DNA of 64,000 nucleotides from Dehalococcoidia bacterium (GTDB lineage Bacteria; Chloroflexota; Dehalococcoidia; Lucifugimonadales; UBA3495). Both the position numbers and the translations under genes were made by a program. The stretch covers positions 199,395 through 263,394 of the forward strand of contig OZ244795.1 in the NCBI GenBank assembly GCA_965219925.1, in the 5' to 3' direction. Positions within the stretch are counted from its first letter, which is position 1; each line of letters opens with the position of its first letter. Positions 1 through 64,000 of this stretch are shown piece after piece. The notes beneath the pieces were generated by a model that did no database searches, was not told where the DNA came from, and was given only the letters and a program-made list of their open reading frames with translations.

Positions 1-2240
1 TAGAAACAATTAGGCTCATAGTTCTTGATGAAGTCCAAATAATGGACGACGCAAACCGCGGCATCAAGTTTGAATTTCTATTGGCTCGGCTCAAGCACAA
101 GATCCCGAATAGCCGTTTCTTGATAACTTCTGCTGTAATTTCCGATTCAACCCTACAAGGTTTTGCCGCTTGGCTCGCGGACTCTCCCGACCGTTCCGTA
201 ACTTCTGATTGGCGGCCAACCATCCAGCGGAGGGCCAGATTTGAGTGGCGAGGGTCGACAGGCGTCATTCGGTTCGATCGTGATGCTGAAATTCCTAACT
301 TAGAATCCTTCGTCCCTGGAATTTTGCAGCAGAGGGATTTTACATTCGTAAATCCTCAGACCCTGCGCAGAAACACGAGGAACTATCCCAAGGCAGAGAA
401 AGGGGACACTGCTGCTGAGCTTGCGTACACATTTTCCGAGCAGGGACCCGTGCTTGTTTTCTGTACGCAACCGGGTTGGGTGGAGAGCGTGTGCAAAGCG
501 ATTGTCAACAAATCTATCCACTACCGGCGACTGGCCGGGGAATCAATCCACCCACATTTTTTGGGTTCGTTGCCAACACGTTCCTTGGAACTTTCAAGAG
601 AGTGGCTAGGAGAACAGCACACCATCACGCAGGCTTTGTCTCAAGGTGTAGCGCCGCATCATGGCCGAATACCCAATGTAGTCCGTGAGGCGATTGAACT
701 TGATTGCCGCGCCGGCCGTTACAGGGTTATAGTTGCGACGAATACGCTGGCACAGGGCGTGAACCTGCCGGTCAGGACCGTCATCATGCACAGCACATGG
801 CGTTCTGACGCAGAAGGGGAGCGTTCCAGAATCCCAGTCCGCGACTATTGGAACATTGCAGGACGGGCAGGAAGGGCGGGTATGGAGACCGAGGGACTGA
901 TAGTACACATCACCCTTAACCGCCAGGACATGAGAGATTATTCCCATTTTGGGTCCATGGAGAATCTTGAGCCTGTGACCGGAGCGCTGTATAGACTCTT
1001 GCAGCAAATAGTAGCATCTCGTATCTCCTCCGAATCAATCGAGAATGCGGCGTTTGCCCTTGATCCCGAAATACTGGCGATAGCGGCGGAGGAGGAATTC
1101 GAGACCGCAGGCTCGGAGAAGCTAACCGCCAGTTTGGACAGAGCATTTGTGTCATGGCAGGCGCGTTTGAACCAAATGGATATCGCTCCGTTGGTCAGGT
1201 CTGCGCGTTTGGCTGCCGAAAACGTGTTCGAGCTAGCGCCGGACCCTTCAAAGCGCCGACTGTTCGCCCAAACTGGCTTGAGCAGTTATTCGTGTGACAC
1301 TTTGAGCAAATTTGCGGAAGCTCACCAAGACGAATTGCGGCGCGTTATCCTCAACGGCAGCTACGAAGATTTGGAGGTGGTGAATCGGTTGATCGTAGAT
1401 TCCAGTCTTCATTTGCCTGAGGCGCAGACGACCACCGGATTTGCGGGCGACATAGAGGTGCTGCTGCGTATGTGGTTACAGGGCAGCGAAATCAACGAAA
1501 TCGCTTCAAGCGTTCTGGACGACGACGATTCGTTGGAGCAATTGTCTCGTTACATCGAAGAACTGTTTGGTTACCGACTTCCATGGATAATATCTGGGCT
1601 ATTTCGGATCTCCAGGGCATCTTTAGGTATTATCGATCAAGACGCGTCGGAATACATTCGATGTTACCCGTCGATGGTAAAGCATGGTCTTCCTGATCCC
1701 GTAGCCTCGTGGGCCATGTCAGCCGGCATCCCTACCCGGACCGTCGCAATGCGCCTGGCCGAAGCATTCGGCAATCGGCCGATGGTCTCGTCAACGCATG
1801 AAGAATTCGTGGATTGGTTGTCAAGTCTGTCAGATGATTCTTTGCGGCACGACTACGGGATTGCAGGATACGTGCTTGATGATTTACGTTACAAACTCGG
1901 CAGGATGGTCGTCAACCCTTTCCTTAGGCCTTTAAAGCCCATTGAAGAAATTCTTCCGGTGGACAGTGAAGTGGTCGGGATCTCCTACGAAAATCGCCGT
2001 ATTGCGGCTGGGCGGGTTGTAAAAGGTGACGTTTTAGTCTTGCGTAGGGACTACGAAAATCCCGTCGATTCCAACGCGATTGGCATATTTCACCAATCCG
2101 GGCAAATAGGATTCATGTCAAGGGACCTTGCCCAATGGCTAGCACCCGAAATCGACGCAGGCCGCGAGTTTTGTGCCGAGGCGTTGAGCACTATGGCGGG
2201 CAGAGTGCCTGTTGTTACCGCTAGGGTCAGCGCCACATAA
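1..2240 (+). CDS. SF2 (Ski2/Lhr-like DExH) helicase, 5'-truncated by the window edge, with C-terminal HIRAN-like domain
   Basis: The frame of ORF 42..2240 stays open back to base 3 and reads ETIRLIVLDEVQIMDD (motif II DEVQ). Later motifs are VATNTLAQGVNLPVRTVIMH and WNIAGRAGRAG (motifs V/VI). The last ~75 aa (nt ~1974-2190), VGISYENRR..NPVDSNAIGIF..GFMSRDLA, resemble HIRAN. Confidence 0.8.
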   Translation, partial: ETIRLIVLDEVQIMDDANRGIKFEFLLARLKHKIPNSRFLITSAVISDSTLQGFAAWLADSPDRSVTSDWRPTIQRRARFEWRGSTGVIRFDRDAEIPNLESFVPGILQQRDFTFVNPQTLRRNTRNYPKAEKGDTAAELAYTFSEQGPVLVFCTQPGWVESVCKAIVNKSIHYRRLAGESIHPHFLGSLPTRSLELSREWLGEQHTITQALSQGVAPHHGRIPNVVREAIELDCRAGRYRVIVATNTLAQGVNLPVRTVIMHSTWRSDAEGERSRIPVRDYWNIAGRAGRAGMETEGLIVHITLNRQDMRDYSHFGSMENLEPVTGALYRLLQQIVASRISSESIENAAFALDPEILAIAAEEEFETAGSEKLTASLDRAFVSWQARLNQMDIAPLVRSARLAAENVFELAPDPSKRRLFAQTGLSSYSCDTLSKFAEAHQDELRRVILNGSYEDLEVVNRLIVDSSLHLPEAQTTTGFAGDIEVLLRMWLQGSEINEIASSVLDDDDSLEQLSRYIEELFGYRLPWIISGLFRISRASLGIIDQDASEYIRCYPSMVKHGLPDPVASWAMSAGIPTRTVAMRLAEAFGNRPMVSSTHEEFVDWLSSLSDDSLRHDYGIAGYVLDDLRYKLGRMVVNPFLRPLKPIEEILPVDSEVVGISYENRRIAAGRVVKGDVLVLRRDYENPVDSNAIGIFHQSGQIGFMSRDLAQWLAPEIDAGREFCAEALSTMAGRVPVVTARVSAT

Positions 2241-2270
2241 TTCATGCCCGAAAGTTGACCGTAATGGAAT

Positions 2271-2594
2271 TCATACGGCGACCTTCCAGCGAAAAATTCG
2301 CATTACGATTTCCCTAGGTCCGCCTGGCGGGGTTGGAACTCCCCGATATGTCCTTCCCTGTCCCCCCGTCGGATCATTCCGCAGCAGCGGCTCAATCTCA
2401 TCCTCCCACACCCCGTCGAAGGGATCGGGCCGGGTGCGCCACCGATGCTCCGGTTTCGCCTGCGACGGCAATGGCCCACTCTGCCACTTGCGCGCTGAAC
2501 GCACGCTCATCCCAGCCTTGGCCGCTGCCGTTTCCTGTGTCTTGCCTTCCATACGTTTCTGCCTCAATAGCCTGGTTTGTCGGTCTGTAATCAA
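2271..2594 (-). pseudogene. IS21-like (rve-type) transposase, N-terminal HTH fragment only (~75 aa)
   Basis: MITDRQTRLLRQKRMEGKTQETAAAKAGMSVRSARKWQSGPLP..RWRTRPDPFDGVWEDEIEPLL matches my recollection of IS21-family IstA N-termini. The rest of the transposase is absent. Confidence 0.5.
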
Positions 2595-2635
2595 CGGTAC
2601 CTCCGTACCGAATAATTACCCCATCTCGACCGGCA

Positions 2636-2780
2636 AAAATAGTCGTCGCTACCGGCAGGACTAATTGTCGTCTATCAGGCGGCGACTGCATCGACGCCGC
2701 CGACGTGTTGCGCGCTGGCGGTACGGCCGGCGCCATCGGCTGCGTGGTCAAGGCGCCATCCACCCTGGGGACCTTCCTGT
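2636..2780 (+). pseudogene. IS1380-like transposase internal fragment
   Basis: The plus frame reads ..LSGGDCIDAADVLRAGGTAGAIGCVVKAPSTLGTFL, a motif I associate with IS1380-family transposases. It is cut at 2781 by the 157-bp repeat. Confidence 0.4.
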
Positions 2781-2937
2781 TTCGGTCCTGAAAAACGCGC
2801 TCTCAGGTCGGTTTTCCGCCTCGGATGACTTCTGCGTCGCCCGGTGCCCCTTATCGCCGTCACAGCTCGTATTTGTACCCTCTATGGCGATTTCTCAGCA
2901 AGATCGGATGCCCAGTTTTTGGTTCTTGGGCCGGGGC
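2781..2937 (+). repeat. 157-bp interspersed repeat, copy 1 of 3
   Basis: About 85-90% identical by eye, and identical in length, to 43545..43701. A diverged copy lies at 30312..30452. Core sequence: GTCACAGCTCGTATTTGTACCCTCTATGGCGATTTCTCAGCAAGATCGGATGCCCAG. Confidence 0.85.
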
Positions 2938-3035
2938 GGCTTTGCACAAAATTTGTTACTTGTACTTGGTTCGCTGTTGGAGATGGTCTTGGCCGGCTGG
3001 CGGCGAGCGCCGGAATCTTGGGATCGGCGAATTGG

Positions 3036-3392
3036 CTAGAGGCGTAGCAGGTTGGTGGGTATCAGTCGTCCCGCCAGGGGGTCTACAGCGAGGGCGGCCT
3101 GCTCCAGGGAGACTACGCCAAGCAGGCTTGGTTCGTTCTCCTCTGCGAATATGACCGGCGTGTGGAACTGCAGTCCTTGCAGCCTGATGGTGGCTTCTCC
3201 TACGTCGACGGGGACGATTCTGCCGTCGGCAGTCTCGGAGGGTAGCGACCTTTCGACCGGGATCCCCAGCCTCTGGAGCATTGCTCTGGGGACTGCCGTG
3301 TAGGTTGAACCGGTGTCAACCGTGACGTCGATTTCCTCGAACTGCCGTCCCTGCGGGTCGCCGACTCCTATGGTTACTTTTACGGTTCCCAT
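3036..3392 (-). CDS. retropepsin-like (clan AA) aspartic protease
   Basis: DVTVDTGSTYTAVP active-site motif. The internal ATG at 3392 is preceded by GAGGAGAAACGCC (SD-like). The upstream part of ORF 3036..3497 is Arg/Pro-rich and does not look coding. Confidence 0.7.
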   Translation of the reverse strand: MGTVKVTIGVGDPQGRQFEEIDVTVDTGSTYTAVPRAMLQRLGIPVERSLPSETADGRIVPVDVGEATIRLQGLQFHTPVIFAEENEPSLLGVVSLEQAALAVDPLAGRLIPTNLLRL

Positions 3393-3640
3393 GGCGTTTC
3401 TCCTCGGGTTGTCTCGGTTGATTGCTTGCCGCCGGGGCGGGTCGCTGCGGGGTGTGGTGGCGGCTCCAGTTTTGCGGGTCCTGCGGCGTTTGTCCATTTT
3501 TGTGCAAGGCCAGTTTTCCCATGCTCAGGTGTCTCCAAGTCTATCGGGGCGTTCAGTGGACGAACAATGCCGGGTGTCGGCCGTTCGACGTCCGACCGTT
3601 AGAAGTCGAGGGTTTCCCCCTTGGTGCAACGTCGGTTCGT

Positions 3641-3745
3641 CCACTCGTTCTGGACAATCAGCGGCACTGATGTCGTGGAAGCGACATTCCTGTCTGCTGG
3701 GCACTCGGGTGGGCGGCTTGTCGGCCGCCAGTCTGCGGATCAATG
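3641..3745 (-). pseudogene. remnant 3' end of a Cas4-like nuclease paralog
   Basis: LAADKPPTRVPSRQECRFHDISAADCPERVDE versus LAADQPPARVPSRQECRFCDISAADCPERVDG at the C-terminus of 6406..7131. DNA is ~85% identical to 6440-6545. The gene body is missing and the remnant abuts the MITE at 3748. Confidence 0.75.
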
Positions 3746-3747
3746 CT

Positions 3748-3901
3748 CCTAAACTAAAGCCAAGGTGGGATGTACATTTAAGTGGCGATGATGATCAGCT
3801 GGGTTAAGCCCGTGAATTCCTCTCATCCGTACTTGGAGAGCGACCCGGCTCCGTCGTTTGACCCCCACCATCTGCGCATTTCACCTTGGCTTTAGTTTAG
3901 G
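3748..3901. mobile_element. 154-bp MITE-like element with perfect 20-bp terminal inverted repeats
   Basis: CCTAAACTAAAGCCAAGGTG (3748-3767) and its exact reverse complement CACCTTGGCTTTAGTTTAGG (3882-3901) flank 114 bp with no ORF. Confidence 0.6.
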
Positions 3902-3910
3902 CGGCCCTCA

Positions 3911-3943
3911 CCCTCACCCTCTCCCAGAGGGAGAGGGTGAGGG
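3911..3943 (-). terminator. perfect 15-bp stem hairpin 3 nt downstream of the 3946..4551 stop
   Basis: CCCTCACCCTCTCCC-AGA-GGGAGAGGGTGAGGG. There is no clear U-tract on the minus strand, so terminator function is uncertain. Confidence 0.4.
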
Positions 3944-3945
3944 AG

Positions 3946-4551
3946 TTAGAGGCTAGTGGTCGTCAGCAACAGCATCGTTGCGCCGGCGATTAGCGGGATG
4001 GTCAGGTTGTCGTCGACGGGTATCGGGGCCAATTCCACCGCGGCAGCAACGAAGGCGGTTGCTACCACAGCCCAGGTCCATTGGCCGTAGCCCAGAGCCG
4101 ACACCACCGCCCAAACCGCCAGCGCTGCCACGATGAAGGCCGCCGACCCAACTGGCGATTTACCCCAAAGTCGCGGGCCCGGCGCGCGCATTCCGACCAG
4201 CGCGGCCACCGGGTCGCCGACGGCTACGAATAGCAAAACTGGTATCGCAACGTCGGGGCCGAAGAAATAGAAGGCAAAGAACGCGGCGATGAAGAAATAT
4301 GTTGCACCCGTAATCTCCGCCGTTTCGGAAGTTTTCAGAATCGGCGCGAATACCCGCAAAAATAAATGGTTTAGCCAGCCAACCCGGAACCGGCCGGTCT
4401 CCAGCGCCAGGGACAGCAGCGCGCCGCCGCCGAGTATTAGCATGTACTGCGTTTCGGGTATGGCGAACGCCAGCAGGGTAGTTGCGCTGGCGGCTACAAA
4501 GTGGAACAAACGACGCCAGGTGGGCGGCGGGGCATCCGGTGGGCGGTTCAT
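3946..4551 (-). CDS. polytopic membrane protein, dolichol/phytol (polyprenol) kinase-like family
   Basis: Several hydrophobic helices. VAVGDPVAALVGMR..GKSPVGSAAF and the C-terminal VELAPIPVDDNLTIPL resemble the SEC59/DGK1/VTE5 CTP-dependent kinase family. Confidence 0.55.
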   Translation of the reverse strand: MNRPPDAPPPTWRRLFHFVAASATTLLAFAIPETQYMLILGGGALLSLALETGRFRVGWLNHLFLRVFAPILKTSETAEITGATYFFIAAFFAFYFFGPDVAIPVLLFVAVGDPVAALVGMRAPGPRLWGKSPVGSAAFIVAALAVWAVVSALGYGQWTWAVVATAFVAAAVELAPIPVDDNLTIPLIAGATMLLLTTTSL

Positions 4552-4693
4552 ACGAGGGCGACATGATGAGCTTGTCGAACCACAGGCGACCGTCCTTCGA
4601 CCGGCTCAGGACGAGCGGGTAGGGTCGACTCTCTCGATTTCGCAAAAGTCTCGCTCGAGGAGGCCGAGTTGTCGGAATCCGCCACGAACCGGG

Positions 4694-5302
4694 TTAGAAA
4701 TCAATCGTAACCGTGTCGCCCGCGGCCCAGCGGAGCGACCTGATCATGGTGCCCTGGGGGACTTCAAAAACCATCCAGCCGTCCAGACCAGTGCCTTGGG
4801 GTAGCTGCTGCGAATATTGCACCAGTTTAGGCTGGCCGTCGGGCTGGGTTTCTTCGAAGGTCTGGTTCCACAGGAATTCGACGCACACCATGGGTTTCTC
4901 CGGATTGACCTGCACTGTGCAGTGGTCGCCCGGTTTTTCGGGCACGCCGGCGGGTTTGGCACGCTCACCGACGTTGATTGGGAAGTAGCGGCCTTGCAAG
5001 AAATCCCTCAACTGGGCGGATTGCTCGTCCACGTTGACCGCTGCGGTGGTGGCGGTTCCCGCCGGATAGACGTTGCCGTGGTCGGTTGTCCATGACGGAT
5101 ATTCCTCGCTGGACTTGGCCCACATGACGCGGTAGTCCCTGGGCGCTAATTCGGGCGCGTCCCAGCTGATGAGCAGGTCGCCGTCGTCGTTGTGGCTCAG
5201 CTGCAGGTTGCTGATTGCCCTGCCGACGACCTGTGCGTTGGCGGTGCCGGACTGCGTTACGGCCACAACGGCCAGCAAGGCGGACCATAACCGATAGGGC
5301 AA
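4694..5302 (-). CDS. secreted protein, N-terminal FN3-like module plus beta-rich C-terminal domain
   Basis: Signal peptide LLAVVAVTQSGTANA-QV, then LLISWDAPELAPRDYRVMW (FN3-like). The apparent start codon is TTG at 5302. Confidence 0.6.
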   Translation of the reverse strand: MPYRLWSALLAVVAVTQSGTANAQVVGRAISNLQLSHNDDGDLLISWDAPELAPRDYRVMWAKSSEEYPSWTTDHGNVYPAGTATTAAVNVDEQSAQLRDFLQGRYFPINVGERAKPAGVPEKPGDHCTVQVNPEKPMVCVEFLWNQTFEETQPDGQPKLVQYSQQLPQGTGLDGWMVFEVPQGTMIRSLRWAAGDTVTIDF

Positions 5303-5587
5303 TTATGCTCGTGAGCTTTCTCGTTATTCTCAATTGGATTGCCTCGTTGATTGGTCGTTGCTCTTGTTTCCGGGAAACGGCTTGGTCTGGATTAGGCAGC
5401 ACGACTGGTCTAGGGGGATCTTTCCCCTCGGTGGCTGTCCCTAGTTGAGATTTCGGCGTGTTCCACTCCGCGCCCGTGGCCACGACACTGGGTAGTTCAC
5501 ATTATGGCGAAATGACAGTGGCTACTTGGTTATATGCGCTGTCCCGGGCATGTTTGGTCCCGAAATGGCCCATGCTGCTGTGCAGGT

Positions 5588-5623
5588 AAACGCCGGCCTA
5601 ACAATCCCGTCGGGCCGGCGTTT
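5588..5623. terminator. orphan symmetric intrinsic-terminator-like hairpin
   Basis: AAACGCCGGCC-(14 nt)-GGCCGGCGTTTTGT. It lies inside the divergent intergenic region 5303-5907. Confidence 0.4.
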
Positions 5624-5907
5624 TGTACGCATGGTGGAAGGCTGTAAGAAGCCTTGCCGGAATAGACGTCAGGGTTGCCCAGGACGGCGGCAAGGCTAGG
5701 AAAGGCGGCCTTTCGCTGATGCGAACCGGAACTAGATTTGCGCTGACGGTTACGGTCGAGACGGTCTGGAACGATTGTTGCTTTTGCACTGCCTAACAGG
5801 ATCTCGGTGCAATCGCCCGCCTCCCCGTACTTGGGCGGCCGCCTTGTGTTTCGCAGATGCCCGTGGGTGTTTTATAATTTCGCACCACAGATATTTGGAG
5901 TCGCGCT

Positions 5908-6126
5908 ATGCCTAGAGGTGGCGGAAACGACGACAACCGTGCCGATCAGATGAACCCTAACAACGACGCTTACTGGGAATCACGCGGTTATGATGGTCGT
6001 CCCGATGATTGGGAGGGCCGGGTCGACGATGATGATGATGACGGGGATGACGACAACCGCGCAAACCAGCTCAATCCCAACAACGATGCCTACCGGGCGT
6101 CGCGTAGCGAGGAGCGGTCTGGTTAG
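5908..6126 (+). CDS. small acidic protein with duplicated NRA(D/N)Q(M/L)NPNNDAY motif
   Basis: TGGAG lies 8 nt upstream of the ATG. The motif occurs twice (DNRADQMNPNNDAYWESRG and DNRANQLNPNNDAYRASRS) around a poly-Asp tract. The gene is followed by a terminator. Confidence 0.6.
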   Translation: MPRGGGNDDNRADQMNPNNDAYWESRGYDGRPDDWEGRVDDDDDDGDDDNRANQLNPNNDAYRASRSEERSG

Positions 6127-6147
6127 TTCATCGTCTGGTAGATGTTG

Positions 6148-6190
6148 ATGGGCGGCTCAATTGAGCCGCCCATCGTGGGTTGGTTTTGCC
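6148..6190 (+). terminator. intrinsic terminator, member of a 3-copy conserved hairpin family
   Basis: ATGGGCGGCTC-AATT-GAGCCGCCCAT followed by CGTGGGTTGGTTTTGCC. Homologous copies are at 42922-42962 and 43765-43806. Confidence 0.7.
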
Positions 6191-6405
6191 CTAACGTCGG
6201 TCGGTGTCGTCCGGCACCGCGGAAGGGCTTAGTTTCCGCCGGAGATAGCCTCTGGTGCGTTTTAGGGCTGCTGGAGTATTTTCCTCTGCCCTTTTGGTAC
6301 ATGAGAGCGTCCGGGGCCGTTTACGGGCAATTCCGGCGGTCTCGATGCTTTGCAGGCGGAGCTTCTTCCGGTCTCGCCAAGCGGGTCAGATTCGGTTACT
6401 TCAAC

Positions 6406-7131
6406 TCAGAAGTCGGAGGTCGTTCCCTCTCGGGGTTCTGCGTCGCCGTCCACGCGCTCCGGGCAATCTGCTGCGCTGATGTCGCAGAAGCGACACTCCT
6501 GTCTGCTCGGCACTCGGGCGGGCGGCTGGTCGGCCGCCAGTATTCGGATCAACGCTCCCAGGTTCTGTATGAACTGGTCGTCCACCGCCTCCGCCGGTAT
6601 GCGGACCGTGTGGTCATCGTATGTGACCTGCCCTCTGAGTTTGAGAGTCCGGTAACGCTCCAGCGCTCTCGGGACTGCGTACAGGTAAATCATCACCTGC
6701 ACGATGTGACTGGCGCTCTCCTGCCCGGTCTTCACGTCGACGATGACCGCCTGGCCGTCCCGCTGCGTGATCAGGTCGGGCTTGCCCGCCAGCGTTGCCG
6801 ACCTCCCCTGGAGCTGGAAGCTGTTCTGTCCCTCGATGTTCACATCAAAGCCACCATGCTTCCAGTTTGCTTTTCGCTTGTTGAGGAGCGCGGTGTGGTT
6901 CAGCATCCACTGGGCTTGGTTGAACTCGGACGGGGTTCTGGTCCAGTCCTGGTAATGGGCCTTGAACCAGATGGCCCACTCGCACGAGTTCTCGCCGGTC
7001 AGCAGCCTGGGCAGCCAGGTGGCCCAGATGTACGGAGATTCTCGCGGGATGGCCACGTTCGCCTCGGGGATGGGGATGTCTCCGAGTCTATTTGCGGCCG
7101 TGTCGGCGCCGCAAGGGCTGGATGTCATCAA
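6406..7131 (-). CDS. PD-(D/E)xK nuclease, Cas4/RecB-like with Cys cluster
   Basis: IVDVKTG and QVMIYLY core motifs. One N-terminal Cys (ENSCEW) plus C-terminal CRFCDISAADC is consistent with a Cas4-type 4Fe-4S cluster. The first ATG is at 7128; the codon at 7131 is TTG. Confidence 0.7.
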   Translation of the reverse strand: MMTSSPCGADTAANRLGDIPIPEANVAIPRESPYIWATWLPRLLTGENSCEWAIWFKAHYQDWTRTPSEFNQAQWMLNHTALLNKRKANWKHGGFDVNIEGQNSFQLQGRSATLAGKPDLITQRDGQAVIVDVKTGQESASHIVQVMIYLYAVPRALERYRTLKLRGQVTYDDHTVRIPAEAVDDQFIQNLGALIRILAADQPPARVPSRQECRFCDISAADCPERVDGDAEPREGTTSDF

Positions 7132-7172
7132 TCTGATGGTGCGATCGCGCCGGCTGTGCAGGTTTGGCTACT

Positions 7173-7544
7173 TCATCTGGAACGACGCTGCTGCCGGCCC
7201 CGTTCCTCGATCTCCGGGCACTCGCGGCACTGTTCGGCCAGTTTCCCGTCGGGCATGAGCATCTTGTCGTTGTCGCACTGGCAGGTTCGTTCGAGGATCC
7301 CGAGCGCCCGATTGAATTCCCGGTTGCGGTTGGCGTCGGACCCGGAGTGTTCGGCACGCAGTTGGTCGTATTGTGTGGTGAACCGCGCGTAGGCCGTGTT
7401 ATTCCTGCGGGCTCGGATGCCGGCGCGGCTTCTGTTCAGCCAACTGGATATCGTGTAGGGGCTCAGGATGGCGCCGTGTTCTTGCGCCTTGCCGGCGATG
7501 TTTTCGGCGGTGAACAGTCCTATTCCCTGGGTGTGGCTCGCCAT
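7173..7544 (-). CDS. hypothetical protein (123 aa)
   Basis: GGAGGG SD 5 nt upstream of the ATG. It starts 15 nt after the stop of 7560..8015, on the same strand as the nuclease. Confidence 0.55.
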   Translation of the reverse strand: MASHTQGIGLFTAENIAGKAQEHGAILSPYTISSWLNRSRAGIRARRNNTAYARFTTQYDQLRAEHSGSDANRNREFNRALGILERTCQCDNDKMLMPDGKLAEQCRECPEIEERGRQQRRSR

Positions 7545-7559
7545 AGTGCCCTCCAGTTA

Positions 7560-8015
7560 TTACTGGTTGTCCTCTCCTTCGTTGCGGTCGATTCTCTCAC
7601 AGCGTCGCTGCTGTGTGGTGGCGTCTCCGCCTGCATATTTTGTCGGGTAGTGACCGTACGCGTGTGCTCGTCGCCTTGGTGGCGTGCCGAGGTCGATTGC
7701 ACCGTCCACCGGGCAATAGAAACGGGCGGCTCGACTGGGCCGCCCGTCCATCATTGCTCTTTTCGTTCTGCGGTTCAGCGGGCCAATCGGAGATCCCGCT
7801 CGGCCGCTTCGTCGTTCCCCCAGGTTGTGGTGAATCCACGCGCTCAAGTTGTACGGTTCTGGATAGTGGCCCGGGTATAGTTCTATGAACCGGTTCACGT
7901 CGCTCAAGGCGTTCTCCCACTCCGGCGTCGTCAGTGGTGTGAACGTTATTGCACGACGGTCGTACCCTGTCAGGATACGGGCCCGCGCCAAGATGCGCTG
8001 ATTGTTCGTAGCCAT
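7560..8015 (-). CDS. hypothetical protein (151 aa)
   Basis: ORF tightly packed with the downstream genes. A decayed paralog of its 3' part lies at ~10085-10330. Confidence 0.45.
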   Translation of the reverse strand: MATNNQRILARARILTGYDRRAITFTPLTTPEWENALSDVNRFIELYPGHYPEPYNLSAWIHHNLGERRSGRAGSPIGPLNRRTKRAMMDGRPSRAARFYCPVDGAIDLGTPPRRRAHAYGHYPTKYAGGDATTQQRRCERIDRNEGEDNQ

Positions 8016-8176
8016 GGTTCAGGTTGTTCGGTTGTCCTGTTCCTCCGTGGTTAACTGTATCCGTATCGTTTCTCAGCCATGGCCGCTGCATTCCGTCCAA
8101 CCAACTGCCGCATCAGTCTATTAGCCCAATCCGCTACATCTACAGGGCTGAAAATATGGTTTGGACCTACACCGGG

Positions 8177-9622
8177 CTACCGCCGTTGAAATTCGAGCAG
8201 TTGCCTATGGCGGGCTACACGTAAGCCACAGAACCTGAGCAGTACATGTTCCAAATAAAATTGACTGAGGTCATGCAGGTGCACGTAATGTGCTCGGTCG
8301 CCGTCCACGTATTGAAGGTGACCTGGCTTGATTACCGGGTTCTTGTCGAGTGGATGGGCGACATAATTCCTTACGTCAACGAGGAGACGGGCTCCGTTGT
8401 CGTCGGGGATGTTCAAATCTGAGCACAGCTTCTGCGTGACGGGGTTGGTGGCTGCGTCCAGATGGCGGTGCAGAATTTTGTAACATCGCAAGACCTTGTC
8501 GAAATCTTCTCTCGCCGTGTTGCGAATGGTTCGTCCCAGCACTAGGCCGGCGATAATCTCCAACCCCCCACAACTTTTCGCCACAGCGTCGCGCAAGATT
8601 CCGGCGCGTCTCATGGCCTGGCTGCTTACGTAGGCGTCTATGACGGCGATCAACTCATCTTTGTTGGACTGCCACCTGCGCCAGAATCTTGGAAAGAATA
8701 GTTCGAGGGTATTCCCCCATCGTTCGTCCCTGTCGTGGTGAAACCAATTCAATGGGTTTTGCCGACGAGCTCCAAACTCACCGGGCTCTCCGTAGGCAAC
8801 TCTGCCCGCTGCGTCGTATCCGATGATTACGCTGGGAAAGCAGTACTGGACCATAGTGAACGCAAAGAAGTAACGTAGTCCTTCGAGCACCTCCCTGAGC
8901 TCGTCAACCCCGAAATCTGTGCCGTCCGGCTTTTCCACGACTCCTGTATGACTGACGGCATCATCCTCTGAGTGTTCATCTTTCGTGAGAGTGATTCTCC
9001 AGCCGTTCCCAGTATCCAAGATGATATTGTGGCTGACGGGAGATAAAGCAAATTGAGCGCTGTCGCCCAATCTGTCCGCTGTGATTTGTAGCGGTTGACT
9101 CTCGTCGCTAACGACACGCCCGATTGAAGACCATAGCTTTTCTGGCGTTCTGAAATCGGCAAAACTCGATATGGAGAACTCGGCTTTTCGCAGCGGTGAG
9201 TCGCGTAACGCCGTTTGGCTGGCATGCAAAACCAGTACGCCCCTGTTTCCGTGGTCGGCATACAGAACTCTGGCGTCGAGTGTGAGGTTGGCCCTGGGTG
9301 CTATTGGGAGCCGGGATGGTTTTAGCTCCAATTTCACATCGGCGCGCTTTTGCCATGCTTCTTCGAGCAACGGATGAGTGCCGGCCAACTCGGTGCTAGT
9401 GAGTTCGATGTATGGCGTGCCGTCCGGACCCACTTGCGGTTCTGGATGATATGCCGAAGCGTTAAAGTATTCGAACCTCAGATAGCCTTGGGGAGCGATT
9501 TTAGGGACGACGATTAGATCGAGGGATGTATCCCGGTATTTCAGGGTTGCATGAACTGGCACGTCCAGTTCGGCATTGATAATCCGGTCAAAAAATCTGG
9601 TTTCCAGCTTGTTCAGGTTCAT
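8177..9622 (-). CDS. HEPN-domain protein, ApeA-like (481 aa)
   Basis: C-terminal VDVRNYVAHP gives an Rx4H HEPN motif (nt 8354-8371). Size and layout (large N-terminal domain plus C-terminal HEPN) resemble the single-gene defence protein ApeA. The start is placed at MNLNKLETRFF (ATG 9622) because the upstream 165 codons of ORF 8177..10117 are Arg-rich and are antisense to a plus-strand pseudogene. Confidence 0.45.
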   Translation of the reverse strand: MNLNKLETRFFDRIINAELDVPVHATLKYRDTSLDLIVVPKIAPQGYLRFEYFNASAYHPEPQVGPDGTPYIELTSTELAGTHPLLEEAWQKRADVKLELKPSRLPIAPRANLTLDARVLYADHGNRGVLVLHASQTALRDSPLRKAEFSISSFADFRTPEKLWSSIGRVVSDESQPLQITADRLGDSAQFALSPVSHNIILDTGNGWRITLTKDEHSEDDAVSHTGVVEKPDGTDFGVDELREVLEGLRYFFAFTMVQYCFPSVIIGYDAAGRVAYGEPGEFGARRQNPLNWFHHDRDERWGNTLELFFPRFWRRWQSNKDELIAVIDAYVSSQAMRRAGILRDAVAKSCGGLEIIAGLVLGRTIRNTAREDFDKVLRCYKILHRHLDAATNPVTQKLCSDLNIPDDNGARLLVDVRNYVAHPLDKNPVIKPGHLQYVDGDRAHYVHLHDLSQFYLEHVLLRFCGLRVARHRQLLEFQRR

Positions 9623-9816
9623 CGTTGTTATCACTGTCTGGTGCTCTGCGCTGGTGGATGGCCGCGATGACAAATTCGCGCCCGGCACTTCCAGTGACGG
9701 ATGTACCATGCTTTCAACCGCGCTCCCTTCTGGTCCACCCAAGTTACTCCGACGGGCCGATCCGTACAACGGGTGTCCATGGCGGCGACATGATGTACCA
9801 ATATGGCGTAGGAATG

Positions 9817-10031
9817 ATGCACGGTTATCTCCGGACTGTGTGGTCGCGCTCGGTGCCGTTGGATTACTGGCTCTTCTGGCCCTGTTTGTCCCTGTTACCC
9901 GAATCTTCAACCTGCTCACCGCGGGTGTTCTACCGTAGGCTCGGGTGTTGACCGCTATGATGACGGTGCCGTTCATGGTGGGCGCGGCGTTGCTGATCAT
10001 TTGTAAACGGCGGTGGGGTTGTCGGCGGTGA
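9817..10031 (+). pseudogene. decayed paralog of the small membrane protein gene 42641..42883
   Basis: MHGYLRTV / (frameshift) VVALGAVGLLALLALFVPVTRIFNLLTAGVLP / TAG / ARVLTAMMTVPFMVGAALL aligns with MNAYRWTVRVALGGVTLLVLWGVFVAVARIFDLVIAGVYPEAWVLTAMMTAPFTIG. It carries one frameshift and one in-frame stop. Confidence 0.7.
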
Positions 10032-10084
10032 ACAAGCCCACTCCTTGGGCGTTGCTGGAATCGTTGCCTCCAAGCTCCTGCTGG

Positions 10085-10330
10085 TCGTATTCTCTTCGCT
10101 TCGCCTGACGCTCTCACAGCGTCGGTGCTGTGTGTTGCGGCGAGTCCGTGCCCTTCCTGGTCGGGTTACTCCCCTGCCGCGGGTCTTCGTCGGCGTGGCG
10201 GCCAGTCGTTGAGTTCCGCCCGAGCCTGGTTTGCCCAGGCAAAGATCCCGATTGTCGCCCCACCGACTACCAGGATGATCGCCAACACGGCCCACCTGTT
10301 GAATGTCCCCATTAATGCTTTCAACAGTTT
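10085..10330 (-). pseudogene. decayed remnant related to the 3' part of 7560..8015
   Basis: DNA 10085-10220 aligns (~65-70% by eye) with 7561-7700, including CTCTCACAGCGTCG(C/G)TGCTGTGTG. TQHRRCESVRRSEEN matches TQQRRCERIDRNEGE. Confidence 0.35.
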
Positions 10331-10472
10331 TCACTCCTTCTGCTCCGATGCGCGTATCACCCCATGTAATGCCGGTGGGGAGAACCGGCAAGTTCCCAGT
10401 TGGAATTTACGCACCAGTTGCGTCCTTGGTACTGCAGCGCACCATGCGCCTTTGCCCCTCTGGACGCGCGTT

Positions 10473-10997
10473 TTAGCGCTTGGCGCAGACCCTCCACAGC
10501 GCAGCATTTTGCCTTGAGATGAAGTGCCGGCGGTCCAACGATGACCGTCCATGGCTGAGGGTCCAAAGCGGGTGGGCCAGTGCCTGCGCCAGGGGCGTCT
10601 CACGCACGAAGATCCCGCCGGTGTCAAGGATACGGGCAATTTCCTGAAGAACCGCGTCAGTGTCCGCCACCTGGTAGCAGGTACCGAAATCGACAACCAC
10701 GTCAAACGATCCGTCGATGAACGGCATCCGTTGGGCGTCGGCATGGACCAGACAAGCGGTGACCCGCATTTCCCTCAGCAGTCCAGCCGCTTGGGACAGG
10801 GCATCCGTCGATATATCAATCCCGGTTAGGCTGACGGGTTTGCAGTGTCTTGCCAAGGCCGGCAACGCCGCGCCGCTTCCGCATCCGATTTGCAGCACAC
10901 GTTTGCCCGTAGGCAACGACAAAAGCTGCGTCATGGCCGGGACCTCCAGGAAACTATGCACCCCGTCCCGCCAAGAAAGTTTCATCCTAGAAACCAT
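10473..10997 (-). CDS. class I SAM-dependent methyltransferase
   Basis: VLQIGCGSGAAL (motif I), TGIDIS, DGSFDVVVDFG. The start is taken at MVSRMKLS (10997; alternative 10985). Confidence 0.75.
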   Translation of the reverse strand: MVSRMKLSWRDGVHSFLEVPAMTQLLSLPTGKRVLQIGCGSGAALPALARHCKPVSLTGIDISTDALSQAAGLLREMRVTACLVHADAQRMPFIDGSFDVVVDFGTCYQVADTDAVLQEIARILDTGGIFVRETPLAQALAHPLWTLSHGRSSLDRRHFISRQNAALWRVCAKR

Positions 10998-11298
10998 CGC
11001 CGGCACTCTCGGGGTACAGCTGCCTGAAAAGCTCCTCAGCGATATCGGTCCACAAGGGCATGTCACGAGCATCAAATCTAGTCTTCTGGGCATTTCTGCT
11101 GAATCCACTACCGACCATGACGGAAGCCCTTGAGATGGGACGGATACTCAAGGCATCACGTACTTTGTTGACGTGGCTCTGGTCAGGAATGGGTGGTGTA
11201 TTATCCGGCAATTTAGGTTCCTTGAGTCCTATAGGCCTACTAGGACGCTCGGCTGAAGTATAATTATAATAGTCCAATGGGACAGAGGACTGCGCCAA
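10987..11298 (-). pseudogene. possible SIR2-like N-terminal fragment (103 aa ORF)
   Basis: SVMVGSGFSRNA..PLWTDIAEELFRQLYPE resembles the GAGxS..P.W..L opening of SIR2_2-type defence proteins. The ORF stops after ~100 aa, overlapping the methyltransferase start. Confidence 0.3.
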
Positions 11299-11335
11299 GT
11301 GTTACGTTCGCGTGTCCCTCGGCATTCCTCCCTTG

Positions 11336-13723
11336 TCATGATTCCTCCTGCTCCAACCTCTCCCCCATGGGCATCCGGTAGCCGACGCGAAGCTCGGTGA
11401 AGATGTACGTGGGGCTGCTTGCGTCGTCGCCCAGCTTGCGGCGGAGGTTCTTTACGGCGGTGCGCACCGGCCGCGAGTCGCCGGAGCTCCCCAGGCCCCA
11501 GACCCGTTGCAGCAGATGGTCATGGGTCAATACCAGACCGGCGTGGACCGATAGCTCGACCAGCAGCGAGTGCTCGATGGCGGTCAACCGGACCGGACGA
11601 CCGGCAACGCTCACCCTGCGTTCGGCGTAGTCGATGGTCAACTCGCCCAGCACATAGGGTTCCGTGGGTTCGGGCCGGGCGGTGGCCTCCCGCCGGCGCA
11701 GGGCCGCCCTGATCCTCGCCGCCAGCTCCGTGGGCGAGAAGGGCTTGACCACGTAATCGGCGGCCCCGGTGTCGAAGGCCCGGGCGATGACGTCGTCCTG
11801 GCCGTACACCGACAGGAAGATGACCGGCAGGTCGGCAATTTCGAAAATGCCTTTCATCAGCTCGATCCCGTCAGTCCCCGGCAGCATCAGGTCCAACAAG
11901 ACCAGGTGGGGCTTTTCCGCCTCTATGAGGCGGTACACCTCCTCCGAGTCGGCGGTCACAATCGGTGCATAGCCCAACTTGGAGAGGGCGTCGCGGACGT
12001 GCCTGAGCGCCTGCGGGTCGTCGTCCACGACGAGAATGCGCTGCTGTCCACGCTCCGACCGCCGCGAGGGGGCGGAGCGCCGGGCGGGTGCGGCTGCCGC
12101 ATCAGTCCCGGCTTCCATGACCACCGGAATCGTGAAGGTGAACCGCGCCCCCAGACCTTCTCCGTCGCTCTCGGCCCAGATGCGGCCCCCGTGGGCCTCC
12201 ACGATCCCCTTGCAGATGGCCAGGCCCAGGCCCGAACCCCCCAGACCGCGCCCCTGGTCCTCGTCGCCGGTCCGGGAGAACTTCCGGAACAGGTGGGGCA
12301 GGCGCTCGGCCGACACGCCCCGGCCCTCGTCTATGACGGAGACCGCGACGTGGAAGTCCTCCCGCACCGCGGTCACCCGGATGGAGGACGACTCGGGCGA
12401 GTGCCCGGCGGCGTTGGAGAGGAGGTTGCCCAGGACCTGGACGATGCGCCGCCGGTCCGCCATGACCCAGGGCAGGTCCGGCGGCAGGTCGATGCGGAGC
12501 TGGTTCCCGCCCCCTGCGTTCAGGAAGGCGTTCCTGGCCTCGTCCACCAGGACAGCCAGCTCCGCCGGTCCGGGAGCGACCGGCAGCGTGCCCGTCTCGA
12601 TCCGCGCCACGTCCAGCAGGTCGCTGATCAGGCCCCGCATCCGGCTGGCCTCCCGTTCGATGATCCGGTGGAACTGGCGCATCTCGGCGGGGTCCAGGTC
12701 GGGCTCGTCGTCCAGCAGGGTGGCTGCGGAGCCCCGTATGGAGGCCAGCGGCGTTTGCAGCTCGTGGCTGACCATGCCCAGGAACTCGGCCCGCAGCCGT
12801 TCCAGGTCCTCCAGGGGCGTCATGTCCTGTAGGGTCACGACCACGGACTGGACCTGACCCTCCTCCGAGTAGATGGGCGTGGCGTTGACCAGGGTGGTGA
12901 CGCTCCGCCCGTCGGGGATTTGAATGACGATCTCCTCGGCGCGCACCGTCTCACCGGCGCTGAGCGCCTGCGCCAGGGGGAACTCCTCCAGGGAAATCTC
13001 CCGCCCGTCGGCGCGCCGGAAGGTCAGCACGCCCAGGAGCTGCTCCAGAGGGCGGCCCGGCGTATGCAGGTCGTTGAAGATCCTTCTCGCCTCCCGGTTC
13101 AGCGACGCCAGGGCCCCGGTGGTGGCGTCGAACACCAGGACGCCCACCGGCGAGGTGTTGATCAGGGCCTCCAGGTCGGCCCTGGCCCGCTGTTCGTCCC
13201 GGTGCCGGCGGGCGTTGACCACGACCAGCGTCGCCTGGGAGGCGAACATCACCAACGTCTCCTCATCTTCCCGGGTGAACTCCCGGCCGCCTTCCTTCTC
13301 GGCCACGTAGAGATTGCCGACGTGCTCGCCCCGGTGACGCATCGGCGCTCCCAGCAGGGTCTTGATCGGCAGGTCGGGAAAGCCCAGCGACCGCATTTGG
13401 CTGGCGACGTCCCCGAATCTCAGGGAGCCCTGAATCGAGCTGAAGTACTCGAAGAGCGCCGGACCCTCCGGCAGGTCCAACATCCGCTGCTGCTCTTCGG
13501 GAGGCATACCGGAGGTGATGAACTCCAGCAGCTGGCCCGATTCGTCGAAGGTCGTAATCCCGCCGAAGCGGGCGTCGGTCAACGACCGGGCGCTGTCCAT
13601 GACCTCTTGCAGCACCGTGTCCGGGTCCAGGCTCTCACTGACGCGGAGGCTGGCCTCGCTCAACCGGGTCAGGCGCTCCCTTAGCGCCTCCATCTCCCGC
13701 CGGTGCTCGTCGGCTTCCTGCAT
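11336..13723 (-). CDS. fused cytoplasmic sensor kinase-response regulator: GAF-PAS-HisKA-HATPase-REC-OmpR/PhoB winged helix
   Basis: H-box SHELQTPLASIRG; G-boxes GRGLGGSGLGLAICKGIV; REC ILVVDDD..HLVLLDLMLPGTDG..KPF; C-terminal LTAIEHSLLVEL..VRTAVKNLRRKL..LRVGYRM. There is no TM segment. The start MQEADEH (ATG 13723) is preceded by GGAGGG, and the duplicated remnant at 19987-20049 supports it. Confidence 0.9.
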   Translation of the reverse strand: MQEADEHRREMEALRERLTRLSEASLRVSESLDPDTVLQEVMDSARSLTDARFGGITTFDESGQLLEFITSGMPPEEQQRMLDLPEGPALFEYFSSIQGSLRFGDVASQMRSLGFPDLPIKTLLGAPMRHRGEHVGNLYVAEKEGGREFTREDEETLVMFASQATLVVVNARRHRDEQRARADLEALINTSPVGVLVFDATTGALASLNREARRIFNDLHTPGRPLEQLLGVLTFRRADGREISLEEFPLAQALSAGETVRAEEIVIQIPDGRSVTTLVNATPIYSEEGQVQSVVVTLQDMTPLEDLERLRAEFLGMVSHELQTPLASIRGSAATLLDDEPDLDPAEMRQFHRIIEREASRMRGLISDLLDVARIETGTLPVAPGPAELAVLVDEARNAFLNAGGGNQLRIDLPPDLPWVMADRRRIVQVLGNLLSNAAGHSPESSSIRVTAVREDFHVAVSVIDEGRGVSAERLPHLFRKFSRTGDEDQGRGLGGSGLGLAICKGIVEAHGGRIWAESDGEGLGARFTFTIPVVMEAGTDAAAAPARRSAPSRRSERGQQRILVVDDDPQALRHVRDALSKLGYAPIVTADSEEVYRLIEAEKPHLVLLDLMLPGTDGIELMKGIFEIADLPVIFLSVYGQDDVIARAFDTGAADYVVKPFSPTELAARIRAALRRREATARPEPTEPYVLGELTIDYAERRVSVAGRPVRLTAIEHSLLVELSVHAGLVLTHDHLLQRVWGLGSSGDSRPVRTAVKNLRRKLGDDASSPTYIFTELRVGYRMPMGERLEQEES

Positions 13724-14026
13724 CTTCCCTCCCTGACCCGGACTGTGGACGCCACCCGGCTCCACGTCGTCAGGCGCCCGGCTGGATGCGGAGATCGGGC
13801 TTCGAGACGCCCTCGGGCAGCCGGTGTCAATTGTACCGGATCGGGCAAATACTCACAATAACATCACGGTAATAAGGGCTGATAATCACGTTGTACTCAC
13901 ATGAGTGGTTTACAATACTCACCGGGCCATAGCACAGTCCGCTTGGCCTGTATCTGCCCGTTAGAGGGGTTGTATTGGTCTGCCTTCCGCATAGGATACA
14001 AGTTGCAGTAGCGTCGGAGAGCGCAC
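13668..14026 (+). repeat. duplicated divergent-promoter module, copy 1 (includes the first 18 codons of the kinase gene)
   Basis: Aligns along its length with 19993..20344. Identity is highest over the kinase 5' end, the TCAC boxes, the -10 element and a ~100-nt leader. Confidence 0.85.
13851..13916 (+). promoter_or_regulatory. four phased TCAC direct repeats plus TACAAT -10 (Pho-box-like activator-dependent promoter)
   Basis: TCAC at 13853, 13864, 13886 and 13897 (spacing 11/22/11). TACAAT at 13911-13916 lies 10 bp after the last box. There is no convincing -35. Confidence 0.55.
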
Positions 14027-14282
14027 CGGCGGTATCCGCCGCCGTGAGGACGCGCCTCGACGAACGCAATCCTTCTACCCCCCGACGAATATCGTCACCG
14101 GATAGTCCCCCAGCCCCGGCTGTCCCCTTCCTTCGCACCGCCCACCTCCCCCGTAGTTCCGCTTGCCCGGAGCTCCCGTTCCTGAACGCGTACGGGCAGA
14201 CCGGGCGGTATCCCTTTGCCTTCCGGGCAACGTCCCTGCCCGCCGTCCAGACTTTGCAACTGCCTGAAGTGAGGTTAGCATC

Positions 14283-17200
14283 GTGAAACGCCAACTGTCC
14301 TTTGCCGTTCTTGCCGCCCTGGGAGCCTTCGCGCTCTTCGTTTTCGCCGGCGTCCCATTGCCCTACCAGGCCCAGGCCCAAGCGTCGCCGTCGGTGGCGG
14401 TCAGCCTCTCCTCCGACACCGTGGAGGAGGGATCGGCCATCGCCGTCACCATGAGCTTCAGCGGCCTGGAGTCCGACGCCGACACCGCAACCAAGGACTA
14501 CGTCTTCCGGGCCGACGTGGTGGACTCGGAGGACGGGGACGCCAACGGGTGCGAGGACCAGGCCGGAGGCTACGGCCTGGGCGTGGACCGCTACATGTGG
14601 CAGGTGGACGAAGACCCGGAAGTCCGCACCGGGAGCGTCTCCGCCGACTGCCCGGCCGGGGACTACACCCTTCGGGCCAGCATAGCGTCGCCGGAGAATG
14701 TGGAGCTGGCCTCGGCGAGAGCAAGCTTTACGGTGGCGGCGCCAGCCCCGGAACCTACGCCTGAGCCCACGCCAGAACCCACGCCGGAGCCTACGCCGGA
14801 GCCGACACCGGAACCCACGCCTGAGCCCACGCCGGACCAGGAAGACCCCGACCCGTCGGTGGCCCTGATCCTCTCCCCGGACGGCTTCGCGCCGTGGAAC
14901 ACCGAAATCAGCGTCACCATGCTCTTCGGCGCTCTGAAGGCCGACTCCGACCGGGACACCACCGACTACGTATTCCGGGCCGACGTGAAGGACTCGTGGA
15001 ACCGGGACGCCGACGCCTGCGAGGGCGGCGGCCTGGGCATCGACCGCTACATGTACCAGGTGGACCAGGACCCGGAGACCCGCAGCGGGACCATCGCCGC
15101 CGGCTGCCCCATCGGCGGCTACACCATCGAGGCCAGCATCGCCACCGAGGCCGGTGGCGTGGTGGCCTCCGCCAGCGCCGAGTTCTCGATATTCGGGCCC
15201 AGCATCGGCCTGGCCATTCCTGTCGCCGAGCAGGGGGCCGGGGGTGTCCTGACCCTGAGCTTCGGGTTTCTGGCCCCGGACGCCGACGCCGACACCACCG
15301 ACTACATCTTCCGGGCCGACGTGGTGAACGCCGACGCCTGCGAGGGCGACGGCCTGGGGGTGGACCGCCACATCCACCAGGTGGACGAGGACCCGGAGAC
15401 CCACACCGGGACCATCTCCGCCGACTGCCCGGCGGGCGACTACACCCTGGAAGCGAGCATATCGTCGCCCGACGGAGTGGAGCTGGCCTCGGCGAGCGCG
15501 AGCTTCACCATCGCGCCGCCGGTAGAAGACGACGACGACCCGCCCGTGTCCAGGCAGCAGCAGGCCATGCCGCAGGATTTCTTCCTGGACTCCGACAATA
15601 GCAGCCCGGGGGGCATCTGGTCCGACGGCACGACGATGTGGGTGACTGACTCGGACGAGAACAACAAGCTCTACGCCTACGCCCTGGCCGACGGGACGCG
15701 CCAGGACGGCACCGGCAGCACGACCAATAGGGAGTTCGCCCTGCACGCCGACAACGGCTATCCCACAGGCATCTGGTCCGACGGCACGACGATGTGGGTG
15801 ACGGACGGTAGCGACTACAAGCTCTACGCCTACGCCCTGGCCGACGGGACGCGCCAGGACGGCACCGACGGCACCACCAGCAAGGAGTTCGCCCTGCACA
15901 GCGACAACGGCAATCCCCTGGGCATCTGGTCCAACGGCTCCACCATCTGGGTGGCCGACTATGGCGACGACAAGCTCTACGCCTACGCCCTGGCCGACGG
16001 GACACGCCAGGACGGCACCGGCGGCACCACCAGCAAGGAGTTCGCCCTGCACGCCGACAACGGCATTCCCACAGGCATCTGGTCGGACGGGGCGACGATC
16101 TGGGTGGCCGACAGCGACGACGTCAAGCTCTACGCCTACGCCCTGGCCGACGGGATACGCCAGGACGGGGGCGGCGGCACAGCCAACCGGGAGTTCGCCC
16201 TGCACAGCGACAATAGCGCCGCCTTCAGCATCTGGTCCGACGGCACCACGATGTGGGTGAACGAAATCTCTGACGGCAAGGTCTACACCTACGCCATGCC
16301 GACTCCGGTGCTGACCGGGCTGACCGTCAGCCCGGGGACCCTGGATCCCGCCTTCAACAGCGACACCCTGGAGTACGCCGTCTCCGACGTGCCCCACGCC
16401 AGCGGCCGGATCACCGTCACGGCCACCGCGGAGAGCGGGGCCGACGTCTCCTATGAGGACGGCTCCGGCAACACGCTCACCGACGTTGACTCCGGCACAA
16501 CCGGCGACCAGTTCGACCTGGTCGTGGGCGAGAACGTCATCGAGGTCAAGGTGACCAAAGGCAGCCTCAGCCGGACCTACGCGCTGGCGGTCAGCCGCGA
16601 GGCCGCCGTGCCGACGAGTTTCGACCTGCACCCCGACAATAGCAACGCCAGGGGCATCTGGTCCGACGGCACCACGATGTGGGTGGCGGACTCCGCATAT
16701 TTTGAGGGCCGCCCTTATTCTGAGGAACGTGCCAGCAAACTCTACGCCTACGCGCTGGCCGACGGGACGCGCCAGGACGGGACCGGCGGCACCGTCAACA
16801 AGGAGTTCGACCTGGACAGCAACAGCATCTATCCCATCGGCATCTGGTCCGACTATAGAACGATGTGGGTGGGGGACTACTACGGCGGCCGGGTCTATGC
16901 CTACGCGCTGGGCGACGGAACCCGCCAGGACGGCATCGCCAACGAGGACAAGGACAAGGAGATAGACCCGGGACCTCACGCCGACAACGGCGCTGTCTCG
17001 GGCATCTGGTCCAACGGCGTGACGATGTGGGTGGCCGACCCCGACGACGACAAGATCTACGCCTACTCGTTGGCCGACGGAAGGCGCCAGGACGGAGCCC
17101 CCCACGCCTACGTTATCGACGGCATTCGCTACCGGTTCGACGGGAGGCTCTATGACGAGAATGCCGTCAACGAGGAGTTCGACCTGCACCGTGACAACGC

Positions 17201-18668
17201 CAGTCCCATCGGCATCTCGTCCATCGACGAGACGATATTGGTGCTGGACGACGAAGACGCCAGGCTCTACGCCTACGCCCGGGCCGACGGGACGCGCCAG
17301 GACGGCACCGGCGGCGCCGACGACTGGGAGTTCGACCTGAACGACGACAACGGCAACCCCGTGGGAATCTGGTCCAGCAACGAGAAGATGTGGGTGCTGG
17401 ACGGCGACGACGGCAAGGTTTACTCCTACACCTTCCCGATCCCCCCCATGCTGACCGGGCTGAGCGTCAGCCCGGGGACCCTGACGCCGGCCTTCGACAG
17501 CAAGACCCGGGATTACGCCGTCCCCGACGTGCCCCACGCCAGCGACCGGATCACCGTCACGGCCACCGCGGAGGGGCGCGCCCGCGTGTCCTACGAGGAC
17601 GGCTCGGGCAACTCCCTGACCGACGCCGACGCCGACGCCGCCGGCGACCAGTTCGACCTGGAGGTGGGCGAGAACGTCATCAGGATCAGGGTGACCGAAG
17701 GCGAGGTCAGCCGGACCTACGCGCTGGCGGTCAGCCGCGCCTATCACCCGTCCTTGTCTCCGCCGTACCGGTTCACCTGGAGTGATGGGGTCCACTACCA
17801 CAATTGCCAGCTTGGGCCGGAAGATAATCCGTATTGGGAGTTCTCTGTATCTACGGATTCTTCAACAACCCGTTTGGTGCAGCCGAGTGATTTAAGAAGA
17901 AGCGGACATGACGATTGTTCGGCAACGGTGCGGATCCCTCTAAGCTACTTCCCATTGGGTTCGTGCGACCTCAACGCGGACAATTTGTGCATTACGGTCC
18001 GTCACACCGAGTTGTTCGTGGACCATAATACTGGACGTTATACCGCCTCGGTTTCCCGTCCCGTTGTTGTCGAGTTGATTCCGGCTTCCACCGACGCCAC
18101 GCTGCGCGCCCTGGCACTCAGTGGGGTTGACTTCGGCGCCTTCGCGTCAACCACCACGGAGTACGCCGCCAGCGTCGCCCACGCCGTCGCCGAAACCACG
18201 GTGACTCCGGCGGTCAGCGACTACAGGGCTGCCTACGCCGTCAAACTGGGCGGAGTGGTCGACGCCGACGGGACCGTCCCCCTGGCCGAGGGCGAGAACT
18301 TCATCGCCGTGGAGGTCACGGCCGAGGACGGGGAGACGGCTCAGACCTACAGCGTGACGGTCACCCGCGCCGCGCCTCTCGCCGCGCCGGGCCGGCCGAC
18401 CGGGGTGGTGCCGGAGCCGGGGAAGGTGACCCTGGACTGGGACGACGTGGACGGGGCCACCGGCTACCAGGTGGGCCTGTGGCGGCAACCCAATCTGGTG
18501 CCCCTGCCCAGCGATGCCATGCCTGGGGTGACGGTGCAAATGAACGGTTCCGGCGCCACGCTTACCGGCCTGCCTGCCGAATGGTCGCACTACTGGCTCA
18601 CGGTCCGGGCCAGCAACGACGGCGGCGCATCCGGCTGGTCGGATTGGCTCACCCTGGAAAACGGCTGA
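14283..18668 (+). CDS. giant secreted repeat protein (1461 aa): 3x novel two-Cys domain, PEPT linker, ~43-aa propeller-like repeats, cadherin-like domains, C-terminal FN3
   Basis: GTG start with GAGG upstream. Signal peptide AALGAFALFVFAGV..AQAQA. Three ~110-aa DYxFRADV..CE..DRYM..CPxGxYT modules (nt 14385-15518). Repeated IWSDGTTMWV.D...KLYAYALADGTRQDG units. LTGLTVSPGTLDPAFNSDTLEYAV-type cadherin-like beta-sandwich modules. The tail KVTLDWDDVDGATGYQV..VRASNDGG is FN3. Confidence 0.9.
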   Translation: MKRQLSFAVLAALGAFALFVFAGVPLPYQAQAQASPSVAVSLSSDTVEEGSAIAVTMSFSGLESDADTATKDYVFRADVVDSEDGDANGCEDQAGGYGLGVDRYMWQVDEDPEVRTGSVSADCPAGDYTLRASIASPENVELASARASFTVAAPAPEPTPEPTPEPTPEPTPEPTPEPTPEPTPDQEDPDPSVALILSPDGFAPWNTEISVTMLFGALKADSDRDTTDYVFRADVKDSWNRDADACEGGGLGIDRYMYQVDQDPETRSGTIAAGCPIGGYTIEASIATEAGGVVASASAEFSIFGPSIGLAIPVAEQGAGGVLTLSFGFLAPDADADTTDYIFRADVVNADACEGDGLGVDRHIHQVDEDPETHTGTISADCPAGDYTLEASISSPDGVELASASASFTIAPPVEDDDDPPVSRQQQAMPQDFFLDSDNSSPGGIWSDGTTMWVTDSDENNKLYAYALADGTRQDGTGSTTNREFALHADNGYPTGIWSDGTTMWVTDGSDYKLYAYALADGTRQDGTDGTTSKEFALHSDNGNPLGIWSNGSTIWVADYGDDKLYAYALADGTRQDGTGGTTSKEFALHADNGIPTGIWSDGATIWVADSDDVKLYAYALADGIRQDGGGGTANREFALHSDNSAAFSIWSDGTTMWVNEISDGKVYTYAMPTPVLTGLTVSPGTLDPAFNSDTLEYAVSDVPHASGRITVTATAESGADVSYEDGSGNTLTDVDSGTTGDQFDLVVGENVIEVKVTKGSLSRTYALAVSREAAVPTSFDLHPDNSNARGIWSDGTTMWVADSAYFEGRPYSEERASKLYAYALADGTRQDGTGGTVNKEFDLDSNSIYPIGIWSDYRTMWVGDYYGGRVYAYALGDGTRQDGIANEDKDKEIDPGPHADNGAVSGIWSNGVTMWVADPDDDKIYAYSLADGRRQDGAPHAYVIDGIRYRFDGRLYDENAVNEEFDLHRDNASPIGISSIDETILVLDDEDARLYAYARADGTRQDGTGGADDWEFDLNDDNGNPVGIWSSNEKMWVLDGDDGKVYSYTFPIPPMLTGLSVSPGTLTPAFDSKTRDYAVPDVPHASDRITVTATAEGRARVSYEDGSGNSLTDADADAAGDQFDLEVGENVIRIRVTEGEVSRTYALAVSRAYHPSLSPPYRFTWSDGVHYHNCQLGPEDNPYWEFSVSTDSSTTRLVQPSDLRRSGHDDCSATVRIPLSYFPLGSCDLNADNLCITVRHTELFVDHNTGRYTASVSRPVVVELIPASTDATLRALALSGVDFGAFASTTTEYAASVAHAVAETTVTPAVSDYRAAYAVKLGGVVDADGTVPLAEGENFIAVEVTAEDGETAQTYSVTVTRAAPLAAPGRPTGVVPEPGKVTLDWDDVDGATGYQVGLWRQPNLVPLPSDAMPGVTVQMNGSGATLTGLPAEWSHYWLTVRASNDGGASGWSDWLTLENG

Positions 18669-19277
18669 GCGCCATACGCTGGAGGGGCGGGGCCAGGGTG
18701 GACGCCGCGCCGCCTGCCCCGAGGATGCCGGCGGCGCGGTTGGGCCAGCCGACCGGCAGCATCGTCGCTGGGCCCTGACCTGCCCGCCTGGTTAGGCCTG
18801 GCCGGGCAACACGGCCGGGCCGCCAGCGCGGCTGGCGCCGGCGGTTAAATCCGAAGGAACATCCGGGTTGCGGACCCCGCTGCGCCAGGACGGAAAGCAA
18901 GGCCAGCGAGGGCGCAGAACCGGTCGTCAGCGCCGCCGGCTAAGGCAGCTTCGCCTCTCTGGCGCATGGTAATTCAGGACAACAAGAAAGCCCGCGTACC
19001 TGGACGAGCGGGGGAGGACACCGCCCGTAGCGGTGTCCTCCCCTTTGCCTTGGTCCTGGCGGCCCGCGCCGGCCGGTCCCTCCTCCCGCCTCCGTTCCAC
19101 GCTGAGCGCCCACTCGAACCCGGACAGAGACGAAGGCTTGGTCTCGCCGTTGCGTCCCTGGGGCTGGGCCGGTTCCCCGGCTATGAACCCGGCCCGGGAG
19201 AACACCGACTGCTGAGGTTGGTGGATTCGGCGCAGCCGAAGCCATCGCCGGCCGGGTTCCGGGGCAGCCACCCAGGG

Positions 19278-19673
19278 TTACGCCGTGGCAGCCTGCCCCC
19301 CGGCGCCGCCCTGGACCCTGGTCAGGACCCCCAGGATTATCCACGCCGGCAGCGAGGCCACCAGGGGGTAGGCGACGACGCCGATGGGACCGAAAAGCCC
19401 TCCGATGATTACACCCCAGGCGGACACCAGTCCCAGCACGACGGCACAACCGTAGGCCAGGATGCGGGACAGGACCTGGGGGCGGCGGTGCATCAGGCGC
19501 ACCGCCAGGGTCAGTGAAATCCCAACCGGCCATGCCAGCCCGAACAACCACAAGACGTCAGCCGCGCCAGGGCCGGTCCCGAATCCGTCAATGCCGAACC
19601 GGAGGAAGGAGATAACCAGCACCAGGGCCGGCAGCCAGAGGGAGAATAGGATAGTACCGATGGCGCTCTTCAT
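19278..19673 (-). CDS. small polytopic membrane protein (131 aa)
   Basis: AGGAGG lies 8 nt upstream of ATG 19673 (MKSAIGTILFSLWLPALVLV). Four hydrophobic segments. Confidence 0.65.
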   Translation of the reverse strand: MKSAIGTILFSLWLPALVLVISFLRFGIDGFGTGPGAADVLWLFGLAWPVGISLTLAVRLMHRRPQVLSRILAYGCAVVLGLVSAWGVIIGGLFGPIGVVAYPLVASLPAWIILGVLTRVQGGAGGQAATA

Positions 19674-19821
19674 GTTCATCACCTCCTGACGTGTGGAATA
19701 AGCCCTTCCCCAGCGCCGGGGAGAATAAGAATACCTTGCGCATGGGGTACTACGTTGGCCGGCCGCCCGCCGGATTGGGGCAGTCCTGCCAAGCCGGAAA
19801 GGGCGGAGGCAATTCCGGGCA

Positions 19822-19850
19822 ACAAAAAAAGCCCGCACACATGGGCGGGC
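19822..19850 (-). terminator. intrinsic terminator (minus strand)
   Basis: The minus strand reads GCCCGC-CCATGTGT-GCGGGC followed by TTTTTTT. Related short copies are at 18967-19012 and 30075-30117. Confidence 0.5.
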
Positions 19851-19986
19851 AGGGTGCGCCAGGAAGCGCGTAGGCTGAAAGTTCCAGCCGTGGAACCCGG
19901 CCAGGAGTGGGCCGGTGGCCAGGGAAGCAGGCGTTAAGGCCAGAGGCGGAACCGTGTCTGAAACCTTCCCGGCAATGCGGCGGAGG

Positions 19987-20049
19987 TCACCTGTCAAGCC
20001 GCTCCCTTAGCGCCTCCATCTCCCGCCGGTGCTTGTCGGCTTCCTGCAT
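19987..20049 (-). pseudogene. 20-codon remnant of the kinase-regulator 5' end
   Basis: MQEADKHRREMEALRERLDR-stop versus MQEADEHRREMEALRERLTR at 13723. Confidence 0.85.
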
Positions 20050-20344
20050 TTCTCCACCTCAATTGGGCTGTGGCAGACTCGAGGTTCGCTGTCTTCAGGA
20101 ACCGGCTGGATGCAGATCGGACTTCGAGGCGCCTTCGGCCAGCCGGTGTCAATTGTACCAGTCTGGCGAGATACTCACACTACATCACGGAAATAGAGGT
20201 TGATAATCACATTAAACTCACATAGATAGTTTACAATACCCGCTGGGCTATAGCGCAGTCCGCATGGTCTATGCCCGCCTGTTAGAGGGGTTGCATGTCT
20301 AGCCTTGTGCATGGAATACAAGTTGCAGTAGCGTCGGAGAACGC
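19993..20344 (+). repeat. duplicated divergent-promoter module, copy 2
   Basis: See 13668..14026. Confidence 0.85.
20173..20237 (+). promoter_or_regulatory. four phased TCAC direct repeats plus TACAAT -10, second copy
   Basis: TCAC at 20175, 20185, 20207 and 20218 (spacing 10/22/11). TACAAT at 20232-20237. Confidence 0.55.
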
Positions 20345-20372
20345 TTGGCTGCTCCGGTTATCGCTCGTTGTC

Positions 20373-23300
20373 ATGGCCGCCGTCGTCGTCGTGCCGGTCA
20401 TGCTCTTCGGCGGCTCGCCCGCCGCCGCGCAGCAGGCAGTCCCGGACCAGCCGGAGGGACTGACCGGCAAACTGCTGGACTACCTCGTCGTCGGGCTGGA
20501 CTGGGACGACGCGGAAGGCGCGACCTCGTACCAGGCGCAGTACTGGGATACGACGGGAGACAGCCCGGCCTGGGCGGAGGCGCCCGAGGCCGAATACGAT
20601 GGCTCCTCAGCCGTGATAAGCGGTCTGCCGGACCAGCGCTACTACTACTTTCAGGTTCGCGCCGTCAACGACGCCGGGGCGTCGAAGTGGTCGGACTTCG
20701 TCTTACTGGCGGGCCCCGACACGCCGACAGACCCATCTACTCCGACACCGGAACCTACGCCGGAACCTACGCCCGAACCTACCCCGGAGCCTACTCCCGA
20801 ACCCACGCCGAAGCCGGGTATCTGTGACCGCACGTATCAGGTTCGTGAAGCAATCGAGAGTAATGTGTTCAGGAATCTGATGAATTCCAGGGGTAGCAGA
20901 CCGGGATGCCAAGACATTACCGACGCTCAACTGGCGCGTATCGACAACCTTTATCTTCCGGGTGTTGGGCACCTTAAGATCGGTGATTTGGCTGGTCTCA
21001 CCGGAGTCAAGTATCTCCACATGGACCATACCGGACTGAGCTCCCTGCCGCCGGGCGTCTTTGATGGACTCGGCAGTTTGGAACGGTTGCACCTAAATCA
21101 CAACGCGCTGAGCTCCCTGCCGCCGGGCATCTTTGATGGACTCGGCAGTTTGGAACGGTTGGAACTGAACAACAACGCGCTGAGCTCGCTGCCGCCGGGC
21201 ATCTTTGATGGACTCAGCAGGTTGTATTGGTTGTACTTGGGCAATAACGCGCTGAGCTCGCTGCCGCCGGGCATCTTTGATGGACTCGGCAGTTTGGAAC
21301 GGTTGGAACTGTACAATAACAGGCTGAGCTCGCTGCCGCCGGGCGTCTTTGATGGACTCGGCAGTTTGGAAGACTTGTATTTGAGGAATAACCAAATAAG
21401 CTCATTGCCGCCGGGCGTCTTTGATGAACTTGGCAGTTTGGAACGGTTGTACTTGAGCAATAGCGGGCTGAGCTCCCTGCCGCCGGGCGTCTTTGATGAA
21501 CTTGGCAGTTTGCGATCGTTGGATCTGTCCAATAACCGACTTAGCTCGCTGCCGCCGGGCGTCTTTGATGAACTTGGCAGTTTGTATTGGTTGCAGTTGA
21601 GTGATAACCAAATAAGCCCGCTGCCGCCGGGCGTCTTTGATGAGCTTGGCAGTTTGGACCGGTTGTACTTGGGCAATAACGGACTGAGCTCGCTGCCGCC
21701 GGGCATCTTTGATGAACTTGGCAGTTTGTATTGGTTGTACTTGAGCAATAACGGACTGAGCTCCCTGCCGCCGGGCATCTTTGATGAACTTGGCGGTTTG
21801 GGAGAGTTGTACTTGAAAAATAACAGACTGAGCTCCCTGTCGCCGGGCGTCTTTGATGGACTTGGCAGATTGAGAGTGTTGAATTTGCGCAATAACAGAC
21901 TAAGCTCCCTGCCGCCGGGCATCTTTGATGAACTTGGCAGTTTGCCTTGGTTGTACTTGAGCAATAACGGACTGAGCTCCCTGCCGCCGGGCATCTTTGA
22001 TGAACTTGGCAGTTTGCGTTGGTTGGTTCTGTCCCATAACCAATTGAGCTCCCTGCCGCCTCGCCTGCTCCCCCGGCATGTAGAGTGGCCCACGGATTAT
22101 TTTGGTGTTGTGTCCTCCGGTACTGTGTACCTGGTTGGCAACCGGCTGACTGAGCTGCCGGATGCGCTTTTCGAGGTCGAAAACCTGAGGTTGAAAACCT
22201 TGCATCTGGAGGACAATCCTGGCAGCCCATTCACCTTCAGCATGGAAGCCGAGGCGATAAGCCAGAGCGTTGACGATGCGGGCATCCACACCGCGCGGGT
22301 GCGCTACAAGGTAGCCCAGGGGGCGCCGGCAATGATGACAGCAGCGCTGGAGGTCAGCGGCGGCGCGGCATCCACCGCATCGGTAACCATAGGGTCAGGG
22401 AGCGTCTACAGCGATGAGATAGTGGTGACGCAGAGCGAAGCGGGTCAGCCAGTTACGCTCACATTGCAGAAAGTGTCGCCCCATATCCCATCACCATTTA
22501 CTCCTGGCTCTATCCTTAATACATGGCCTGAATTTGATTATATTGGATTCTTTGGGGTCGGGTTCGCCGCGGGCGCCCCTCTCACCCTCTTTGCCGATTC
22601 ATCGCTGCCTCCGGTTGAACCGGAGGCGCCCAAGGGCATCTGCGGGCGGACGCCGCAGGTGCGGGACGCGATTTTAGGCAAGCTGCCCGACGTCAGCGAC
22701 TGCGCGGCGGTGACGGATGCCGACCTGAACGGCATCACCGGGCGTCTGGACCTGAACGTACAGGAGACCGGGGAGGAGATGACGGCGCTGCAGCCGGGAG
22801 ACTTCGCGGGTCTCACGAACCTGCAAATTCTGTACCTGACCGACAACTCCCTGGAGACGCTGCCCGCAGACATCTTCGAAGGCCTGGCCGCCCTGACGAC
22901 GATCCAGCTGGAGAACAACGGGCTAAAGGAACTGCCCGAGGACATCTTCGACGGTCTCGGCAGTCTGACGGGGCTGCGCCTGCAGAACAACAAGCTGAGC
23001 ACGCTGCCCGAGGAGGCCTTCGACGGTCTGACGAGCCTGGAGGGGCTGTTCCTGACGCGGAACCAGCTGAGCGAGCTGCCCGAGGACGTCTTCGACGGTC
23101 TGACCGGTCTGAAGACGCTCTACCTGGATGGCAACGAACTGAGCGCGCTGCCCGAGGAGGTCTTCGACGGTCTGACCAGCTTGAGGGAGTTGCGCCTGAA
23201 CAGCAACTCGCTGAGCGGACTGCCGGCCGGTGTGTTCGAGGGTCTCGCCAACCTGAGGAGCCTGGTGCTGGAGCACAACGACCTGGAGACGCTGCCCGCC

Positions 23301-24977
23301 GGTGTGTTCGCAGGACTCACCGGGCTGGAAAAGCTGCTTTTGGGCGGCAAGGAGGCGCCCTTCACGCTCACGGCGGAGTTGGAGCGCCGGGGCGGCGACG
23401 CCGTGGCGGTCAAGGTGGTGGAGGGAGCGCCGTTTGCGATGGCGGTCAAGCTGTCGGCGGAGGGCGGCACGCTGTCCAGCGAGACGGTTACGGTTGAAGC
23501 GGGGAGCCTGTCCAGCGAAGAGATTAGCGTTGCGCCGGCTGCTGAAGGGGGGACGGAGGTCACCGTCAGGGTGGAATCGGCGGAGTTCACCGGGGTGGTG
23601 GTGTCAGTCGGGGGAGTCGAGGGCTATAGCGGCATCCAAACCGGCCTGGGGCAGCCGCTGACGCTGACCTTCTCCGCGCCGGATTCCAAAGACGGCTCAA
23701 CGATAAAGGGCCCGGGGCCGACGGTGGCGATTGCCCTGTCCCCGTCCGGCCCGGTGGAGCCGGGCACTGCCATCGGCGTCACCATGAGGTTCAGCGGCCT
23801 GGAGTCCGACTCGGACACCGGCACCACCGATTACATCTTCCGGGCCGACGTGAAGGACTCGGAGAACGGGGACGCCGACGCCTGCGAGGACCAGGCCAAT
23901 GGCTACGGTTTGGGCGTGGGGCGGTACATGTGGAAGGTGGACGAGGACCCGGAGGTTCGCACCGGGACCATTTCCGGCGACTGCCCGGCCGGGGCCTACA
24001 CCCTGTGGGCCAGCGTCTCCTCCCCCGACAACGTGGAGTTGGCCTCGGCCAGCGCGAGCTTCTCGGTCCGAGAACCGGAGACGCCGCTCTCCAAAGACGC
24101 CGCCCTGGACGGGCTGACGCTGAGCGGGGTGGACATCGGAACCTTCGACCCGGACACCAGCGGGTACGCCGCCGACGTGGACAATGACGTGACGGAAACC
24201 ACGGTCACTGCTACGGTGAACGGCGGAGGCGCGAGCTACCTGATCAAGCTGGACGGGGTGGCCGACGCTGACGGGGTAATCCCCTTGGCCGTGGGCAGCA
24301 ACGTCATCACCATCCAGGTCACGGCGGAGGATGGGGAGACGACCAGGACCTACACCGTCACGGTGACCAGGGCCGCGCCGCCGCTTTCAAGCGACGCCAC
24401 CCTGAGCGGGCTGGAACTGAGCGGGGTGGACATCGGAGGCTTCGATCCGGCAACCACCGACTACACCGCCAGCGTTGCCAACGACGTAACGGAAACTACG
24501 GTGACGGCGGCGGTGAACGAAGACGGGGCGACCTATCTGGTCAAGCTGGACGGTGTTGCCGATAGCGGCGGGACCGTCTCCCTGGCCGAGGGAAGCAACG
24601 TCATCGCCATCGAGGTCACCGCCGAGGACGGAGAGACGGCGAAGACCTACACCGTAACCGTCACCAGGGCCGAGCCGCCACTCTCCAAAGACGCCACCCT
24701 GAGCGGGCTGACGCTGAGCGGCGCGCCCTTCGCCTTCGACCAGGCCATCGAGAGCTACGAGGTCAGCGTCGGCCACGAGGTGGAGCAGACCACCATAACG
24801 GCGGAGACCAACGACGAAGCCGCCAGCTATGAAGTGGCGCTGGTGCTTTCCGCGAGCTATGAAGACGGAACCGTCGGCCTGGCCGTGGGCGCCAACCTCA
24901 TCGTTCTCCTGGTGACGGCTGCGGATGGGGAGACGACGAAGACCTACACCGTCACTGTCGCCAGGGCCGAGGCCTGA
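20373..24977 (+). CDS. giant secreted LRR protein (~1534 aa): FN3, PEPT linker, two LRR blocks, novel two-Cys domain, 4x cadherin-like
   Basis: ORF 20295..24977. The first 26 codons lie in the conserved leader, so the start is placed at MAAVVVVPVMLFGGSPAAAQQ (signal peptide). It has 14 near-identical 24-aa LSSLPPGxFDxLGSLxxLxLxNNx repeats, and a second block capped by GICGRTPQVRDAILGKLPDVSDC. The two-Cys domain is at nt ~23718-24070. Four LSGVDIG.FDP.T..Y modules follow. Confidence 0.9.
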   Translation: MAAVVVVPVMLFGGSPAAAQQAVPDQPEGLTGKLLDYLVVGLDWDDAEGATSYQAQYWDTTGDSPAWAEAPEAEYDGSSAVISGLPDQRYYYFQVRAVNDAGASKWSDFVLLAGPDTPTDPSTPTPEPTPEPTPEPTPEPTPEPTPKPGICDRTYQVREAIESNVFRNLMNSRGSRPGCQDITDAQLARIDNLYLPGVGHLKIGDLAGLTGVKYLHMDHTGLSSLPPGVFDGLGSLERLHLNHNALSSLPPGIFDGLGSLERLELNNNALSSLPPGIFDGLSRLYWLYLGNNALSSLPPGIFDGLGSLERLELYNNRLSSLPPGVFDGLGSLEDLYLRNNQISSLPPGVFDELGSLERLYLSNSGLSSLPPGVFDELGSLRSLDLSNNRLSSLPPGVFDELGSLYWLQLSDNQISPLPPGVFDELGSLDRLYLGNNGLSSLPPGIFDELGSLYWLYLSNNGLSSLPPGIFDELGGLGELYLKNNRLSSLSPGVFDGLGRLRVLNLRNNRLSSLPPGIFDELGSLPWLYLSNNGLSSLPPGIFDELGSLRWLVLSHNQLSSLPPRLLPRHVEWPTDYFGVVSSGTVYLVGNRLTELPDALFEVENLRLKTLHLEDNPGSPFTFSMEAEAISQSVDDAGIHTARVRYKVAQGAPAMMTAALEVSGGAASTASVTIGSGSVYSDEIVVTQSEAGQPVTLTLQKVSPHIPSPFTPGSILNTWPEFDYIGFFGVGFAAGAPLTLFADSSLPPVEPEAPKGICGRTPQVRDAILGKLPDVSDCAAVTDADLNGITGRLDLNVQETGEEMTALQPGDFAGLTNLQILYLTDNSLETLPADIFEGLAALTTIQLENNGLKELPEDIFDGLGSLTGLRLQNNKLSTLPEEAFDGLTSLEGLFLTRNQLSELPEDVFDGLTGLKTLYLDGNELSALPEEVFDGLTSLRELRLNSNSLSGLPAGVFEGLANLRSLVLEHNDLETLPAGVFAGLTGLEKLLLGGKEAPFTLTAELERRGGDAVAVKVVEGAPFAMAVKLSAEGGTLSSETVTVEAGSLSSEEISVAPAAEGGTEVTVRVESAEFTGVVVSVGGVEGYSGIQTGLGQPLTLTFSAPDSKDGSTIKGPGPTVAIALSPSGPVEPGTAIGVTMRFSGLESDSDTGTTDYIFRADVKDSENGDADACEDQANGYGLGVGRYMWKVDEDPEVRTGTISGDCPAGAYTLWASVSSPDNVELASASASFSVREPETPLSKDAALDGLTLSGVDIGTFDPDTSGYAADVDNDVTETTVTATVNGGGASYLIKLDGVADADGVIPLAVGSNVITIQVTAEDGETTRTYTVTVTRAAPPLSSDATLSGLELSGVDIGGFDPATTDYTASVANDVTETTVTAAVNEDGATYLVKLDGVADSGGTVSLAEGSNVIAIEVTAEDGETAKTYTVTVTRAEPPLSKDATLSGLTLSGAPFAFDQAIESYEVSVGHEVEQTTITAETNDEAASYEVALVLSASYEDGTVGLAVGANLIVLLVTAADGETTKTYTVTVARAEA
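21036..22043 (+). repeat. 14 tandem 72-bp coding repeats (LRR units) with high nucleotide identity
   Basis: Exact 72-bp period. Long identical runs such as GAGCTCCCTGCCGCCGGGCATCTTTGATGAACTTGGCAGTTTG recur. Confidence 0.9.
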
Positions 24978-25210
24978 CGAACCGAAGCCGGCGCCAGGCA
25001 GCCCGCCCGGCGTGCCCACCGGCGAGGCGCCCGGAAGGAGTCAAGTGCCGCTGGACTGGAACGACGTGGAGGGCGCGGCGTATTACCTGGTGCGCTTTCG
25101 GGATGCCACCGACCGGTGGAATTTCCCACCGGGGAGATGGGCATTGTCCTTGAGGGTTCCGGCGCAACGGTAAGCAATCTGCCCGTGGGGTATGGCTTGG
25201 CAAGCAGCGC
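24978..25210 (+). pseudogene. decayed C-terminal FN3 module of the preceding giant gene
   Basis: After the stop at 24977 another frame reads PGVPTGEAPGRSQVPLDWNDVEGAAYYLVRF, then shifts again to GIVLEGSGATVSNLP. This parallels the intact tail of 14283..18668 (GRPTGVVPEPGKVTLDWDDVDGATGYQV..NGSGATLTGLP). Confidence 0.6.
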
Positions 25211-25274
25211 CTAAGGGGGACAGGAAGGTAGCGGCATCGGCCAGCGCCAATACGAGTGAAAGGAGACCACGGAC

Positions 25275-28200
25275 ATGACAGTATCCCCTCTTCGTATCCG
25301 CTGGCTCGCAGTCGTGGCAGTTCTGGCCAGCGCCGTCGTTCTAAGCGCCTGTAGCGACGATCCGGCTCCCACGCCGGAGCCAACGGCTGCTCCGACCGCC
25401 GCGCCAACGGACACCCCCACACCAGAGCCAACGGCTACTCCGACTGCCACTCAAACGGACATGCCTGCTCCCGCCGCAGTTGATAGGGCCGCGCTGGTGG
25501 CGCTCTACGAAGCGACGGATGGAGCCAACTGGACGAGCAACGACAACTGGCTGAGCGACAGGCCAATCGGAGAATGGCACGGCGTAATCGCTGACCTCAG
25601 CGGGCGCGTCACCGAGCTGTCCCTCTCCGAGAACGAATTGAGCGGTCAAATACCGGCGGAGTTGGGCAGCCTCTCCAACCTGGAATCCCTGTGGCTCGGG
25701 TATAACCAGTTAAGCGGTGATATACCGGCGGAGTTGGGCAGCCTCGCCAACCTGGGATGGCTGTGGCTCGAGAATAATCAGTTGAGCGGTGAGATACCGG
25801 CGGAGCTGGGCAACCTTGCCAACCTGGTAGAGCTGAATTTCTCTGTTAACCAGTTGAGCGGAAAGATACCGGCGGAACTGGGCAACCTCGCCAGCCTGGA
25901 ATGGCTATGGCTCTGGGATAACCAGTTGAGCGGAGAGATACCGGTGGGGCTAGGCAACCTCGCCAACTTGGAAAGGTTGTGGCTCAATGATAACCAGTTG
26001 AGCGGCGAGATACCGGCGGAACTGGGCAACCTCACCACCCTGGGATCACTGGACCTCGATGGAAACCAGTTGAGCGGCGAGATACCTGGATATCTGGGCA
26101 GCCTCGCCAACCTGTACACGCTCGCCCTGGGGGATAACCAGTTGAGCGGCGAGATGCCGGAGGAACTGGGCAGCCTAGCCAACCTGCAATCGCTGTACCT
26201 CGCCGGTAACCAGCTGGGCGGGTGCGTGCCGGGCAGCTTACGAGACCAGTTGGATATGGACTACTCCGACCTGGGAGGGCTGCCGTTCTGCGGCGCCGCA
26301 TCCGAGCCCGCAGTCGTCGAGACGGACCGGGCGGCGCTGGTGGCGCTCTACGAAGCGACGAACGGAGCCAACTGGACGAGCAACGACAACTGGCTGAGCG
26401 ACAGGCCAATCGGAGAATGGCACGGCGTAATCGCTGACCTCAGCGGGCGCGTCGCGGAGCTATACCTCGACTTTAACCAGTTGGGCGGAGAGATACCGAC
26501 GGAGGTGGGCAACCTCACCAACCTGGAATGGCTGGGACTTGGCAGGAACCAGTTGAGCGGAGAGATACCGGGGGAGTTGGGCAGCCTCGTCAACCTTCAA
26601 TACCTGCTCCTCTCTGAGAACCGGTTGAGCGGCGAGATACCGACGGAACTGGGCAACCTCTCCAACCTGAAATGGCTGGGATTTGCCAGAAACCAGTTGA
26701 GCGGGGAGATACCGGAGGAGTTGGGCAACCTCGTCAACCTGCAAGAGCTGTTCCTCTCTGAGAACCAGTTGAGCGGCGAGATACCGGCCGAGTTGGGCAA
26801 CCTTCCAAACCTACTAGTGCTGTATCTCTCCGGCAACCGGTTGACCAGGTGCCTACCCGATGGGTTGGGAGAGATACAGGAAAGTGACCTCAACATCATG
26901 TCCATTCGTCCGCCCTTGTGCGGAACAACCCCGGCGAGCATGATCGCGGCGGGCGGCACAATCGCAGTCCTTCAGTCTCTTGAGTCACTGTCGGACGCTC
27001 ATCGGAGAGCTGGCACAGAGTTTGAGTGGTCGCAGGTGTCGGGTCCGCCCGTTGAACTCCTCGATGCGAATGCTGAGTATGCTCGGTTCACGGCCCCGGT
27101 GGTCGTTGAAGACACCATCTTGGTGTTTGTGCTGAAAGCCGAATATCAGAACGACGTCACGGTGATCGATACTGTGCCGATACGCGTCGTTCCCGTGAGA
27201 ACGGAGAGGGTGTTGGCCGCTTTGGTGGACTTTCTTGACGTGGACCCTGAAGAAAGACCCTTTACCAGGGAGGATATCGTCAAGCTCCTTGAGGATAATG
27301 ACGATTCTTTGAGCAATTTCATTGCTCTGACCTCGCGCAATTTGGTGAGCGTTGACTTTGACGTCCTGGACTGGATCACTGTCGACAAGGACAGGACGGG
27401 CTATCCACCGGATGGTGGTACGGTCGTAGAGGACGTCGTCAGCAGGATGTCCGACTTTGCCGACTTGAGTCAGTATGACAAGGTGATGCCGTTGATCTTT
27501 CCTCTCGACCAAGGGTATCCCGGGTGTCAAGCCTACCTGGATAAGGTCCACTGGGACACGCCAAACGGCCGCTTCGAGCTAGGCGCCTCGTGGCTGAGCG
27601 GATATGACATGGGTTGTGTAAACAAAGGCAGGATAGCACACGAGTTTGGACACACATTCGGGTTCGTGCATTCGTACTTGATTGACTGCGCTAAAGAGCC
27701 GCCCTTGCCGGCGAGCATGACTGACCCCACTGACAAGAACAGCTCCTGCTTCTCTCACGGATACGACGGAGATACATATGTGGGGAAAGAGGACGCTGGG
27801 ATTGCCGCCAACATGGACTTTGACATGCTGGGGGGCGACCATCGATACGAGAGCTTCTTTCCGGTTCACTTCCACGCAACATGGCAGGATCGAGCCGGAT
27901 GGTTGGCCGAAGCCCAGGTCGTTGCTGCTAACAGCGCCGGCGAGTACTCGCTCACCGCTTTGGAATCCCTTACTCCCACACCGAAGGCTGTGAGGATATT
28001 CTTGGGAACCGATCACAAGGGTAACTCCCTATACTATCTGATCCAACATCGTGAGTTCAGCCCGTGGTCCATGGGTTCGCCGGACTCCGGGCAACAGGTG
28101 GAGTCTTCGTGCCAAGCCGATGTGAGGCTTGAAGCCTCCAACATATTTGAGCGTGGGTTATTCAATACTTACTTTTTCAGTGGGTATATCGACGGCGTGA

Positions 28201-28652
28201 GCGTGGATTCCATATCACGCCCTGGTAAGCCGTTATGGGACCCTTACCGTGGCATTTGTATCGAAATACTTGATTGCATAGATACTCCGATAGGTGAGGT
28301 TGTCAGGATGCAAGTCAACTTTTCCAAACTGGATATTGACGCGCCGGTAGTCGCCATTTTCGGTACTGCCGGAAAAGCGACGATAAAGATGACAAACAAC
28401 GGCAGCGTACCGATTGACGTTGGCTCTGCCTCGATCGGGGGCAGGCATCCAACCGCATTTGTCGTTGATTCTGATGAATGCAGTGATTCCACAATGAAAT
28501 CGAAAGCGTCGTGCGAGATCATCCTGTCGCATGTCCCAACCGACACTGAGGACGATGAACCCAACAATCACGGTGTGTTGAAGATCCCGAACAATGACGC
28601 GTTGGCGCCCGAGATGACGGTGAGTCTATTTGCGGCGAATGCAAACCGATGA
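25275..28652 (+). CDS. lipoprotein with two plant-type LRR modules, Ig/PKD-like region and HExxH metalloprotease-like domain (1125 aa)
   Basis: AAGGAG SD. Lipobox VVLSAC. Pro/Thr linker. Twice the cap ALVALYEATxGANWTSNDNWLSDRPIGEWHGV followed by 24-aa LSGEIPAELGNLxNLxxLxLxxNQ repeats. GRIAHEFGHTFGFVHSY at nt ~27630. Confidence 0.85.
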   Translation: MTVSPLRIRWLAVVAVLASAVVLSACSDDPAPTPEPTAAPTAAPTDTPTPEPTATPTATQTDMPAPAAVDRAALVALYEATDGANWTSNDNWLSDRPIGEWHGVIADLSGRVTELSLSENELSGQIPAELGSLSNLESLWLGYNQLSGDIPAELGSLANLGWLWLENNQLSGEIPAELGNLANLVELNFSVNQLSGKIPAELGNLASLEWLWLWDNQLSGEIPVGLGNLANLERLWLNDNQLSGEIPAELGNLTTLGSLDLDGNQLSGEIPGYLGSLANLYTLALGDNQLSGEMPEELGSLANLQSLYLAGNQLGGCVPGSLRDQLDMDYSDLGGLPFCGAASEPAVVETDRAALVALYEATNGANWTSNDNWLSDRPIGEWHGVIADLSGRVAELYLDFNQLGGEIPTEVGNLTNLEWLGLGRNQLSGEIPGELGSLVNLQYLLLSENRLSGEIPTELGNLSNLKWLGFARNQLSGEIPEELGNLVNLQELFLSENQLSGEIPAELGNLPNLLVLYLSGNRLTRCLPDGLGEIQESDLNIMSIRPPLCGTTPASMIAAGGTIAVLQSLESLSDAHRRAGTEFEWSQVSGPPVELLDANAEYARFTAPVVVEDTILVFVLKAEYQNDVTVIDTVPIRVVPVRTERVLAALVDFLDVDPEERPFTREDIVKLLEDNDDSLSNFIALTSRNLVSVDFDVLDWITVDKDRTGYPPDGGTVVEDVVSRMSDFADLSQYDKVMPLIFPLDQGYPGCQAYLDKVHWDTPNGRFELGASWLSGYDMGCVNKGRIAHEFGHTFGFVHSYLIDCAKEPPLPASMTDPTDKNSSCFSHGYDGDTYVGKEDAGIAANMDFDMLGGDHRYESFFPVHFHATWQDRAGWLAEAQVVAANSAGEYSLTALESLTPTPKAVRIFLGTDHKGNSLYYLIQHREFSPWSMGSPDSGQQVESSCQADVRLEASNIFERGLFNTYFFSGYIDGVSVDSISRPGKPLWDPYRGICIEILDCIDTPIGEVVRMQVNFSKLDIDAPVVAIFGTAGKATIKMTNNGSVPIDVGSASIGGRHPTAFVVDSDECSDSTMKSKASCEIILSHVPTDTEDDEPNNHGVLKIPNNDALAPEMTVSLFAANANR

Positions 28653-28815
28653 CAGCTTCCGCCGATCAGAAAGTGAAGCCGATGACCTCGGCCCATCGGA
28701 AGTCGGAGTTCCGGTGGGCTAGGCGCCCCGCCTCGGGCTGGGCCATCATCGAAACCCGAGACTATGGAACGGACTTCCCTGAGCCCTGCCCGAGTCGTAG
28801 CGCAGGAGGTTCGAT

Positions 28816-30054
28816 ATGAGCCAAAGGCCCTATCAAGTCCGCAACAATGTACTGGCGACCTCCCTGTGCTTGGGCCTGTTGGCCCTGGCGCTCGTCGGCT
28901 GCGGTTCGGACACCGAGCCTGTCCGAGAGACAACTGCCGCAACGGACACGGCTTATGCGGGACTGCTGGGAACCATCCCCGACACTGCCGAACTGCGCCA
29001 GCAGGTTTACATCAACGATTACGCTTTGGTCCGCCAGCTGTTTGACATCCCCCTGCCTGGGCCAGGGGACGACGATGATGCGCTGGTGGAATTCTACGAG
29101 CGGCCTCCTCCAACAGGATTCGAGGGGGAGGCTGACGATCCTCCAGTCCCGGGGTTTGGGGCCATTTCATTCTTCGGCCCGTTCAACCGATACAGGAACT
29201 TTACGGCTGAGAATCTCCAACACCTTGCCTTCGACGTGCGGAGCATGGACCAGAGCATTGTAGCCTTTGCGCTCCCCGCCACACTGGATGTAATCCGGGG
29301 CCGCTTTGATCCCCAGGCTACCGACAAGGCCCTGGGGTCCTGCTCCGAGTGCGAACCGCCCAGCTGGGAGGAGTACGGGGGCGTCTCCTACTATAGCTGG
29401 GGCGAGGATTACGCCGCCAATCCGCAACTGAGATTCGCACCCCCGGCCTTCGACGAGATTGGCAGAGGGGGGCGTATCGCAGTCCTGGACGAGTATGTAT
29501 TCCGCACCCTTGGGGCTTCCGACATGGAGGCGTTGATAGACGCTGGCCTGAACGAGGCCGCCTCCCTGGCGGACGTGGAGGAGTTCCGGCTTCTGGCCGG
29601 CGGGATGTCCCGGCTGGGGGCCTACACCATGCTCTTGAGCGATGACGTTGAGGTCTGGGATGCGGAGGACTATTACGTGCTGCTCCTGCAGGATGGCGCT
29701 ACCGGTAAGGACGTGGTGCAGGCGCAACGGGAACTGTCCGAAAGGGGTCCCTGGCTGCGTCCCTACGAGGCGTTTGCCACCGGCGCAGGCAAGGATGAGA
29801 ACGGGCACTATATGGCCCTTGTGCTGGTTCACGCCGACGACGCCTCTGCGGAAGAGAACGTGGGACTGCTGCGCAGGATCATCGAGGAGGAAGGCTCGGT
29901 CCTCTACGACATCTCATGGTCAGACTACATTGACGTTGAGAGATCGGAAATCCACGCCGAGGGACGTGTGCTTCTGGCCAAGCTCAGAGGCCCGCAGGCC
30001 CTCCATTGGCTCCGCTGGGTGCTCCAGCGCGACAGTCTCATATTGTACGAATAG
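28816..30054 (+). CDS. lipoprotein of unknown function (412 aa)
   Basis: AGGAGG lies 7 nt upstream. Lipobox LALVGC. Confidence 0.7.
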   Translation: MSQRPYQVRNNVLATSLCLGLLALALVGCGSDTEPVRETTAATDTAYAGLLGTIPDTAELRQQVYINDYALVRQLFDIPLPGPGDDDDALVEFYERPPPTGFEGEADDPPVPGFGAISFFGPFNRYRNFTAENLQHLAFDVRSMDQSIVAFALPATLDVIRGRFDPQATDKALGSCSECEPPSWEEYGGVSYYSWGEDYAANPQLRFAPPAFDEIGRGGRIAVLDEYVFRTLGASDMEALIDAGLNEAASLADVEEFRLLAGGMSRLGAYTMLLSDDVEVWDAEDYYVLLLQDGATGKDVVQAQRELSERGPWLRPYEAFATGAGKDENGHYMALVLVHADDASAEENVGLLRRIIEEEGSVLYDISWSDYIDVERSEIHAEGRVLLAKLRGPQALHWLRWVLQRDSLILYE

Positions 30055-30160
30055 GGACCGGCCTCCCGCCCACGGTAATTCCGGGTAACAAAAAGAGCGC
30101 GCATACATGGCGGGATAGGGGGAGGGCGATGGCTTCCCTTGGGGTGGGTTCGCCCAGGCC

Positions 30161-30304
30161 CTAGTATTACAACGACGGCTTGAGTCTCCGCTTCGGGAAC
30201 GCTGCTGACCGCAAGGGTCGCCGCAATAGTCTGAGGATGCACATCTACGAAGGGAAAGGCAACGCATCCGGTATCCTGCAAAAAATGCGTCGTTGTAATA
30301 CTAG
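30161..30304. mobile_element. 144-bp MITE-like element, copy a (TIR CTAGTATTACAACGACGG)
   Basis: The 18-bp left TIR at 30161-30178 matches the right end at 30288-30304 in 17 of 18 positions. Same length and TIRs as 51837..51980. Confidence 0.7.
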
Positions 30305-30311
30305 GGGAATG

Positions 30312-30452
30312 GTAAATACGCGCTCTCAGGCTGGTTTTGAGCCTTGGATGACTTGTGAGTCGTCCAAGGGCTGAAATCGCTGTCACAGCGCGTATTTGTA
30401 TCCTCTATCGCGATTTTTCAGGCAGATCGGATAGCGGTTTTCCAAGCTGGTG
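30312..30452 (+). repeat. 157-bp interspersed repeat family, diverged copy 3
   Basis: ACGCGCTCTCAGGCTGGTTTT..GTCACAGCGCGTATTTGTATCCTCTATCGCGATTTTTCAGGCAGATCGGAT aligns with copies 1 and 2. Confidence 0.65.
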
Positions 30453-30527
30453 ATGAATTGGCCACCGTACAGTTCGAAAGTACGGTGGCGAGTTTCTACG
30501 TGGTTCGGTTTGTCGTATTAGCTGTTC

Positions 30528-30640
30528 TCACGGCACCGTTATTCGGGCGGGGTAGATGTAGTCGGATCTGACGCCGTCGTTCTTGAGTGCGTGTACTCGG
30601 TAGAGGTATCTGGTGACGGACTGTCTTAGTACTACAGTCG
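30528..30640 (-). pseudogene. FN3-type C-terminal fragment
   Basis: ..SVTRYLYRVHALKNDGVRSDYIYPARITVP-stop has the Y.Y.V.A.N..G ending typical of FN3 repeat proteins. No gene body is present. Confidence 0.35.
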
Positions 30641-30792
30641 CACATGACCGCCCAGAGGGTCAGGCGGTATTGAAAATCGCAATGTCCAGCTATGGCGTAC
30701 TGGCTTTGCTCTTAAGTGAGCAAAGCTAAATCCAGTGATGGATCGAGACTAAGAGTAGCGAGTTAGTGTTTGTGCGGCTGTAGTATTAAAGC

Positions 30793-31314
30793 CTATCCTA
30801 ATAACCCGGCGGCTCTGAGAGCGATAAGGGCACAGGCGAAATGCAGAAAGGCGATGTAGTTGCCGGGAGACTTGTCCCAGCGGACTAAATTGCGCCGAAA
30901 GCGGTAGCTGGTTACTTGGCCGCCCCGCTCCGTGGGCGCGTTCCAGTACAGCTGGACGGTGTCGGAGTTGACCATGTGTATCGCGAGGTTGCCCGGCACG
31001 TGGGGCCACTGGTGCGGCTTGGCCGGGATGTCCATTAGGTCGTTGCTGGCCGCCCCGGCCGGGCCCCTGATACCCACGTCGTTCTGGGCCCGCACCAGGT
31101 ACTGGTATTGGTGGTCCGGCGCTTGGCCGTTGATTTGGTAAGTGGTTTTCAGCCCGCTGACTCCTCCGACTACGTGCCAGCCCAGGTCGTCTCTCTTGGA
31201 TTCGATGATGAACCGGTATGGCGTGCCGCTTTCGGGCGCGTCCCAGTGGACCCTCGTTCCGATGGCGCTCTCTCGGTTGACCCAGATCGGCGCCCCGACT
31301 GGACTGACGCGCAA
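30793..31314 (-). pseudogene. fragment of an FN3-repeat protein (two FN3 units, no signal peptide)
   Basis: VHWDAPESGTPYRFIIE..YQYLVRAQNDVG and PHQWPHVPGNLAIHMVNSDTVQLYWNAPTERGGQVTSYRFRRN parallel the last units of 37348..40899 (AAHQWDDIPRSLNISIRDGSAVSLTWYAPERTGHQVDSYRIYRK). Confidence 0.55.
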
Positions 31315-31446
31315 TGTGGGTAGCCTTTACTGGTTTGGCAGGGGGATCACATGGATTATTTTCCGATTGTTCTGGTCGCCATCATACCCACCGTCATCGC
31401 CTTCTGGTTCTTTCTGAGCCGACCACACGTGGGCGTTTAGAGCAAG

Positions 31447-31683
31447 GTGATGGTATTCGTGATTTGGTTTGTATCATCGATCCCACTGGGCGCAGTAATC
31501 TTTGTGTTGTCGGCGTTGTTCTACCTTTCGAGCGGTGGGCACGGGGGATGGGATGCCAAACCGAGGGAAGCGGATATGGCGGTCGCTGCTCCACTGGCGT
31601 TATTACTCAACGGATACCTGGGGCTCGTAGCCTGGTGGTTCGACTCACGCCATAGCCGTCGTAGCGCGAAGACGCCGCCATAG
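31447..31683 (+). CDS. possible small membrane protein (78 aa)
   Basis: Two hydrophobic segments. A 29-codon hydrophobic ORF (31351-31440) sits in the same frame, separated only by TAG plus two codons. Confidence 0.3.
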   Translation: MMVFVIWFVSSIPLGAVIFVLSALFYLSSGGHGGWDAKPREADMAVAAPLALLLNGYLGLVAWWFDSRHSRRSAKTPP

Positions 31684-31972
31684 CGGCGGTTACCGGTAGT
31701 CCTGCGATTAGGTTCCACCAGAATCGGGTACCGCGTCGCGTCCCCTGCTCCAAGGCTATGCCAATGATGACCAGCGGGGCCGCTCCCATCGGGGAGGCCC
31801 CGCTGGTTTGGGTTGCTGTTGCTGCTCCTTGATTCGGATGAAGGGGTCAATTCGCCGGTGGGCTTCGTGCCCTCCGGTGTGGATTCCTCGTCCATCAGTG
31901 TGTCGCAGCAGGTGGTCGGCCAACGGGGGTGTGTTCCACTGCTTCGGGCGTGGCCTGTCGTCCCGCGAGGTT

Positions 31973-33967
31973 TCAGTCAATGCTCAGGTAAACCCGGTTG
32001 GAATATGGGCTGTCGCCGCTGGCGTTGAGCGCCCTGACCTGGTAGGACCGGGTGCCGGACACGGCCGGGTCCACGTAGGTGGTGGCGGTGGAGCCGGTGA
32101 GGATGGTGGTGCAGTGGCTGCCGTCGGGCAGCCAGTCCCGGCAGCGGTACACTCGGTAGCCGGTCAGCCCGTCGCTGGGGTCGGGCGCGGTCCAGGCGAG
32201 CGTGATCGTGCCGGCTGCGGAGTCGTAAACGGCGGTCAGGCCGGTTGGCGCCGGCGGGGCGCCGGCGTCCGGCGCCTTGATGCGGACATAGCCGGCGAGG
32301 TAGCCGTCGCCGTGGTCTCCCACGGCCCGTACCCGGTAGGAGTACGTCTGCCCGGCTTCGATTGCGGAGTCGGCGTAGCTGGCCGCGGTGGAGCCGGTGA
32401 GGAAGTTGTTGCAGGTGATGTCATCGACGGTGGCCCAGGAGCAGCGGTACAGCCGGTAGTTGCGCACGTCGTCCGCTGGGTCGGGGGCCGTCCAGCTGAG
32501 TTCCATCGTTCCTGCGGACCCGCGGTACTGGCCGGTCAGGTCCGTGGGTTGTCCCGGCACGCCGACGGCGACCGCTGCGGCCGTCAGCCTGGCTACGTCC
32601 GAGAAATAGGTCCGCGCGTCATCGTAGTGGGCCTGCACCCGGTAGGTGTAGTTGACGCCGGGCCGCAGGGTGGTGTCCTGGTAGGAGGTTTGGGTGGCGT
32701 CAATGGTGAACTGTCGCCGGCAACCTTCCCGGCCGCAGGGCGTCGCGCTGCGCAGCAGCGTGTAGGAGCGCACGTCGCCGGCGACGGCGTGCCACGCCAC
32801 CACCGCCGTGGAGCCCTCCTGCCCCACGGTGGGCGTGTCCGGCTTGATGGGGATGAAGCCCAGGGCGTCCCGCTCCGGCAGGCTGGCCGGCGGTGGCGGG
32901 GCGCTCTCGGCGGTTCCCGATGCTTTGGCTACGGTCAGGGTGGCGGTGGCTTCGGCCACGTTGTCGTCATCGGCCGACGCCACGGTCACCCGGACGGTGT
33001 ACTCGCCGGCCGGCAGGTTGTGGAGGGCGGCGTTCAGGTTGGCCACCTCGCCGGCGTTGATTGCCACGGGGCTTTCGACCCGGGCGTACGGTGGGTTCTG
33101 CGCTAAGTCGTCATCGGTTACGCCCACGGTGAAACGGTCCGGGCTGCCGGCGACGTAATCGCCCCCGGTGAGCGCCGTGACCGAAACCGTGACCGACCCG
33201 TCGGGCTCGGCTACGTTGTCGTCGTGCAGCGGGACGGAGAGCTGAGCCTGGGCTGCGTCGCGGGCGAAGGTCGCGCTGGCGGGAGGCGGCCCGTACAGGA
33301 AGTCTCCTTCCTGGCTCACCGAGACCTGCACCGTGAGGCTTTCGGTGATGCCGCGCGTGCGGGCCAGGGTGAAGGCGATGTTGCCGTCGCTTTCGGCCAC
33401 GCTGGATTGGTCGGAGGCCACGGTTATCGCTGGCGGCCCGAGCACGGTGAAGCGGCCGGTGGCAGTGTCGGCGGCTGTGCTGCCGGCGGCGGAGAGCGTT
33501 GTCTCGACGGTATAGCTGCCGGCGGGGCATTCGCTGGCAACGTTGCCGGTCCTGACTTCGGGGTTTTCGTCCACCCGGCGCATGTAGCGGTCTACGCCCA
33601 GGCCGTAACCGCCGGCGTTGTCCTCGCAGACGTCGGTGGGGCTGCCGCGGGCGTCCTTGACGTCGGCGCGGAAAACGTAGTCGATGGTGGCGGCGTCGGA
33701 GTCGTACTCCAGGTTCCGGAATGTCATGGTGACGGCGATGGCCGTTCCCGGCTCAACCGGAACGTTGGGGGAAAGGCGGACCGTTGCGGTGGGAGACGCC
33801 TGTGCGTGCGCTGGGTGTTCCCGATTGACGAGAAAACTCAGCACGGCAGTCGCCGTGAGCAGAACGGCCACTGCCAGGCAGGCTCCGGCTATCTTTCGAC
33901 CGGTGTTGCGCCGCATCGTGGGGACCCATGGTCGGGCGGCGTTCTTTTCTGTTGGCTCGTGTCTCAT
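31973..33967 (-). CDS. secreted protein: novel two-Cys domain, Calx-beta-like modules, FN3 repeats (664 aa)
   Basis: The start is placed at MRHEPTEK (ATG 33967, AGGAG 11 nt upstream). Hydrophobic anchor or signal IAGACLAVAVLLTATAVL. TIDYVFRADVKD..CEDNAGGYGLGVDRYMRRVDENPEVRTG..CPAGSYTV. ESDGNIAFTLARTRG..DDNVAEPDG (Calx-beta-like). Multiple ..W.AP...D....Y.LYR FN3 units. Confidence 0.85.
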   Translation of the reverse strand: MRHEPTEKNAARPWVPTMRRNTGRKIAGACLAVAVLLTATAVLSFLVNREHPAHAQASPTATVRLSPNVPVEPGTAIAVTMTFRNLEYDSDAATIDYVFRADVKDARGSPTDVCEDNAGGYGLGVDRYMRRVDENPEVRTGNVASECPAGSYTVETTLSAAGSTAADTATGRFTVLGPPAITVASDQSSVAESDGNIAFTLARTRGITESLTVQVSVSQEGDFLYGPPPASATFARDAAQAQLSVPLHDDNVAEPDGSVTVSVTALTGGDYVAGSPDRFTVGVTDDDLAQNPPYARVESPVAINAGEVANLNAALHNLPAGEYTVRVTVASADDDNVAEATATLTVAKASGTAESAPPPPASLPERDALGFIPIKPDTPTVGQEGSTAVVAWHAVAGDVRSYTLLRSATPCGREGCRRQFTIDATQTSYQDTTLRPGVNYTYRVQAHYDDARTYFSDVARLTAAAVAVGVPGQPTDLTGQYRGSAGTMELSWTAPDPADDVRNYRLYRCSWATVDDITCNNFLTGSTAASYADSAIEAGQTYSYRVRAVGDHGDGYLAGYVRIKAPDAGAPPAPTGLTAVYDSAAGTITLAWTAPDPSDGLTGYRVYRCRDWLPDGSHCTTILTGSTATTYVDPAVSGTRSYQVRALNASGDSPYSNRVYLSID

Positions 33968-34043
33968 GGTGCTGGCAGCTCCTGGTCTCTGGCGGCTTTC
34001 GGGGGCGGTTGCTTGCGGCCTGAGGCGGATCCAGCCGACGGTT

Positions 34044-34400
34044 TCAGCTGATGGTGAGACTGGCGTCTCCGGTGGAGAGGATGTTTCCGTCGGCATCCAG
34101 GAAGGTGGCCCGGACGGTGAATACGCCGTCCGGGCAGGATGTGGCGACCTGGGCGTCCCGGGTCTCGGGGTCCTGGTCAACCCGGTTCATGTACCGGAGC
34201 GTTCCCATACCAGCGCCCTCGCATGAGGCAGCGCCGTTCCCCTGGGAGTCAAGCATGTCCATGCGGAACCGGTAGGACATCTCGTTCTCTGCGGGGATGT
34301 TGGCGAAGCTCATGGTCGCGGTGACGGCTGTTTCTCCGGTTTCCATGATGCCGGCGCTGGAATTTTGAGATCTGGGCCTGGGACCGGGGTGAGGCCCTTG
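34044..34400 (-). pseudogene. novel two-Cys domain ORF, out of frame with and overlapping the end of 34310..37171
   Basis: ..SSAGIMETGETAVTATMSFANIP..SYRFRMDMLD..CEGAGMGTLRYMNRVDQDPETRD..CPDGVFTV. Homology to the domain starts upstream of the only ATG (34346), so it is either a frameshifted C-terminal domain of the 953-aa gene or a truncated ORF. Confidence 0.55.
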
Positions 34401-37171
34401 GCTGTGCCGCTGGCGAATTCGGCGCCGGAGACGGATACCACGGTGTCCCGGGGCTGGTTGGCCGGGGTGATGGTGGCGGCGTTGCTGGTTGTGCTGCCGG
34501 CGGTGATGGTAAGGGTCGTGGGGGAGGCGGAGCCGTTGGCGACGAGCAGGTTCACGGTGATCGGGAAGGGCGCCCCCTTGGGGAACCGGGCCTGTACGGT
34601 CCCGTCCTGGTTGCGTTCAAGGTTGACCGGGAAGTTGAACCGGTTGGCGATCCCAGGTTCGGTTCGGACGTAGTTGCCTTTGTTCTCCAGGAGGTTGACT
34701 TCCGTGAGGTGGCGCATGCCGGCGAAGAAGTCATCGGGGAGGTCCCTCAGTCTGTTGACCTGCAGGCCCAGGGTTCTGAGCTCGGGTGTGTTGGAGAGCA
34801 GGTCTGCCGGGACGGCACGCAGTTTGTTGTTGGATAGCGTGAGGCGGTGGAGATTCCCCAGGCCCTGGAATTTAGCTGCGGTGAAACTGCCGGTTTTGTT
34901 GTTGTAGAGGTTGAGCTCTCTGAGATTGGAGAGGTTGGAGAAGGCCCCGTCGTCGATCTCGGTCAGCCGGCTGCTGTAGAGCCACAGTTCACTGAGTTGT
35001 GTGTTCCGGGCGAAGGTATCGGTGGTGACGGCGCCGATCTGGGTGCTGCCCAGGTAGATTTTCCGGAGGTCCGTGAGCCCGTCCAGCAGGCCGTCCTGGA
35101 GGGCGGTGATGGGGTTGTAGTCGAGGCTCAGCACTCTGATTCCCGACAGTCCTTCGAAATCGTGGTCCCTGAAGGTGGTGATGCGCTGGCCGGCGAGGTT
35201 CATTTCCCCGGTGACCAGCGGGAGGTGTTCGGGAACGACGTCGGAGCACTGGGAGACCGGTGGGAGAGGCCCTGTGTTGATGTTTCGGAGCTGGTCGACC
35301 ACGTCGTCACGTACGGCGGGGGTGCGGTCGCAGATGCCGGTTCGGATGGTCAGGGCGATGTCCACGGCTGTTGCCAGCCAGTAGTCGTCCGCCTGGCCCG
35401 GGGCGGGTTCCAGTAGGCTCACCAGCAGAGTTTCCCTCTGGGGTTCGGAGTGGTCCTGGTCGCTGACGATCGTGATGCTGATGCTGGCATCGGTTGCCCC
35501 AGACGGTATGGTGACCTGGCCGTTGCCCGGGTCGGTGTAGTCCGCGGCGCTGGCGTCGGCGGTGTCCGGGTCGGTGTCCGGTTTGACGGCGTATCTGACG
35601 GTGGTGTCTTCGTCATCAGCCCGGTCGGCGCTCACTCTGATGTCCACGGTTTCGCCCTCGGCCGTGTTGAGGGAGTTGACAGTGAGTGAGACGACTTGGG
35701 GAAATTCCGGCTCCAGGCTGTCCCCTGCTGCGGCTTGCAGTCCGCTGTGGGCGCCGGAGGTGAACCTTGGGGAGGTCACGTCGATGGTGACTTCGGCAGC
35801 GTGGTCCCGGTCGGGCGTCATGGTGAAGATGCCGCCGTCCTTGTTGGCCTTGGCGATGGATACGGAGTTTGGTGAAAGGGTCGTGTGCTGGGCGGTCAAT
35901 TGGGCGGCCATGGGAAATGGCGCGTCTTGGGAGAGGGTTGCGGCCATGGTGGTCGGGCCGGTTTGCGTGAGGTCTATCACGAAGGGGAATGGCGCTCCCG
36001 GGTTGCCCGCCATTTTGAGGGTGTCCAGTTGGGCGAGGCCGTTGAATACGCCGTCCGGCAGAGACCCGATGGAGTTGTCCGAGAGGTCCAGGGCGGTGAG
36101 CCCGGCGGGCAGGCCTGCCGGGACGGAGGTCAGAGAGTTGCCCCGGAGGTTGATGCTGGTCAGGGTTCGCAGTTGGGCGAAGGTCCCGCTGGGCAATGCT
36201 GAGAGGGAGTTGCCTGACAGGTCAAGGGCGGTGATGGACGGCTCGTGGCTGATTGTCGTGGTGGTGGTCTCGCTGGTGGTCTCGACGGGGAAGTAGGAAC
36301 CGCTTTGCGAAGAGCTGGGCTGGGTGTTGTACACTCCGCCTCCGCGGGCGGCCAGGTCTCGCATGTTGGCATTGGCGCCGGCGGTCGAGATGGCGCTGAC
36401 CTTGACGCCGTTGGCGGAGTTGGTGGACATGGTGTTGTGAAGGCTGCTGGACAGGTTGAACCCGCCGTCGCTGAACACGATGATGCCGACGGGTAACGCG
36501 GTGTCCGGCCGGCTGGCGGCCTGGCGGTACGCTCCGGTGAGGGCACGGTCTATGTCGGTGTTGCCGTTGGAAGAGAGGCTGTTGATGGCGTTGTTCAGGC
36601 GGTTGGGTTCGGTGGTGAAACCCTGCGCCGTGTGGGCGGTGCCCGAGAAGGCCACGACTGCCATTGGCATGCCGTCTGGCCTGTTGGCGACCAGCCACCG
36701 GGCGCCTGACTTTGCGGTGCGGAGCTCTCCTTTCATGGAGCCGGACTGGTCGATCACGGCGATGACGTAGCCGTTCCGGCTGGTCTCCGTGGTCGAGTGG
36801 GTGTGGCTCTGGTGGCGGAGTTGTTGGAGCAGGTTCTCGGGTATATGCGAGAGTAGGTTCCCGGATGCGTCTATCCCGGTTATGCCGGACATTCCCTGGA
36901 AGTCCGCAGCCGAAAGGGCAGTGATGCCCTGGCCTGATATGTCGAGGGTCCCGGAGAGACCCCGCAGGTGTTCACCGGTTACGTCGGAACATTGGCTTAT
37001 GCTGGGCAGTTTTGCCAGGACGGAGTTTTGGACTGCTTGGTTGCGGTCGCAGAGCCCCGGCAACTCTTCGTGTGCCGACGCTGTATTGCCGTTCGGTGTG
37101 GCGATTGCCAGGATGGCAACGACGGCCAGCAGTGCGGCGGCCAGGATGGATTGGTGGATGAGGCGGTTCAT
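34310..37171 (-). CDS. secreted LRR-vWA-LRR-Calx-beta-like-LRR protein (953 aa)
   Basis: AGGAGAA SD. Signal peptide. LRR cap GLCDRNQAVQNSVLAKLPSISQCSDVTGEHL. vWA MIDAS VIDQSGSM ... IIVFSDGG. ADYTDPGNGQVTIPSGATDASISITIVSDQDHSEP (Calx-beta-like). Second cap GICDRTPAVRDDVVDQL. Confidence 0.85.
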   Translation of the reverse strand: MNRLIHQSILAAALLAVVAILAIATPNGNTASAHEELPGLCDRNQAVQNSVLAKLPSISQCSDVTGEHLRGLSGTLDISGQGITALSAADFQGMSGITGIDASGNLLSHIPENLLQQLRHQSHTHSTTETSRNGYVIAVIDQSGSMKGELRTAKSGARWLVANRPDGMPMAVVAFSGTAHTAQGFTTEPNRLNNAINSLSSNGNTDIDRALTGAYRQAASRPDTALPVGIIVFSDGGFNLSSSLHNTMSTNSANGVKVSAISTAGANANMRDLAARGGGVYNTQPSSSQSGSYFPVETTSETTTTTISHEPSITALDLSGNSLSALPSGTFAQLRTLTSINLRGNSLTSVPAGLPAGLTALDLSDNSIGSLPDGVFNGLAQLDTLKMAGNPGAPFPFVIDLTQTGPTTMAATLSQDAPFPMAAQLTAQHTTLSPNSVSIAKANKDGGIFTMTPDRDHAAEVTIDVTSPRFTSGAHSGLQAAAGDSLEPEFPQVVSLTVNSLNTAEGETVDIRVSADRADDEDTTVRYAVKPDTDPDTADASAADYTDPGNGQVTIPSGATDASISITIVSDQDHSEPQRETLLVSLLEPAPGQADDYWLATAVDIALTIRTGICDRTPAVRDDVVDQLRNINTGPLPPVSQCSDVVPEHLPLVTGEMNLAGQRITTFRDHDFEGLSGIRVLSLDYNPITALQDGLLDGLTDLRKIYLGSTQIGAVTTDTFARNTQLSELWLYSSRLTEIDDGAFSNLSNLRELNLYNNKTGSFTAAKFQGLGNLHRLTLSNNKLRAVPADLLSNTPELRTLGLQVNRLRDLPDDFFAGMRHLTEVNLLENKGNYVRTEPGIANRFNFPVNLERNQDGTVQARFPKGAPFPITVNLLVANGSASPTTLTITAGSTTSNAATITPANQPRDTVVSVSGAEFASGTAKGLTPVPGPDLKIPAPASWKPEKQPSPRP

Positions 37172-37347
37172 TTCTGTTCTCCTGTCCTTTGTTTTGGAAT
37201 GGCGCTGAATTCAAGTCGGCGTCTGGAACCGGCCTGAGGATTTGTCGTTTGGGTTTGTCGAAGTTGGACGGACCCGGTTTGATCTGTACCCCGCAGTGGT
37301 CGGGTCGGTTGGGGCGACCAGGGAAGGCAGGACTTGGTGACCTCCTG

Positions 37348-40300
37348 CTATTCCCAGGTCCGGGCGTAGGCGCGGTGGGAGATTGGGCTGAGCGGGTTCT
37401 CGAATCCGTCGCGGTACGCGGCCACTCCGTACTCGTAGGTGACTCCCGGCTCGGCCGTGTAGTCGACGTACGACGTGGCGGCGCTGCCGGTCTGGGGGAT
37501 CAGGACGTGGTCCTGGTAGGAGTGCCCGAGTGTTCTGGTGTCGGAGATGGGCTTCCGGTAGATGCGGTAGCTGTCCACCTGGTGACCGGTCCTTTCGGGT
37601 GCGTACCAGGTCAGGCTGACGGCGCTGCCGTCGCGGATGGAGATGTTCAGCGAGCGCGGTATGTCATCCCACTGATGCGCGGCTTCCGGGATGGTGGCGG
37701 TAACGGTGACGCCCTCCTGGTGGGGGCCGAGGATGCCGACGTGGTTTTGGGCCAGGACCCGGAAGGTGTACCCGCTGTCGTGGCCCATGTTGATGCGTTG
37801 AGTGGTGACCTGTCCGCCGGCTGCGGACACGTTGCTGTAGGTGTCGGAGTCCTTCCACTTGCCTTGAATGATGTAGCGATTGGGAGCCCCGCTTGCGGGT
37901 TCTTCCCAGTGGAGGCGGACGCTGGCGGCGCTTTCACGGTTGGCGGTGAGGGTCGGGATGGCCGTTGGTGTGGCGATGGTCGCCCGCTGGATGGCGGACC
38001 AGTCCCCGGGCTGGTCGTCAATGAGCGCGCGCATCCGGTAGTCGTGGTACGACTGGTCAGCCGACCAGTCGGCCAGGAAGTGCCCAGCGACGTCGTGCTG
38101 GGTCCAATCGCCGTCGTCGATGCGCTGTTGCAGCTGGTAGCCGGTGACGCCGTCGGATGTCGAGCTGGACCACCGCACCAGCATCCTGGCGCCGAAGGGT
38201 CTGAATATCAGGAGTCGCGGCGGAGATGCTCCCTGGCGCCAGACTGCGGTGGCGACGTCGCTCCATGCGCTGTTGCCGCCGGCGTTGTGGGCGCGGACCC
38301 GGTATTCGTAGGTGGCGCCGGCTGCTGGCCCAGTGTGCCGGTGGCTCAGCTGGGTGGCCGGCACGTCGGCGCGGGTCCAGTCCGCCGTATTCTGCCGACG
38401 GTGTTCGACGCGGTAGCCGTCGATGAAGGCGCTGCCGGGGGCCGTCCAGGTGACCAGGATGTCGTCTCCGTCGATGACGGCGGTTACGCCGGTCGGCTTG
38501 GTGGGTGGGATGACCCACCTGGCGGTGGCCGGGCCGGCCCACGGGCCGTGGCCGGCGTCGTTGTGGGCGCGTACCCGGTAGTTGTACTCGGTGTCGCCTT
38601 GCGCGCCGATGTGCGTGAACTCGCCCTGGTCGGCTGTCATCTGGACAGTGGCGGTCTCCGCCGTGCCGGAGACGCCGTACTCAACCTCGTAGGCGGTGAC
38701 GATCCCGGTGGTCGGCGGGCTCCATGTGACGATGATGTCGCTGGCTTGGGCGCGTGCCGACAGGTCGGTGGGAGCGCCGGGGGTCAGCAGCCTGGTGGCG
38801 CTGAAGGTGTCGGACCAGGGGCCGTTGCCGGCGCTGTTGTGCGCCCGGACCCGGTACTGGTAGGCGACGCCTTCGGTGTTGTCGCGGTGGGTGAAGGCAG
38901 TCTCGGTGGTTGCCAGGCCGACGGTCTGGCGCTCTTCCAATGCCTCTTCGCCGTAGCTGACGTGGTACCCGTCCGGTGTGCCGACTTCGGGGGCGGCCCA
39001 GGACAGGACGATGTTGGTCGCTCCCATTGCTACCGAGACGCTGGTGGGGACGGACGGGAGCAGCACTCGGGTGATCTCCACGTCGTCGGACCACGGGCTG
39101 TCGCCGCCGTCGTTGTGGGCCTTGACGCCCATGTAATGGGTTACGTCGCCGGCGACGTCGGCCAGCCGGTAGCTGGTCTGGCTTTCCGGGAGCAGTCCGC
39201 TCTCGGTGGGTTCGTCTTGGTCGCCCACTTGGTGACGTACGGTATATCCGCTTATATGCACGGATTGTGGCCGCCCCCAGGTGAGGACGATGTCGCCGTC
39301 TTCCAGGGCGGCGTTGACGTTTACGGGGACGCCCGGTGGAGTGACTCGGATGGATTCGGCTGGTTCTGACCAGGGCCCGTTGCCGGCTGAGTTGTAGGCT
39401 TGGACGGCGTAGCGGTGCGTGACGTCGGCTGCTGCGTCGGCGTGGCGGTAGCTGGTCTCGGTGATGTTTTCGGCCAGCGTTTGTGGCGCGCCTTCGCCGG
39501 TGCGATGCCGGACCCGGTAGCCGTCGATGACCGAGTGCTCGGGCGCCGTCCAGGACAGGATGTTGTCGTTCTCTTCCGAGCTGGCGCTGAGCCCGGTGGG
39601 TTGGCCGGGAGTTGCGACCAGCGTGACGGGTTCGGATGCGGTCCAGGTGGAGCCGCCGTATTGGTTGCGGTGCTGCACCCGGTAGCGGTAAGCCACGTTG
39701 GGTTGCGCCGTGTCGTCGGAGTGGCTGCTGTCCGTGGTGTCAACGAGAGTGGTCCAGTCGCCGTCGGTTTGCTGGCGGGCGACGCGGTATTCGACCGCGG
39801 TTCCGGCCGTCGGCGTCGACCAGGACAGCTCGATCGTGCCGTCGCCGGTGGTGGCGGTCAGGCCCGACGGCGCTGCCGGAGCTTCGATGGCGGCGGTGTT
39901 GGACGGTTCGCTGATGTTGTGGGCGCTGTAGGCTATGACCAGGTAGGAGTAGGTGACTCCGGCCTCGACGGTGGCGTCTACCAGGAGGGTCTGGGTGGTC
40001 AGTTCGTCGAGGGTTGCTCCCGCGAGGGTGACGGGTGTGTCGGTTCCTTTGGAGGGATCCGGTCCCAGGTACCGGTGTACCGAGTAGCCGACGATGTCCG
40101 CTCCCGCGGTTGGAGCGTGCCACGACAGCGAGACGTTGCCGTCGAAGGGATCGGCGATCGAGGCGGTCAGTCCCGTGGGCGGCAGCACGGGTTGCGAGAA
40201 TACGGTTACCGCGGTTTCGGACGAGCTCGCGCCAATGGCGTTGCGGGCGGCCACCCGGTAGGTGTAGCTCGTGCTGAAGGCGGCGGTGTTGTCGCTGAAC

Positions 40301-40899
40301 GACGTTGCGCCGGCGTCCGCGGTGCCGAGTTCGGTTTCCTGGTCGCCGTCGGAACGGACGACGGTGTATCCGGTCAGCGGGTAGGCCGTGTCGCACTGGT
40401 CGGCTGCGGGCACCGTGGATGCCAGCCACGTCAGGTTGACGGTGGCCGTTTTGTCGGTGGACTCGGGTTCTGCTATGGCTCCGGTGAGGTCGCCGGGCGC
40501 CGATGGCTTGTCCGGGACATCTGCGGAGGCCGATTCGGATGCTGGGCTGGCGCCTTGGGGGCTGCGGGCCTCGACGGAGTAGGCGTACGTTGTTCCCGGC
40601 TCTACCGTGTGGTCGGAGAACGTGGTGGCTGCTCCGTTGGCCGAAAAGGTCTGGCCGTCGGCTCTGGTGATGGTGTAGTCGGACACCTCGGCATCTGGTG
40701 CATCCCAACTGATCCGTATGCGGGGTTTCTCACCGTCTGGGACGATCAGGTGGGCCAGGGTGTTATCCGGGGTTTCCGGCGGGCCGGTGTTGGCCGTTGC
40801 GTTGCCTTGGTGGATGACGGTTAGCAGGATTGCAGCGGCTGCCACTACGGCGGCGACCGCAACCCAAGGTCTCTTGGATGGTCTCGGTATTCGCATCAT
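37348..40899 (-). CDS. membrane-anchored or secreted protein of about a dozen tandem FN3 domains (1183 aa)
   Basis: N-terminal hydrophobic WVAVAAVVAAAAILLTVI. Repeated ~90-aa units with ..L.W..P......GY.V......Y.Y.V.A.N..G. Confidence 0.85.
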   Translation of the reverse strand: MMRIPRPSKRPWVAVAAVVAAAAILLTVIHQGNATANTGPPETPDNTLAHLIVPDGEKPRIRISWDAPDAEVSDYTITRADGQTFSANGAATTFSDHTVEPGTTYAYSVEARSPQGASPASESASADVPDKPSAPGDLTGAIAEPESTDKTATVNLTWLASTVPAADQCDTAYPLTGYTVVRSDGDQETELGTADAGATSFSDNTAAFSTSYTYRVAARNAIGASSSETAVTVFSQPVLPPTGLTASIADPFDGNVSLSWHAPTAGADIVGYSVHRYLGPDPSKGTDTPVTLAGATLDELTTQTLLVDATVEAGVTYSYLVIAYSAHNISEPSNTAAIEAPAAPSGLTATTGDGTIELSWSTPTAGTAVEYRVARQQTDGDWTTLVDTTDSSHSDDTAQPNVAYRYRVQHRNQYGGSTWTASEPVTLVATPGQPTGLSASSEENDNILSWTAPEHSVIDGYRVRHRTGEGAPQTLAENITETSYRHADAAADVTHRYAVQAYNSAGNGPWSEPAESIRVTPPGVPVNVNAALEDGDIVLTWGRPQSVHISGYTVRHQVGDQDEPTESGLLPESQTSYRLADVAGDVTHYMGVKAHNDGGDSPWSDDVEITRVLLPSVPTSVSVAMGATNIVLSWAAPEVGTPDGYHVSYGEEALEERQTVGLATTETAFTHRDNTEGVAYQYRVRAHNSAGNGPWSDTFSATRLLTPGAPTDLSARAQASDIIVTWSPPTTGIVTAYEVEYGVSGTAETATVQMTADQGEFTHIGAQGDTEYNYRVRAHNDAGHGPWAGPATARWVIPPTKPTGVTAVIDGDDILVTWTAPGSAFIDGYRVEHRRQNTADWTRADVPATQLSHRHTGPAAGATYEYRVRAHNAGGNSAWSDVATAVWRQGASPPRLLIFRPFGARMLVRWSSSTSDGVTGYQLQQRIDDGDWTQHDVAGHFLADWSADQSYHDYRMRALIDDQPGDWSAIQRATIATPTAIPTLTANRESAASVRLHWEEPASGAPNRYIIQGKWKDSDTYSNVSAAGGQVTTQRINMGHDSGYTFRVLAQNHVGILGPHQEGVTVTATIPEAAHQWDDIPRSLNISIRDGSAVSLTWYAPERTGHQVDSYRIYRKPISDTRTLGHSYQDHVLIPQTGSAATSYVDYTAEPGVTYEYGVAAYRDGFENPLSPISHRAYARTWE

Positions 40900-41040
40900 C
40901 TATCCTCAGTTTTGGTGGATAGACTTAATGTAGCGAAACACCCCGTTTCTTTATGCTGTTTAGCCCCCTCCCGGGCTTGGCGAGGCCGATTCGTGAGCAC
41001 GGGAGTTGGCAAGGTTGTTGCCGAAATTCGGAATTCAATA

Positions 41041-41243
41041 CTGCGGATTTCTCACCGTCGCTCGGTAGCGTCCATGTAAGCTGACCCGGATGTGCGGTTC
41101 CTCGCCGCCGGGGACGATCAGGTGGGACAGTGGGTTGCCGGACATGGCCGGCGGGTCTGTTCCGGCGTTGGCGTTGCCTTGGTGGACAACGGCGAGCAGG
41201 ATTGCTTCGGCGGCTATTACGGCGGCGGCCGCAAGCCCATGGT
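41041..41243 (-). pseudogene. remnant N-terminus of a paralog of the FN3 giant gene
   Basis: AAAAVIAAEAILLAVVHQGNANAGTDPPAMSGNPLSHLIVPGGEEPHIRVS versus VAVAAVVAAAAILLTVIHQGNATANTGPPETPDNTLAHLIVPDGEKPRIRIS. DNA aligns with 40690-40900. Confidence 0.7.
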
Positions 41244-41483
41244 TTAGCGGATAGATTTACCGTAGCGGATGACCTCGGGTCTTTTGGTCGTTTAGCCCGC
41301 GTCCCGGGGTGGTGTGGGCCTGATGTCGGCCTGGTTGCCGGCGTGAAGGCGGAAGATGCGCCAATGCCGTACGACGTTGTGCTTCGGCATCGAGTAGCCG
41401 GGCCTGGGGTCCGTCGAACGACCGGTTGAGGTGACGGAGTGGGCGTCCCAGTTCGTCGACGACGCGTTTCACCAGCCAAGACT

Positions 41484-41675
41484 GGATGCGATACCGGCTG
41501 GGCTTTCCCGAGTTACCGACGACAAGCCGGCCGCCCCGTTGGTCGGTGGCGGTCGGCACTACGTGGAATGGGCCAAGTGTGGTCAAACGTGGAGGCGATT
41601 TCGCTACTCGGGATCTGGTTGAGCGGCGGCAGAAAGCGGGCACCATAGCGACGAATATCGTTTCGGCGTTTCGCC
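41484..41675 (+). repeat. GC-rich multi-hairpin repeat (H family), copy H1
   Basis: GGATGCGATACCGGCTGGGCTTTCCCGAGTTACCGACGACAAGCCGGCCGCCCCGTTGGTCGGTGGCGGTCGGC aligns with 47723-47800. Confidence 0.6.
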
Positions 41676-41896
41676 AGTCCTTGCCACAGTTTTATACCGT
41701 CGGCGAAATTGCTATGCGGACGGGGGTTTCGGTAACTGGGTCCGATGTCCGACCGGATCGCCCAAGTCAGCCGCCTGGAAATCATCGGGGATATGGGACA
41801 TCTAGGTTCCCGTGGACGCATCGCTCCGCGGTCTGTCTAGGAGAGGCTCTCCGGATCCTGAACGGAGAGCCGGAAGACTGGCCGTGCCTCGTTTAA

Positions 41897-42412
41897 TCAA
41901 GCTGGTCCGCGCGCCCGGCGCTTGGCCATCACGAGGTGTATGGCCTCAATTATGCCGGCGATGCCCCAGGCGGGCAGGGATACGAGCACTATCAGGCCAC
42001 CCAGAAATAGCGCGAACATCGGGAGGTCGGGGCTGTCGACGCAACTTCCGAAGCTGTAGGGCGTGTCGTCGTGGTCGCACGCGGTATGCAAGTAGGCGAC
42101 AAACCCTATGGCGACCAGTGACGCGCCGATTGAGGGCAGGGCGAGCGTGACAGCCACGATGTCAGCCCGTCGCCAAGTTGCCCACAGCGAGAGGTGGATC
42201 ACGACAGCAGCTGCCCAAACGATAGCCATCGGCAGGAGCAGGCCGCTCCAGATAACGCTGGCGTCCTGTAATTCATGGCCGACGCGGCCGATGCTCAGCA
42301 TGATGGGCAGCAGCCAGGCTAAGGGTGCCCACACTGGGCCAGCGAGCGTCCACAGGTAAAACCAGCGCGGGATGCGGCGCATGGCCAATCGGGCCTTCAC
42401 TGTTTTGTTCAT
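41897..42412 (-). CDS. polytopic membrane protein (171 aa)
   Basis: GGGAG SD 7 nt upstream of ATG 42412 (MNKTVKARLAMRR). Four or five hydrophobic helices. Confidence 0.6.
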   Translation of the reverse strand: MNKTVKARLAMRRIPRWFYLWTLAGPVWAPLAWLLPIMLSIGRVGHELQDASVIWSGLLLPMAIVWAAAVVIHLSLWATWRRADIVAVTLALPSIGASLVAIGFVAYLHTACDHDDTPYSFGSCVDSPDLPMFALFLGGLIVLVSLPAWGIAGIIEAIHLVMAKRRARGPA

Positions 42413-42640
42413 AGCTCGCTCCCTGCGTTGCCCTGCTTGGTCGTTGCGCGCGGGCAGTGTAGCACTGGCTACGACGATTGCATTTGCGGTAGGTGTGGGT
42501 GATTTGTCTACCCCGACATACTCGAGTAGCGAAATTGCCTCAAACGTGCGAACCTCGAAGTGGCGCATTAGGTCAGGCAGTTGCTATACTATTTATCCGT
42601 TGGGGATCTCTGACGTTTGCCCCGCGGGTTCGGAGGTGTG

Positions 42641-42883
42641 ATGAACGCTTATCGCTGGACGGTACGGGTAGCGCTCGGTGGTGTCACGTTGTTGGTCCTT
42701 TGGGGTGTGTTCGTCGCCGTTGCCCGGATCTTCGACCTGGTCATCGCCGGCGTGTATCCAGAGGCGTGGGTGTTGACCGCCATGATGACAGCGCCGTTCA
42801 CCATCGGTACCATAGCTGCTTTAGTTATTGGGACGGCCTTGGTCGAAAAGGTCCTGGGCCGTCGGCGCTCGGCCGCTGCCTGA
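42641..42883 (+). CDS. small membrane protein (80 aa)
   Basis: GGAGG lies 4-5 nt upstream of ATG 42641. Two hydrophobic helices. Followed by a terminator. A decayed paralog is at 9817..10031. Confidence 0.65.
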   Translation: MNAYRWTVRVALGGVTLLVLWGVFVAVARIFDLVIAGVYPEAWVLTAMMTAPFTIGTIAALVIGTALVEKVLGRRRSAAA

Positions 42884-42921
42884 TCTCCGGGCTTCATTTC
42901 TTGCTGGGCCATCGTGCGGCA

Positions 42922-42962
42922 ATGGGCGGCTCGATTGAGCCGCCCATCGTGAGTCGTTTTTG
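42922..42962 (+). terminator. intrinsic terminator, conserved hairpin family copy 2
   Basis: ATGGGCGGCTC-GATT-GAGCCGCCCAT then CGTGAGTCGTTTTT. Confidence 0.7.
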
Positions 42963-43059
42963 GGTGATGAATGGCACGGCCGGAACGGCCGCTGCCCCTT
43001 GGTTTCAGCTCGTTGTCCCGAAAACGGTGGCGAAGTCCTGACGGGTTCTCTACAAAAAG

Positions 43060-43205
43060 TCGACCGGCCCTGTTGGCCGGTGACGGCCGGCGTCGCCGTC
43101 AGTCTGCGCCGCTTTCCTGGTCCCGTTACCGGATGGTTCCGCGCTACTGCCGGGTCTCATCCTTTTGGGGCGGGCGTAAAACGAGCTTCGCAACGCGTCG
43201 GCGGC
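43060..43205 (+). repeat. H-family repeat, copy H2
   Basis: ACCGGCCCTGTTGGCCGGTGACGGCCGGCGTCGCC...CGCGCTACTGCCGGGTCTCATCC..TGGGGCGGGCGTAAAACGAGCTTCG aligns with H3 (45630-45774). Confidence 0.6.
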
Positions 43206-43440
43206 GGCGATGAAGTCTCCTCCGGCAAGGGCGGGGCCCCAGGGTCATCATCTTGTCGCCGGTGACGGCTCGGCCCGGCGCATGGCCCAAGTCCAGGTGT
43301 CGGTCAACCAGTTGTGGCAGTCCAAGATGCCGGGCTAGGATGGCTGGCAGGAATAGCCCAGCATCGGGCACCAGGTGGTGGTCGTCAAAGGCGATGTGGG
43401 TCTGGCCCGGGTAGATGCGTGGTAGCGTCTATTGGGTGCT
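43206..43440 (-). pseudogene. IS1380-like transposase N-terminal fragment (frameshifted, truncated by H2)
   Basis: IYPGQTHIAFDDHHLVPDAGLFLPAILARHLGLPQLVDRHLDLGHAPGRAVTGDKMMTL, then in a shifted frame ALAGGDFIAAADALRS. Confidence 0.45.
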
Positions 43441-43544
43441 CCTTGTTTTGGGACCTGATGTCAAAAATACGGGATCTCCACCGGTTTCGGAGCTCCAGAC
43501 GATGTCCCCAAGGTCTTTTGGCTGAAACCCATGACGGCTCTATT

Positions 43545-43701
43545 TTCGGTCCTGAAAAACGTGCTCTCAGGCCGGTTTAATGCCCGGGATGACTTCTGGG
43601 TTGTCCAAGTGGCAAAAAAGCCGTCACAGCTCGTATTTGTACCCTCTATGGCGATTTCTCAGCAATATCTGATGCCCAGTTTTTGGTTCTTGGGCCGGGG
43701 C
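43545..43701 (+). repeat. 157-bp interspersed repeat, copy 2
   Basis: See 2781..2937. Confidence 0.85.
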
Positions 43702-43764
43702 AGTCTTGGACATGAAAAACCTGCGCTTCTTTCGGTGCGCAGGTACGTTGCGATTGTTCGGGGT

Positions 43765-43806
43765 AGGGGCGGCTCGGTCGAGCCTCCCATCGTGAGTGGT
43801 TTTTGC
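43765..43806 (+). terminator. conserved hairpin family copy 3 (stem slightly degraded)
   Basis: AGGGGCGGCTC-GGTC-GAGCCTCCCAT then CGTGAGTGGTTTTTGCC. Confidence 0.5.
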
Positions 43807-43877
43807 CCTGGTGTTCGTCAGCGGGCCATCGTTAGCGCGCGGCTTCCTCGTTGATAAAGGAATTCACCGTATGGGGG

Positions 43878-44757
43878 TCAGCGTACTTCGAAAACCATCC
43901 ATCCAGACCTGTTGCTGTGTCCTTGCCGCGACCGTACTTGGGACGTGTTGGTGACCGATGCCAGATACACTTGCTCGCCATTCGCTTGGCGGATTGTAAG
44001 CGCGAATGGTTCGCCACCGCTCACTAGCTGCATGGCGTGGACCTCGTCTCCTGACCAGCTGTTGCCCCAGTCAAGGCGTACCCTCAGGGAGCTGTCTTCA
44101 CGTATGTACTCCAGTTCCTCGTCGGTTGCGGTAACGGAAAACCAATCCGTCGGTGCCGGCGTGAATCCTGCTCTGGTGGGCATTTCGCCTGGTGGCAGTT
44201 CTGGAGTGTCTTGTGGAGCGATGTAAAAGATGCCAAAGGTGCGGCTCTGGGGGATGGCGCCAACGGGTGTGGGTGGTGGAACGGTGGACCGGCTTGCGGT
44301 TCCCCTTACTTTGACCGCAATCTTGCGGGCGATCACTTCGACGCTGTCGGTGAGCGAGTTCAGAGCGAATATGTTGGTGAGGGAAAGGCTGCGCTGCGAG
44401 ATCTCGGCCATGGTGAGGCGGTGCCAGATGGGCAGTATCACGCGTTCCCCGGCGTTTTGCCTCGCGACGAGGCCATCAAACTCGTACTGGGGCCAGTGCT
44501 TCTCGAAGAATTTCGGTGAGAAAACCACGAGACCGTAGCGACTCTGCAGTAACCCTTGGTCGATCTTGTCTCGTACGCTGTCGCCAATGTCGTAGCTCCG
44601 CTTTTTGCTGACCGTCTCCGAGAAGGTTGTCCGGCCGTCGTTGTTGCTGCCTGCGTTCTCTCCGGACGTGAAGACCCGGCTGCCCTTGGAACTCCACGGT
44701 CTCGGGTTCGTATTGAACGACCTTGTTGCCGTCTGACACGTCGTTGCGGACCAGCAC
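43878..44757 (-). pseudogene. TIR-domain protein with unknown C-terminal domain; apparent frameshift near 44675-44685
   Basis: RVFTSGENAG..YDIGDSVRDKIDQGLLQSRYGLVVFSPKFFEKHWPQYEFDGLVARQ..RVILPIWH is TIR-like, including the W..E(F/L)DG glutamate. This frame has no start codon. A GTG-initiated frame (44757) runs into it one base out of register. Confidence 0.6.
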
Positions 44758-44936
44758 TCGTTCGTTGTGGGACAGTCCTGGGTCTGTGTTCAGCTAGTTG
44801 AACGTGGGCATCTCGTGCGACCGAGTAGCAGGAGAAACCGGCGCTACGGCATGGGACTCCAGCCGTAACTCACAGATGTTCACTGTTGACGAGCGGTTTT
44901 AGGCTCATCGGGTGGTGGGCAGCGACGGGAGTGATG

Positions 44937-45404
44937 TCAGGATCGAGTGAGATTCCAGGGTGGAGCCAAGGCGGAGATCAATTGAGCCTTGCGTTCTCTG
45001 CGAACAGCGCGGCTCTCAATGGAGTGGAACCATACGACAATCTTTGTCCCTTGTTTGGCCTCAGTGAGTATCAGATTGTTAATTCGACAGTGGGTTTGCT
45101 GTCCACCATCTTGGAGAACGGCTGACGGAGATATGCGGCCTCGGAAGTTCCAAATCCTTGCAAGGTTCCCACTTTCGCCGACATAACGCACGTCGTTGTC
45201 ACACGTGATGACATAGACCCCGCCACGTTGCCAACGACTCTCTTGTGCAATCCGAAAACGACAGAATGGCCCCTTGCCATACCTGTGCAGGGAGGCGTTG
45301 GGCGCCGATTCCGGCCTAGATTCAATCAGCGCACCGCCACTATCACGCTCCGGACGTATTGGTCCGACGCATTCGAAAGTTTGGCCCGCAAATCGGCGTT
45401 CCAT
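44937..45404 (-). CDS. GIY-YIG nuclease-domain protein (155 aa)
   Basis: GGVYVITCDNDVRYVGESGNLARIWN (GIY...YVG...R), and later QTHCRINNLIL. Confidence 0.65.
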   Translation of the reverse strand: MERRFAGQTFECVGPIRPERDSGGALIESRPESAPNASLHRYGKGPFCRFRIAQESRWQRGGVYVITCDNDVRYVGESGNLARIWNFRGRISPSAVLQDGGQQTHCRINNLILTEAKQGTKIVVWFHSIESRAVRRERKAQLISALAPPWNLTRS

Positions 45405-45629
45405 TTTACGCTCCTAGCCGCGTGGCAGTGGTATAAGGGAGGAACGAGAAAATTGCGGAACTCCTTTTCCGCTGGGACGATGACTGAAAAGGGTCTACTT
45501 CGTGACGGATTGCGTCTCTGAGTTTTGGCCGTTCCGGCGATGGCTTTAGTCTTCTGAGTGCAGGGGGCAAATCTCGTCGCCGGTTTACAGACGTAGTCCA
45601 CACCCGCCGTCGGTTACGTCTTGCATACT

Positions 45630-45774
45630 GATGCGAAACCGGCCGCCCGTTGGTCAGTGGCTACCGCCGCCGTCGGTCAGCAACACTTTCATTGTGCCAG
45701 CGCCTGATGATCCCGCGCTACGGCCGAGCGTCATCAAACTGGGGCGGTGTAAAACTCGTTTCGGCACGCCGGCG
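45630..45774 (+). repeat. H-family repeat, copy H3
   Basis: GATGCGAAACCGGCCGCCCGTTGGTCAGTGG...CTTTCATTGTGCCAGCG...CGCGCTACGGCCGAGCGTCATC..TGGGGCGGTGTAAAACTCGTTTCGG. Confidence 0.6.
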
Positions 45775-46043
45775 TTCCCGGAATGCTCTTCGGCGGCGCG
45801 TCCGGGCGCGTCTGATAGATGCCGCAGGCCAACCGGCGAGTTCGGTGTCGGACGAGTTGGCATTGAGTGCAGGTAGGCCGTGGGTTCTTCGCAGGCTCGG
45901 CTGAGGTGGTCTCGCTTGGATATTGCCCTCGTGCCGGATAGACACTCGGGGTTGTACAGAACGGTTCCTCTTCTATTGCCGCAATTTCGCTCAATGCTCG
46001 ACGAATAGGGCCGTTTCAATCAGGATGCCCTATGTGAACCATG

Positions 46044-47722
46044 CTAGAAACCGGGCCGGAAAACCCTGGTTGGGGAGAGGGATTTCGGCGGCAAAGCCGA
46101 GACGAACAAAATCAGGGACCATAGTTGTCCGAGCCGGACGGCGCTGAAATTGGCCGCCGCATTGGCGACCACAGCGCGGACATCATTGCGGACGACGCGG
46201 TCGCCTGCTGCACCGCCATCGGTACTGCCCAACAGCCCGATTTTGCCCAACACCAGGGTGAGATTGGCCACCGTGGCCGCCAGATACAGCTGGAATTTCG
46301 TCTTGACCCTACCGAAGTAACGGGCCTGCCGGATGCCCAGCTGGACCAGCCGGGCCAATCTGTGCTCCACTACCACCCGTCGCGCTCGATACTCGTCGTA
46401 GTCGGCGCTTTGCTGCAAGGCCCGGGCCTGCTGCAACATGCCTTCCTGGGGATGGATCAGCACTCTGCGTCCTTTACTGCCTTGGGCCGCAATGCATTCG
46501 GGCCGCAGCGGACATACCCCACATACCGCCCCGTCGAACTGGAAAGCCTGCAATCGATAGACACGACCGGTGCGATCCGTCCGCTTTCCCGCCGGCACGA
46601 TGGCGTGGGTAACCTGCCCTGCCGGACAGGTGCAACTGCCCGCCGCCAGGTCAAGGTGAAAGTCATTTTTGGGAAAGTGTTTCCGGTCGGGCCGGCCCGG
46701 CGCTTTGGCCACCAACCGGCGTCCCGCGTCGGCGAAGGTCTGGCGAGTCCCGCCGTCCCCATAGGCGGCGTCGCCCATGGCTTCCTCCACCGGCGCTCCG
46801 GTACTCGCTTCGCTGGCCTCCACCAGTTCCAAGGCCCCCAAATTGTCGGGAGCGTTGCCCGGCAACACGTCCACGGCGGTGATCAACTGGCTGTCGGTGT
46901 CCACCACAATCGCCGCCTTGTGCCCGTGGCGCAGCTCCGGGGCATGCACCGACAGCATCCGGTCCTTGCTCACCCCATCCCTGATGCTCACCCCGTCATC
47001 AGCATCATCAACATCGCCATCGCCGCTCTTGCGCTCGACGTCCTGGAGCAGCAACTGTCCCAGCAACTCCGGCCCCATCCACTATGCTCTGCCGCTGGCC
47101 GCTGTCCTCCGGCAATTCCACCCACGCCTGTCGCGCCAGTTCCAGCAGCCGGTCCGCATCGGCCACTATCTCAGCCAACAACGCCGCCCGCGCTTTGCGG
47201 TCCGACCAGTCAATCACCGCCTCGCCCTTGATGCTGGACCCGAAGTACCGCTCGTACCCCTGACCTTCGGCCCATTCCCCGACAGCGATGTTCGCCACGG
47301 CCGCCAGGACCCGCAACAGTTTGACGATCCCGTCCGCCAGCAGATTGTAGGTGTCCTGCACCGCGCCCCGTCCCAGGATGTAGGTCGTGTCCAGCGCCAC
47401 CCGCATCCTACGCTTTTTCAGGTAGCCCGACTGCCGCGCCAGGCGCAGGCTGCCCTCGAATACCTCCCGCACCTTGTCGTGCAGTATCAGCTGCGCCCGG
47501 AACATCTGCAGCGTGCTCTTGGCAAAGGGTACTCTTGGCCAAAGGGTCTATCCTCAATCTCAATCCCCAGGGCGACCCCCGGTCGTGGCCGAGGGCAGGC
47601 TTTTCCACCGGATGTCGAAGTCAGCCCTCGCCTTGGCCTCGGCGTCGCTCACCTGGTCGTAGGTCTGCAGCAGCAGCGCCGTGGCCGGCAGGCTGGGCGG
47701 CACGCTGTCCCGTCCATTGTCC
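46044..47722 (-). mobile_element. IS1182-family (IS5-like, DUF772 plus DDE) transposase gene, 5'-truncated with at least 2 frame disruptions
   Basis: VPPSLPATALLLQTYDQVSDAEAKARADFDIRWK (DUF772). DTTYILGRGAV. AIVVDTDSQLITAVDV. GDAAYGDG. CTCPAGQ..CGVCPLRPEC. RVVVEHRLARLVQLGIRQARYFGRVKTKFQLYLAATVANL. The reading frame is split over three ORFs. No terminal inverted repeats were identified. Confidence 0.75.
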
Positions 47723-47906
47723 GGATGCGCTACTGGTTGGGCTGTACCGGGTTACCGACAAAAAGCCGGCCGCGCCGTTGGTCGGTGGCGGCCGGCGTCG
47801 CCGTTGGGCGGCGACAACATCATTGTGCCGGTGACGGTCGTTTGCGTGCCACCGCCGGGTGTCATCAGGTTGGGTAGGAAACAGGACACCCCGAATTTCT
47901 TCCGGA
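47723..47906 (+). repeat. H-family repeat, copy H4 (best-preserved hairpins)
   Basis: GCCGGCCGC-GCCGTTGGTCGGTG-GCGGCCGGC, then GTCGCC-GTTGGGC-GGCGAC, then CATCATTGTGCCGG. Confidence 0.65.
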
Positions 47907-47972
47907 AACAGCCCCTGGGCGCGTCATAGGCACTCTGGGGTCTTCTGGCCATTTGCGACTGGTTCCGGCGCC

Positions 47973-48587
47973 TCAGGCGGGTTCGATGCTGTGCAGGTAG
48001 AGGGTCTTACGGTCCCGCCACAACGGGTCCAGTTCGGTGACTTCAGCGCACTTGAATCGGTAACGTTTGCCGATCTGTAGGCCGTCCAGTCCAGGCCCGA
48101 AGGGGGCGGTCTTGCCGGTCTTTACTCCACTGTCGGTGAGCAGACTCCATTCGCCCGCACTGCGGCTAACCCGGTCAACCTGGCCGGTGAGTTCAACTAC
48201 TTTGCCCTGTTCCACGGCGCGCTGTATGGCTTTGCCGTCAGCCGGTTCCTGGGGGCCTAGGAAGTAACCGTCGTCGGGAAGATAGTCGGATTCTGCCAAT
48301 GGCGTTGACTGTGGCACCAGTGCTTGTGGATCATCAATGTTTCCTTCGGGCGTCGTGATGTACCATTTACCCTCGGGTGTTTCCAACAGCAGAGTGCGCA
48401 GGTCAACCTGACCCGCGCGCAGATCATCGAGACGGTCGGGCCTGACGCCGACCACCAGGTAACGGTCGTAATCTCCCTCTTTGTCGATCATGTCGCCGAC
48501 GTAGTGACCTCCAATGGGGTCGCGGGCAGCGAAGGTCAGGATGCCATCGTAGTATTCGAGAATTTCGGTTATGTTGATGGTTTTCAT
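47973..48587 (-). CDS. hypothetical protein (204 aa), downstream partner of a 4-nt overlapping gene pair
   Basis: Its ATG overlaps the upstream stop (ATGA at 48584-48587). I recognise no motif. Confidence 0.6.
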   Translation of the reverse strand: MKTINITEILEYYDGILTFAARDPIGGHYVGDMIDKEGDYDRYLVVGVRPDRLDDLRAGQVDLRTLLLETPEGKWYITTPEGNIDDPQALVPQSTPLAESDYLPDDGYFLGPQEPADGKAIQRAVEQGKVVELTGQVDRVSRSAGEWSLLTDSGVKTGKTAPFGPGLDGLQIGKRYRFKCAEVTELDPLWRDRKTLYLHSIEPA

Positions 48588-48961
48588 GGTACCACCACTC
48601 GGCAGTTGGCCAGGATGTCGTAGTTAGCCAGCGGCCACCAAGTATGATGAGAACGTCGGCCCGTTGGCTGGATGCTTCCCGCGCCTGATGCCAGGGTAAC
48701 CCGACAAACCGCCGTTCCTCTGAGGATTCCTCTTGTTGACAGCTGTTCGGCAACATTCCGGCTGGCGAAGACCGACAAGCCTCGGGTTTGACATTCGGTG
48801 TCGTCTCGGAAGACACGGTCCGGCTGTTCGGCCTGTTGAGACTGGAAGTCGTCATGGGCGGGCGGATGGTTTCGCACCAGGCGGTACACAACCCGCGGGA
48901 AACCGATTTCCTCGGCTTCGTCGGGTGGGCAGTCGTCGGGTAAAGGTTCACGATAGGTCAT
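48584..48961 (-). CDS. hypothetical protein (125 aa), upstream partner of the pair
   Basis: PPDEAEE..VVYRLV..DDFQS..CQTRGLSVF..SHHTWWP. It resembles a widespread uncharacterised small-protein family that I cannot name. Confidence 0.55.
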   Translation of the reverse strand: MTYREPLPDDCPPDEAEEIGFPRVVYRLVRNHPPAHDDFQSQQAEQPDRVFRDDTECQTRGLSVFASRNVAEQLSTRGILRGTAVCRVTLASGAGSIQPTGRRSHHTWWPLANYDILANCRVVVP

Positions 48962-49163
48962 GGTAGCGGTCGGATGCTGGTCGCCTTCAGTTTAGCCCGT
49001 GGCACAGAACGGTTTCCAGCCGCAGGTGCCTGAGTTGCGGGTTGCGTTTTCCATGGTTCGGGCGAGGCGTCGACCGTACCAAGGTCAGAATTCCTGATGT
49101 ATGGTCACGATGAGCCGTTTGTCCAGTTGTGGTACGCCACTATCGTCTTCAGCGAGGTTGGTG

Positions 49164-50210
49164 TCATAAGCGAGCTATGACCCTTGAGTAGGTACTAACG
49201 TCAGAGTTGCGGTTTTGATTTCTCTCTTTCTGAGGTCGGCGTCTCGTTCCGCTGAGGCGTTTGTCCATCGGGACCCGGAGTGCTCTTTTCTTCAACCGAA
49301 GAACCGACAGGTCGAGCCCGACATTGGGAATTTCCAGGTAGCCGTGTATCAACGATTCGTTCTCGTTTTGGTCGCTCTCGATCTCCTCGGCTTTGCCATG
49401 GCTTTCGGTTCGCAATTGGGCAAACCTGTCGGCTAGGGCGGTTACTCGGGCTAGTTGGTGCCAGTCGTCAAAGTAGATGTTTCGCTGGGCGGTTACGATT
49501 TGGAGGCCGTTGAGAGCCTCTATGTCGGATTCTGTAAGCGTTCGTTTATTTACGTAATCGTACGTTCCGCCGTCATAGAGCATTAGTAGATGATTTGGAG
49601 ACAGCGGGAGGAAGATCTGCAAGCCGGCGCGGAGCGCGCCGGCAATGCCCGTGTTTTGGGCTTGTTCGCAATACTGGTTGTAAAAGAACGCTGGGTTGTC
49701 GCTGGTAACAAAAACGGCCTCAGGGTGGCTGAGAACCCTGGACCTCAGATCGGAGATTGCACTGGTCACTTTGATGCCCATGTTTGGAACGAACTCGCGG
49801 GCCACGAATGATTCTACGGATCTTTCCAGTTGATTAGCGTCGCTGGCACGAGGTGAGACCGTCAGTTCAAACATTTTTCGGGACATCTCTGCTGCGGCGT
49901 TGACCGATGCCGGAGTACGTACGTGCTGCATGGCTACGAACCGAAGGATGGCCATAGGTAGGGTTCGTTCAGGGTGGCTGATTAAGTGATTGATTGCTCT
50001 ACCCGCCGCGGTTTCCATGACCGTTAGTGCGTCCTCGTTGCTTTGATCTCCATAGTAATTGGGCTTCCGGCACTGGTCTTTGATGCTCACGTCTTCCTTG
50101 GCGATGCGCCGGTGCAGGTTGAACAAGTTTATCCGCTTCGGTTTGCTGGCGAAGCGCTTAAGGTAGGATTGGGGAACGTAGTGGTGTTGCCTGGTGGGCA
50201 TGGTGCACAC
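49164..50210 (-). CDS. DUF4238-family protein (348 aa)
   Basis: N-terminal signature QHHYVPQSYLKRF. Confidence 0.7.
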   Translation of the reverse strand: MCTMPTRQHHYVPQSYLKRFASKPKRINLFNLHRRIAKEDVSIKDQCRKPNYYGDQSNEDALTVMETAAGRAINHLISHPERTLPMAILRFVAMQHVRTPASVNAAAEMSRKMFELTVSPRASDANQLERSVESFVAREFVPNMGIKVTSAISDLRSRVLSHPEAVFVTSDNPAFFYNQYCEQAQNTGIAGALRAGLQIFLPLSPNHLLMLYDGGTYDYVNKRTLTESDIEALNGLQIVTAQRNIYFDDWHQLARVTALADRFAQLRTESHGKAEEIESDQNENESLIHGYLEIPNVGLDLSVLRLKKRALRVPMDKRLSGTRRRPQKERNQNRNSDVSTYSRVIARL

Positions 50211-50539
50211 ATTCGCGACGTAGGAAATTTCATTAGATGAGGGAACGTCTGTCCTTTAGTTTGTGGTCCCCGGTGCCCAGAGAGTTCGTGCTGCCGAGTC
50301 CGGACGAATAGTTGGACATGTCCTTCCCGAGGCGTACATTGGATGCTGGGCGCCCACAGTCTAGCCCGTGGCCAGGATGTGCACTCGGCCTGGTGGCGTC
50401 GCCATCAAGTCGGCGACCGAGGTGAAACCAGAGAGGCAGAAGCACTTCATGGCGATTTAGCCGCGGCTGTCGCTATCCTGTATCGGCCGAAGGCGAATCA
50501 GCGGGTCTGCGTAGTTGCAAGCGTAGAGGATGGTCATGT

Positions 50540-51376
50540 CTAAGTTCTGTGCGGATTTATGGTACTTGACGAAGCGGTAGTTTCTGTGATCTGCCCATCG
50601 TGACGGACGTTGAATCGCCGTTCTTCGAAGACTTCTTTGACTACTAACCGTATGGCTTGTTCTCCGTCAATAACAATGTCTTCTTCATGGACGCGGGGTT
50701 TCACCCTGAACCGTACCGCTTCTATCATCGCGTGTTTGTCGAACCCTCGGATCTCCATTGTGGTTCCAGCAGGGAAGTGGACCTCAATTTGTTGCTCTGC
50801 TGGAGCTGCCGAGCTAACCGCGCCGTTGACAACTTGGTCGAGTGTCTTGGGTTCATGTCCGGGTTCGTTGATGGTGAGCTCTGCTCCTGAGGTCGTGAGC
50901 TGGATGCTTTCTCCAGCTTGCCGTGGAGGCTGTACGAACTCCAAATCGTAAAATTCAGGAAACGTAAGGTGTAGCCTGATGCAGATTGTCTTGATTCTCC
51001 CTTCCCAGTCAACGTGGTTGGGCTCTCGCATCTCGACCAAACCGATATTTCTCTGTTTCGCCAATGCCATTGCTCCAGACGTAAACCCTTCTCTTGAGAC
51101 GATCACCCCCTTCTCGGTGTTGGTGTCTTCGAGTGTGGTGATCAAGTTGCTCACTACATTCCTGGTAACTTTCTTTCGCCAGTACTTGCACTCGATGGCT
51201 GTCCTGACGGTTTGCAATCCGTTGGACTGCTTGGTTAGTACGTCAATTTGGTACCAGCTGCCTGACTTTCCTTGGATGCGGCAACCGGCTCCGAAACCCT
51301 TGATGGCGATGCCAGAGCTTTTTCCCATTGCTTGGTACAAGGCTGCGGTTGTTGCCTCGTATTCCTTGTCGTCCAT
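50540..51376 (-). CDS. Mrr-like PD-(D/E)xK restriction endonuclease domain protein with unknown C-terminal domain (278 aa)
   Basis: GKSGSWYQIDVL...AIECKYWRKKV...KGVIVSREGFTSGA. Confidence 0.7.
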   Translation of the reverse strand: MDDKEYEATTAALYQAMGKSSGIAIKGFGAGCRIQGKSGSWYQIDVLTKQSNGLQTVRTAIECKYWRKKVTRNVVSNLITTLEDTNTEKGVIVSREGFTSGAMALAKQRNIGLVEMREPNHVDWEGRIKTICIRLHLTFPEFYDLEFVQPPRQAGESIQLTTSGAELTINEPGHEPKTLDQVVNGAVSSAAPAEQQIEVHFPAGTTMEIRGFDKHAMIEAVRFRVKPRVHEEDIVIDGEQAIRLVVKEVFEERRFNVRHDGQITETTASSSTINPHRT

Positions 51377-51599
51377 TTTGCGAACCTTGCTGACATGGAT
51401 ACAGTTTGTCTTGATGGGGTCCCGGATTGGCGTTTTGTGGCTTTATTCTACACGTTCGGTTTTCGCCATCGGCGGTTGCCGATCAGTGTGGTTACTCCGG
51501 CATCCGCCGGCTGGCCGTTGCCGGACGCCAAGTACAGGTTGACGAAATGCCTCGTGTTGATCAGACGCTGTGCCGCCAATGGCGCCATCTTGTAATGAC

Positions 51600-51762
51600 C
51601 CAAAACAGTACGGCATGTCAAGATCTCGGCGAAATCGTCATCGCTGAACAGCTGGCCCCGCAGTGAGGCCAGCAAACCGTAAAAGGTGTCCTGGCCCACG
51701 TAGTCCAGATACAACCGGTCCGCTTCCCAAAGGCCCCTCTGGTCCGAACGCTTTCCCAGCAT
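51600..51762 (-). pseudogene. IS1182/IS5-like transposase N-terminal fragment
   Basis: MLGKRSDQRGLWEADRLYLDYVGQDTFYGLLASLRGQLFSDDDFAE. Homology is lost after ~55 aa. Confidence 0.5.
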
Positions 51763-51836
51763 TGCCCTGCTCCGCTAGCCTTGATTGCCCGGAGTATAAC
51801 CCCTCGCCAAATCAACCAGGGTTTCCGGCCAGCTTT

Positions 51837-51980
51837 CTAGTATTACAACGACGGTTGGTAAAGACAGACCCAGATTTCGGCCCACGCCAAACGGGGACGA
51901 TACTCAGATGAGGATAGCTTGGCCACCCTCGGATGCGGAACGTCAAGCGTCATTCACTAAATCCGTCGTTGTAATACTAG
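51837..51980. mobile_element. 144-bp MITE-like element, copy b
   Basis: Perfect 18-bp TIRs CTAGTATTACAACGACGG (51837-51854) and CCGTCGTTGTAATACTAG (51963-51980). Confidence 0.7.
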
Positions 51981-52107
51981 TAGCCGGACAGTTTTGAAAT
52001 GACGGGTGTGGAATGCCAGATTGCTCGACGATAGTCTCCATAAAGCCCTGTATGGCCGGGGAAAGGCCCTGTACCAATCAACCCATCATTACAAAGATTT
52101 CGGACCA

Positions 52108-52400
52108 CTAGGCGAGTTTCGAGGTCTGGACGATGGTGGGCCGCCCATGGGGACAGCGGTGTGGCTCCGGCGTTTTGGCCAGCTGCTCGATGATGGCCTG
52201 CATCTCTCCCGTGTCCAGTACGTCGCCGGCGCGGGACGCTGAGTGTCCACGCGATGGTGGCGGCGACCGCTTGTTGCGGTGAGCTGATGATCTGCTCGGT
52301 GGCGCATTCGTCCAGCAGTCGCTGCGGCAGGTTGATCTACTACGTCATCGCGTCGACGCGTTGCAGGTTGAATCCCTGCTGTTCAATGCGTTTGAGGTGT
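52108..52400 (-). pseudogene. mutL: mutL 3'-end remnant 1 (two in-frame stops, one frameshift)
   Basis: TLVEHLKRIEQQGFNLQRVDAMT-TAG-TAG-INLPQRLLDE..AVAATIAWTLSVP, then in a shifted frame AGDVLDTGEMQAIIEQLAKTPEPHRCPHGRPTIVQTSKLA-stop. CPHGRPT is the MutL C-terminal signature. Confidence 0.75.
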
Positions 52401-52401
52401 T

Positions 52402-54309
52402 CTACGAGGGTGTCGCGGGATTCGTTAGTTCGGGTTCCATAGTCTCGTCGGGGTCGTCGTCCGGGTCGTAAGACGGCTGGTCGGGTTCGTCGAAGTCGAC
52501 GTGCCACCGTTTTGTCGCCCACCGGAGAATGCGACGGCGGCGTTCGACTATGGTGTCGACGGTCCAGTCAGACCATGCTTCCGCGATTTCGTTTTCGATC
52601 TTAAGATTTGAGTGGCGGTAACAATAAGGGCCGGCATTACCGCAGTCGCGCTTCTGCGGAAACGGCTTGTTGCTCAAGGACTCGTTGCCGTTGGTGAGGG
52701 AAAGATTGCCGATGTCGTGGACGTAGTCCCGGTGGGTCTGCTCGTCGAAGCGTTCGATCCAGTAGTCTTGGCCTTTGATGGACTGCGGAGAGATATGTTC
52801 GATGGAGCTGTTGTTGATGTGGCCCCAGGGCGTTATCGGCAGCCCTCTCTGGGCGGCGGCCAAGTGGGTTTCGTACTCGTACAGCAGGTAGCTGAGACCC
52901 GAGCGTCCGAACCAGTTGTGTAGTACGTCGTGGTCCGAGAACTGGGCGAACTCACGTCTTGCGTCGCGGCTGTCGTAATGGCGCTTTATTTCGGGAAGGA
53001 TGTCTTGAACGCTGTCCGCTTGGGATACCTTATTGGCGAGTCGGAACATTGCCGGCTGCCTGTAATGAGCCGCAAACCGGGAGATGCGGTAGGTGCGGAA
53101 GGCGACGGCTTCGCAGAGTCTTAGAGTTTCGAGGTACGGTGCCGGATCCTCGGGCCAGCGTTTCCGTATTGCGATGAAGAGCGGCAAGAACGTGGCTGTT
53201 ACGCCGATGCGCGCAAGCCTCTGGTTCCAGGCTTTTACCTCGCCACGCGAGTTGGCTGGGAAGATGTTGAAAGCATCAGTTCGGTTCGGCTTCAGGAAGT
53301 CGCAATATGCGACGCATGAGTTTCGAAGGCTCGAGAGGTAGTCGAACAGTTGCTGGAGGGCCTCACCTGTGTCCATGTGGCCGGGATCGAGGCGTTCCTT
53401 AATGCTCTTGGCGCCGCGCCAATTGTGGGGTTGCGGATCGTAGTCCATTATCCAATGGGAGCGAAGCAACTGGTTCTCGTTGGCGGCGGAATCGAGATCG
53501 GCTTGACTGAGGTTGGTGAGGATTGCTTTCCACGTGTCGTTGACGGCATCGGCGAATTGTTTTTTGCTGACTTCGTCGATGCCGAGGCGTGAAGCTGTAT
53601 AGAGGAGGAAGTTTTTGACCTTCTCGAGGTCGCTGAGGGACTTGCCACGGTCGTTAACTACCTCGAAGATGAGCCCGACGTCGGTGGGGTCTTCGATTTC
53701 GAACCTGTTGAACCGCAAGGAACTTGTTATCTTCTCGTACAGCGAAGTAAGCCAGCTTTTACGTTCGGCGTGGTCCTCTGGACCTTGGCTTAAACGAAGG
53801 GCGAGACGTTCCCGAGCATTACGCAGCCTGGTCGAGGCTGCGACGAGAGGCCCGGCAATGTCCTGGGGAGCGTCGGGAAGGACATGGTCCTTGAAGAATT
53901 GGTCGGTTTCCTGGTTGAGGTTGAGCTTGTACAGGGGAAGCCCGTGCATGCCTGTGGCCCGGATGAAGTTTTTGGTGATGCCCTGGGCAAGGGTGTCGTG
54001 TTCGTCCAGAGAACGGAGGGCTTTAGCGATTTCGTTGAGCAGTATCACAACGGTGGTGAGGCGCTGTTGGCCGTCAACCACTTCGGAGCGGGTGTAGTGG
54101 TTGCCCTCGTTGTCCATGGTTGTCGGCGCTGCGTCCGACTCGAAGAGTGCTATGGTGCCGGCGTAGTGAAGCCTTTTGGGGTGCAGGGATTGGAGGTCTT
54201 CCCAGAACTCGTCCACCTGTTGGGTTTCCCAGGCGTAGCCGCGCTGGTAATCCGGTATGTCAAATACGCGGCCCGAAAAGACGGTCTGGAGAGGCATGGT
54301 GTTTTTCAT
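52402..54309 (-). CDS. GmrSD-family type IV (modification-dependent) restriction enzyme, DUF262 plus DUF1524
   Basis: FDIPDYQRGYAW and DGQQRLTT (DUF262/ParB-like). C-terminal SIEHISPQS...VHDIGNLSLTNGNESLSNKPF (DUF1524 His-Me finger). Confidence 0.85.
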   Translation of the reverse strand: MKNTMPLQTVFSGRVFDIPDYQRGYAWETQQVDEFWEDLQSLHPKRLHYAGTIALFESDAAPTTMDNEGNHYTRSEVVDGQQRLTTVVILLNEIAKALRSLDEHDTLAQGITKNFIRATGMHGLPLYKLNLNQETDQFFKDHVLPDAPQDIAGPLVAASTRLRNARERLALRLSQGPEDHAERKSWLTSLYEKITSSLRFNRFEIEDPTDVGLIFEVVNDRGKSLSDLEKVKNFLLYTASRLGIDEVSKKQFADAVNDTWKAILTNLSQADLDSAANENQLLRSHWIMDYDPQPHNWRGAKSIKERLDPGHMDTGEALQQLFDYLSSLRNSCVAYCDFLKPNRTDAFNIFPANSRGEVKAWNQRLARIGVTATFLPLFIAIRKRWPEDPAPYLETLRLCEAVAFRTYRISRFAAHYRQPAMFRLANKVSQADSVQDILPEIKRHYDSRDARREFAQFSDHDVLHNWFGRSGLSYLLYEYETHLAAAQRGLPITPWGHINNSSIEHISPQSIKGQDYWIERFDEQTHRDYVHDIGNLSLTNGNESLSNKPFPQKRDCGNAGPYCYRHSNLKIENEIAEAWSDWTVDTIVERRRRILRWATKRWHVDFDEPDQPSYDPDDDPDETMEPELTNPATPS

Positions 54310-54974
54310 GGCGCGGACCTCAGTGCGGATTCGTTTCTCGAAACGGAGGATCTGGGCGGCGCGTTCCGGCGGTTGGGTTCATCGCGGGCGTTCTTTGCTC
54401 GGAGGCCACGCGCTTGAGTGAAGACGGAGTCTGGGTTTGGAGCGCAAACTAACCCGGCTTATAGGGAAGTTGGATCTGCACGGTGCTTGCGCAGAATTTC
54501 GACTGCTCTGGGCCACTCCTTAACTGCCGTAGGCACCTTCGCAGTGGGACGCGAATAGCCAACGCGAAACCAACAAACGTGGTCTAGAGAGTGGTAGATT
54601 TCCGTCTGGACCGTTGGCGAGGTAATCGCGAATTTGGGACGCCATTGAGTTGTTGGCGTAAGGTGCTTGGCGGTGTGACGAAAATCGCTTCCGTGTTTCG
54701 GGTCGTGCATATCGGCAGTTTAGACTATTCCTACAGGGCCTGTCATGGCGGACAACAGAGTTGGTCCTGAGGCGCTGTGGACGGATCTCTGCGGTGCCGG
54801 TTCTGGTTGGTGGTGTTCGTGCAACCATCACAAGCGGAGCACCAACTCTGGCGACGCGCACTGAGACGGCGAAGGGGTTATGCGCGTATTATGGTTTTCA
54901 CTCGATTGGGTTGTGAAAATCGGAGAGCCTGCGGTCGGCTATGGCTTGGTCAGAATGCAATCAAAGGAGCTTTA

Positions 54975-55319
54975 GTGGATAGAGACGAATGGCTGAATTT
55001 GCCGCAAACCGATCCTCAACGATCGCGCACTATAGTGTGGGGAACTCTGCAAGCCTTTGCGGATACTGAGTCTGTGCTCAATGAGTTGCAAGCGGCTGGC
55101 CTAGACAGCCTGTTCCGGTCAGTCTTGACTGACTTGGGGTATGAGCTGGAAGCTCAATCAGGTGGATTGATCCACATCAATCTGCAGTCGGGTGAACAGT
55201 CCCATTGGGTTCGACGCATTGCTCGATTCCTTCTGGAACCTGGAAATTCAGGACGCCCAGCTCATGAGTTAGCCGCTGACCTTCGTGCTTTAGGGTATGC
55301 GGTGGACTTTGACCCTTGA
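54975..55319 (+). CDS. hypothetical protein (114 aa)
   Basis: AAGGAG lies 5 nt upstream of GTG 54975. The longer ORF from 54777 has an implausible Arg/Cys-rich N-terminus. Confidence 0.4.
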   Translation: MDRDEWLNLPQTDPQRSRTIVWGTLQAFADTESVLNELQAAGLDSLFRSVLTDLGYELEAQSGGLIHINLQSGEQSHWVRRIARFLLEPGNSGRPAHELAADLRALGYAVDFDP

Positions 55320-55406
55320 TTGAACACTAATCGGCGTTGGCGTCTTAGCTCGTTGCCGCCATACCCGTAAAAGTGCCGAGTTTCCACCGGAGGCGCGTAT
55401 GCACCT

Positions 55407-55620
55407 TTAGCGGCGGCGGAACTCCTGCTCCAGGCGGAGCGTCGAGATCTGCACGGTGGTGGGTCGTCCGTGGGGGCAGCGGTGTGGTTCCGGTGTTTCG
55501 GCCAAGATGAGGCTCTGTTGCGACTGGATGGGCAGATGGACGCTCTGGGTGGACACGCTGATGCTCCTGGTCGCGCGGGACGCGGCCGAATTCTTGCGCT
55601 GGAGTGGCGGAGAGGCCGTC
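55407..55620 (-). pseudogene. mutL: mutL 3'-end remnant 2
   Basis: ..AASRATRSISVSTQSVHLPIQSQQSLILAETPEPHRCPHGRPTTVQISTLRLEQEFRRR-stop. About 80% DNA identity to remnant 1 over ~65 bp around the CPHGRPT codons. Confidence 0.7.
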
Positions 55621-55643
55621 TTGCACCGTTGGTGCCCGTGTTC

Positions 55644-55790
55644 GGCATCTGGTGCCGGGAACGGAACCGGCCGCCCAGCGTCGGCGGCGGCCGGCGTCGC
55701 CTTTAGTCGGCGACGCTTTCATGGTGCCAGCGGCGGCATCCGCCGCTCTACAGTTGGGTGGCATTCACTTTGGGGGCGGATTACTGGGAA
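55644..55790 (+). repeat. H-family repeat, copy H5
   Basis: CCGGCCGC-CCAGCGTCGGCG-GCGGCCGG, then GCGTCGCC-TTTAGTC-GGCGACGC, then TTTCATGGTGCCAGCGGCGG-CAT-CCGCCGCT .. TGGGGGCGG. Confidence 0.6.
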
Positions 55791-55844
55791 TTCTGTCGCC
55801 AATGTCCTATGGGGGAATTACCACAGTTCGCATTGGTTGTTTCC

Positions 55845-56210
55845 TCACTTCAGCAGGCTGTTGCACTCCGGCTGGTAGTGCTTGATCAGGCGATCTTCCA
55901 ATTCGGTTGCCCACTCTGGGCTGTCGGTCAGGCAGACTGCGAACTCAACGTGGTCGCGGTTCAGATACAGCGCGTCGTACAGCCGACGGTTGCTGTGCCG
56001 CTCTTGGGGCGACAGGTGGTCCAACAAGCGAGTTTTGACGCTTTCCCCATCTGCTGACTTGCCAATGTACAGGCAATCGTATGGGCCGTTCCAAATGGCG
56101 TACACGCCCCAACCGTCGGTTACCAGAGCGCGTACTGCGTCTCGGTTGTAGCTCTGCTGATTGCTCTCGAGCCGATGCCGGGCAGTATGGTAAGTAGGCT
56201 CGCCGGACAT
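55845..56210 (-). CDS. GIY-YIG nuclease (121 aa), last gene of the DUF499/DUF1156 operon
   Basis: WGVYAIWNGPYDCLYIGKSADGESVKTRLLDHL ... ELEDRLIKHYQPECN. The ATG lies 6 nt after the methyltransferase stop. Confidence 0.75.
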   Translation of the reverse strand: MSGEPTYHTARHRLESNQQSYNRDAVRALVTDGWGVYAIWNGPYDCLYIGKSADGESVKTRLLDHLSPQERHSNRRLYDALYLNRDHVEFAVCLTDSPEWATELEDRLIKHYQPECNSLLK

Positions 56211-56216
56211 GGTTCA

Positions 56217-59048
56217 CTAGTTCCGCGGGAGTCCTACTTCTCCGATCAGTTGCCGTTCCCTTGGTCGGTTCATTTCCTGCATGATTTCAGACCATGCCGT
56301 TACCACGTTGTTGAACGCAACCGCCCGTTGGGAGTCGTTACGCGAGTTGTAGTGGTCGTACAGGATGCGTGCCAGCCGTTCCACGCTGTCCAACCGGTCA
56401 CCGGCGCGCCGGGCTACGGGGACACAGCCGGCGACGCCCTTACGGTCTTCTCCGGTTTGCATCTGGTACGCCATTCGCATGCAGTCTTCCCAAGCGGTTA
56501 CTTCCTCTCCCGAGGGGTAACTGCGCTTTTCATCGTAGGCGTCGATGTCGTACAGCGCTACTTGGCCTTGGCTGGCGTGGAGCAGTCGGTGGGTTTGCTC
56601 CAGTCGGTCGTCGATGGTGAGGTCGTAGGCGCGGGCGAGGTTTTCGGCGGTGCCGTAGTCTCCCTTGCCGCTGGGGTAGGCCCGCAGCCAGTCTAGGCAG
56701 AAACGGCTTTCGGTGTCCAGTTCGCCGGCTTGCTCTTGCAGGTAGGCGTCCACCGCGTCGTTGATTGCGATGAGCGCCTGGCGCACCGTTACGGTTTCGC
56801 CGGCGAGTGTAGCCACATTCCGGTAGCGGGAATAGATGGCCATGCCGAGGCCAATGGCGGCCTGCCTCAGGTCCACCGGGGCAATGTGCGCCTCCCTGGT
56901 CAACTGATCCAGTTTGGCCGGCATGTCCCGCTCTAACGCGGTGACGAAATCGCCGCGGCTGGCTACAGGCGCGTTTTCTGGTCTGGGGCGGCAGACTAGA
57001 ATGACTGATGAGGCCAAGGTATTTGCGTTCATAGCGTTGGCTCTCACCGACATTTCTGTGCGCATCGGCCAAGTTCCAACAATCTGGAAGCCAGCCTTCA
57101 CTACCGATGTCAGCATGGTCTCCCAACCGGTCGAAGTGACGCCCTCTCGCTCTTGCTCCTGCTGCTTGTACGCATAGAAAATGGACGATGGGAACTCTGG
57201 TGAGCAACGTTCCCTTATCAATTCCAATGTTTGTGCCATCAGATTGTCGAACCTTTGACGGGGGTCTGAAAACCGGGATGGAATGGCCGTAATTTCCTCG
57301 GCTTTGGGCGTGAGGATCCCGGCGAACATATCTGGGTAAATGTCTTGCAGCAGCGGTCGTAGCCAGACGTAATAGAAGTCGGACAGATCGGCGTAGTCGA
57401 TGTTGTCGTAGTAGGGTGGGTCAGTGACGATGATCGGTCCGCCATCGGCATGAATGGTGGTGGCCGCATCAGCCTGATGAGCAACGCCGTTGTTGACATT
57501 GAGCGGCAATCGTTCGATTACCCTTGCGACCCATTCAACTTGTGCCATCCAGTTTTGGGTTGAGTCGGAAAACGGATTCGCTTCAGCAAAATCCCAAACC
57601 ATCGCGATTCGCTGACGCGAAAAAACTCCGGCGACTTTGTCGCCGGAGTTGTGCCAACGGGCGTAACTGCATCCGTTGTCAGCACTCCTGTCGATGGCCA
57701 TTGCCAAATAGGTGACGATGGCGTTGGCGTACTCGGTTCCAGCACCGTCTTCCGTCATGATCTGTCGGATAACCGAAAGCGTTTCACTGAAAGTTGTCAA
57801 CGTGGTTAGTTGCCTTTCAGAAAATAGCTGGTGCCAGTGTGTAACCCCGTACCTTCTGGGGCGCAGCACATTACCGGAGTCGGATGCCGCCTGCTGAGGT
57901 TTCCAATTGGGAGTTGCATCCTCGGCGGCTTGAATATGTTCGTCGGTAGCTGACAGGAACAACCGCTTGCGGTTTCCGGCTGCGACGACGGCCGTCATTT
58001 GCTCACCCATGTTGCCAGAGCGTGCCTGCTCACTAACGTACTCTAACCGAACGGCTCCATTGCAAGCTATGCAGACTGCGCCACTTCGACCAACGGTGCC
58101 GTTGCTTGGAACATCTTTGCTGTTGCTTTGTACCGTATAGGAAACAGCGTTTGTGCCTTGATGTAGCGTCGGCTTTATCCAATGGCGGTTGTTCTTGGAA
58201 AGTTGGAAGGTTTTCAGCAGGGGCATTGCCACGCCGCAGGCAGGGTTGGGGCAGGGCACGGTGCGTGCCCAGAGCCAGGCAATTACCGTGGCCTCGCCAC
58301 CGTCGGGCAACGCAGCCTTAGGGTACAGGTGGCCGATGCGTTCCCAACCCATTTCCCGCATCTTACGTCCATAGTAGCGGATGTCGTCGGCTAATCCGGC
58401 GGCGCCTCGCCATAGAACCTGTTTGGCGCGTTCGCCTTTGCCGACGGTCAGGCCCATAGGGTCGGCGTCGGGGTTCACCGGCGGACGGTTGGCGAATTTG
58501 GGCGGCAGCTCAATCATGGCTTTGGTAATCAGCACGGCTACCGGGTTGAGGTCGGAGCCGACGGCGCGCAGGCCCAGGCGCTGGGCTTCTAGGGGTATTG
58601 AACCGCCGCCACAAAAGGGGTCGTAAATTGGCTTGGCTTGCCGGTTCAGGTAATCGAGCACCGCGGCCGGCGCCGTTGGTGCCGTTTCATCATTGACGCG
58701 GGCTACCGAGCGAGCAATTTCGTAGCGAGCCTCGGCCAGCAAGTTGGCGTCGTTGCTGCTTTCCCACTTGACCAGCCGCTTGATGAGGTCGTGCAGCCGC
58801 TGTCGCTCTGCCCGTTGTACATCCTCAGTGGGGAACTCATCCGCGCAGTCCACGGGGTCGTCCACCAAGCTGGCGAAGATGACGGCGCGGCAGGCGGCTA
58901 GGGGACGGCGTGCCCACCACAGATGCAGAGTTGAGGGGTGGCCGTGACGGATGGACTTCTCCCGCGCCGATTCGGCGTTGATCACGTCCAGCGGTAAGTC
59001 AACTTCGATGAGTTTGCGGCGGTAGGGGAGAACTGCAATACTGACCAC
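56217..59048 (-). CDS. DUF1156-type DNA methyltransferase (N6A/N4C class)
   Basis: RKLIEVDLPLDVINAESAREKSIRHGHPSTLHLWWARRPLAACRAV (DUF1156). IYDPFCGGGSIPLEAQRLG (motif I). IIVTDPPYYDNIDY (motif IV). The start is placed at GTG 59048, preceded by GGAGGTGG; ORF ATG 59096 is the alternative. Confidence 0.85.
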   Translation of the reverse strand: MVSIAVLPYRRKLIEVDLPLDVINAESAREKSIRHGHPSTLHLWWARRPLAACRAVIFASLVDDPVDCADEFPTEDVQRAERQRLHDLIKRLVKWESSNDANLLAEARYEIARSVARVNDETAPTAPAAVLDYLNRQAKPIYDPFCGGGSIPLEAQRLGLRAVGSDLNPVAVLITKAMIELPPKFANRPPVNPDADPMGLTVGKGERAKQVLWRGAAGLADDIRYYGRKMREMGWERIGHLYPKAALPDGGEATVIAWLWARTVPCPNPACGVAMPLLKTFQLSKNNRHWIKPTLHQGTNAVSYTVQSNSKDVPSNGTVGRSGAVCIACNGAVRLEYVSEQARSGNMGEQMTAVVAAGNRKRLFLSATDEHIQAAEDATPNWKPQQAASDSGNVLRPRRYGVTHWHQLFSERQLTTLTTFSETLSVIRQIMTEDGAGTEYANAIVTYLAMAIDRSADNGCSYARWHNSGDKVAGVFSRQRIAMVWDFAEANPFSDSTQNWMAQVEWVARVIERLPLNVNNGVAHQADAATTIHADGGPIIVTDPPYYDNIDYADLSDFYYVWLRPLLQDIYPDMFAGILTPKAEEITAIPSRFSDPRQRFDNLMAQTLELIRERCSPEFPSSIFYAYKQQEQEREGVTSTGWETMLTSVVKAGFQIVGTWPMRTEMSVRANAMNANTLASSVILVCRPRPENAPVASRGDFVTALERDMPAKLDQLTREAHIAPVDLRQAAIGLGMAIYSRYRNVATLAGETVTVRQALIAINDAVDAYLQEQAGELDTESRFCLDWLRAYPSGKGDYGTAENLARAYDLTIDDRLEQTHRLLHASQGQVALYDIDAYDEKRSYPSGEEVTAWEDCMRMAYQMQTGEDRKGVAGCVPVARRAGDRLDSVERLARILYDHYNSRNDSQRAVAFNNVVTAWSEIMQEMNRPRERQLIGEVGLPRN

Positions 59049-59473
59049 AGGGCCACCTCCATACAATGTGTCCACTGGTGCGACGATGATGCGCATCGTC
59101 GCACACTACCGAATGGGCTTTCCACAAGGACTTGCCCTTTTCCCGTTACGATTTGCATACCCCAAACTTCCCCGGCCGTCAAAACATCTGGATGGTTTTG
59201 GAATAGCAACAAGGTTGACGTGGCGATTACTGCTGTGCACTGATTGCACAGAGAGTATTGGCTAGAACGGTAAAGTGTCCAAACGTGTCGGCAGGTCTCG
59301 GCTCTTTTTCGTAATTCTTTGGTAGCCTTGGCGTCGCGTCTGCTCTCGAGCCAGGTGTTGACGTCGAATTTGACCGTTATGCGGATGGTAATTATCGCCA
59401 AAGCGATTGCACCGATATACGCGACGATTTTCCACCACGGCAGGAACAGGGCTTCGAGGATCGTAGGTTCCAT
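58982..59473 (-). CDS. small protein with N-terminal TM helix and CxxxW...CxxC (163-aa ORF, 3' end overlaps the methyltransferase start)
   Basis: WWKIVAYIGAIALAIITIRI hydrophobic helix, then a charged region and CRHVW..CNQC. It sits between the DUF499 and DUF1156 genes on the same strand. The SD is weak. Confidence 0.4.
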   Translation of the reverse strand: MEPTILEALFLPWWKIVAYIGAIALAIITIRITVKFDVNTWLESRRDAKATKELRKRAETCRHVWTLYRSSQYSLCNQCTAVIATSTLLLFQNHPDVLTAGEVWGMQIVTGKGQVLVESPFGSVRRCASSSHQWTHCMEVALWSVLQFSPTAANSSKLTYRWT

Positions 59474-59549
59474 GCGTTTCTGATCCGTAGCGGTAGAGCG
59501 GCAGATTGCGACGGATGCGTTCTTTACGCACTGTATGTTGATGTGATTT

Positions 59550-62500
59550 TCAGGAGGTGATGTCGTCTGTCAGATCAATGCCCAGCATACTGCTGTTGTC
59601 GCGCAGACTGCGGGCGACATTTTCGGAAATCCCGTCGTCGTTGCTGCCAGTCACGATGACTTCTACTGTCACGGCACAGCCGGCGGCGGCCATGATGCGG
59701 GCTATTTCGTCCCGTATGGTCGTGTTGAAATCGTACGAAAATGCTTCCTGTTGGGCTACCGTCTTTCGGGCCACGATGCGTCGGGGGCGGCTCGGCACGG
59801 GCGTAGGCGACGGTGCTTCGTTGCCACTGTTGCTACTGTTTTCAGTGGTTTCGGTGGTTTCATCAGTTTCCTTGCCATTGGTCTCAGCGTCACCTTTGTC
59901 GGCGCTTTCTTCACCGCTCGCAGAGCCATCGTTTTCGTCCAGGTGCAGCTGGGCGATGTCCGGTTCAATGATCAACGTTGAGCCAGACAGGGGAGGAACC
60001 TGGTAAGGAAGGCTGTTTTCGCTGATGCCACGCCGCAGGTTGCGGTATTCATTAGTGGTGACGTCGTAGCCGTCGGCGCGTCCGAAGACACCGGCTTTGA
60101 TGCCCTCGTTCAGGCACTGTTCCAGAACCTGCCTGTTCCGCAGCCGAAGCCCCAGATATACGTTGTGGGTCAGCAGGTCCCACAGTTCGTCAACGGTGAC
60201 GTGATAGCGCGGGTTGGGGCCACTCCAGAGCCGCTCTTGCAATCGCCGGGTAAGCGCTTCGGGCGCCAGCGCGTCAACGAGTAGCTCATCCGCCACGAAT
60301 TTTTGGAAAGCGTTGGCGGCGATGTCGGCTTGTGTGCTGATCTGTCGCCAGTTGTCGGCGTCGTACTCGGCGTTCTGCGGGTTGGGTTGGCTGGGCGCCA
60401 TTGTCCAGCGGTAGGCGTTGCCAAGCGCATTTTGCAGTGCTCTGTTGGCTTCCTTTTGCTGTTCGCTGCTCTGATTGCGGCGGTCGCCGATCAGATTAGC
60501 CACCCGCCGGTTGCCGTTGATGATGGAGTCCCAGGCTATGAATCGCCGGGCGGTGGCGCGCATTTCGCGCACGCCGTCGCTGGACGAGGCTAGGAACAGC
60601 AGGGTGTTAGGGCGAGTGCGCCGAGCCTCGTTGCCGCAGGCATATAACATCGTTTTGGCTGCCTCCGAAGCATGGTCGCTTTCGGCGGAGCGGCTGGGTT
60701 TGGGCTGGTCGGGGCGCAGTATGATCAGTCTAACGAAGTCGTCGTCGCGTACGTCAGCGTGTGACTCCGGGCAGGCGATGACGGCGCGGTCAGAGTTCCG
60801 CTGGTTGAACTCGCTGAGGCGGCGGATGATTTCCGCATCCAGTGCTTCGTTGCCAAGTTCGGCGGCGCGATCATTGGCTACCTTGTTTAGGTTCTCTTCG
60901 GAGTCGAAGTAATAGCGACTGTCGTTGCCCCGGTAGAAATGGTATAGCTCCCCGTCCATGGTCTGAACGGCCTCCGAGTACACGGCGGTACCATGGCCGG
61001 GCATCACTACGCCGAGGTTGACTTGTCGGGCCGTGACGCCGCGAACCGCCTTCTGAGTCGAGCTCCCGAGGAACACGGAGCGTGCTGCACGACGGGCGGC
61101 GCCACCAACGGAGCCGAAGCGTTCTGGCTTCTGCCGGTCAATGGCATGGGTTCGGGAGTTGTCACGGTCCACCTCTGCCACTACTGCGTCCCACTGCGGT
61201 CCCAGCAACCTGACGAACTCTTCGCTTATTGACGCCTCGCTGAAGGGCAAATCGCCCGGCATGATCAGTGGAGCCTGATTGTTGTCGGCACACAACCAGC
61301 TGATGGTCTGCGCCATCATGCGCAACACGCCGCGAGTGCGCTGGAACTGGTGGTACAGCGACCAGTCCTCGTAGAGGCGGTCGAAGATCTCGGGGTGGAT
61401 GGGGTAACACTGGCGCAATCGCTCCAGGTAACGAGTTTCACGAGCTTCGGACGGATAGTCGCCGGCGCCGCGCTGGTACATCCGGTAGAAAGCCTGGCAG
61501 GTATCTTCCCGAGTCGCTTCGTCGCAGTCTTCTTGGAACAACCGCCGCCGCACCACGGCAAAGGCTTCGTCGTTGCTGGCCTGTGCCACCTGGGTGACCG
61601 TCTGCATCCGGTTGAGGATATTTTCTAGCATGGCCATGGCTTCCATGCCGCGCTCGCCGCCGGCTTCGGTTGCAGTAACCGGCAACGTAACGATGAGGGC
61701 CACGTTGTCGCGTCGGCTGACGGCCTCGGTGAGGTTCTGAAAGAAGGTTCCGATGGTATCAAGGTCGGCGTTGCGAGCATAGTTGACAATTTCGTCCATC
61801 AGGATGACGCACGGACCGACGAGTTGGAACATATTGTCCAATTCCTCGCCTCCTGGCGCAGTACCCCGCCGGGCAGCGGTCCCCACAGGTTCGTAGGCGG
61901 CTTGTCCGCCGAGTTGCCAGGCCATCTCGCCCCACAGGGTGTTCAGCGGGTCGCCGGCGTCGGTACGTCGGGTAATCGTTTGCGATAGCCAGGTTCCCTG
62001 TAACACGCAAACCTTCGCGTTCACTCGTTGGTCGGGGTCAACTCCGGCGTCGGTCAGTATTGTGAGGAATTCTGCCTTGGTACTAGCGTCGGGAGCCTCC
62101 GACAGTTCGCTGGCACTGTTCATCAGGTGGTACAGGGCAATCAAACTGTGGGTTTTGCCCCCGCCAAATCCGGTTTTTGTCTGGGTGATGGGGTTGCCGC
62201 CCTTGCCGTTGACGCGCTTGGTAGCGGTCACCAGCAAGTCATGGATCCCGCTGGTGACGTAGGTGCATCGGAAGAACTCCAACGGGTCGCCGTACATCGC
62301 TGGGGCAGTGCCGTCGAAAACTTGCTGGAGGTTAGCAGCGAAGTCGGCTTCCAGGAACGAGCCTTCGGCTACGTCTTCTTTGGGACGCATTGCATCACGC
62401 CATGGCTTTAGCGAGTGGCCGTCGCCATTGCGGTGACCTTGCTCTGTACTGAGCACTAGTGCCGGCTGCGTAGGTTGAGGTTGCTCGGAGCTGCGTATTA

Positions 62501-62960
62501 GTGATTGAATTTCCATCACTTCTTTCGCCTGCTGAGGGCGGTTGATGCTTTCAAGGGCTTCGCTGATGAAGTACAGGTTGGCTTCGGCCTTTTCGGCCGT
62601 GATGTCCTGCCCACTAGTGTCGTGGGCTAGGTCGTTGCGAATGTCCCGTATTGTCCGAAGGCGGTTTCTAGCGGTAGTCGCCTTGGTGAACTGGCTCTGG
62701 AACATGTCGGTCCAATTCTTCTCAACTAGGTTTGGGATAAACCCGATTTCGATGGAGCGAGGCACGTTTCCGTCGTTTTCCCGCATATTGTCGGTAAAGT
62801 CCTGCCTCTGCCGGTCCGCGAGCGAGTTGGCAATCGTCTGTTCTAGGCGGGAACCCGGTTTCTGCCTCAGAACGCGAGCTACGAATTCGCTCATCTCGTC
62901 GCGGTAGATGGCCAATCCCTTACGGAGGACGTCATCGTTTGGGTACTGGGCAGTCGTCAT
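59550..62960 (-). CDS. DUF499 P-loop ATPase with N-terminal Swt1-like HEPN domain (1136 aa)
   Basis: RTIRDIRNDLAHD (Rx4H, nt 62622-62639). Walker A TGFGGGKTHS (nt ~62150-62171). A large alpha-rich body typical of DUF499. GGAG lies 9 nt upstream of the ATG. Confidence 0.8.
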   Translation of the reverse strand: MTTAQYPNDDVLRKGLAIYRDEMSEFVARVLRQKPGSRLEQTIANSLADRQRQDFTDNMRENDGNVPRSIEIGFIPNLVEKNWTDMFQSQFTKATTARNRLRTIRDIRNDLAHDTSGQDITAEKAEANLYFISEALESINRPQQAKEVMEIQSLIRSSEQPQPTQPALVLSTEQGHRNGDGHSLKPWRDAMRPKEDVAEGSFLEADFAANLQQVFDGTAPAMYGDPLEFFRCTYVTSGIHDLLVTATKRVNGKGGNPITQTKTGFGGGKTHSLIALYHLMNSASELSEAPDASTKAEFLTILTDAGVDPDQRVNAKVCVLQGTWLSQTITRRTDAGDPLNTLWGEMAWQLGGQAAYEPVGTAARRGTAPGGEELDNMFQLVGPCVILMDEIVNYARNADLDTIGTFFQNLTEAVSRRDNVALIVTLPVTATEAGGERGMEAMAMLENILNRMQTVTQVAQASNDEAFAVVRRRLFQEDCDEATREDTCQAFYRMYQRGAGDYPSEARETRYLERLRQCYPIHPEIFDRLYEDWSLYHQFQRTRGVLRMMAQTISWLCADNNQAPLIMPGDLPFSEASISEEFVRLLGPQWDAVVAEVDRDNSRTHAIDRQKPERFGSVGGAARRAARSVFLGSSTQKAVRGVTARQVNLGVVMPGHGTAVYSEAVQTMDGELYHFYRGNDSRYYFDSEENLNKVANDRAAELGNEALDAEIIRRLSEFNQRNSDRAVIACPESHADVRDDDFVRLIILRPDQPKPSRSAESDHASEAAKTMLYACGNEARRTRPNTLLFLASSSDGVREMRATARRFIAWDSIINGNRRVANLIGDRRNQSSEQQKEANRALQNALGNAYRWTMAPSQPNPQNAEYDADNWRQISTQADIAANAFQKFVADELLVDALAPEALTRRLQERLWSGPNPRYHVTVDELWDLLTHNVYLGLRLRNRQVLEQCLNEGIKAGVFGRADGYDVTTNEYRNLRRGISENSLPYQVPPLSGSTLIIEPDIAQLHLDENDGSASGEESADKGDAETNGKETDETTETTENSSNSGNEAPSPTPVPSRPRRIVARKTVAQQEAFSYDFNTTIRDEIARIMAAAGCAVTVEVIVTGSNDDGISENVARSLRDNSSMLGIDLTDDITS

Positions 62961-63066
62961 TTAGAAATCTCCGAAAAATCAGGGTCTTGGCCGCTGTAGC
63001 GGCTTGGCCGGCTGGAGGAGGTAATTCTGCAGAGTGGTGGGAGCCTCAAGCGAATTGATCGCGCTG

Positions 63067-63075
63067 ATTGTAGCA
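63067..63075 (-). promoter_or_regulatory. candidate extended -10 promoter (TGcTACAAT) for the DUF499 operon
   Basis: The minus strand reads GGTGCTACAATCAG ~105 nt upstream of ATG 62960. The -35 is poor. Confidence 0.3.
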
Positions 63076-63673
63076 CCAGACCATGGAATGTGGCGTTTGC
63101 GCCTTCGAATGGAGTATTCGGAGTATTCACTGTTGGCGACCAGCGGCAGCAGCGTCCGCTGTGTGGCGGTTTTCAGGCGCGGCGGGGCGGTGTTGATGGT
63201 TCCGCAGCTGTTGGCGTTTTCCTTTCGACCCTGCGCGGTTTGGGCATTCGGACGCCTGGCGACGCCGGATACGCTGCCGGCCTGGCGACGCGCTGGAGCT
63301 GGTCCCCGTGCCAGCCGCAGGCGACGCCGTGCTACGTCTGGACACTCTTTCCTGCCATAAGGCCAAGGCAAACGCCGGGGAATGCCCTAAATTCTTGCGC
63401 TGGGGACACGCGGGGGCGCTTAGCGAGACCGTAAGGGTTATCTGCCTTGAGGCTGGGAACGATCCGCACAGCGCCTCTGGTGCAGCATCATGCGGTTGCT
63501 GGCCGGCAATGGTGTACGTGGGGAGTTCTGACGAACTCGTGAGGAGAGGCTGTTACTGCTGCGGCATCTCACCGCATTGCGGTTCTGCACGCGGGCCTGC
63601 CGTCGTCGTTGCCGGCCATTACTGCGTAGTCGCCCACGCGGGCGTCGCCCTACGCTCGACCAGCTACGTTGAT

Positions 63674-64000
63674 TCAGGCATCCTTTTTGCTACTTCGTTT
63701 GGGCGGATGGTGTCCACCGGGCGGGACTCCCAACGTCGCCAAGGCGCTTTCGATGATTTCGTCGCTGAACCCTGCTTCCTGCAACCCTTGGACGCAGTGG
63801 ACTTTTTCCTCCTCGGAAGGTGCCGGTATCCGGTAATCGGCTCCAATGTTGTAGTAGGTGTCGGGGTCGTGGCCCAGGTGTTCGAGCACGTTGCAGGTCA
63901 CGGCTGGCGAGAATTCTTCCTCGCGCAGACGACGGGACAGGAACCTGGCTCCGTTGCCGGTGAGCCATCTGGACCTGATCCCGCATCGCTGGAGCAGGAG
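63674..64000 (-). CDS. 3' part of an unidentified gene running off the window
   Basis: The frame is open from base 64000 to the stop at 63674: ..GNGARFLSRRLREEEFSPAVTCNVLEHLGHDPDTYYNIGADYRIPAPSEEEKVHCVQGLQEAGFSDEIIESALATLGV. I recognise no family. Confidence 0.4.
   Translation of the reverse strand, partial: LLLQRCGIRSRWLTGNGARFLSRRLREEEFSPAVTCNVLEHLGHDPDTYYNIGADYRIPAPSEEEKVHCVQGLQEAGFSDEIIESALATLGVPPGGHHPPKRSSKKDA

Follow-up and report, generated by a model that had tools for sequence, protein, structure and literature searches.

The question raised by this locus was whether a 30-kb island of large genes for exported repeat proteins, lying in a 64-kb window (the whole stretch of DNA analysed), is one surface system under one dedicated regulator, as a sequence-only reading of it had proposed. 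At the genome level, sponge symbionts are best known for their eukaryote-like repeat proteins; since these organisms are uncultured, the manner and timing of expression of the proteins have to our knowledge gone undescribed. Our analysis showed that the region is a mosaic of three separable modules and not one unit. Module 1 is an intact, cytoplasmic fused regulator divergent from gene g1, with four TCAC half-sites between the two. Module 2 repeats the control region ahead of g2, g3, and g4, together with the stub of a decayed regulator. Module 3 is the convergent g7-g6-g5 group, which has no TCAC operator and which close relatives possess without the regulator.

The nearest genomes were Dehalococcoidia MAGs, placing the contig in a sponge-associated Dehalococcoidia, and the readable labels of runs containing the window's sequence were "sponge metagenome"; both results agree with the earlier guess of a host-associated bacterium. 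The seven large genes, previously put at about 7,300 codons, were all found in their reported positions; their open reading frames summed to 7,429 codons, or to 7,358 if g5 begins at Met 33967, as the ortholog P0025 suggests. As had been described, a plus-strand group (g1 to g4) converges on a minus-strand group (g7, g6, g5). Signal peptides or lipoboxes were discernible in all seven genes upon inspection of the translations by eye, as claimed. Third-position GC was higher in the island (0.70–0.89) than in the flanks (0.49–0.78). Of the modules listed in the sequence-only reading, Pfam searches recovered LRR in g2, g3, and g6; fn3 in g2, g5, and g7; Cadherin-like (PF12733) in g1 and g2; Calx-beta in g5 and, weakly, in g6; and VWA in g6; however, g4 contained none of them. 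The E-values for these eukaryote-type repeat domains were 5e-131 for LRR_8, 4e-88 for fn3, 1e-49 for Cadherin-like, and 6e-15 for VWA_2.

The first gene, g1 (14283–18668, plus strand), encodes a signal peptide, three copies of a new Ig-like domain (14382–15518), five plus five copies of a 51-residue propeller-type repeat (about 15582–17462), three cadherin-like domains, a Cys-rich segment, and a C-terminal FN3 domain. The repeat behind the earlier mention of propeller-like modules is real, but g1 itself matched neither SGL nor arylesterase, only PF22729, "NCH3", and matches to propeller sequences in the PDB were non-significant. Homologs carry SGL (PF08450) and arylesterase (PF01731), both six-blade families, and they point to a propeller only indirectly. 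Gene g2 (20295–24977, plus strand) encodes a signal peptide or anchor, FN3, two LRR blocks, one copy of the new Ig-like domain (23721–24080), and three cadherin-like domains. The g3 product (25275–28652, plus strand) is a lipoprotein (lipobox LSAC) with two LRR blocks, a PKD-like domain, and a C-terminal zinc-protease-like domain containing the HEXXHXXGXXH motif as HEFGHTFGFVH (residue 789, 27639–27671). Protease profiles matched this domain weakly and below their curated cut-offs (Reprolysin_5, 19.5 bits vs 27; M6 domain TIGR03296, 29 vs 111), and the PDB matches of the C-terminus had E-values of about 1.

The g4 product (28816–30054, plus strand) is also a lipoprotein (lipobox LVGC) and belongs to an uncharacterised family that is recurrently linked to the cassettes described below. 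Its sequence had no match in Pfam, NCBIfam, or the PDB; it has 188 homologs, and among the 120 listed none was functionally named and nearly all lacked a Pfam match. A structural model (pLDDT 86) gave a single significant Foldseek match, to the Treponema pallidum lipoprotein TP0453 (PDB 3k8h and related; E 3.8e-7), with a TM-score of 0.36 for the query and 0.53 for the target. The two proteins nevertheless have no detectable sequence similarity and differ in length (412 residues for g4, about 250 for TP0453).

On the minus strand, g7 (37348–40899) encodes a signal peptide or anchor followed by an FN3 array (10 stretches in Pfam), and g6 (34310–37171) encodes a signal peptide, LRR, VWA, a Calx-beta-like domain, and further LRR. 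The open reading frame of g5 reaches 34180, but the likely start is Met 33967; the gene (31973–33967) encodes a signal peptide or anchor, one copy of the new Ig-like domain (33440–33802), Calx-beta, and three FN3 domains. Fragments of further paralogs had been reported in the island, and two g7-related remnants were indeed present: a truncated paralog of the g7 C-terminus with FN3 (30793–31314, minus strand; colinear with g7 residues 977–1126 at 38% identity), and a frameshifted remnant of a g7-like 5′ end (41070–41237, minus strand; 74% DNA identity to the 5′ end of g7).

The claim of a shared novel domain also held. The domain is 120 residues long and is present in five copies (three in g1, one each in g2 and g5), none of which had a Pfam match, even with the threshold relaxed to E ≤ 10. 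With E ≤ 0.001 as the limit, 439 cluster representatives were recovered in an exhaustive profile search. The best fold matches in the PDB had TM-scores of about 0.6 and included carbohydrate-binding modules, GbpA, NPC2, and RbmA; the fold is a generic Ig-like sandwich, from which no specific function can be transferred.

The regulator (11336–13765, minus strand; start probably the ATG at 13723) proved to be the fused sensor-regulator described earlier: a two-component pathway in one polypeptide, GAF-PAS-HisKA-HATPase-REC-Trans_reg_C, ending in an OmpR-type winged helix, with all domains above their Pfam cut-offs. Every feature of a fused phosphorelay was present, including the H-box His, the N, G1, and G2 boxes, the receiver Asp pocket and Lys, and the winged helix. 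Residues H334, N447, N451, G481, G483, G512, D582, D625, and K674 were invariant in 73/73 homologs. The regulator contained no hydrophobic segment that could serve as a membrane segment. Searches of the assembly index for the exact sequences of the window's regulator, taken from either of two starts, and of g4 gave no match. Against the NCBIfam equivalogs MtrA, PhoB, PnpS, PhoR, and WalK it fell below every curated cut-off; the top scores were 205.7 for PnpS (cut-off 400) and 167.5 for MtrA (cut-off 300), the latter being the best match of the response-regulator half.

The divergent control region (13830–13916) was examined by sequence, promoter scan, conservation over 27 aligned cassette copies, and a test of layout. 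Four TCAC half-sites lie at 13853–56, 13864–67, 13886–89, and 13897–900, spaced by 11, 22, and 11 bp. The promoter scan placed the regulator promoter on the minus strand (TTGTGA 13858–13853, a 17-nt spacer, and TACAAT 13835–13830), with box 1 overlapping its −35 element; a second TACAAT, at 13911–16, faces g1. About 340 nt of the sequence before g1 were found again before g2 at 86% identity. This second control cassette (19994–20344; 86% identity to 13690–14060, and a profile match) has half-sites at 20175–78, 20185–88, 20207–10, and 20218–21 and a TACAAT at 20232–37. It also retains a stub of the regulator 5′ end, with an ATG at 20050 on the minus strand, MQEADKHRREMEALRERL..., and a stop about 20 codons later. 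The spot of the lost regulator copy is occupied by a small gene for a hydrophobic protein (19278–19682, minus strand), recognized by terminator scan and translation and flanked on both sides by minus-strand terminator-like hairpins; its product, unrelated to the island proteins, is probably a membrane protein by sequence. The matching promoter boxes noted earlier do recur before g2, but they stand ahead of g1 and g2 only: when the 64-kb window was searched with a box-region profile, no copy beyond these two came up, inspection of the sequence upstream of g7 showed no boxes, and no TCAC operator was present upstream of g6 or g5 either.

All 27 aligned copies of the cassette have the four TCAC boxes conserved; they come from 16 loci, and a 22-kb locus can contain as many as four. 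Among these 16 close loci, the conservation could come partly from recent duplication rather than selection. When the four-site layout was scored (at least 21/24), it was found in 28/80 regulator upstream regions, compared with 0/80 shuffled and 0/80 coding controls. The consensus half-site, approximately T(C/T)ACA, was also found in other phyla, and the genes immediately 3′ of TCAC operators nearly all encode signal-peptide or lipoprotein repeat proteins. Half-site divergence in step with the recognition helix was sought as a sign of insulated operators for each paralog; the helices differ, but the cores of the half-sites are largely alike, T(C/T)ACA, and we claim no such specificity.

The operator of g1 is followed by a long, conserved 5′ leader (13917–14282, plus strand; alignment of 14 leaders) with a poly-C tract at 14078–14083. 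The tract ranges from about 6 to 14 in length among loci; one contig of run X4 carries an additional CC, where homopolymer sequencing error may enter. A structured, riboswitch-like leader RNA was dropped as a candidate (covariation term −0.24 kcal/mol; double changes in 1/20 pairs). Rfam gave no match for the whole window at gathering thresholds or for the leader and the 30050–30800 spacer at E ≤ 1. An upstream open reading frame at 13975–14286 was rejected because its internal poly-C tract differs between loci by non-multiples of three.

The regulator family has hundreds of relatives at 52–99% identity, in Chloroflexota, Latescibacterota, Acidobacteriota, Actinomycetota, and Gemmatimonadota and on one short contig binned as Tectimicrobiota. 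Across phyla, the median identity was 61% over about 800 residues. The runs containing relatives were sponge-labelled in every case where the label was readable, and the relatives from other phyla occur in sponge metagenome runs and in the same coded hosts. The family is often multi-copy in a genome, with the same four-box layout, and usually adjoins secreted repeat proteins. For 28 distant regulators, the divergent neighbours included fn3 proteins in 8, cadherin-like in 5, and LRR in 5. About half of the distant regulators had no large divergent neighbour, and some adjoined solute-binding proteins or enzymes, including a glycosidase; the family is therefore not tied solely to repeat proteins.

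We hold with moderate confidence that the region is a flexible sponge-symbiont island of three modules, in which a reusable regulator-operator cassette stands behind modules 1 and 2 and the surface proteins serve contact with the sponge. Modules 1 and 2 would be copies of a cassette made up of the fused regulator, the divergent four-half-site region, the long leader, and at least one gene for a secreted or lipid-anchored repeat protein. The GAF/PAS region would read an intracellular signal, leading to autophosphorylation at His334, and the phosphoryl group would pass to Asp625 of the same protein or of its dimer partner. Two regulator dimers would then fill the four half-sites (two direct pairs, each phased at 11 bp and set 22 bp apart). 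The proximal pair, lying between −35 and −22 of the target promoter as in a Pho box, would turn g1 on, and the distal pair, over the regulator's own −35, would allow autoregulation; the distance from boxes 3 and 4 to the putative −10 is compatible with repression as well. The second cassette retains identical half-sites although its regulator is lost. Transcription of g2, and by position that of g3 and g4, would therefore also be driven by the surviving regulator or by paralogs encoded at other sites in the genome. Module 3 is probably under separate control. The products would form adhesin-like arrays (LRR, FN3, cadherin-like, VWA, Calx-beta, the propeller-type repeat, and the lineage-specific Ig-like domain) together with an LRR-tethered zinc-protease-like protein, and their domain types suggest that they most likely bind or process sponge matrix or cell surfaces. 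Recombination would diversify the modules, with shared promoter cassettes, signal-peptide regions, Pro/Thr linkers, and repeated domains as its sites.

Parts of this proposal have counterparts in known systems. The direct repeats bound by regulators of the OmpR/PhoB family have a phasing of about 11 bp, and the reported MtrA sites are GTCACA-type repeats. The receiver and winged-helix half of our regulator aligned end to end with both the MtrA and PhoB models, and its putative sites are likewise direct repeats with 11-bp phasing, one pair of which covers the −35 zone in the manner of a Pho box. In contrast to MtrA and PhoB, it is fused to its kinase and sensor, has four half-sites in a divergent promoter, and scores far below the equivalog cut-offs. 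In Bacteroides hybrid two-component systems, sensor, kinase, receiver, and DNA-binding domain also form one polypeptide beside the controlled locus, and here too the whole pathway is in one protein with many paralogs per genome, each adjoining presumed target genes for exported proteins. Membership in that class was rejected, however: the present regulator is cytoplasmic, with GAF/PAS sensors, no hydrophobic segment or periplasmic domain, and a Trans_reg_C output of the OmpR type rather than the AraC type, and it adjoins genes for adhesin-like repeat proteins where the Bacteroides systems adjoin glycan utilisation genes.

The sequence-only reading could not equate the island with a described system. 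For the repeat proteins this was too cautious: eukaryote-like repeat proteins (LRR, FN3, cadherin, etc.) of sponge symbionts have been catalogued (Robbins et al. 2021, PMC8163846; for Chloroflexi, Bayer et al. 2018, PMC6306507), and their enrichment and lateral transfer together with defence genes have been described (PMC8163846, PMC6306507). The island resembles those accounts in its domain types, its sponge-associated Chloroflexota host, its co-occurrence with restriction and defence genes, and the signs of lateral transfer between lineages. Whereas domains were counted per genome in those studies, the present locus adds an architecture, a cis-element, a cognate regulator family, and an Ig-like domain without a Pfam model. 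For the regulator cassette the statement stood, as we found no description of it in the literature; the cassette, comprising fused regulator and four-box operator, is likely the new element.

Control of all seven genes as one surface system by the single regulator at 11336–13765 is very unlikely. The genes are clustered, the new Ig-like domain and other domain types are common to both strand groups, and third-position GC is raised across the block, but the operator precedes only g1 and g2 (g3 and g4 by position). Moreover, the g6-g5 pair exists elsewhere without the regulator: in another genome an 83% ortholog of g6 adjoins a g5 ortholog, and neither a regulator nor an operator lies within 10 kb. 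In a 98%-identical strain, g4 to g7 are retained but the left half is swapped for different genes, with a transposase in the regulator's place. The closest chromosome carries a g1/g2 chimera, and contigs of run X1 contain recombinant joints. The TCAC boxes might instead be generic promoter elements, or sites of another factor, carried along by duplication. Their conservation is strongest among recently diverged cassettes that also share the leader of about 350 nt, and the likeness of half-site cores across subfamilies does not discriminate between paralogs. We nevertheless give this little chance, since the same four-site geometry and distance recur upstream of regulators of 60–70% identity in other phyla, where the flanks are otherwise unalignable, and the geometry is that used by OmpR-family dimers.

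Two other roles for the proteins were weighed against sponge contact. They could be envelope or S-layer-like components whose mosaicism reflects phage pressure through receptor variation. The setting of the island among defence genes, the extensive shuffling of modules with strain-level presence and absence, and a variable leader poly-C tract that could allow on/off switching would fit this, but we think it unlikely: these domain types are specifically enriched in sponge-associated vs seawater genomes (PMC8163846), and a signal-responsive regulator suits conditional expression better than a constitutive envelope structure. Alternatively, by analogy with the Bacteroides hybrid systems beside polysaccharide utilisation loci, the exported proteins might capture and cleave sponge matrix or dissolved organic matter, with the regulator sensing an imported breakdown product. 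Consistent with foraging are the HEFGHTFGFVH domain of g3, a trypsin-PPC-propeller gene in the slot matching g3 in the 98%-identical variant strain, the carbohydrate-binding modules among the nearest folds of the new domain, and the distant regulators beside solute-binding proteins or a glycosidase. This too appears improbable, as the island has no transporters or catabolic enzymes, most of its modules are of adhesion type, and the protease assignment of g3 is under the family cut-offs.

If the island of separable modules with a reusable cassette is the correct reading, the cassette offers a testable route to how surface repeat proteins are switched on. Its conserved, soluble pathway is contained in one protein and its operator is defined, so that both the DNA-binding half and the GAF/PAS half lend themselves to tests outside the organism, and the operator motif can be used for regulon prediction in hundreds of existing genomes. 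The cross-phylum cassette is also a candidate case of a regulatory module laterally shared within a host-associated community. Tentatively, and with more doubt than confidence, we suggest a laterally shared "symbiosis switch", by which sponge symbionts of at least five phyla would turn on surface repeat proteins through the fused regulator and four-half-site operator upon one common intracellular cue; the many paralogs per genome, acting on near-identical T(C/T)ACA boxes, would then form one cross-wired regulon. A common cue, if true, would account for the unusually conserved sensor.

Among matching contigs from sponge metatranscriptomes, none fell on g1, g2, g4, or g5 to g7; the samples may lack this strain, and the contigs are probably pooled from many species. 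Contigs did match the regulator family and conserved LRR stretches at 95–99% identity, and low-depth contigs covered a few intergenic stretches and the hydrophobic-protein gene at 19278–19682. The defence genes surrounding the island encode a Hachiman-like helicase, an Hma methylase and ATPase, and GmrSD-type and Mrr nucleases.

The seven large open reading frames described in the sequence-only reading were found where it had placed them. Four of the genes are on the plus strand, and their Pfam domains are as follows: g1 (14283–18668) has three Cadherin-like domains; g2 (20295–24977) has FN3, two LRR blocks, and three Cadherin-like domains; g3 (25275–28652) has two LRR blocks and a weak PKD match, with the lipobox LSAC; and g4 (28816–30054), with the lipobox LVGC, has none. 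The converging minus-strand group consists of g7 (37348–40899; ten FN3 stretches), g6 (34310–37171; LRR, VWA, a weak Calx-beta match, and LRR), and g5 (31973–34180; Calx-beta and three FN3 domains); for g5 the Met at 33967 is the probable start, in line with the ortholog fragment P0025. A hydrophobic signal or anchor is present at the N-terminus of all seven proteins. The claimed paralog fragments proved to be real remnants: that at 30793–31314 (minus strand) is colinear with g7 residues 977–1126 (38% identity), and that at 41070–41237 is a frameshifted copy of the g7 5′ end. GC content at third positions is 0.70–0.89 in the island genes versus 0.49–0.78 in the flanks. The proposal that all these genes form one co-regulated unit was not borne out; the best-supported reading is instead a flexible island of three modules. 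Modules 1 and 2 would share a regulator-operator-target cassette that is present twice and has lost its regulator in one copy, and module 3 would be an independent convergent operon.

The cassette includes the dedicated fused regulator (11336–13765, minus strand) predicted earlier; according to Pfam, a single polypeptide carries GAF, PAS, HisKA, HATPase, and receiver domains and an OmpR-type output domain. A search for a hydrophobic segment in this protein found none. Its phosphorelay residues are all invariant among 73 aligned homologs, its output half aligns best with MtrA, and it scored below the cut-off for every NCBIfam equivalog. Four TCAC half-sites (boxes) lie in the 517 nt that separate the regulator from g1, at 13853, 13864, 13886, and 13897, giving a spacing of 11/22/11. 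An independent promoter scan returned TTGTGA-17-TACAAT on the minus strand (13858–13830), the putative regulator promoter, whose −35 hexamer would overlap box 1. The sequence TACAAT at 13911–13916 is oriented toward g1; relative to it, boxes 3 and 4 would fall at about −38 to −22. The long conserved g1 leader gave no sign of RNA structure by covariation or in Rfam. A poly-C tract in this leader (14078–14083) varies from about 6 to 14 C across loci, including the equivalent place in L002–L014, and one contig from sequencing run X4 has two extra C; this variation could be slipped-strand switching or else homopolymer sequencing error.

About 340 nt of the control region is repeated upstream of g2 with 86% identity. 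It starts a second regulator, of which ~18 codons remain before a stop follows shortly after; beyond this stub are a terminator-like hairpin and an unrelated gene for a small hydrophobic, probably membrane, protein (19278–19682, minus strand), which occupies the place of the lost second regulator between g1 and g2. Terminator-like hairpins lie on each side of this small gene (19850–19831 and 19009–18990), and RNA contigs map there at low depth. The matching promoter boxes claimed for the island thus hold for g1 and g2 and fail for g7, since a box-region profile run over the window found only the two copies upstream of g1 and g2 and none upstream of g7.

Relatives of the cassette were examined in 16 close loci, with regulators 86–98% identical to that of the window. 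These loci contained 25 additional copies of the box region, up to four per 22-kb locus, and when they were aligned with the window copies the four TCAC boxes were the most conserved columns. The genes directly downstream of the boxes almost all encode signal-peptide proteins, of three kinds: g1-like proteins beginning with the new domain described below, g3-like LRR lipoproteins, and g2-like proteins beginning with FN3. Homologs of g4 were found within 10 kb of the regulator in 6 of the 16 loci. For more distant regulators (59–71% identity) the flanking DNA was unalignable and the four-site layout was retained. A best four-site score of at least 21/24 was reached by 28 of 80 upstream regions, compared with none of 80 shuffled sequences and none of 80 coding controls; at a threshold of 20/24 the corresponding numbers were 46, 6, and 8. 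The half-site consensus in the distant homologs is about T(C/T)ACA, and a conserved CAATTATACC in their upstream regions is TATAAT when read on the regulator's strand. A divergent open reading frame of at least 400 residues lay within 1.6 kb at 44 of the 80 loci. Among 28 divergent neighbors of distant regulators, fn3 was found in eight, Cadherin-like domains in five, and LRR in five; other neighbors were solute-binding proteins, a peroxidase, a glycosidase, or a second regulator.

We infer that the regulator would bind the boxes and control its own synthesis, and that the operator would act in activation rather than repression. Both the nature of the regulator's signal and a role of the products in host interaction are likewise what we infer. 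Islands rich in eukaryote-like repeat proteins are already known in sponge Chloroflexota; a limited literature search found no description of the fused regulator family, its operator, or their linkage to repeat-protein genes. The cassette makes the control of these repeat proteins experimentally approachable.

The regulator family is widely distributed. A scan of one genome per species yielded 436 stretches encoding relatives. The chromosome-scale contigs with homologs are labelled Dehalococcoidia, Caldilineaceae, Latescibacterota, Marinacidobacterales (Acidobacteriota), and Spongiisociaceae (Actinomycetota), and the shorter ones Vicinamibacterales (Acidobacteriota), Gemmatimonadota, and Tectimicrobiota. 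Whole-protein pairwise identity is nowhere below 52%, with a median of 62%; for cross-phylum pairs the median is 61%, with values reaching 75–79%. By domain, identity between the window regulator and distant homologs is 53% for GAF, 68% for PAS, 70% for HisKA, 73% for HATPase, 70% for the receiver, and 64% for the winged helix. The Latescibacterota copy was found in runs labelled 'sponge metagenome', and the Acidobacteriota copy in the same coded hosts as the window. In sequencing run X1, depth over the regulator body (at least 95% identity) was roughly five to ten times that over unique island sequence, which is consistent with many near-identical regulator paralogs in one community. The pattern fits strong constraint together with lateral exchange; a published study of sponge microbiomes reports such exchange for genes of repeat proteins and of defence (PMC8163846). 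One pair of regulators, from L028 (a 9-kb contig binned as Tectimicrobiota) and L037 (a 2.3-Mb Caldilineaceae contig), is 99% identical across two phyla; either the gene was transferred very recently, or the short contig may have been binned wrongly.

The best regulator relative (98% identity) is on OZ244805.1, the 4.35-Mb chromosome of a Dehalococcoidia MAG, which is syntenic with the left flank of the window and with g2, g3, and g4; its divergent gene is a chimera of the g1 N-terminus and g2. Another locus, the ENA contig L082, is 98.2% identical to window positions 28368–40096, from the 3′ end of g3 through most of g7. Its left side differs, having a DDE transposase in the regulator's place (a DDE_Tnp_1 gene at 611–1813, immediately upstream of the operator cassette), followed by an 86% identical operator copy, a g1-like gene, and lastly a trypsin-PPC-propeller gene whose similarity to g3 is confined to the first 196 nt of g3. 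In a further genome, L081, orthologs of g6 and g5 (83% and 85%) are adjacent, with no g7 and with no regulator or operator within 10 kb. Contigs from X1 contain two back-joints, one (20116 to 13795) joining the two control cassettes and the other (24679 to 18087) joining two Cadherin-like repeats, a sign that the modules of g1 and g2 also exist in recombinant or paralogous arrangements. Because of the chimera, the L082 and L081 arrangements, and the X1 joints, recombination seems to occur at shared cassettes, signal-peptide regions, Pro/Thr linkers, and repeated domains.

The shared novel domain noted in the sequence-only reading was confirmed as a segment of ~120 residues present three times in g1 and once each in g2 and g5. 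A Pfam search to E ≤ 10 gave no matches to it. When 1.84 billion representatives were searched exhaustively with a profile, 439 proteins reached E ≤ 0.001 and 196 of them E ≤ 1e-30, with lengths up to 2,847 residues and up to seven copies each. FR.DV and two cysteines are invariant in the alignment, which also shows Cys-Glu, G.G.G..R, and PE. The AlphaFold model, of high confidence (pLDDT 94.5), is an eight-strand sandwich matching generic Ig-like folds in the PDB at a TM-score of ~0.6, among them a porphyran-binding module, GbpA, NPC2, the Wzt carbohydrate-binding domain, and RbmA; the domain is thus a new sequence family with a common fold.

A 51-residue repeat in g1 (motif IWSDGTTMWV...KLYAYAL) forms two blocks of five and has more than 500 homologs, some from Ekhidna MAGs and many with SGL or arylesterase six-blade propeller families or with cadherin or Cadherin-like domains. 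The label 'propeller-like' is plausible from these homologs; the sole match of the repeat in g1 itself is to the oddly named PF22729 ('NACHT C-terminal helical domain 3'). That model scored above cut-off on 29-residue pieces of the repeat (15582–17462). Since many of the homologs carry the same precomputed annotation, PF22729 may be capturing the g1-type propeller-like repeat, not a helical domain. The C-terminus of g3 contains HEFGHTFGFVH; metallopeptidase models of the M12 and M6 families match it weakly, and none of these matches reaches its cut-off. The g4 family has at least 188 proteins; among 120 listed, none had a functional name and almost none a Pfam match. For the g4 model (pLDDT 86), the sole structural match was TP0453, a lipoprotein of Treponema pallidum (E 3.8e-7).

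Among the runs containing the regulator region are four metatranscriptomes that bear the label 'sponge metagenome', along with coded host organisms. The entire island was covered roughly 450–900x in X1, and the organism was therefore abundant in that host sample. Depth over 41547–42569 was ~100x versus ~500–900x for the neighboring segments; this segment is probably carried by just a fraction of the X1 population. Defence genes flank the island at 42–2240, 49164–54309, and 56217–62960. They encode a Hachiman HamB-like helicase with a HIRAN domain (truncated at the window start), the methylase HmaB and ATPase HmaC of an Hma system, a GmrSD/HEC-06-type nuclease, an Mrr nuclease, and a DUF4238 protein. 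Repeat proteins paired with defence genes are a published signature of sponge symbionts (PMC8163846; PMC6306507).

Two conserved genes to the left of the regulator, at 6142–7392 (plus strand; 416 residues) and 8177–10117 (minus strand; 646 residues), had no matches in Pfam, NCBIfam, or PADLOC and are 95–99% identical in locus L001. An element of ~170 nt occurs at 2780–2948, 30303–30471, and 43544–43712 (62–94% identity) and was seen outside the window in L001 and L082 alone, at syntenic positions. The element had no Rfam match, and may be a small RNA, a MITE-like element, or a promoter module; sponge metatranscriptome contigs lie on and beside its middle and right copies. A second repeat family of ~103 nt (43067–43169, 45641–45743, 47772–47874, and 55671–55773; 61–71% identity) is scattered across the right-hand defence region.

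Follow-up and report, generated by a model that had tools for sequence, protein, structure and literature searches.

Organization of the locus

The window analysed here, i.e. the whole stretch of DNA at its full length of 64,000 nt, contains a gene for a fused sensor-regulator on the minus strand and two giant genes, A and B, on the plus strand. Each giant gene is preceded by an array of four TCAC boxes followed by a TACAAT hexamer; the two arrays are referred to as site A, which lies between the sensor-regulator gene and giant gene A, and site B. The features relevant to the analysis are the following, in order of position:

11336–13723, minus strand: fused sensor-regulator gene, 795 aa, identified by Pfam domains, catalytic motifs and an ATG shared by relatives
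13830–13835, minus strand: TACAAT, putative −10 of the sensor gene promoter, inside the invariant CAATTGTACC
13851–13857, plus strand: box 1, ACTCACA; on the minus strand, 13853–13858 reads TTGTGA, the putative −35 of the sensor promoter
13862–13868, plus strand: box 2, CATCACG, 11 bp after box 1; its TCACGG is invariant in the close clade
13884–13890, plus strand: box 3, AATCACG, 22 bp after box 2
13895–13901, plus strand: box 4, ACTCACA, 11 bp after box 3; 9 nt separate the end of the 7-mer from the −10
13911–13916, plus strand: TACAAT, −10 of the putative activator-dependent promoter of the leader ORF and giant gene A, with an inferred start near 13923
13964–14286, plus strand: Shine–Dalgarno sequence GAGGGG (13964–13969) and leader ORF of 103 aa, with TTG at 13975 and stop at 14284–14286
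14283–18668, plus strand: giant gene A, 1461 aa, with a signal peptide and cadherin-like beta-sandwich domains
19987–20049, minus strand: remnant of the sensor gene start, MQEADKHRREMEALRERLDR followed by a stop
20152–20157, minus strand: TACAAT, site B copy of the minus-strand −10, a duplicate of the site A element
20173–20222, plus strand: site B boxes, ACTCACA at 20173, CATCACG at 20183, AATCACA at 20205 and ACTCACA at 20216
20232–20237, plus strand: TACAAT, putative −10 of site B, with an inferred start near 20244
20295–24977, plus strand: giant gene B, 1560 aa, with fn3, LRR and cadherin-like domains and a signal peptide

Re-reading of the sequence reproduced exactly the TCAC and TACAAT coordinates that the initial annotation had given for both sites. 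At site A the TCAC cores start at 13853, 13864, 13886 and 13897, a spacing of 11/22/11, with TACAAT at 13911–13916. At site B they start at 20175, 20185, 20207 and 20218 with TACAAT at 20232–20237. The layout had been described as the same at both sites; this holds for the succession of four boxes and TACAAT but not for the spacing, which is 10/22/11 at site B because one nucleotide has been lost between box 1 and box 2. Similarly, the proposed motif A[C/A]TCAC[A/G] describes three of the four boxes at each site but not box 2, which reads CATCACG. The placement of the arrays before both plus-strand giant genes stands, and the products of A (1461 aa) and B (1560 aa) are both predicted to be secreted. 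In the whole 64,000-nt window there are exactly two such arrays, each on the plus strand. Shuffling the window 300 times with dinucleotides preserved, and the local AT-rich core 20,000 times, produced no such array, and a chance origin of the arrays is excluded.

Self-comparison of the window revealed that sites A and B belong to a segmental duplication of about 355 bp (13671–14024 versus 19997–20344) at 80% identity. The duplicated segment takes in the opening 20 codons of the sensor gene and, past the promoter, the ribosome-binding site together with ~16 initial codons. No full sensor gene exists at site B, where only the 20-codon remnant is found, and because the site has no sensor gene of its own its regulator would have to act in trans. 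As both sites are copies of one duplication, their likeness alone is weak evidence for the boxes. The initial annotation had pointed to conservation of the layout despite diverged surroundings, a statement that has to be read against this duplication at 80% identity. Still, the boxes do outdo the spacers: the TCAC cores of A and B are identical in 16/16 positions, compared to 36/55 of the other promoter positions (p = 0.003).

Predicted promoters in the intergenic region

On the side of the giant gene, the gap between the last TCAC core and TACAAT is 10 nt at site A, confirming the distance originally reported. Likewise, the reported lack of a −35 element before TACAAT was borne out, as the best match to TTGACA at 16–18 nt from the −10 reached 1/6 at each of the two giant-gene promoters. 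The −35 score of the giant-gene promoter averages 2.16/6 over 55 sites (53 family loci plus A and B; the family is described below). The TCAC of box 3 is located at about −37 to −34 from the inferred start, which is the usual place of a −35 element. PhoB-family class-II activators bind direct repeats that end about 10 bp before the −10 and replace the −35. The features expected of an OmpR/PhoB-family site are found here: direct repeats of a 6–7-bp half-site at 10–11 bp centre-to-centre, at sites A and B alike; a −10 without a −35, with the last repeat about 10 bp upstream; and a cognate regulator with receiver and winged helix, encoded by the adjacent gene. From this geometry we infer that the giant-gene promoter is of the activator type, with boxes 3 and 4 near −37 and −26. 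A promoter may also be present nearer to giant gene A, which starts 360 nt past the inferred start.

On the opposite strand, the promoter scan identified TTGTGA-17-TACAAT (13858 to 13830). The TTGTGA of this putative sensor promoter is the reverse complement of box 1, and the CAATTGTACC block that holds its −10 is invariant in 6/6 close sequences. A TAnAAT-type hexamer occupies the position of the sensor −10 at 36 of the 55 sites scored, and the sensor-side −35 averages 3.64/6 across the family, with 4/6 relative to TTGACA in 25 of 36 loci. Judged by these elements, the intergenic region is a compact bidirectional control region with a sigma-70-like promoter for the sensor gene, in which box 1 doubles as the predicted −35. 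Autoregulation of the sensor gene, which the initial annotation had raised as a possibility, is plausible through box 1, whose minus-strand sequence is the TTGTGA of the sensor promoter.

Some additional elements in the region were considered and set aside. A plus-strand promoter candidate, ATAACA-17-GATAAT (13858–13886), was rejected: orthologues differ at its key positions (GTTAAT, GACAAT), and the clade at 70% identity lacks it. A fifth TACTCAC at 13916–13922, in phase 22 bp after box 4, is found at site A only and is absent from site B and all orthologues; it is treated as chance or a local peculiarity. Directly 5' of box 3 there is a conserved TTGAYA-like hexamer, which reads CTGATA at A, TTGATA at B, TTGACA in the orthologous locus L066 and TTGACT in the more distant locus L006. 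It was discarded as a −35 element since its distance of 26–27 nt from the −10 exceeds what a sigma-70-type promoter would allow and since no conserved −10 follows 17 nt downstream. No terminators were detected by scan around sites A and B.

The fused sensor-regulator

In agreement with the initial annotation, in which the divergent neighbour was said to end in an OmpR/PhoB-family domain, Pfam analysis identified Response_reg (E = 5.5e-25) and Trans_reg_C (E = 2.2e-17) in the sensor-regulator. They form part of a single ORF that comprises GAF, PAS, HisKA, HATPase_c, Response_reg and Trans_reg_C. The protein retains all catalytic and phospho-acceptor residues, including the H-box His320, the acceptor Asp611 and the conserved Lys660. 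The N-terminus consists of coiled-coil, GAF and PAS, and no membrane segment was found in the sensor-regulator, with a maximum 19-aa hydropathy of 1.45. Judged from the relatives of ~795 aa, the true start is the ATG at 13723.

Among solved structures in the PDB, the REC-wHTH part is nearest to MtrA, KdpE, PrrA, BaeR, RegX3, RpaA and M. tuberculosis PhoP, with E = 3.5e-37 for MtrA and about 1e-24 for PhoP. None of the NCBIfam models reached its cut-off for the sensor-regulator, and the PhoR and PhoB equivalogs scored far below theirs (179 vs 334 bits and 148 vs 296 bits, respectively).

Conservation in orthologous loci and in the wider family

In the four closest orthologues (L001, L002, L003 and L066, 92–94% protein identity), the array is found in the same place with a spacing of 11/22/11. 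Alignment of six sequences, i.e. A, B and the four orthologous loci, showed that 16/16 box columns are invariant as compared to 22/55 of the others (p = 7e-6). The invariant blocks are CAATTGTACC, CTCACA, TCACGG, AATCAC, CTCACA and TA..AT, separated by variable spacers. Exact protein look-up extended the comparison to L083 (92%) and L081 (86%), which keep the TCAC boxes, and to L082 (73%), in which the array is kept with T[CT]A[CT] half-sites. The initial annotation had named the lack of conserved boxes in orthologous loci as an outcome that would count against it; the array was found in 7/7 loci examined, at 73–94% protein identity. In the L006 clade, at 70% identity, box 2 is degenerate (ATTCGG), and for this reason occupancy of all four boxes is not universal.

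A family scan with one genome per species put the number of relatives of the sensor-regulator at no fewer than 589; the 80 best were analysed. These 80 stem mostly from Dehalococcoidia MAGs, frequently with several per genome; the remaining labels include Latescibacterota, Gemmatimonadota, Acidobacteriota, Caldilineaceae and more. Every pattern count was paired with opposite-strand and shuffle controls. The pattern TCAC-N7-TCAC-N9-11-TAnnnT was found in divergent orientation in 20/80 family loci, compared to 0.01 in shuffles and 1 in the opposite orientation. When any half-site was allowed (half-site-N6-half-site-N8-10-TAnnnT), the number increased to 53/80 loci, with 3.4 ± 1.7 in local shuffles and 10 on the opposite strand. 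The family arrays face away from the sensor gene at 100–170 nt from its start codon, and the distance between the last half-site and TAnnnT is fixed at 9–11 nt across the family. The architecture accompanies the regulator gene family in at least six taxa, going by the record labels.

These data bear on the trivial explanation that the boxes are without function and merely a by-product of the 355-bp duplication and the AT-rich composition. Sites A and B are indeed duplicates at 80% identity, and their agreement taken alone counts for little. The absence of arrays from the shuffles, the greater constancy of the boxes relative to the spacers, and the recurrence of the layout in 53/80 distant loci are at odds with this explanation; as far as computation can do so, it is refuted, and we consider it scarcely conceivable.

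Half-site variation and the probable link to the regulator

The sequence of the half-site differs between paralogues of the family, as follows:

TCAC(A): window clade, L006 clade, L020, L026, L038, L050 and L061
TTGAT: L014 and L016
GATAC: L015 and L018
CTAAC: L058
TTTAC: L043
CACAC: L052 and L074

All four half-sites read CTAAC in L058 and TTTAC in L043. Half-sites differ even inside one genome, as illustrated by L066 and L014, which are both located on OZ244792.1. Within loci, the concordance between distal and proximal half-sites amounts to 7.15/10, compared to 5.93 ± 0.17 when permuted among loci (0/5000; 41 dereplicated loci). The predicted recognition helix reads SRPVRTAVKN in the window clade and SRRVRTAAKQ in the L006 clade, and EPWLVR[ND]VVKR in three loci with [G/C]ATAC sites. 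Loci with greater recognition-helix identity tend to have more similar sites (r = 0.26, 0/5000 permutations), also when the rest of the protein is controlled for (partial r = 0.19, 5/5000); in these co-variation tests the loci are phylogenetically related, the dereplication is crude and the effect sizes are modest, all pointing in one direction. As the half-site co-varies both within the locus and with the recognition helix, the boxes are tied to the adjacent regulator.

A different OmpR-family response regulator or an alternative sigma factor could conceivably read the boxes, with the neighbouring gene as a bystander. Such a scenario would be in keeping with the use of TCACA-type repeats by several OmpR-family proteins, with site B, which is without an adjacent regulator gene, and with genomes in which several paralogues have an equal half-site. 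Conversely, the architecture travels with the gene family in at least six taxa, at 100–170 nt and in a single orientation, and the half-site shifts with the paralogue and correlates with the recognition helix, which a sigma factor cannot explain. Nor can a common factor account for half-sites that are paralogue-specific, also inside one genome. We regard the bystander scenario as a whole as very unlikely. It should be noted that in several genomes paralogues have the same half-site (L013/L022 and L020/L026) and, given these shared half-sites, proteins besides the adjacent one may bind the boxes.

A second alternative restricts the regulator site to boxes 3–4 and attributes boxes 1–2 to the −35 and upstream sequence of a constitutive sensor promoter, without autoregulation. 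Box 1 on the minus strand gives TTGTGA at 17 nt from TACAAT, and its conservation may reflect the −35 alone. Moreover, TTGnnn occupies the place of box 1 in almost all family loci, and the L006 clade no longer has box 2. Unlike a pure −35, however, the distal segment tracks the locus-specific half-site (0/5000), and the TCACGG of box 2 is invariant in the window clade though it is outside any −35. We consider a site limited to the proximal pair rather unlikely.

Proposed mode of action

The sequence anatomy of the locus, the domain content of its regulator, and the conservation and co-variation across loci are direct observations. On this basis, the four TCAC boxes are probably the operator of the adjacent fused sensor-regulator, which is predicted to act by activation in the following manner. 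Dimerization of the kinase via HisKA would provide two winged-helix domains per pair of molecules. Phosphotransfer from His320 to Asp611 would enable the winged helices to bind direct repeats 11 bp apart in a head-to-tail arrangement, with one bound pair on boxes 1–2 and the other on boxes 3–4. The two pairs would be 33 bp apart and, because this distance corresponds to three helical turns, would be placed on the same face of the DNA. Occupied boxes 3–4 would fill in for the missing −35 of TACAAT at 13911–13916 and recruit RNA polymerase in a PhoB-type class-II activation. This would switch on the leader ORF and giant gene A, as well as giant gene B in trans via the duplicated copy. As boxes 1–2 overlap the putative −35 of the sensor promoter (TTGTGA), their occupancy would also modulate expression of the sensor, with either sign. 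Binding, its dependence on phosphorylation, activation as opposed to repression, and the transcription starts are what we infer from sequence features. The suggestion in the initial annotation that the fused regulator operates the giant genes is supported in this sense, as far as comparative sequence data reach, namely by the domains, the 7/7 orthologues, the 53/80 loci and the co-variation.

The same protein on the same boxes could alternatively function as a repressor, blocking −37 to −22, with de-repression of the giant genes upon signal-dependent release. The boxes do overlap the core promoter region, including the spacer between −35 and −10, and many family promoters have TG just 5' of the −10 (TGTAGAAT, TGGTAAAAT), which could permit −35-independent initiation. 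DNA-binding domains tethered to a kinase dimer may also bind in the unphosphorylated state, as discussed for the Bacteroides hybrids (PMC11253607). Against this, the promoters of the window itself (TTTACAAT) are without the TG extension, and head-to-tail repeats about 10 nt before a −10 that has no −35 represent the textbook geometry of a PhoB-family activator. Furthermore, the strict register between half-site and −10 in 53 loci would be needed for contact with the polymerase but not for occlusion. Repression is judged distinctly unlikely.

Comparison with known regulatory systems

The array had originally been termed “Pho-box-like”, a label that is apt with respect to geometry. In common with the Pho box and PhoB of E. 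coli, direct repeats of 11 bp stand in place of the −35 at about 10 bp from the −10, more than one dimer site is arranged on one helix face, and the winged helices bind head-to-tail, the latter being predicted here. The label does not extend to the half-site, which is CTGTCAT (TGTCA core) in the Pho box and A(C/A)TCAC(A/G) here, nor to the arrangement of the pairs, which are contiguous in the Pho box but separated by an extra turn in the array (11/22/11). It does not extend to the sensor either: PhoB works with membrane-bound PhoR and the Pst system, whereas the present regulator is fused to a soluble GAF-PAS kinase. Finally, the Pho regulon targets phosphate acquisition, in contrast to the cadherin-like, LRR and fn3 giants found here, which nothing links to phosphate. 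By its sequence, the array qualifies as a putative OmpR/PhoB-family direct-repeat operator and not as a Pho box proper.

Closer matches to the half-site are found in Actinobacteria. M. tuberculosis PhoP is described as binding TCACAGC-N4-TCACAGC as a head-to-tail dimer (PMC4832192), and the MtrA box is described as direct repeats of GTCACAgcg (PMC4285127). The sites of PhoP and MtrA thus resemble the present array in the TCACA core of the half-site and in the 7+4 bp repeat geometry. In MtrA and PhoP, both from Actinobacteria, the response regulator is a protein of its own that works with a separate membrane kinase, and the likeness is at the level of the family only.

With regard to domain organization, the hybrid two-component systems (HTCS) of Bacteroides offer the most evident parallel. 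These are reported as transmembrane proteins with a periplasmic sugar sensor and an AraC-type domain, in control of polysaccharide utilisation loci (PMC11253607, PMC3404733). As in the sensor-regulator, a sensor, histidine kinase, receiver and DNA-binding domain are combined in a single polypeptide, and the paralogues are greatly expanded, each beside its own presumed target locus. The HTCS differ in being transmembrane with a periplasmic sensor, as opposed to the soluble GAF-PAS arrangement found here, and in their AraC/XylS-type HTH_18 domain, for which the sensor-regulator gave no match and in place of which it has Trans_reg_C. Moreover, the HTCS flank polysaccharide loci, whereas the sensor-regulator is located beside giant adhesin-like genes. 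Being soluble, and with a winged helix where the HTCS have the AraC domain, the regulator is, by its domain content, not a member of the Bacteroides HTCS family. A limited search of the literature on hybrid or fused two-component systems returned the AraC-type ones of Bacteroides and no soluble OmpR-type design or operator. The cis element is of the classical OmpR-family type, and the regulator is an unusual, widely expanded, soluble one-polypeptide two-component system.

Giant secreted proteins as proposed targets, and wider reading

The pairing with giant genes was followed across the family. A divergent ORF of at least 800 aa that starts within 1.3 kb was found in 34 of the 78 loci with enough flank, and a divergent ORF with a signal-peptide-like N-terminus in 43/78 loci. 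In five divergent giants that were scanned, cadherin-like, cadherin, fn3, Calx-beta, PPC or subtilase domains were identified. Based on these predictions, the pairing of the regulator with a giant secreted protein is a family trait and not peculiar to the window.

It is a common assumption that the giant LRR, cadherin-like and fn3 proteins found in uncultivated bacteria of the symbiont type contact hosts or particles. Several of the MAGs with cassettes are presumably sponge symbionts, going by the MAG names. Control of such giant proteins is hard to study as the organisms cannot be grown. In this context, the 60-bp operator and the soluble 795-aa regulator represent a cis/trans pair amenable to testing outside the native organism, and the relation between half-site and recognition helix a family-wide “code”. 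For MAGs, a rule for target prediction follows: half-site-N6-half-site-N10-TAnnnT pointing away from the regulator gene. The one-polypeptide two-component design, known with AraC output in Bacteroides, would be extended to the OmpR/PhoB winged helix, and a question is shared with the Bacteroides systems, namely how DNA-binding domains tethered to a kinase dimer stay off the DNA. What is of value is the system with its targets, and not a new regulatory principle.

As a more tentative proposal, which we hold to be possible though somewhat short of an even chance, the array belongs to an undescribed and highly expanded group of self-contained regulatory cassettes in uncultivated Chloroflexota (Dehalococcoidia) and other phyla, with two-layer control of the target. 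Each cassette would combine a soluble one-polypeptide two-component system, a bidirectional promoter and a giant secreted target of adhesin-like or eukaryote-like type. The four half-sites would have diversified in step with the recognition helix and would thereby insulate the paralogues from one another. The target would be reached via a translationally coupled leader ORF with a hypervariable poly-C (poly-proline) tract. If true, surface proteins for host interaction would be subject to signal-dependent activation as well as to stochastic or translational gating, be it phase variation or a stalling/Rho attenuator.

The leader ORF and its poly-C tract

The stop of the leader ORF overlaps the GTG start of giant gene A (GTGA), which indicates translational coupling of the two predicted reading frames. 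At site B, the first ~16 codons of giant gene B are homologous to the start of the site A leader ORF and are fused directly to the signal peptide. The data suggest a translated poly-proline leader that may serve as a contingency or attenuation device. Neither the leader ORF nor the small ORF next to site B had a match in NCBIfam. An Rfam search of 13000–21500 at E ≤ 1 returned two sub-threshold chance matches, none of them in the leaders, and no known riboswitch or leader family.

Inside the leader ORF, a C6 tract is located at 14078–14083. The homologous C-run is C6 in the window, C9 in L001, C11 in L082, C12 in L002 and C17 in L083, and runs of up to C22 were observed in other family loci. 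In four loci (window, L001, L002 and L083) the leader ORF reads through the C-run as far as the overlapping stop; in L082 it is cut short. A role of the poly-C tract as a simple frame switch was considered; it fits the window clade (four in frame, one truncated) but fails in the L006 clade, in which only the ~30 codons before the giant gene are open in the coupling frame. Across the 1.1 Mb of family loci, 24 of the 30 C/G runs of at least 8 nt are located in the leader zone and on the leader strand.

Proposed operator region

The four TCAC half-sites ("boxes") that precede each giant gene are arranged as a distal and a proximal pair, separated by the following element (window positions here and below):

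13868-13884: motif GAAAa..GGCtTGA (GGTAATAAGGGCTGATA)

This motif occupies the same position in most loci of the sensor-regulator family (numbered L001-L083) and is conserved among paralogues regardless of which half-site they carry. It may represent a shared UP-like element or the site of a common factor. The motif includes a -35-like TTGAYA, which was rejected as a -35 element because its distance of 26-27 nt from the -10 is too large.

A fifth box-like sequence, TACTCAC (13916-13922), lies exactly 22 bp past box 4 of site A, the array before giant gene A, where it overlaps the -10 at its end as well as the inferred start. It is confined to site A, being absent from site B (before giant gene B) and from every orthologue. 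In the 86% orthologue L081, TCACGGCGGTAGTCTA is locally duplicated in tandem at ~150-190 nt from the sensor start, adding a fifth box that adjoins the -10. This case shows that the operator region evolves via small duplications.

Multiple cassettes per genome

Several paralogous cassettes were found within single genomes (L009/L012, L013/L022, L020/L026, L014/L066, L008/L065 and L001/L031). Some of these pairs, such as L013/L022, have the half-site and the recognition helix of the winged-helix domain in common, and cross-talk between their members is therefore possible. Others differ, as illustrated by L066 (TCAC) versus L014 (TTGAT), and would be insulated from each other.

Giant-gene leader

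Three features were identified in the leader of giant gene A:

13964-14286: leader ORF of 103 aa, including an upstream GAGGGG; TTG start at 13975
14027-14041: small hairpin CGGCGG-loop-CCGCCG within the leader, also present in the leaders of the L006 clade
14078-14083: poly-C tract (C6)

The stop of the leader ORF overlaps the GTG start of giant gene A (GTGA, 14283-14286). The open frame and a GTGA or ATGA overlap are retained in the orthologues L001, L002 and L083 though their C-runs differ in length; in L082 the ORF is truncated. No NCBIfam family was matched by the leader ORF. The hairpin, which sits within the ORF and codes for APA..AA, has a conserved stem, whereas its loop varies: L006 has 6 nt where the window has 3.

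The poly-C tract was found in the window and in L001, L002, L005-L016, L023, L028, L033, L037, L048, L082 and L083. Its position is homologous across loci, ~300-365 nt from the sensor start, and its length is highly variable, relatives carrying C9, C11, C12 and C17 and reaching C22. Across 1.1 Mb of family loci, C/G runs of 8 nt or longer number 30, of which 24 fall in the leader zone, on the same strand. Translated in the leader ORF, the tract gives poly-proline; it may act through slipped-strand contingency, Rho loading or ribosome stalling.

Duplication at site B and neighbouring genes

At site B, 20 codons of the sensor gene persist as a relic of the 355-bp duplication, through which the LRR giant protein also acquired the first ~16 leader-ORF codons, fused straight onto its signal peptide (20295-20345). 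The sensor-proximal part of orthologue L002 is closer to copy B than to copy A, a resemblance suggesting that the two copies have recombined. The region around and beyond site B includes:

19278-19700 (-): small ORF, downstream of the site B sensor remnant
19987-20049 (-): sensor-gene remnant
25275-28652: third large gene, 1125 aa, LRR, with a lipoprotein-type signal (LSAC)

The small ORF encodes a hydrophobic, membrane-protein-like sequence (MNMKSAIGTILFSLWLPALVLVISF...) that matched no family in Pfam or NCBIfam, and may now be driven by the duplicated minus-strand promoter GTGTGA-17-TACAAT. The third large gene follows giant gene B after a gap of 297 nt that holds no box array, and the two genes may be cotranscribed.

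Follow-up and report, generated by a model that had tools for sequence, protein, structure and literature searches.

Does the operon studied here, in which a DUF499 ATPase, a small membrane protein, a DUF1156 methylase and a GIY-YIG nuclease are encoded side by side, belong to a known defence system or to a variant of its own, and which of the four genes are part of that system? The operon lies within the 64-kb stretch of DNA that we analysed (hereafter the window). A first-pass annotation had described the ATPase-methylase pair as mechanistically uncharacterised, but it already has a literature: the system was named Hma in the PADLOC work (Payne et al. 2021, PMC8565338), HmaA protects against T4 (PMC11232893), and the same pair has since been re-classified as Type-1 BREX-related (BR) (Rakesh & Krishnan 2026, PMC12839542). 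The roles of HmaB and HmaC are nevertheless unproven even in canonical Hma, because in the system tested the helicase-nuclease alone was protective and overexpression of HmaB left T4 infectivity unchanged (PMC11232893). A study in Halomonas suggested that hmaB and hmaC may be dispensable.

Genes of the locus

All four ORFs of the first-pass annotation are found on the minus strand, in the order hmaC, small ORF (163 aa, 58982-59473), hmaB (959 aa as the longest ORF, 56217-59096) and GIY-YIG gene (Table 1). The two spacings that it gave can also be read from the sequence, that is, 76 nt between hmaC and the small ORF and 6 nt (TGAACC) between the hmaB stop (TAG) and the GIY-YIG ATG.

Table 1. 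Features of the locus, with positions in the window
Feature	Position	Strand	Basis
hmaC (HEPN Swt1-like + DUF499 ORC/Cdc6-like AAA+ ATPase, 1136 aa)	59550..62960	-	Pfam, PADLOC
HEPN domain of HmaC (residues 14-139)	62544..62921	-	Pfam HEPN_Swt1 match
RNDLAH (R-x4-H motif) of HmaC HEPN	62622-62639	-	sequence
Spacer of 76 nt, hmaC stop to small-ORF ATG	59474..59549	-	read from sequence
Inserted small gene, conserved 125 codons	59099..59473	-	homologue alignment
Read-through extension of small ORF (stop codon lost), 38 codons, overlapping hmaB 5' end	58982..59098	-	DNA and protein alignments
hmaB (DUF1156 N6-type DNA methyltransferase, 943 aa from the more likely start, GTG 59048)	56217..59048	-	Pfam, PADLOC
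hmaB motif I FCGGGS	58599-58616	-	sequence
hmaB motif IV DPPY	57408-57422	-	sequence
Predicted GIY-YIG nuclease, stand-alone, minimal, 121 aa	55845..56210	-	Pfam, fold model
Dispersed GC-rich repeat just 3' of GIY-YIG gene	55645..55765	-	blastn
Upstream non-coding leader, no long ORF	63006..63566	-	DNA match to L003

The identification of the pair as the DUF499/DUF1156 defence pair is borne out by PADLOC, a comparison that the first-pass annotation had proposed, which matched HmaC across residues 183-1129 (5e-217) and HmaB over residues 26-944 (4.2e-268). The NCBIfam equivalogs for anti-phage DUF499 and DUF1156 proteins scored far below their cut-offs (165 vs 1200 and 137 vs 1000 bits). Pfam and motifs agree with the description of HmaC as a Swt1-like HEPN domain (RNDLAH) fused to a DUF499 P-loop ATPase: both HEPN_Swt1 (E 8.8e-9, 36.1 bits, cut-off 27.5) and DUF499 (E 4.7e-24) are matched, the head has the R-x4-6-H motif in an all-helical domain that defines the HEPN superfamily, and the Walker A (GGGKTH) and Walker B (ILMDE) motifs do not vary among 21 relatives. 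HmaB matches DUF1156 (E 3.4e-29) together with weaker methyltransferase families, and its FCGGGS and DPPY motifs are invariant in 24 relatives. Its start is more likely the GTG at 59048 than the ATG at 59096, since a GGAGG stands 7 nt before the GTG and the resulting N-terminus agrees with those of relatives; the overlap with the small ORF that had been claimed persists with either start.

The last ORF had been read as a GIY-YIG nuclease, and this is what Pfam finds (E 1.6e-6, 28.7 bits, cut-off 22.6). The AlphaFold model (pLDDT 88) has the N-terminal GIY-YIG domain of UvrC as its best Foldseek match (1yd6, probability 1.0, TM 0.63/0.79), with R.Eco29kI also among the matches. Y37 (GVY37), Y48 (LY48IG), R61, E105 and N117 are invariant in an alignment of 21 of these proteins and the motifs are also kept in the genome loci, so that the hairpin tyrosines, the Arg, Glu and Asn residues and the fold of the superfamily are all present and nuclease activity is predicted. 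The gene is under purifying selection (dN/dS 0.07-0.25), and catalytic residues are kept in all four enzymatic modules of the locus. Neither the alignment nor the model shows an extension of the DNA-binding or homing-endonuclease type. In viral contigs, members of the GIY-YIG family and the small ORF were both absent.

A GC-rich repeat marks the end of the conserved unit; copies of it directly follow the GIY-YIG gene in L003, L004 and L007, and further copies occur in the window and in other loci (blastn). The leader upstream of hmaC is common to the window and its closest relative only (77-85% DNA identity to L003 3298-3752, upstream of the L003 hmaC). The large ORFs at 31-55 kb of the window belong to FN3/LRR, transposase, GmrSD, Mrr and DUF families. 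Between 40 and 64 kb, Rfam and tRNA scans gave no matches, and a promoter and terminator scan gave signals not above shuffled expectation.

A clade of loci without the Hma helicase

In our survey a GIY-YIG gene lies downstream of hmaB in all 23 GTDB loci seeded with GIY-YIG. The arrangement hmaC-hmaB-GIY-YIG recurs in the three metagenome contexts L003, L004 and L005 (a further one, L006, coincides with GTDB locus L012), and an independent search started from HmaB gave four loci, all of them with this order. As controls we used 80 canonical HmaB loci of 40-48% identity from a JGI metagenome scan, with no clade members among them, and none of these carries the GIY-YIG gene of the variant. The GIY-YIG gene is therefore a strictly conserved partner of hmaC-hmaB in the variant. 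It directly follows hmaB (10-176 nt) in 18 of the 21 loci measured and is separated from it by about 0.5 kb in two; in L115 it follows a Fic gene and in L118 it begins after about 320 nt. There is no fourth conserved flanking gene, as no family is common to more than three loci within 5 kb. In neighbour-joining trees the HmaB proteins of the GIY-YIG loci are monophyletic, as are the HmaC proteins; HmaB identity is about 58-86% within the clade and 40-48% to canonical loci. The variant is rare and mostly Chloroflexota-specific. The suggestion that the locus represents a distinct, undescribed variant thus holds for its GIY-YIG tail: no description was found in the literature searched, and GIY-YIG as a domain name is absent from the main text and the searched supplements of PMC12839542.

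The most telling feature of the clade is the absence of the helicase-nuclease together with a reversed gene order. With HmaA of Gloeocapsa pGLO7428.03 and of T. thermophilus pVV8 as tblastn queries, no HmaA was found in the 64-kb window, which includes just 1 kb upstream of hmaC, or in 22 of the 23 GTDB loci, which were covered with 10-kb flanks. Nor does hmaA lie beyond other defence genes, as it does in Halomonas, in the 30 kb downstream. A single SNF2 domain was detected among the 56 large flanking ORFs scanned, out of 62 of at least 500 aa. Across the tblastn, Pfam and PADLOC searches of the window and all flanks, the sole Snf2 case is L018, where a divergent Snf2 ORF stands just upstream of hmaC; its product shares 29-35% identity with HmaA, compared with about 48% between the two reference HmaA proteins and mostly 43-73% between these and canonical loci. 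We considered L018 as an evolutionary intermediate and rejected this, as the locus is nested, not basal, in both the HmaB and the HmaC trees. The window and all clade members have the order hmaC-hmaB-GIY-YIG. In the canonical controls, by contrast, hmaB precedes hmaC. HmaA was detected in 62 of the 80 canonical loci, and 61 of these encode it upstream of hmaB. The earlier statement that the pair is more often found with a helicase or DUF3780 partner holds as regards the helicase.

The variant is thus related to Hma/Type-1 BR in that its HmaB and HmaC (DUF499, often with an N-terminal HEPN domain) are clear orthologues, and in that both reside in defence islands. It differs in lacking HmaA, a Swi2/Snf2 helicase that usually bears a PD-(D/E)XK nuclease at its C-terminus and is a defining core component of Hma and the only experimentally protective one, in having the order C-B-nuclease with a stand-alone GIY-YIG gene instead of A-B-C, and in forming a clade separate from canonical Hma. 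Type-2 BR uses HKD and Type-3 PglZ, which indicates that DUF499-centred systems can exchange their nuclease effector, but both keep the helicase as core, to which they add DUF3780 or PglZ and iSTAND, and neither uses GIY-YIG (PMC12839542). The families of these two types had no match among the subset of window ORFs scanned against Pfam; of the Type-2 hallmarks, neither an HKD-helicase nor, in the scanned ORFs, a stand-alone DUF3780 was found.

A putative division of labour

We regard it as probable, at roughly 70%, that the locus is a three-gene, helicase-less variant of Hma/Type-1 BR, hmaC-hmaB-GIY-YIG, with a foreign small membrane-protein gene at the hmaC/hmaB junction. For the trio itself we infer anti-phage activity, methylation and DNA cleavage. 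In a scheme modelled on restriction-modification, HmaB, a DUF1156 amino-methyltransferase with a DPPY motif, would mark host DNA, and HmaC would be an ATP-dependent sensor or switch acting on unmarked DNA. The GIY-YIG protein, with a complete catalytic core and no DNA-binding domain, would serve as the subunit that cuts DNA, brought in most likely by HmaC, and would stand in for the PD-(D/E)XK nuclease that is fused to the HmaA helicase in canonical systems. HmaC may hold a second, RNA-directed effector in its HEPN head, possibly acting in abortive infection. GIY-YIG divergence tracks that of HmaC (r 0.89, partial 0.81) more closely than that of its neighbour HmaB (r 0.63, partial -0.11), although this co-variation could reflect rate differences of hmaB or recombination instead of physical contact. 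The further step, that the trio is a self-sufficient, helicase-independent defence and in effect a fourth BREX-related type, in which HmaC directly licenses GIY-YIG against DNA unmarked by the DUF1156 methylase, seems to us evenly poised.

Two other kinds of system offer partial parallels. The R.Eco29kI family shares the catalytic fold and the pairing with a DNA methyltransferase, but its members have about 200 aa or more and carry their own means of DNA recognition, whereas the variant protein is a bare 121-aa core whose model covers part of Eco29kI only (TM 0.25-0.31 on Eco29kI chains). Moreover, it is encoded here with a 943-aa DUF1156 methylase, in contrast to the small cognate methylase of Eco29kI-like systems, and always with an AAA+ ATPase as well; the locus falls outside the classical type II restriction-modification systems with a GIY-YIG restriction enzyme. 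McrBC combines an AAA+ motor with a separately encoded small nuclease subunit that has no target recognition of its own; it targets modified DNA and has no cognate methylase. The likeness to McrBC is a functional analogy, an NTPase with a separate nuclease whose divergence, in our case, tracks that of the ATPase; there is no sequence relationship, and HmaC is of the ORC/Cdc6-STAND type.

An unlikely alternative is that the system acts by abortive infection, with the HEPN RNase of HmaC as the real effector and GIY-YIG as an accessory or back-up nuclease of the kind seen around BREX and BR loci. Of 21 clade members, 20 retain the RN..AH motif, many auxiliary nucleases are known beside BR cores, and HEPN is regarded as a suicide effector (PMC12839542). 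These auxiliary nucleases, however, accompany the helicase and do not replace it, whereas GIY-YIG is universal in the clade and occurs exactly where the helicase-nuclease is missing. In addition, the HmaC of L015 lacks the whole HEPN head while the locus retains GIY-YIG, which implies that GIY-YIG can be the sole nuclease.

We consider it improbable that the trio is an incomplete system, either a remnant that has lost hmaA or one dependent on a distant helicase, with GIY-YIG as a fortuitous or selfish neighbour. Decayed loci do exist (L012, also seen as L006, L013, L014 and L020), and the Snf2 ORF adjoining hmaC in L018 could be taken in the same sense. Against this, intact trios with conserved motifs and strong purifying selection are found in 21 GTDB loci and four more, the clade is monophyletic and has a gene order peculiar to it, and GIY-YIG co-diverges with HmaC. 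The position of L018 in the trees, the low identity of its helicase to HmaA and the lack of a homing-endonuclease-type or DNA-binding extension in GIY-YIG also argue against it.

The hmaC/hmaB junction and the meaning of the trio

The small ORF was described as encoding 163 aa with one TM helix and a CxxxW..CxxC motif. The ORF, the helix (about residues 8-38, Kyte-Doolittle peak 2.28) and the motifs (CRHVW and CNQC) are there, but conservation is limited to the first 125 codons. Five homologues of 66-71% identity were found, with 125-126 aa except for one that is extended at its N-terminus, and a TGA in two of them (L001, L002) aligns with a TGC in the window copy. The window gene has thus lost its stop codon and continues for 38 codons into hmaB. 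The coding signal is nonetheless clear: with dN/dS of 0.15-0.24, the ORF is a real, selected gene. Its product comprises an N-terminal TM helix, a long basic helix and a C-x-H...C-x2-C hairpin; it gave a structure model of low confidence (pLDDT 55) and had no Pfam, PADLOC, NCBIfam or PHROGs match at E <= 0.01. We rejected translational coupling through an ATGA overlap in the homologues, as the start of the following gene lies elsewhere in L001 and L030.

The survey that confirmed GIY-YIG as a conserved partner did not do so for the small TM gene. None of the 26 other GIY-clade loci examined has this gene, nor does any of the 80 canonical loci, and none was called in L115-L118. In three of the four homologue contexts viewed it comes after a type IIG restriction enzyme (about 1040 aa), and none of the four lies within an Hma operon. 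The closest relatives have just 15-50 nt between hmaC and hmaB, where the window has the inserted gene, and other loci hold unrelated cargo there. Membrane proteins at this junction are a SieB-domain protein in L116 and TM proteins in L028 and L029. The junction is a recurrent insertion hotspot; it collects foreign genes in canonical Hma as well (PMC11232893), and hence does so in either gene order. The absence of the small gene from other GIY-YIG loci, its type IIG contexts, the hotspot and the lost stop codon together identify it as a passenger, not a component of the system as had been proposed. An integrated four-gene system, in which the membrane protein works alongside two nuclease effectors, is on the same evidence the least probable reading, even though the ORF is selected and lies in the operon in the same orientation and other membrane proteins occur at the junction.

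What the DUF499 ATPase and the DUF1156 methylase do in Hma and BR systems is an open question, the sole experiment having assigned neither a role. Here a natural clade has dropped the helicase, kept HmaB and HmaC under selection and always coupled them to a bare 121-aa nuclease, which argues that sensing and marking are the work of the pair. The clade also supplies a compact construct of three genes with separately mutable activities (Walker A, DPPY, GIY-YIG, HEPN), and it adds the GIY-YIG fold to the exchangeable effectors of BREX-related systems. If the trio is indeed self-sufficient, the DUF499/DUF1156 pair would by itself be a functional core for sensing and marking, at odds with what the Halomonas study suggested.

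The operon and its surroundings

The four minus-strand ORFs described in the first-pass annotation were found exactly as noted. The distance of 76 nt from the stop of hmaC, the HEPN-DUF499 ATPase gene, to the ATG of the small transmembrane (TM) ORF and that of 6 nt from the stop of hmaB, the DUF1156 methylase gene, to the GIY-YIG ATG were both read from the sequence, and the motifs RNDLAH, GGGKTH (the P-loop), FCGGGS, DPPY, CRHVW and CNQC are all present in the window proteins. In Pfam searches the 1136-aa protein matches HEPN_Swt1 and DUF499, the 959-aa protein DUF1156 and, weakly, methyltransferase families, and the 121-aa protein GIY-YIG, while the 163-aa ORF has no match. The start of hmaB is probably the GTG at 59048, which has GGAGG ahead of it. 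The PADLOC comparison that had been recommended identifies the ATPase as HmaC (5e-217, nearly full length) and the methylase as HmaB (4e-268); no PADLOC model matches the GIY-YIG protein.

The name Hma was introduced in 2021 for an operon with three genes, encoding a helicase (HmaA), a methylase (HmaB) and an ATPase (HmaC), with 1,638 occurrences in 26 phyla (PMC8565338). A 2026 survey renamed it "Type-1 BREX-related" (BR), assigned to each of the three BR types the same tripartite core (ATPase, methylase, helicase), recorded the HEPN-fused DUF499 in 1,370 taxa and gave PD-(D/E)XK, HKD and PglZ as the primary effectors (PMC12839542). Together with the PADLOC matches, this published work means that the HmaB/HmaC pair and its HEPN head are already known. 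The pair is thus a DUF499/DUF1156 defence pair, as first annotated, but it is not wholly uncharacterised: besides the naming of Hma, the HmaA of Halomonas, an Snf2 helicase that carries a PD-(D/E)XK nickase at its C-terminus, protected against T4, and no role could be demonstrated for HmaB or HmaC (PMC11232893).

The system lies in a defence/mobile island that continues downstream of the GIY-YIG gene on the same strand (see table). The G+C content differs between this island and the very large surface protein genes (0.54-0.62 vs 0.64-0.71), which probably marks acquired DNA against native chromosome. The GIY-YIG gene is followed by a GC-rich repeat, ~70-120 nt long and containing short hairpins, which is dispersed: it occurs at the same place in three other loci (L003, L004, L007) and elsewhere in L003, L010, L024 and L027. 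It has no Rfam match and looks REP- or MITE-like. The stretch upstream of hmaC contains no long ORF and resembles the DNA that precedes hmaC in the window's closest relative; it may be a conserved leader or promoter. Searches of Pfam, PADLOC, NCBIfam and PHROGs gave no match for the 180-aa ORF on the plus strand, a putative gene.

Coordinates of features in the window and in other loci named in the text
Feature	Locus	Position	Strand	Remark
FN3-repeat, VWA-LRR and FN3/Calx-beta proteins	window	31973-40899	minus	three very large ORFs
Weaker copies of GC-rich repeat	window	43078-43124, 45634-45702, 47766-47837
Defence/mobile island	window	46044-54309	minus
DDE transposase	window	46044-47078	minus	large ORF
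DUF6575 protein	window	47973-48587	minus
DUF4238 protein	window	49164-50210	minus
Mrr-type nuclease (Mrr_cat)	window	50540-51376	minus
ORF resembling N-terminal fragment of IS-family transposase	window	51448-51762		judged by eye
GmrSD-type enzyme	window	52402-54309	minus	PADLOC HEC-06, 1.7e-59
180-aa ORF	window	54777-55319	plus	between GIY-YIG and GmrSD
GC-rich repeat	window	55645-55765		just 3' of GIY-YIG gene
Four-ORF operon	window	55845-62960	minus
Possible leader or promoter	window	63006-63566		~560 nt, upstream of hmaC; 77-85% DNA identity to L003 3298-3752
NYN gene	L002	5726-6370		type IIG context
NYN gene	L030	5385-6029		type IIG context
GIY-YIG-like ORF	L031	3350-3661		103 aa; Pfam E 0.008
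Snf2 ORF	L018 (Dehalococcoidia MAG, CBDBCU010000005.1)	21-2045		truncated by locus edge
HEPN-less HmaC	L015 (Caldilineaceae MAG, OZ251482.1)	4141-7038		hmaB and GIY-YIG intact

The conserved unit and the missing helicase

A protein search with the GIY-YIG protein returned 52 clusters of close homologues of ~121 aa, and the contexts looked up read HEPN-DUF499, DUF1156, GIY-YIG. A pattern scan with the GIY-YIG alignment over one genome per GTDB species gave 23 loci, from Dehalococcoidia, Caldilineaceae and Tepidiformaceae MAGs and one Latescibacterota, a spread that makes a Chloroflexota origin of the window probable. Complete MAG chromosomes such as OZ242043.1, OZ220492.1 and OZ251482.1 are among the carriers of the three genes. 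This gene-content survey, suggested on first reading, bore out GIY-YIG as a conserved partner: it lies downstream of hmaB or an hmaB remnant in 23/23 loci, and hmaC is also upstream in 21, even where GIY-YIG identity is 35-42%. Where hmaC and hmaB are both retained (21 loci), the gap from hmaB to GIY-YIG is 10-176 nt in 19 and ~0.5 kb in the other two, L018 and L026. Four loci (L012, L013, L014, L020) are visibly decayed. Within 5 kb, three loci at most have any one family of flanking ORFs in common, and hmaC, hmaB and GIY-YIG are the whole conserved unit. Four MAGs carry two loci each. In two of these pairs (L010/L013, L011/L020) the second locus is decayed; in the others (L015/L022, L016/L023) the copies come from two deep subclades, with GIY-YIG proteins ~60% and ~36-42% identical to that of the window, which suggests differing specificities.

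In the reciprocal protein search, HmaB matched at least 120 clusters, with identities of 63-86%. All four HmaB-seeded contexts looked up (64-71% identity) have the order hmaC-[insert]-hmaB-GIY-YIG without a helicase, a Fic gene separating hmaB from GIY-YIG in one of them. As a control, a JGI metagenome scan with the HmaB alignment yielded 80 loci at 40-48% identity with gene order A-B-C; HmaA was found in 62, most others ending at contig edges, and neither the GIY-YIG family nor the small ORF occurs in any of the 80. Neighbour-joining trees group the proteins of the GIY-YIG loci as a single clade apart from the canonical ones, both for HmaB (24 tips) and for HmaC (21 tips). The family is rare, with 24 proteins at E <= 1e-10 when its profile was run against 1.84 billion 50%-identity cluster representatives, and was not found on IMG/VR viral contigs.

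HmaA was sought by tblastn with the proteins of two canonical plasmid loci, Gloeocapsa pGLO7428.03 and Thermus thermophilus pVV8, which are ordered helicase, DUF1156, inserts, HEPN-DUF499; neither has a match within the 64-kb window. The other large window ORFs, at 31-55 kb, are unrelated: they encode FN3 and LRR-VWA surface proteins, a DDE transposase, DUF6575 and DUF4238 proteins, an Mrr-type nuclease and a GmrSD enzyme. Among the 23 loci an Snf2 ORF is present only in L018, where it ends 187 nt upstream of hmaC, has 29-35% identity to HmaA and consists of SNF2-rel_dom and Helicase_C, with no nuclease domain recognised in the scan. It is the sole SNF2-related domain, besides type I HsdR, in the 56 of 62 flanking ORFs of at least 500 aa that were scanned. 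L018 was considered as an evolutionary intermediate, but in the neighbour-joining trees it is nested within the clade and not basal.

A possible division of labour

Conservation is clade-wide for the R-x4-H of HEPN (R108 and H113 in the window), for both Walker motifs, A and B, for motifs I and IV of the methylase and for the residues of GIY-YIG (Y37, Y48, R61, E105 and N117 in window numbering); GIY-YIG has a dN/dS of 0.07-0.25. Its AlphaFold model (pLDDT 88) best matches the UvrC N-terminal GIY-YIG domain, followed by R.Eco29kI. Because the protein has no DNA-binding domain and amounts to a bare catalytic core preceded by a conserved extension of ~30 residues, we infer that a partner is required for its targeting. 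Across 20 loci, pairwise identities of GIY-YIG correlate much more closely with those of HmaC (r 0.89, partial 0.81) than with those of the adjacent HmaB (r 0.63, partial -0.11); this suggests a nuclease-ATPase partnership but is not proof of it, because HmaB is less variable and may recombine.

Going beyond the gene content, conservation, synteny and clade structure, which are shown, we propose a restriction-modification-like scheme in which HmaB would mark self DNA, HmaC would sense unmarked DNA in an ATP-dependent manner, GIY-YIG would cut the DNA in place of the nuclease usually borne by the helicase, and HEPN would act as an RNA-directed back-up. Alternatively, HEPN, whose motif is conserved, may be the primary effector. 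In L015, an in-frame stop 20 codons ahead of the DUF499 core leaves HmaC without its HEPN head, yet GIY-YIG is kept, so that GIY-YIG can be the sole nuclease. A further rival to the scheme with GIY-YIG as cutter is that a helicase is supplied in trans.

The hmaC/hmaB junction and the small TM gene

The hmaC/hmaB junction is a hotspot of insertion. The commonest cargo is an NYN gene of ~210-235 aa, found in seven loci (L010, L011, L021, L024, L025, L027, L117). An AAA_15/AAA_21 ATPase has a ~158-aa partner in L115 and L118; in L025 it is accompanied by three other ORFs. Other clade members carry HigB/HigA-like pairs, a SieB-domain protein with DUF433, DUF6978 with DUF1828/1829, or various TM proteins. 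In the canonical pGLO7428.03 and pVV8 loci the inserts between hmaB and hmaC include four-helix-bundle, HicAB and HTH genes, and in Halomonas, where foreign defence genes have been inserted into the operon interior, the junction insert is an AAA_21 pair (PMC11232893).

The small ORF is coding, as was first assumed, with five homologues at 66-71% identity and dN/dS of 0.15-0.24. In its product a TM helix spans about residues 8-38, and a low-confidence model places after it a long, basic helix and then a hairpin of the form C-x-H...C-x2-C; none of Pfam, PADLOC, NCBIfam and PHROGs has a family for it. The idea that it is a true component of the system fails, since it is in no other surveyed GIY-clade locus, nor in any of the 80 canonical ones; none was called in L115-L118. 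Its homologues stand behind a type IIG N6_Mtase/Eco57I enzyme of ~1040 aa in three contexts (L001, L002, L030), with an NYN gene further downstream in L002 and L030 that is 34-38% identical to the junction NYN. The two cargo genes, NYN and the small TM gene, therefore share neighbourhoods. In L031 the gene directly follows a small, weakly matching GIY-YIG-like ORF, among IS66/DDE transposases and an integrase. The spacing of hmaC and hmaB is 15-50 nt in the closest relatives (L003, L005, L007) and ~500 nt in the window, where homology to L001 and L002 extends from the ribosome-binding region to ~25 nt past the original stop. The homologues end in R-R/Q-TGA; the window has TGC there, and consequently its ORF runs 38 codons on into hmaB. 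The small TM gene is another of these junction passengers and not part of the system.

The suggestion of a distinct, undescribed variant thus stands for the GIY-YIG tail and falls for the small TM gene. GIY-YIG is not mentioned in the main text or text supplements of the 2026 BR survey; supplementary neighbourhood tables may yet include loci of this kind. In the literature searched no paper combines DUF1156 with GIY-YIG, and DUF499 and GIY-YIG meet only in one study and its preprint, in unrelated passages. HmaB and HmaC are established components, and the exchange of effectors is a familiar theme; what the literature searched does not describe is a system that combines a missing "core" helicase with a GIY-YIG effector and a reversed order of genes.
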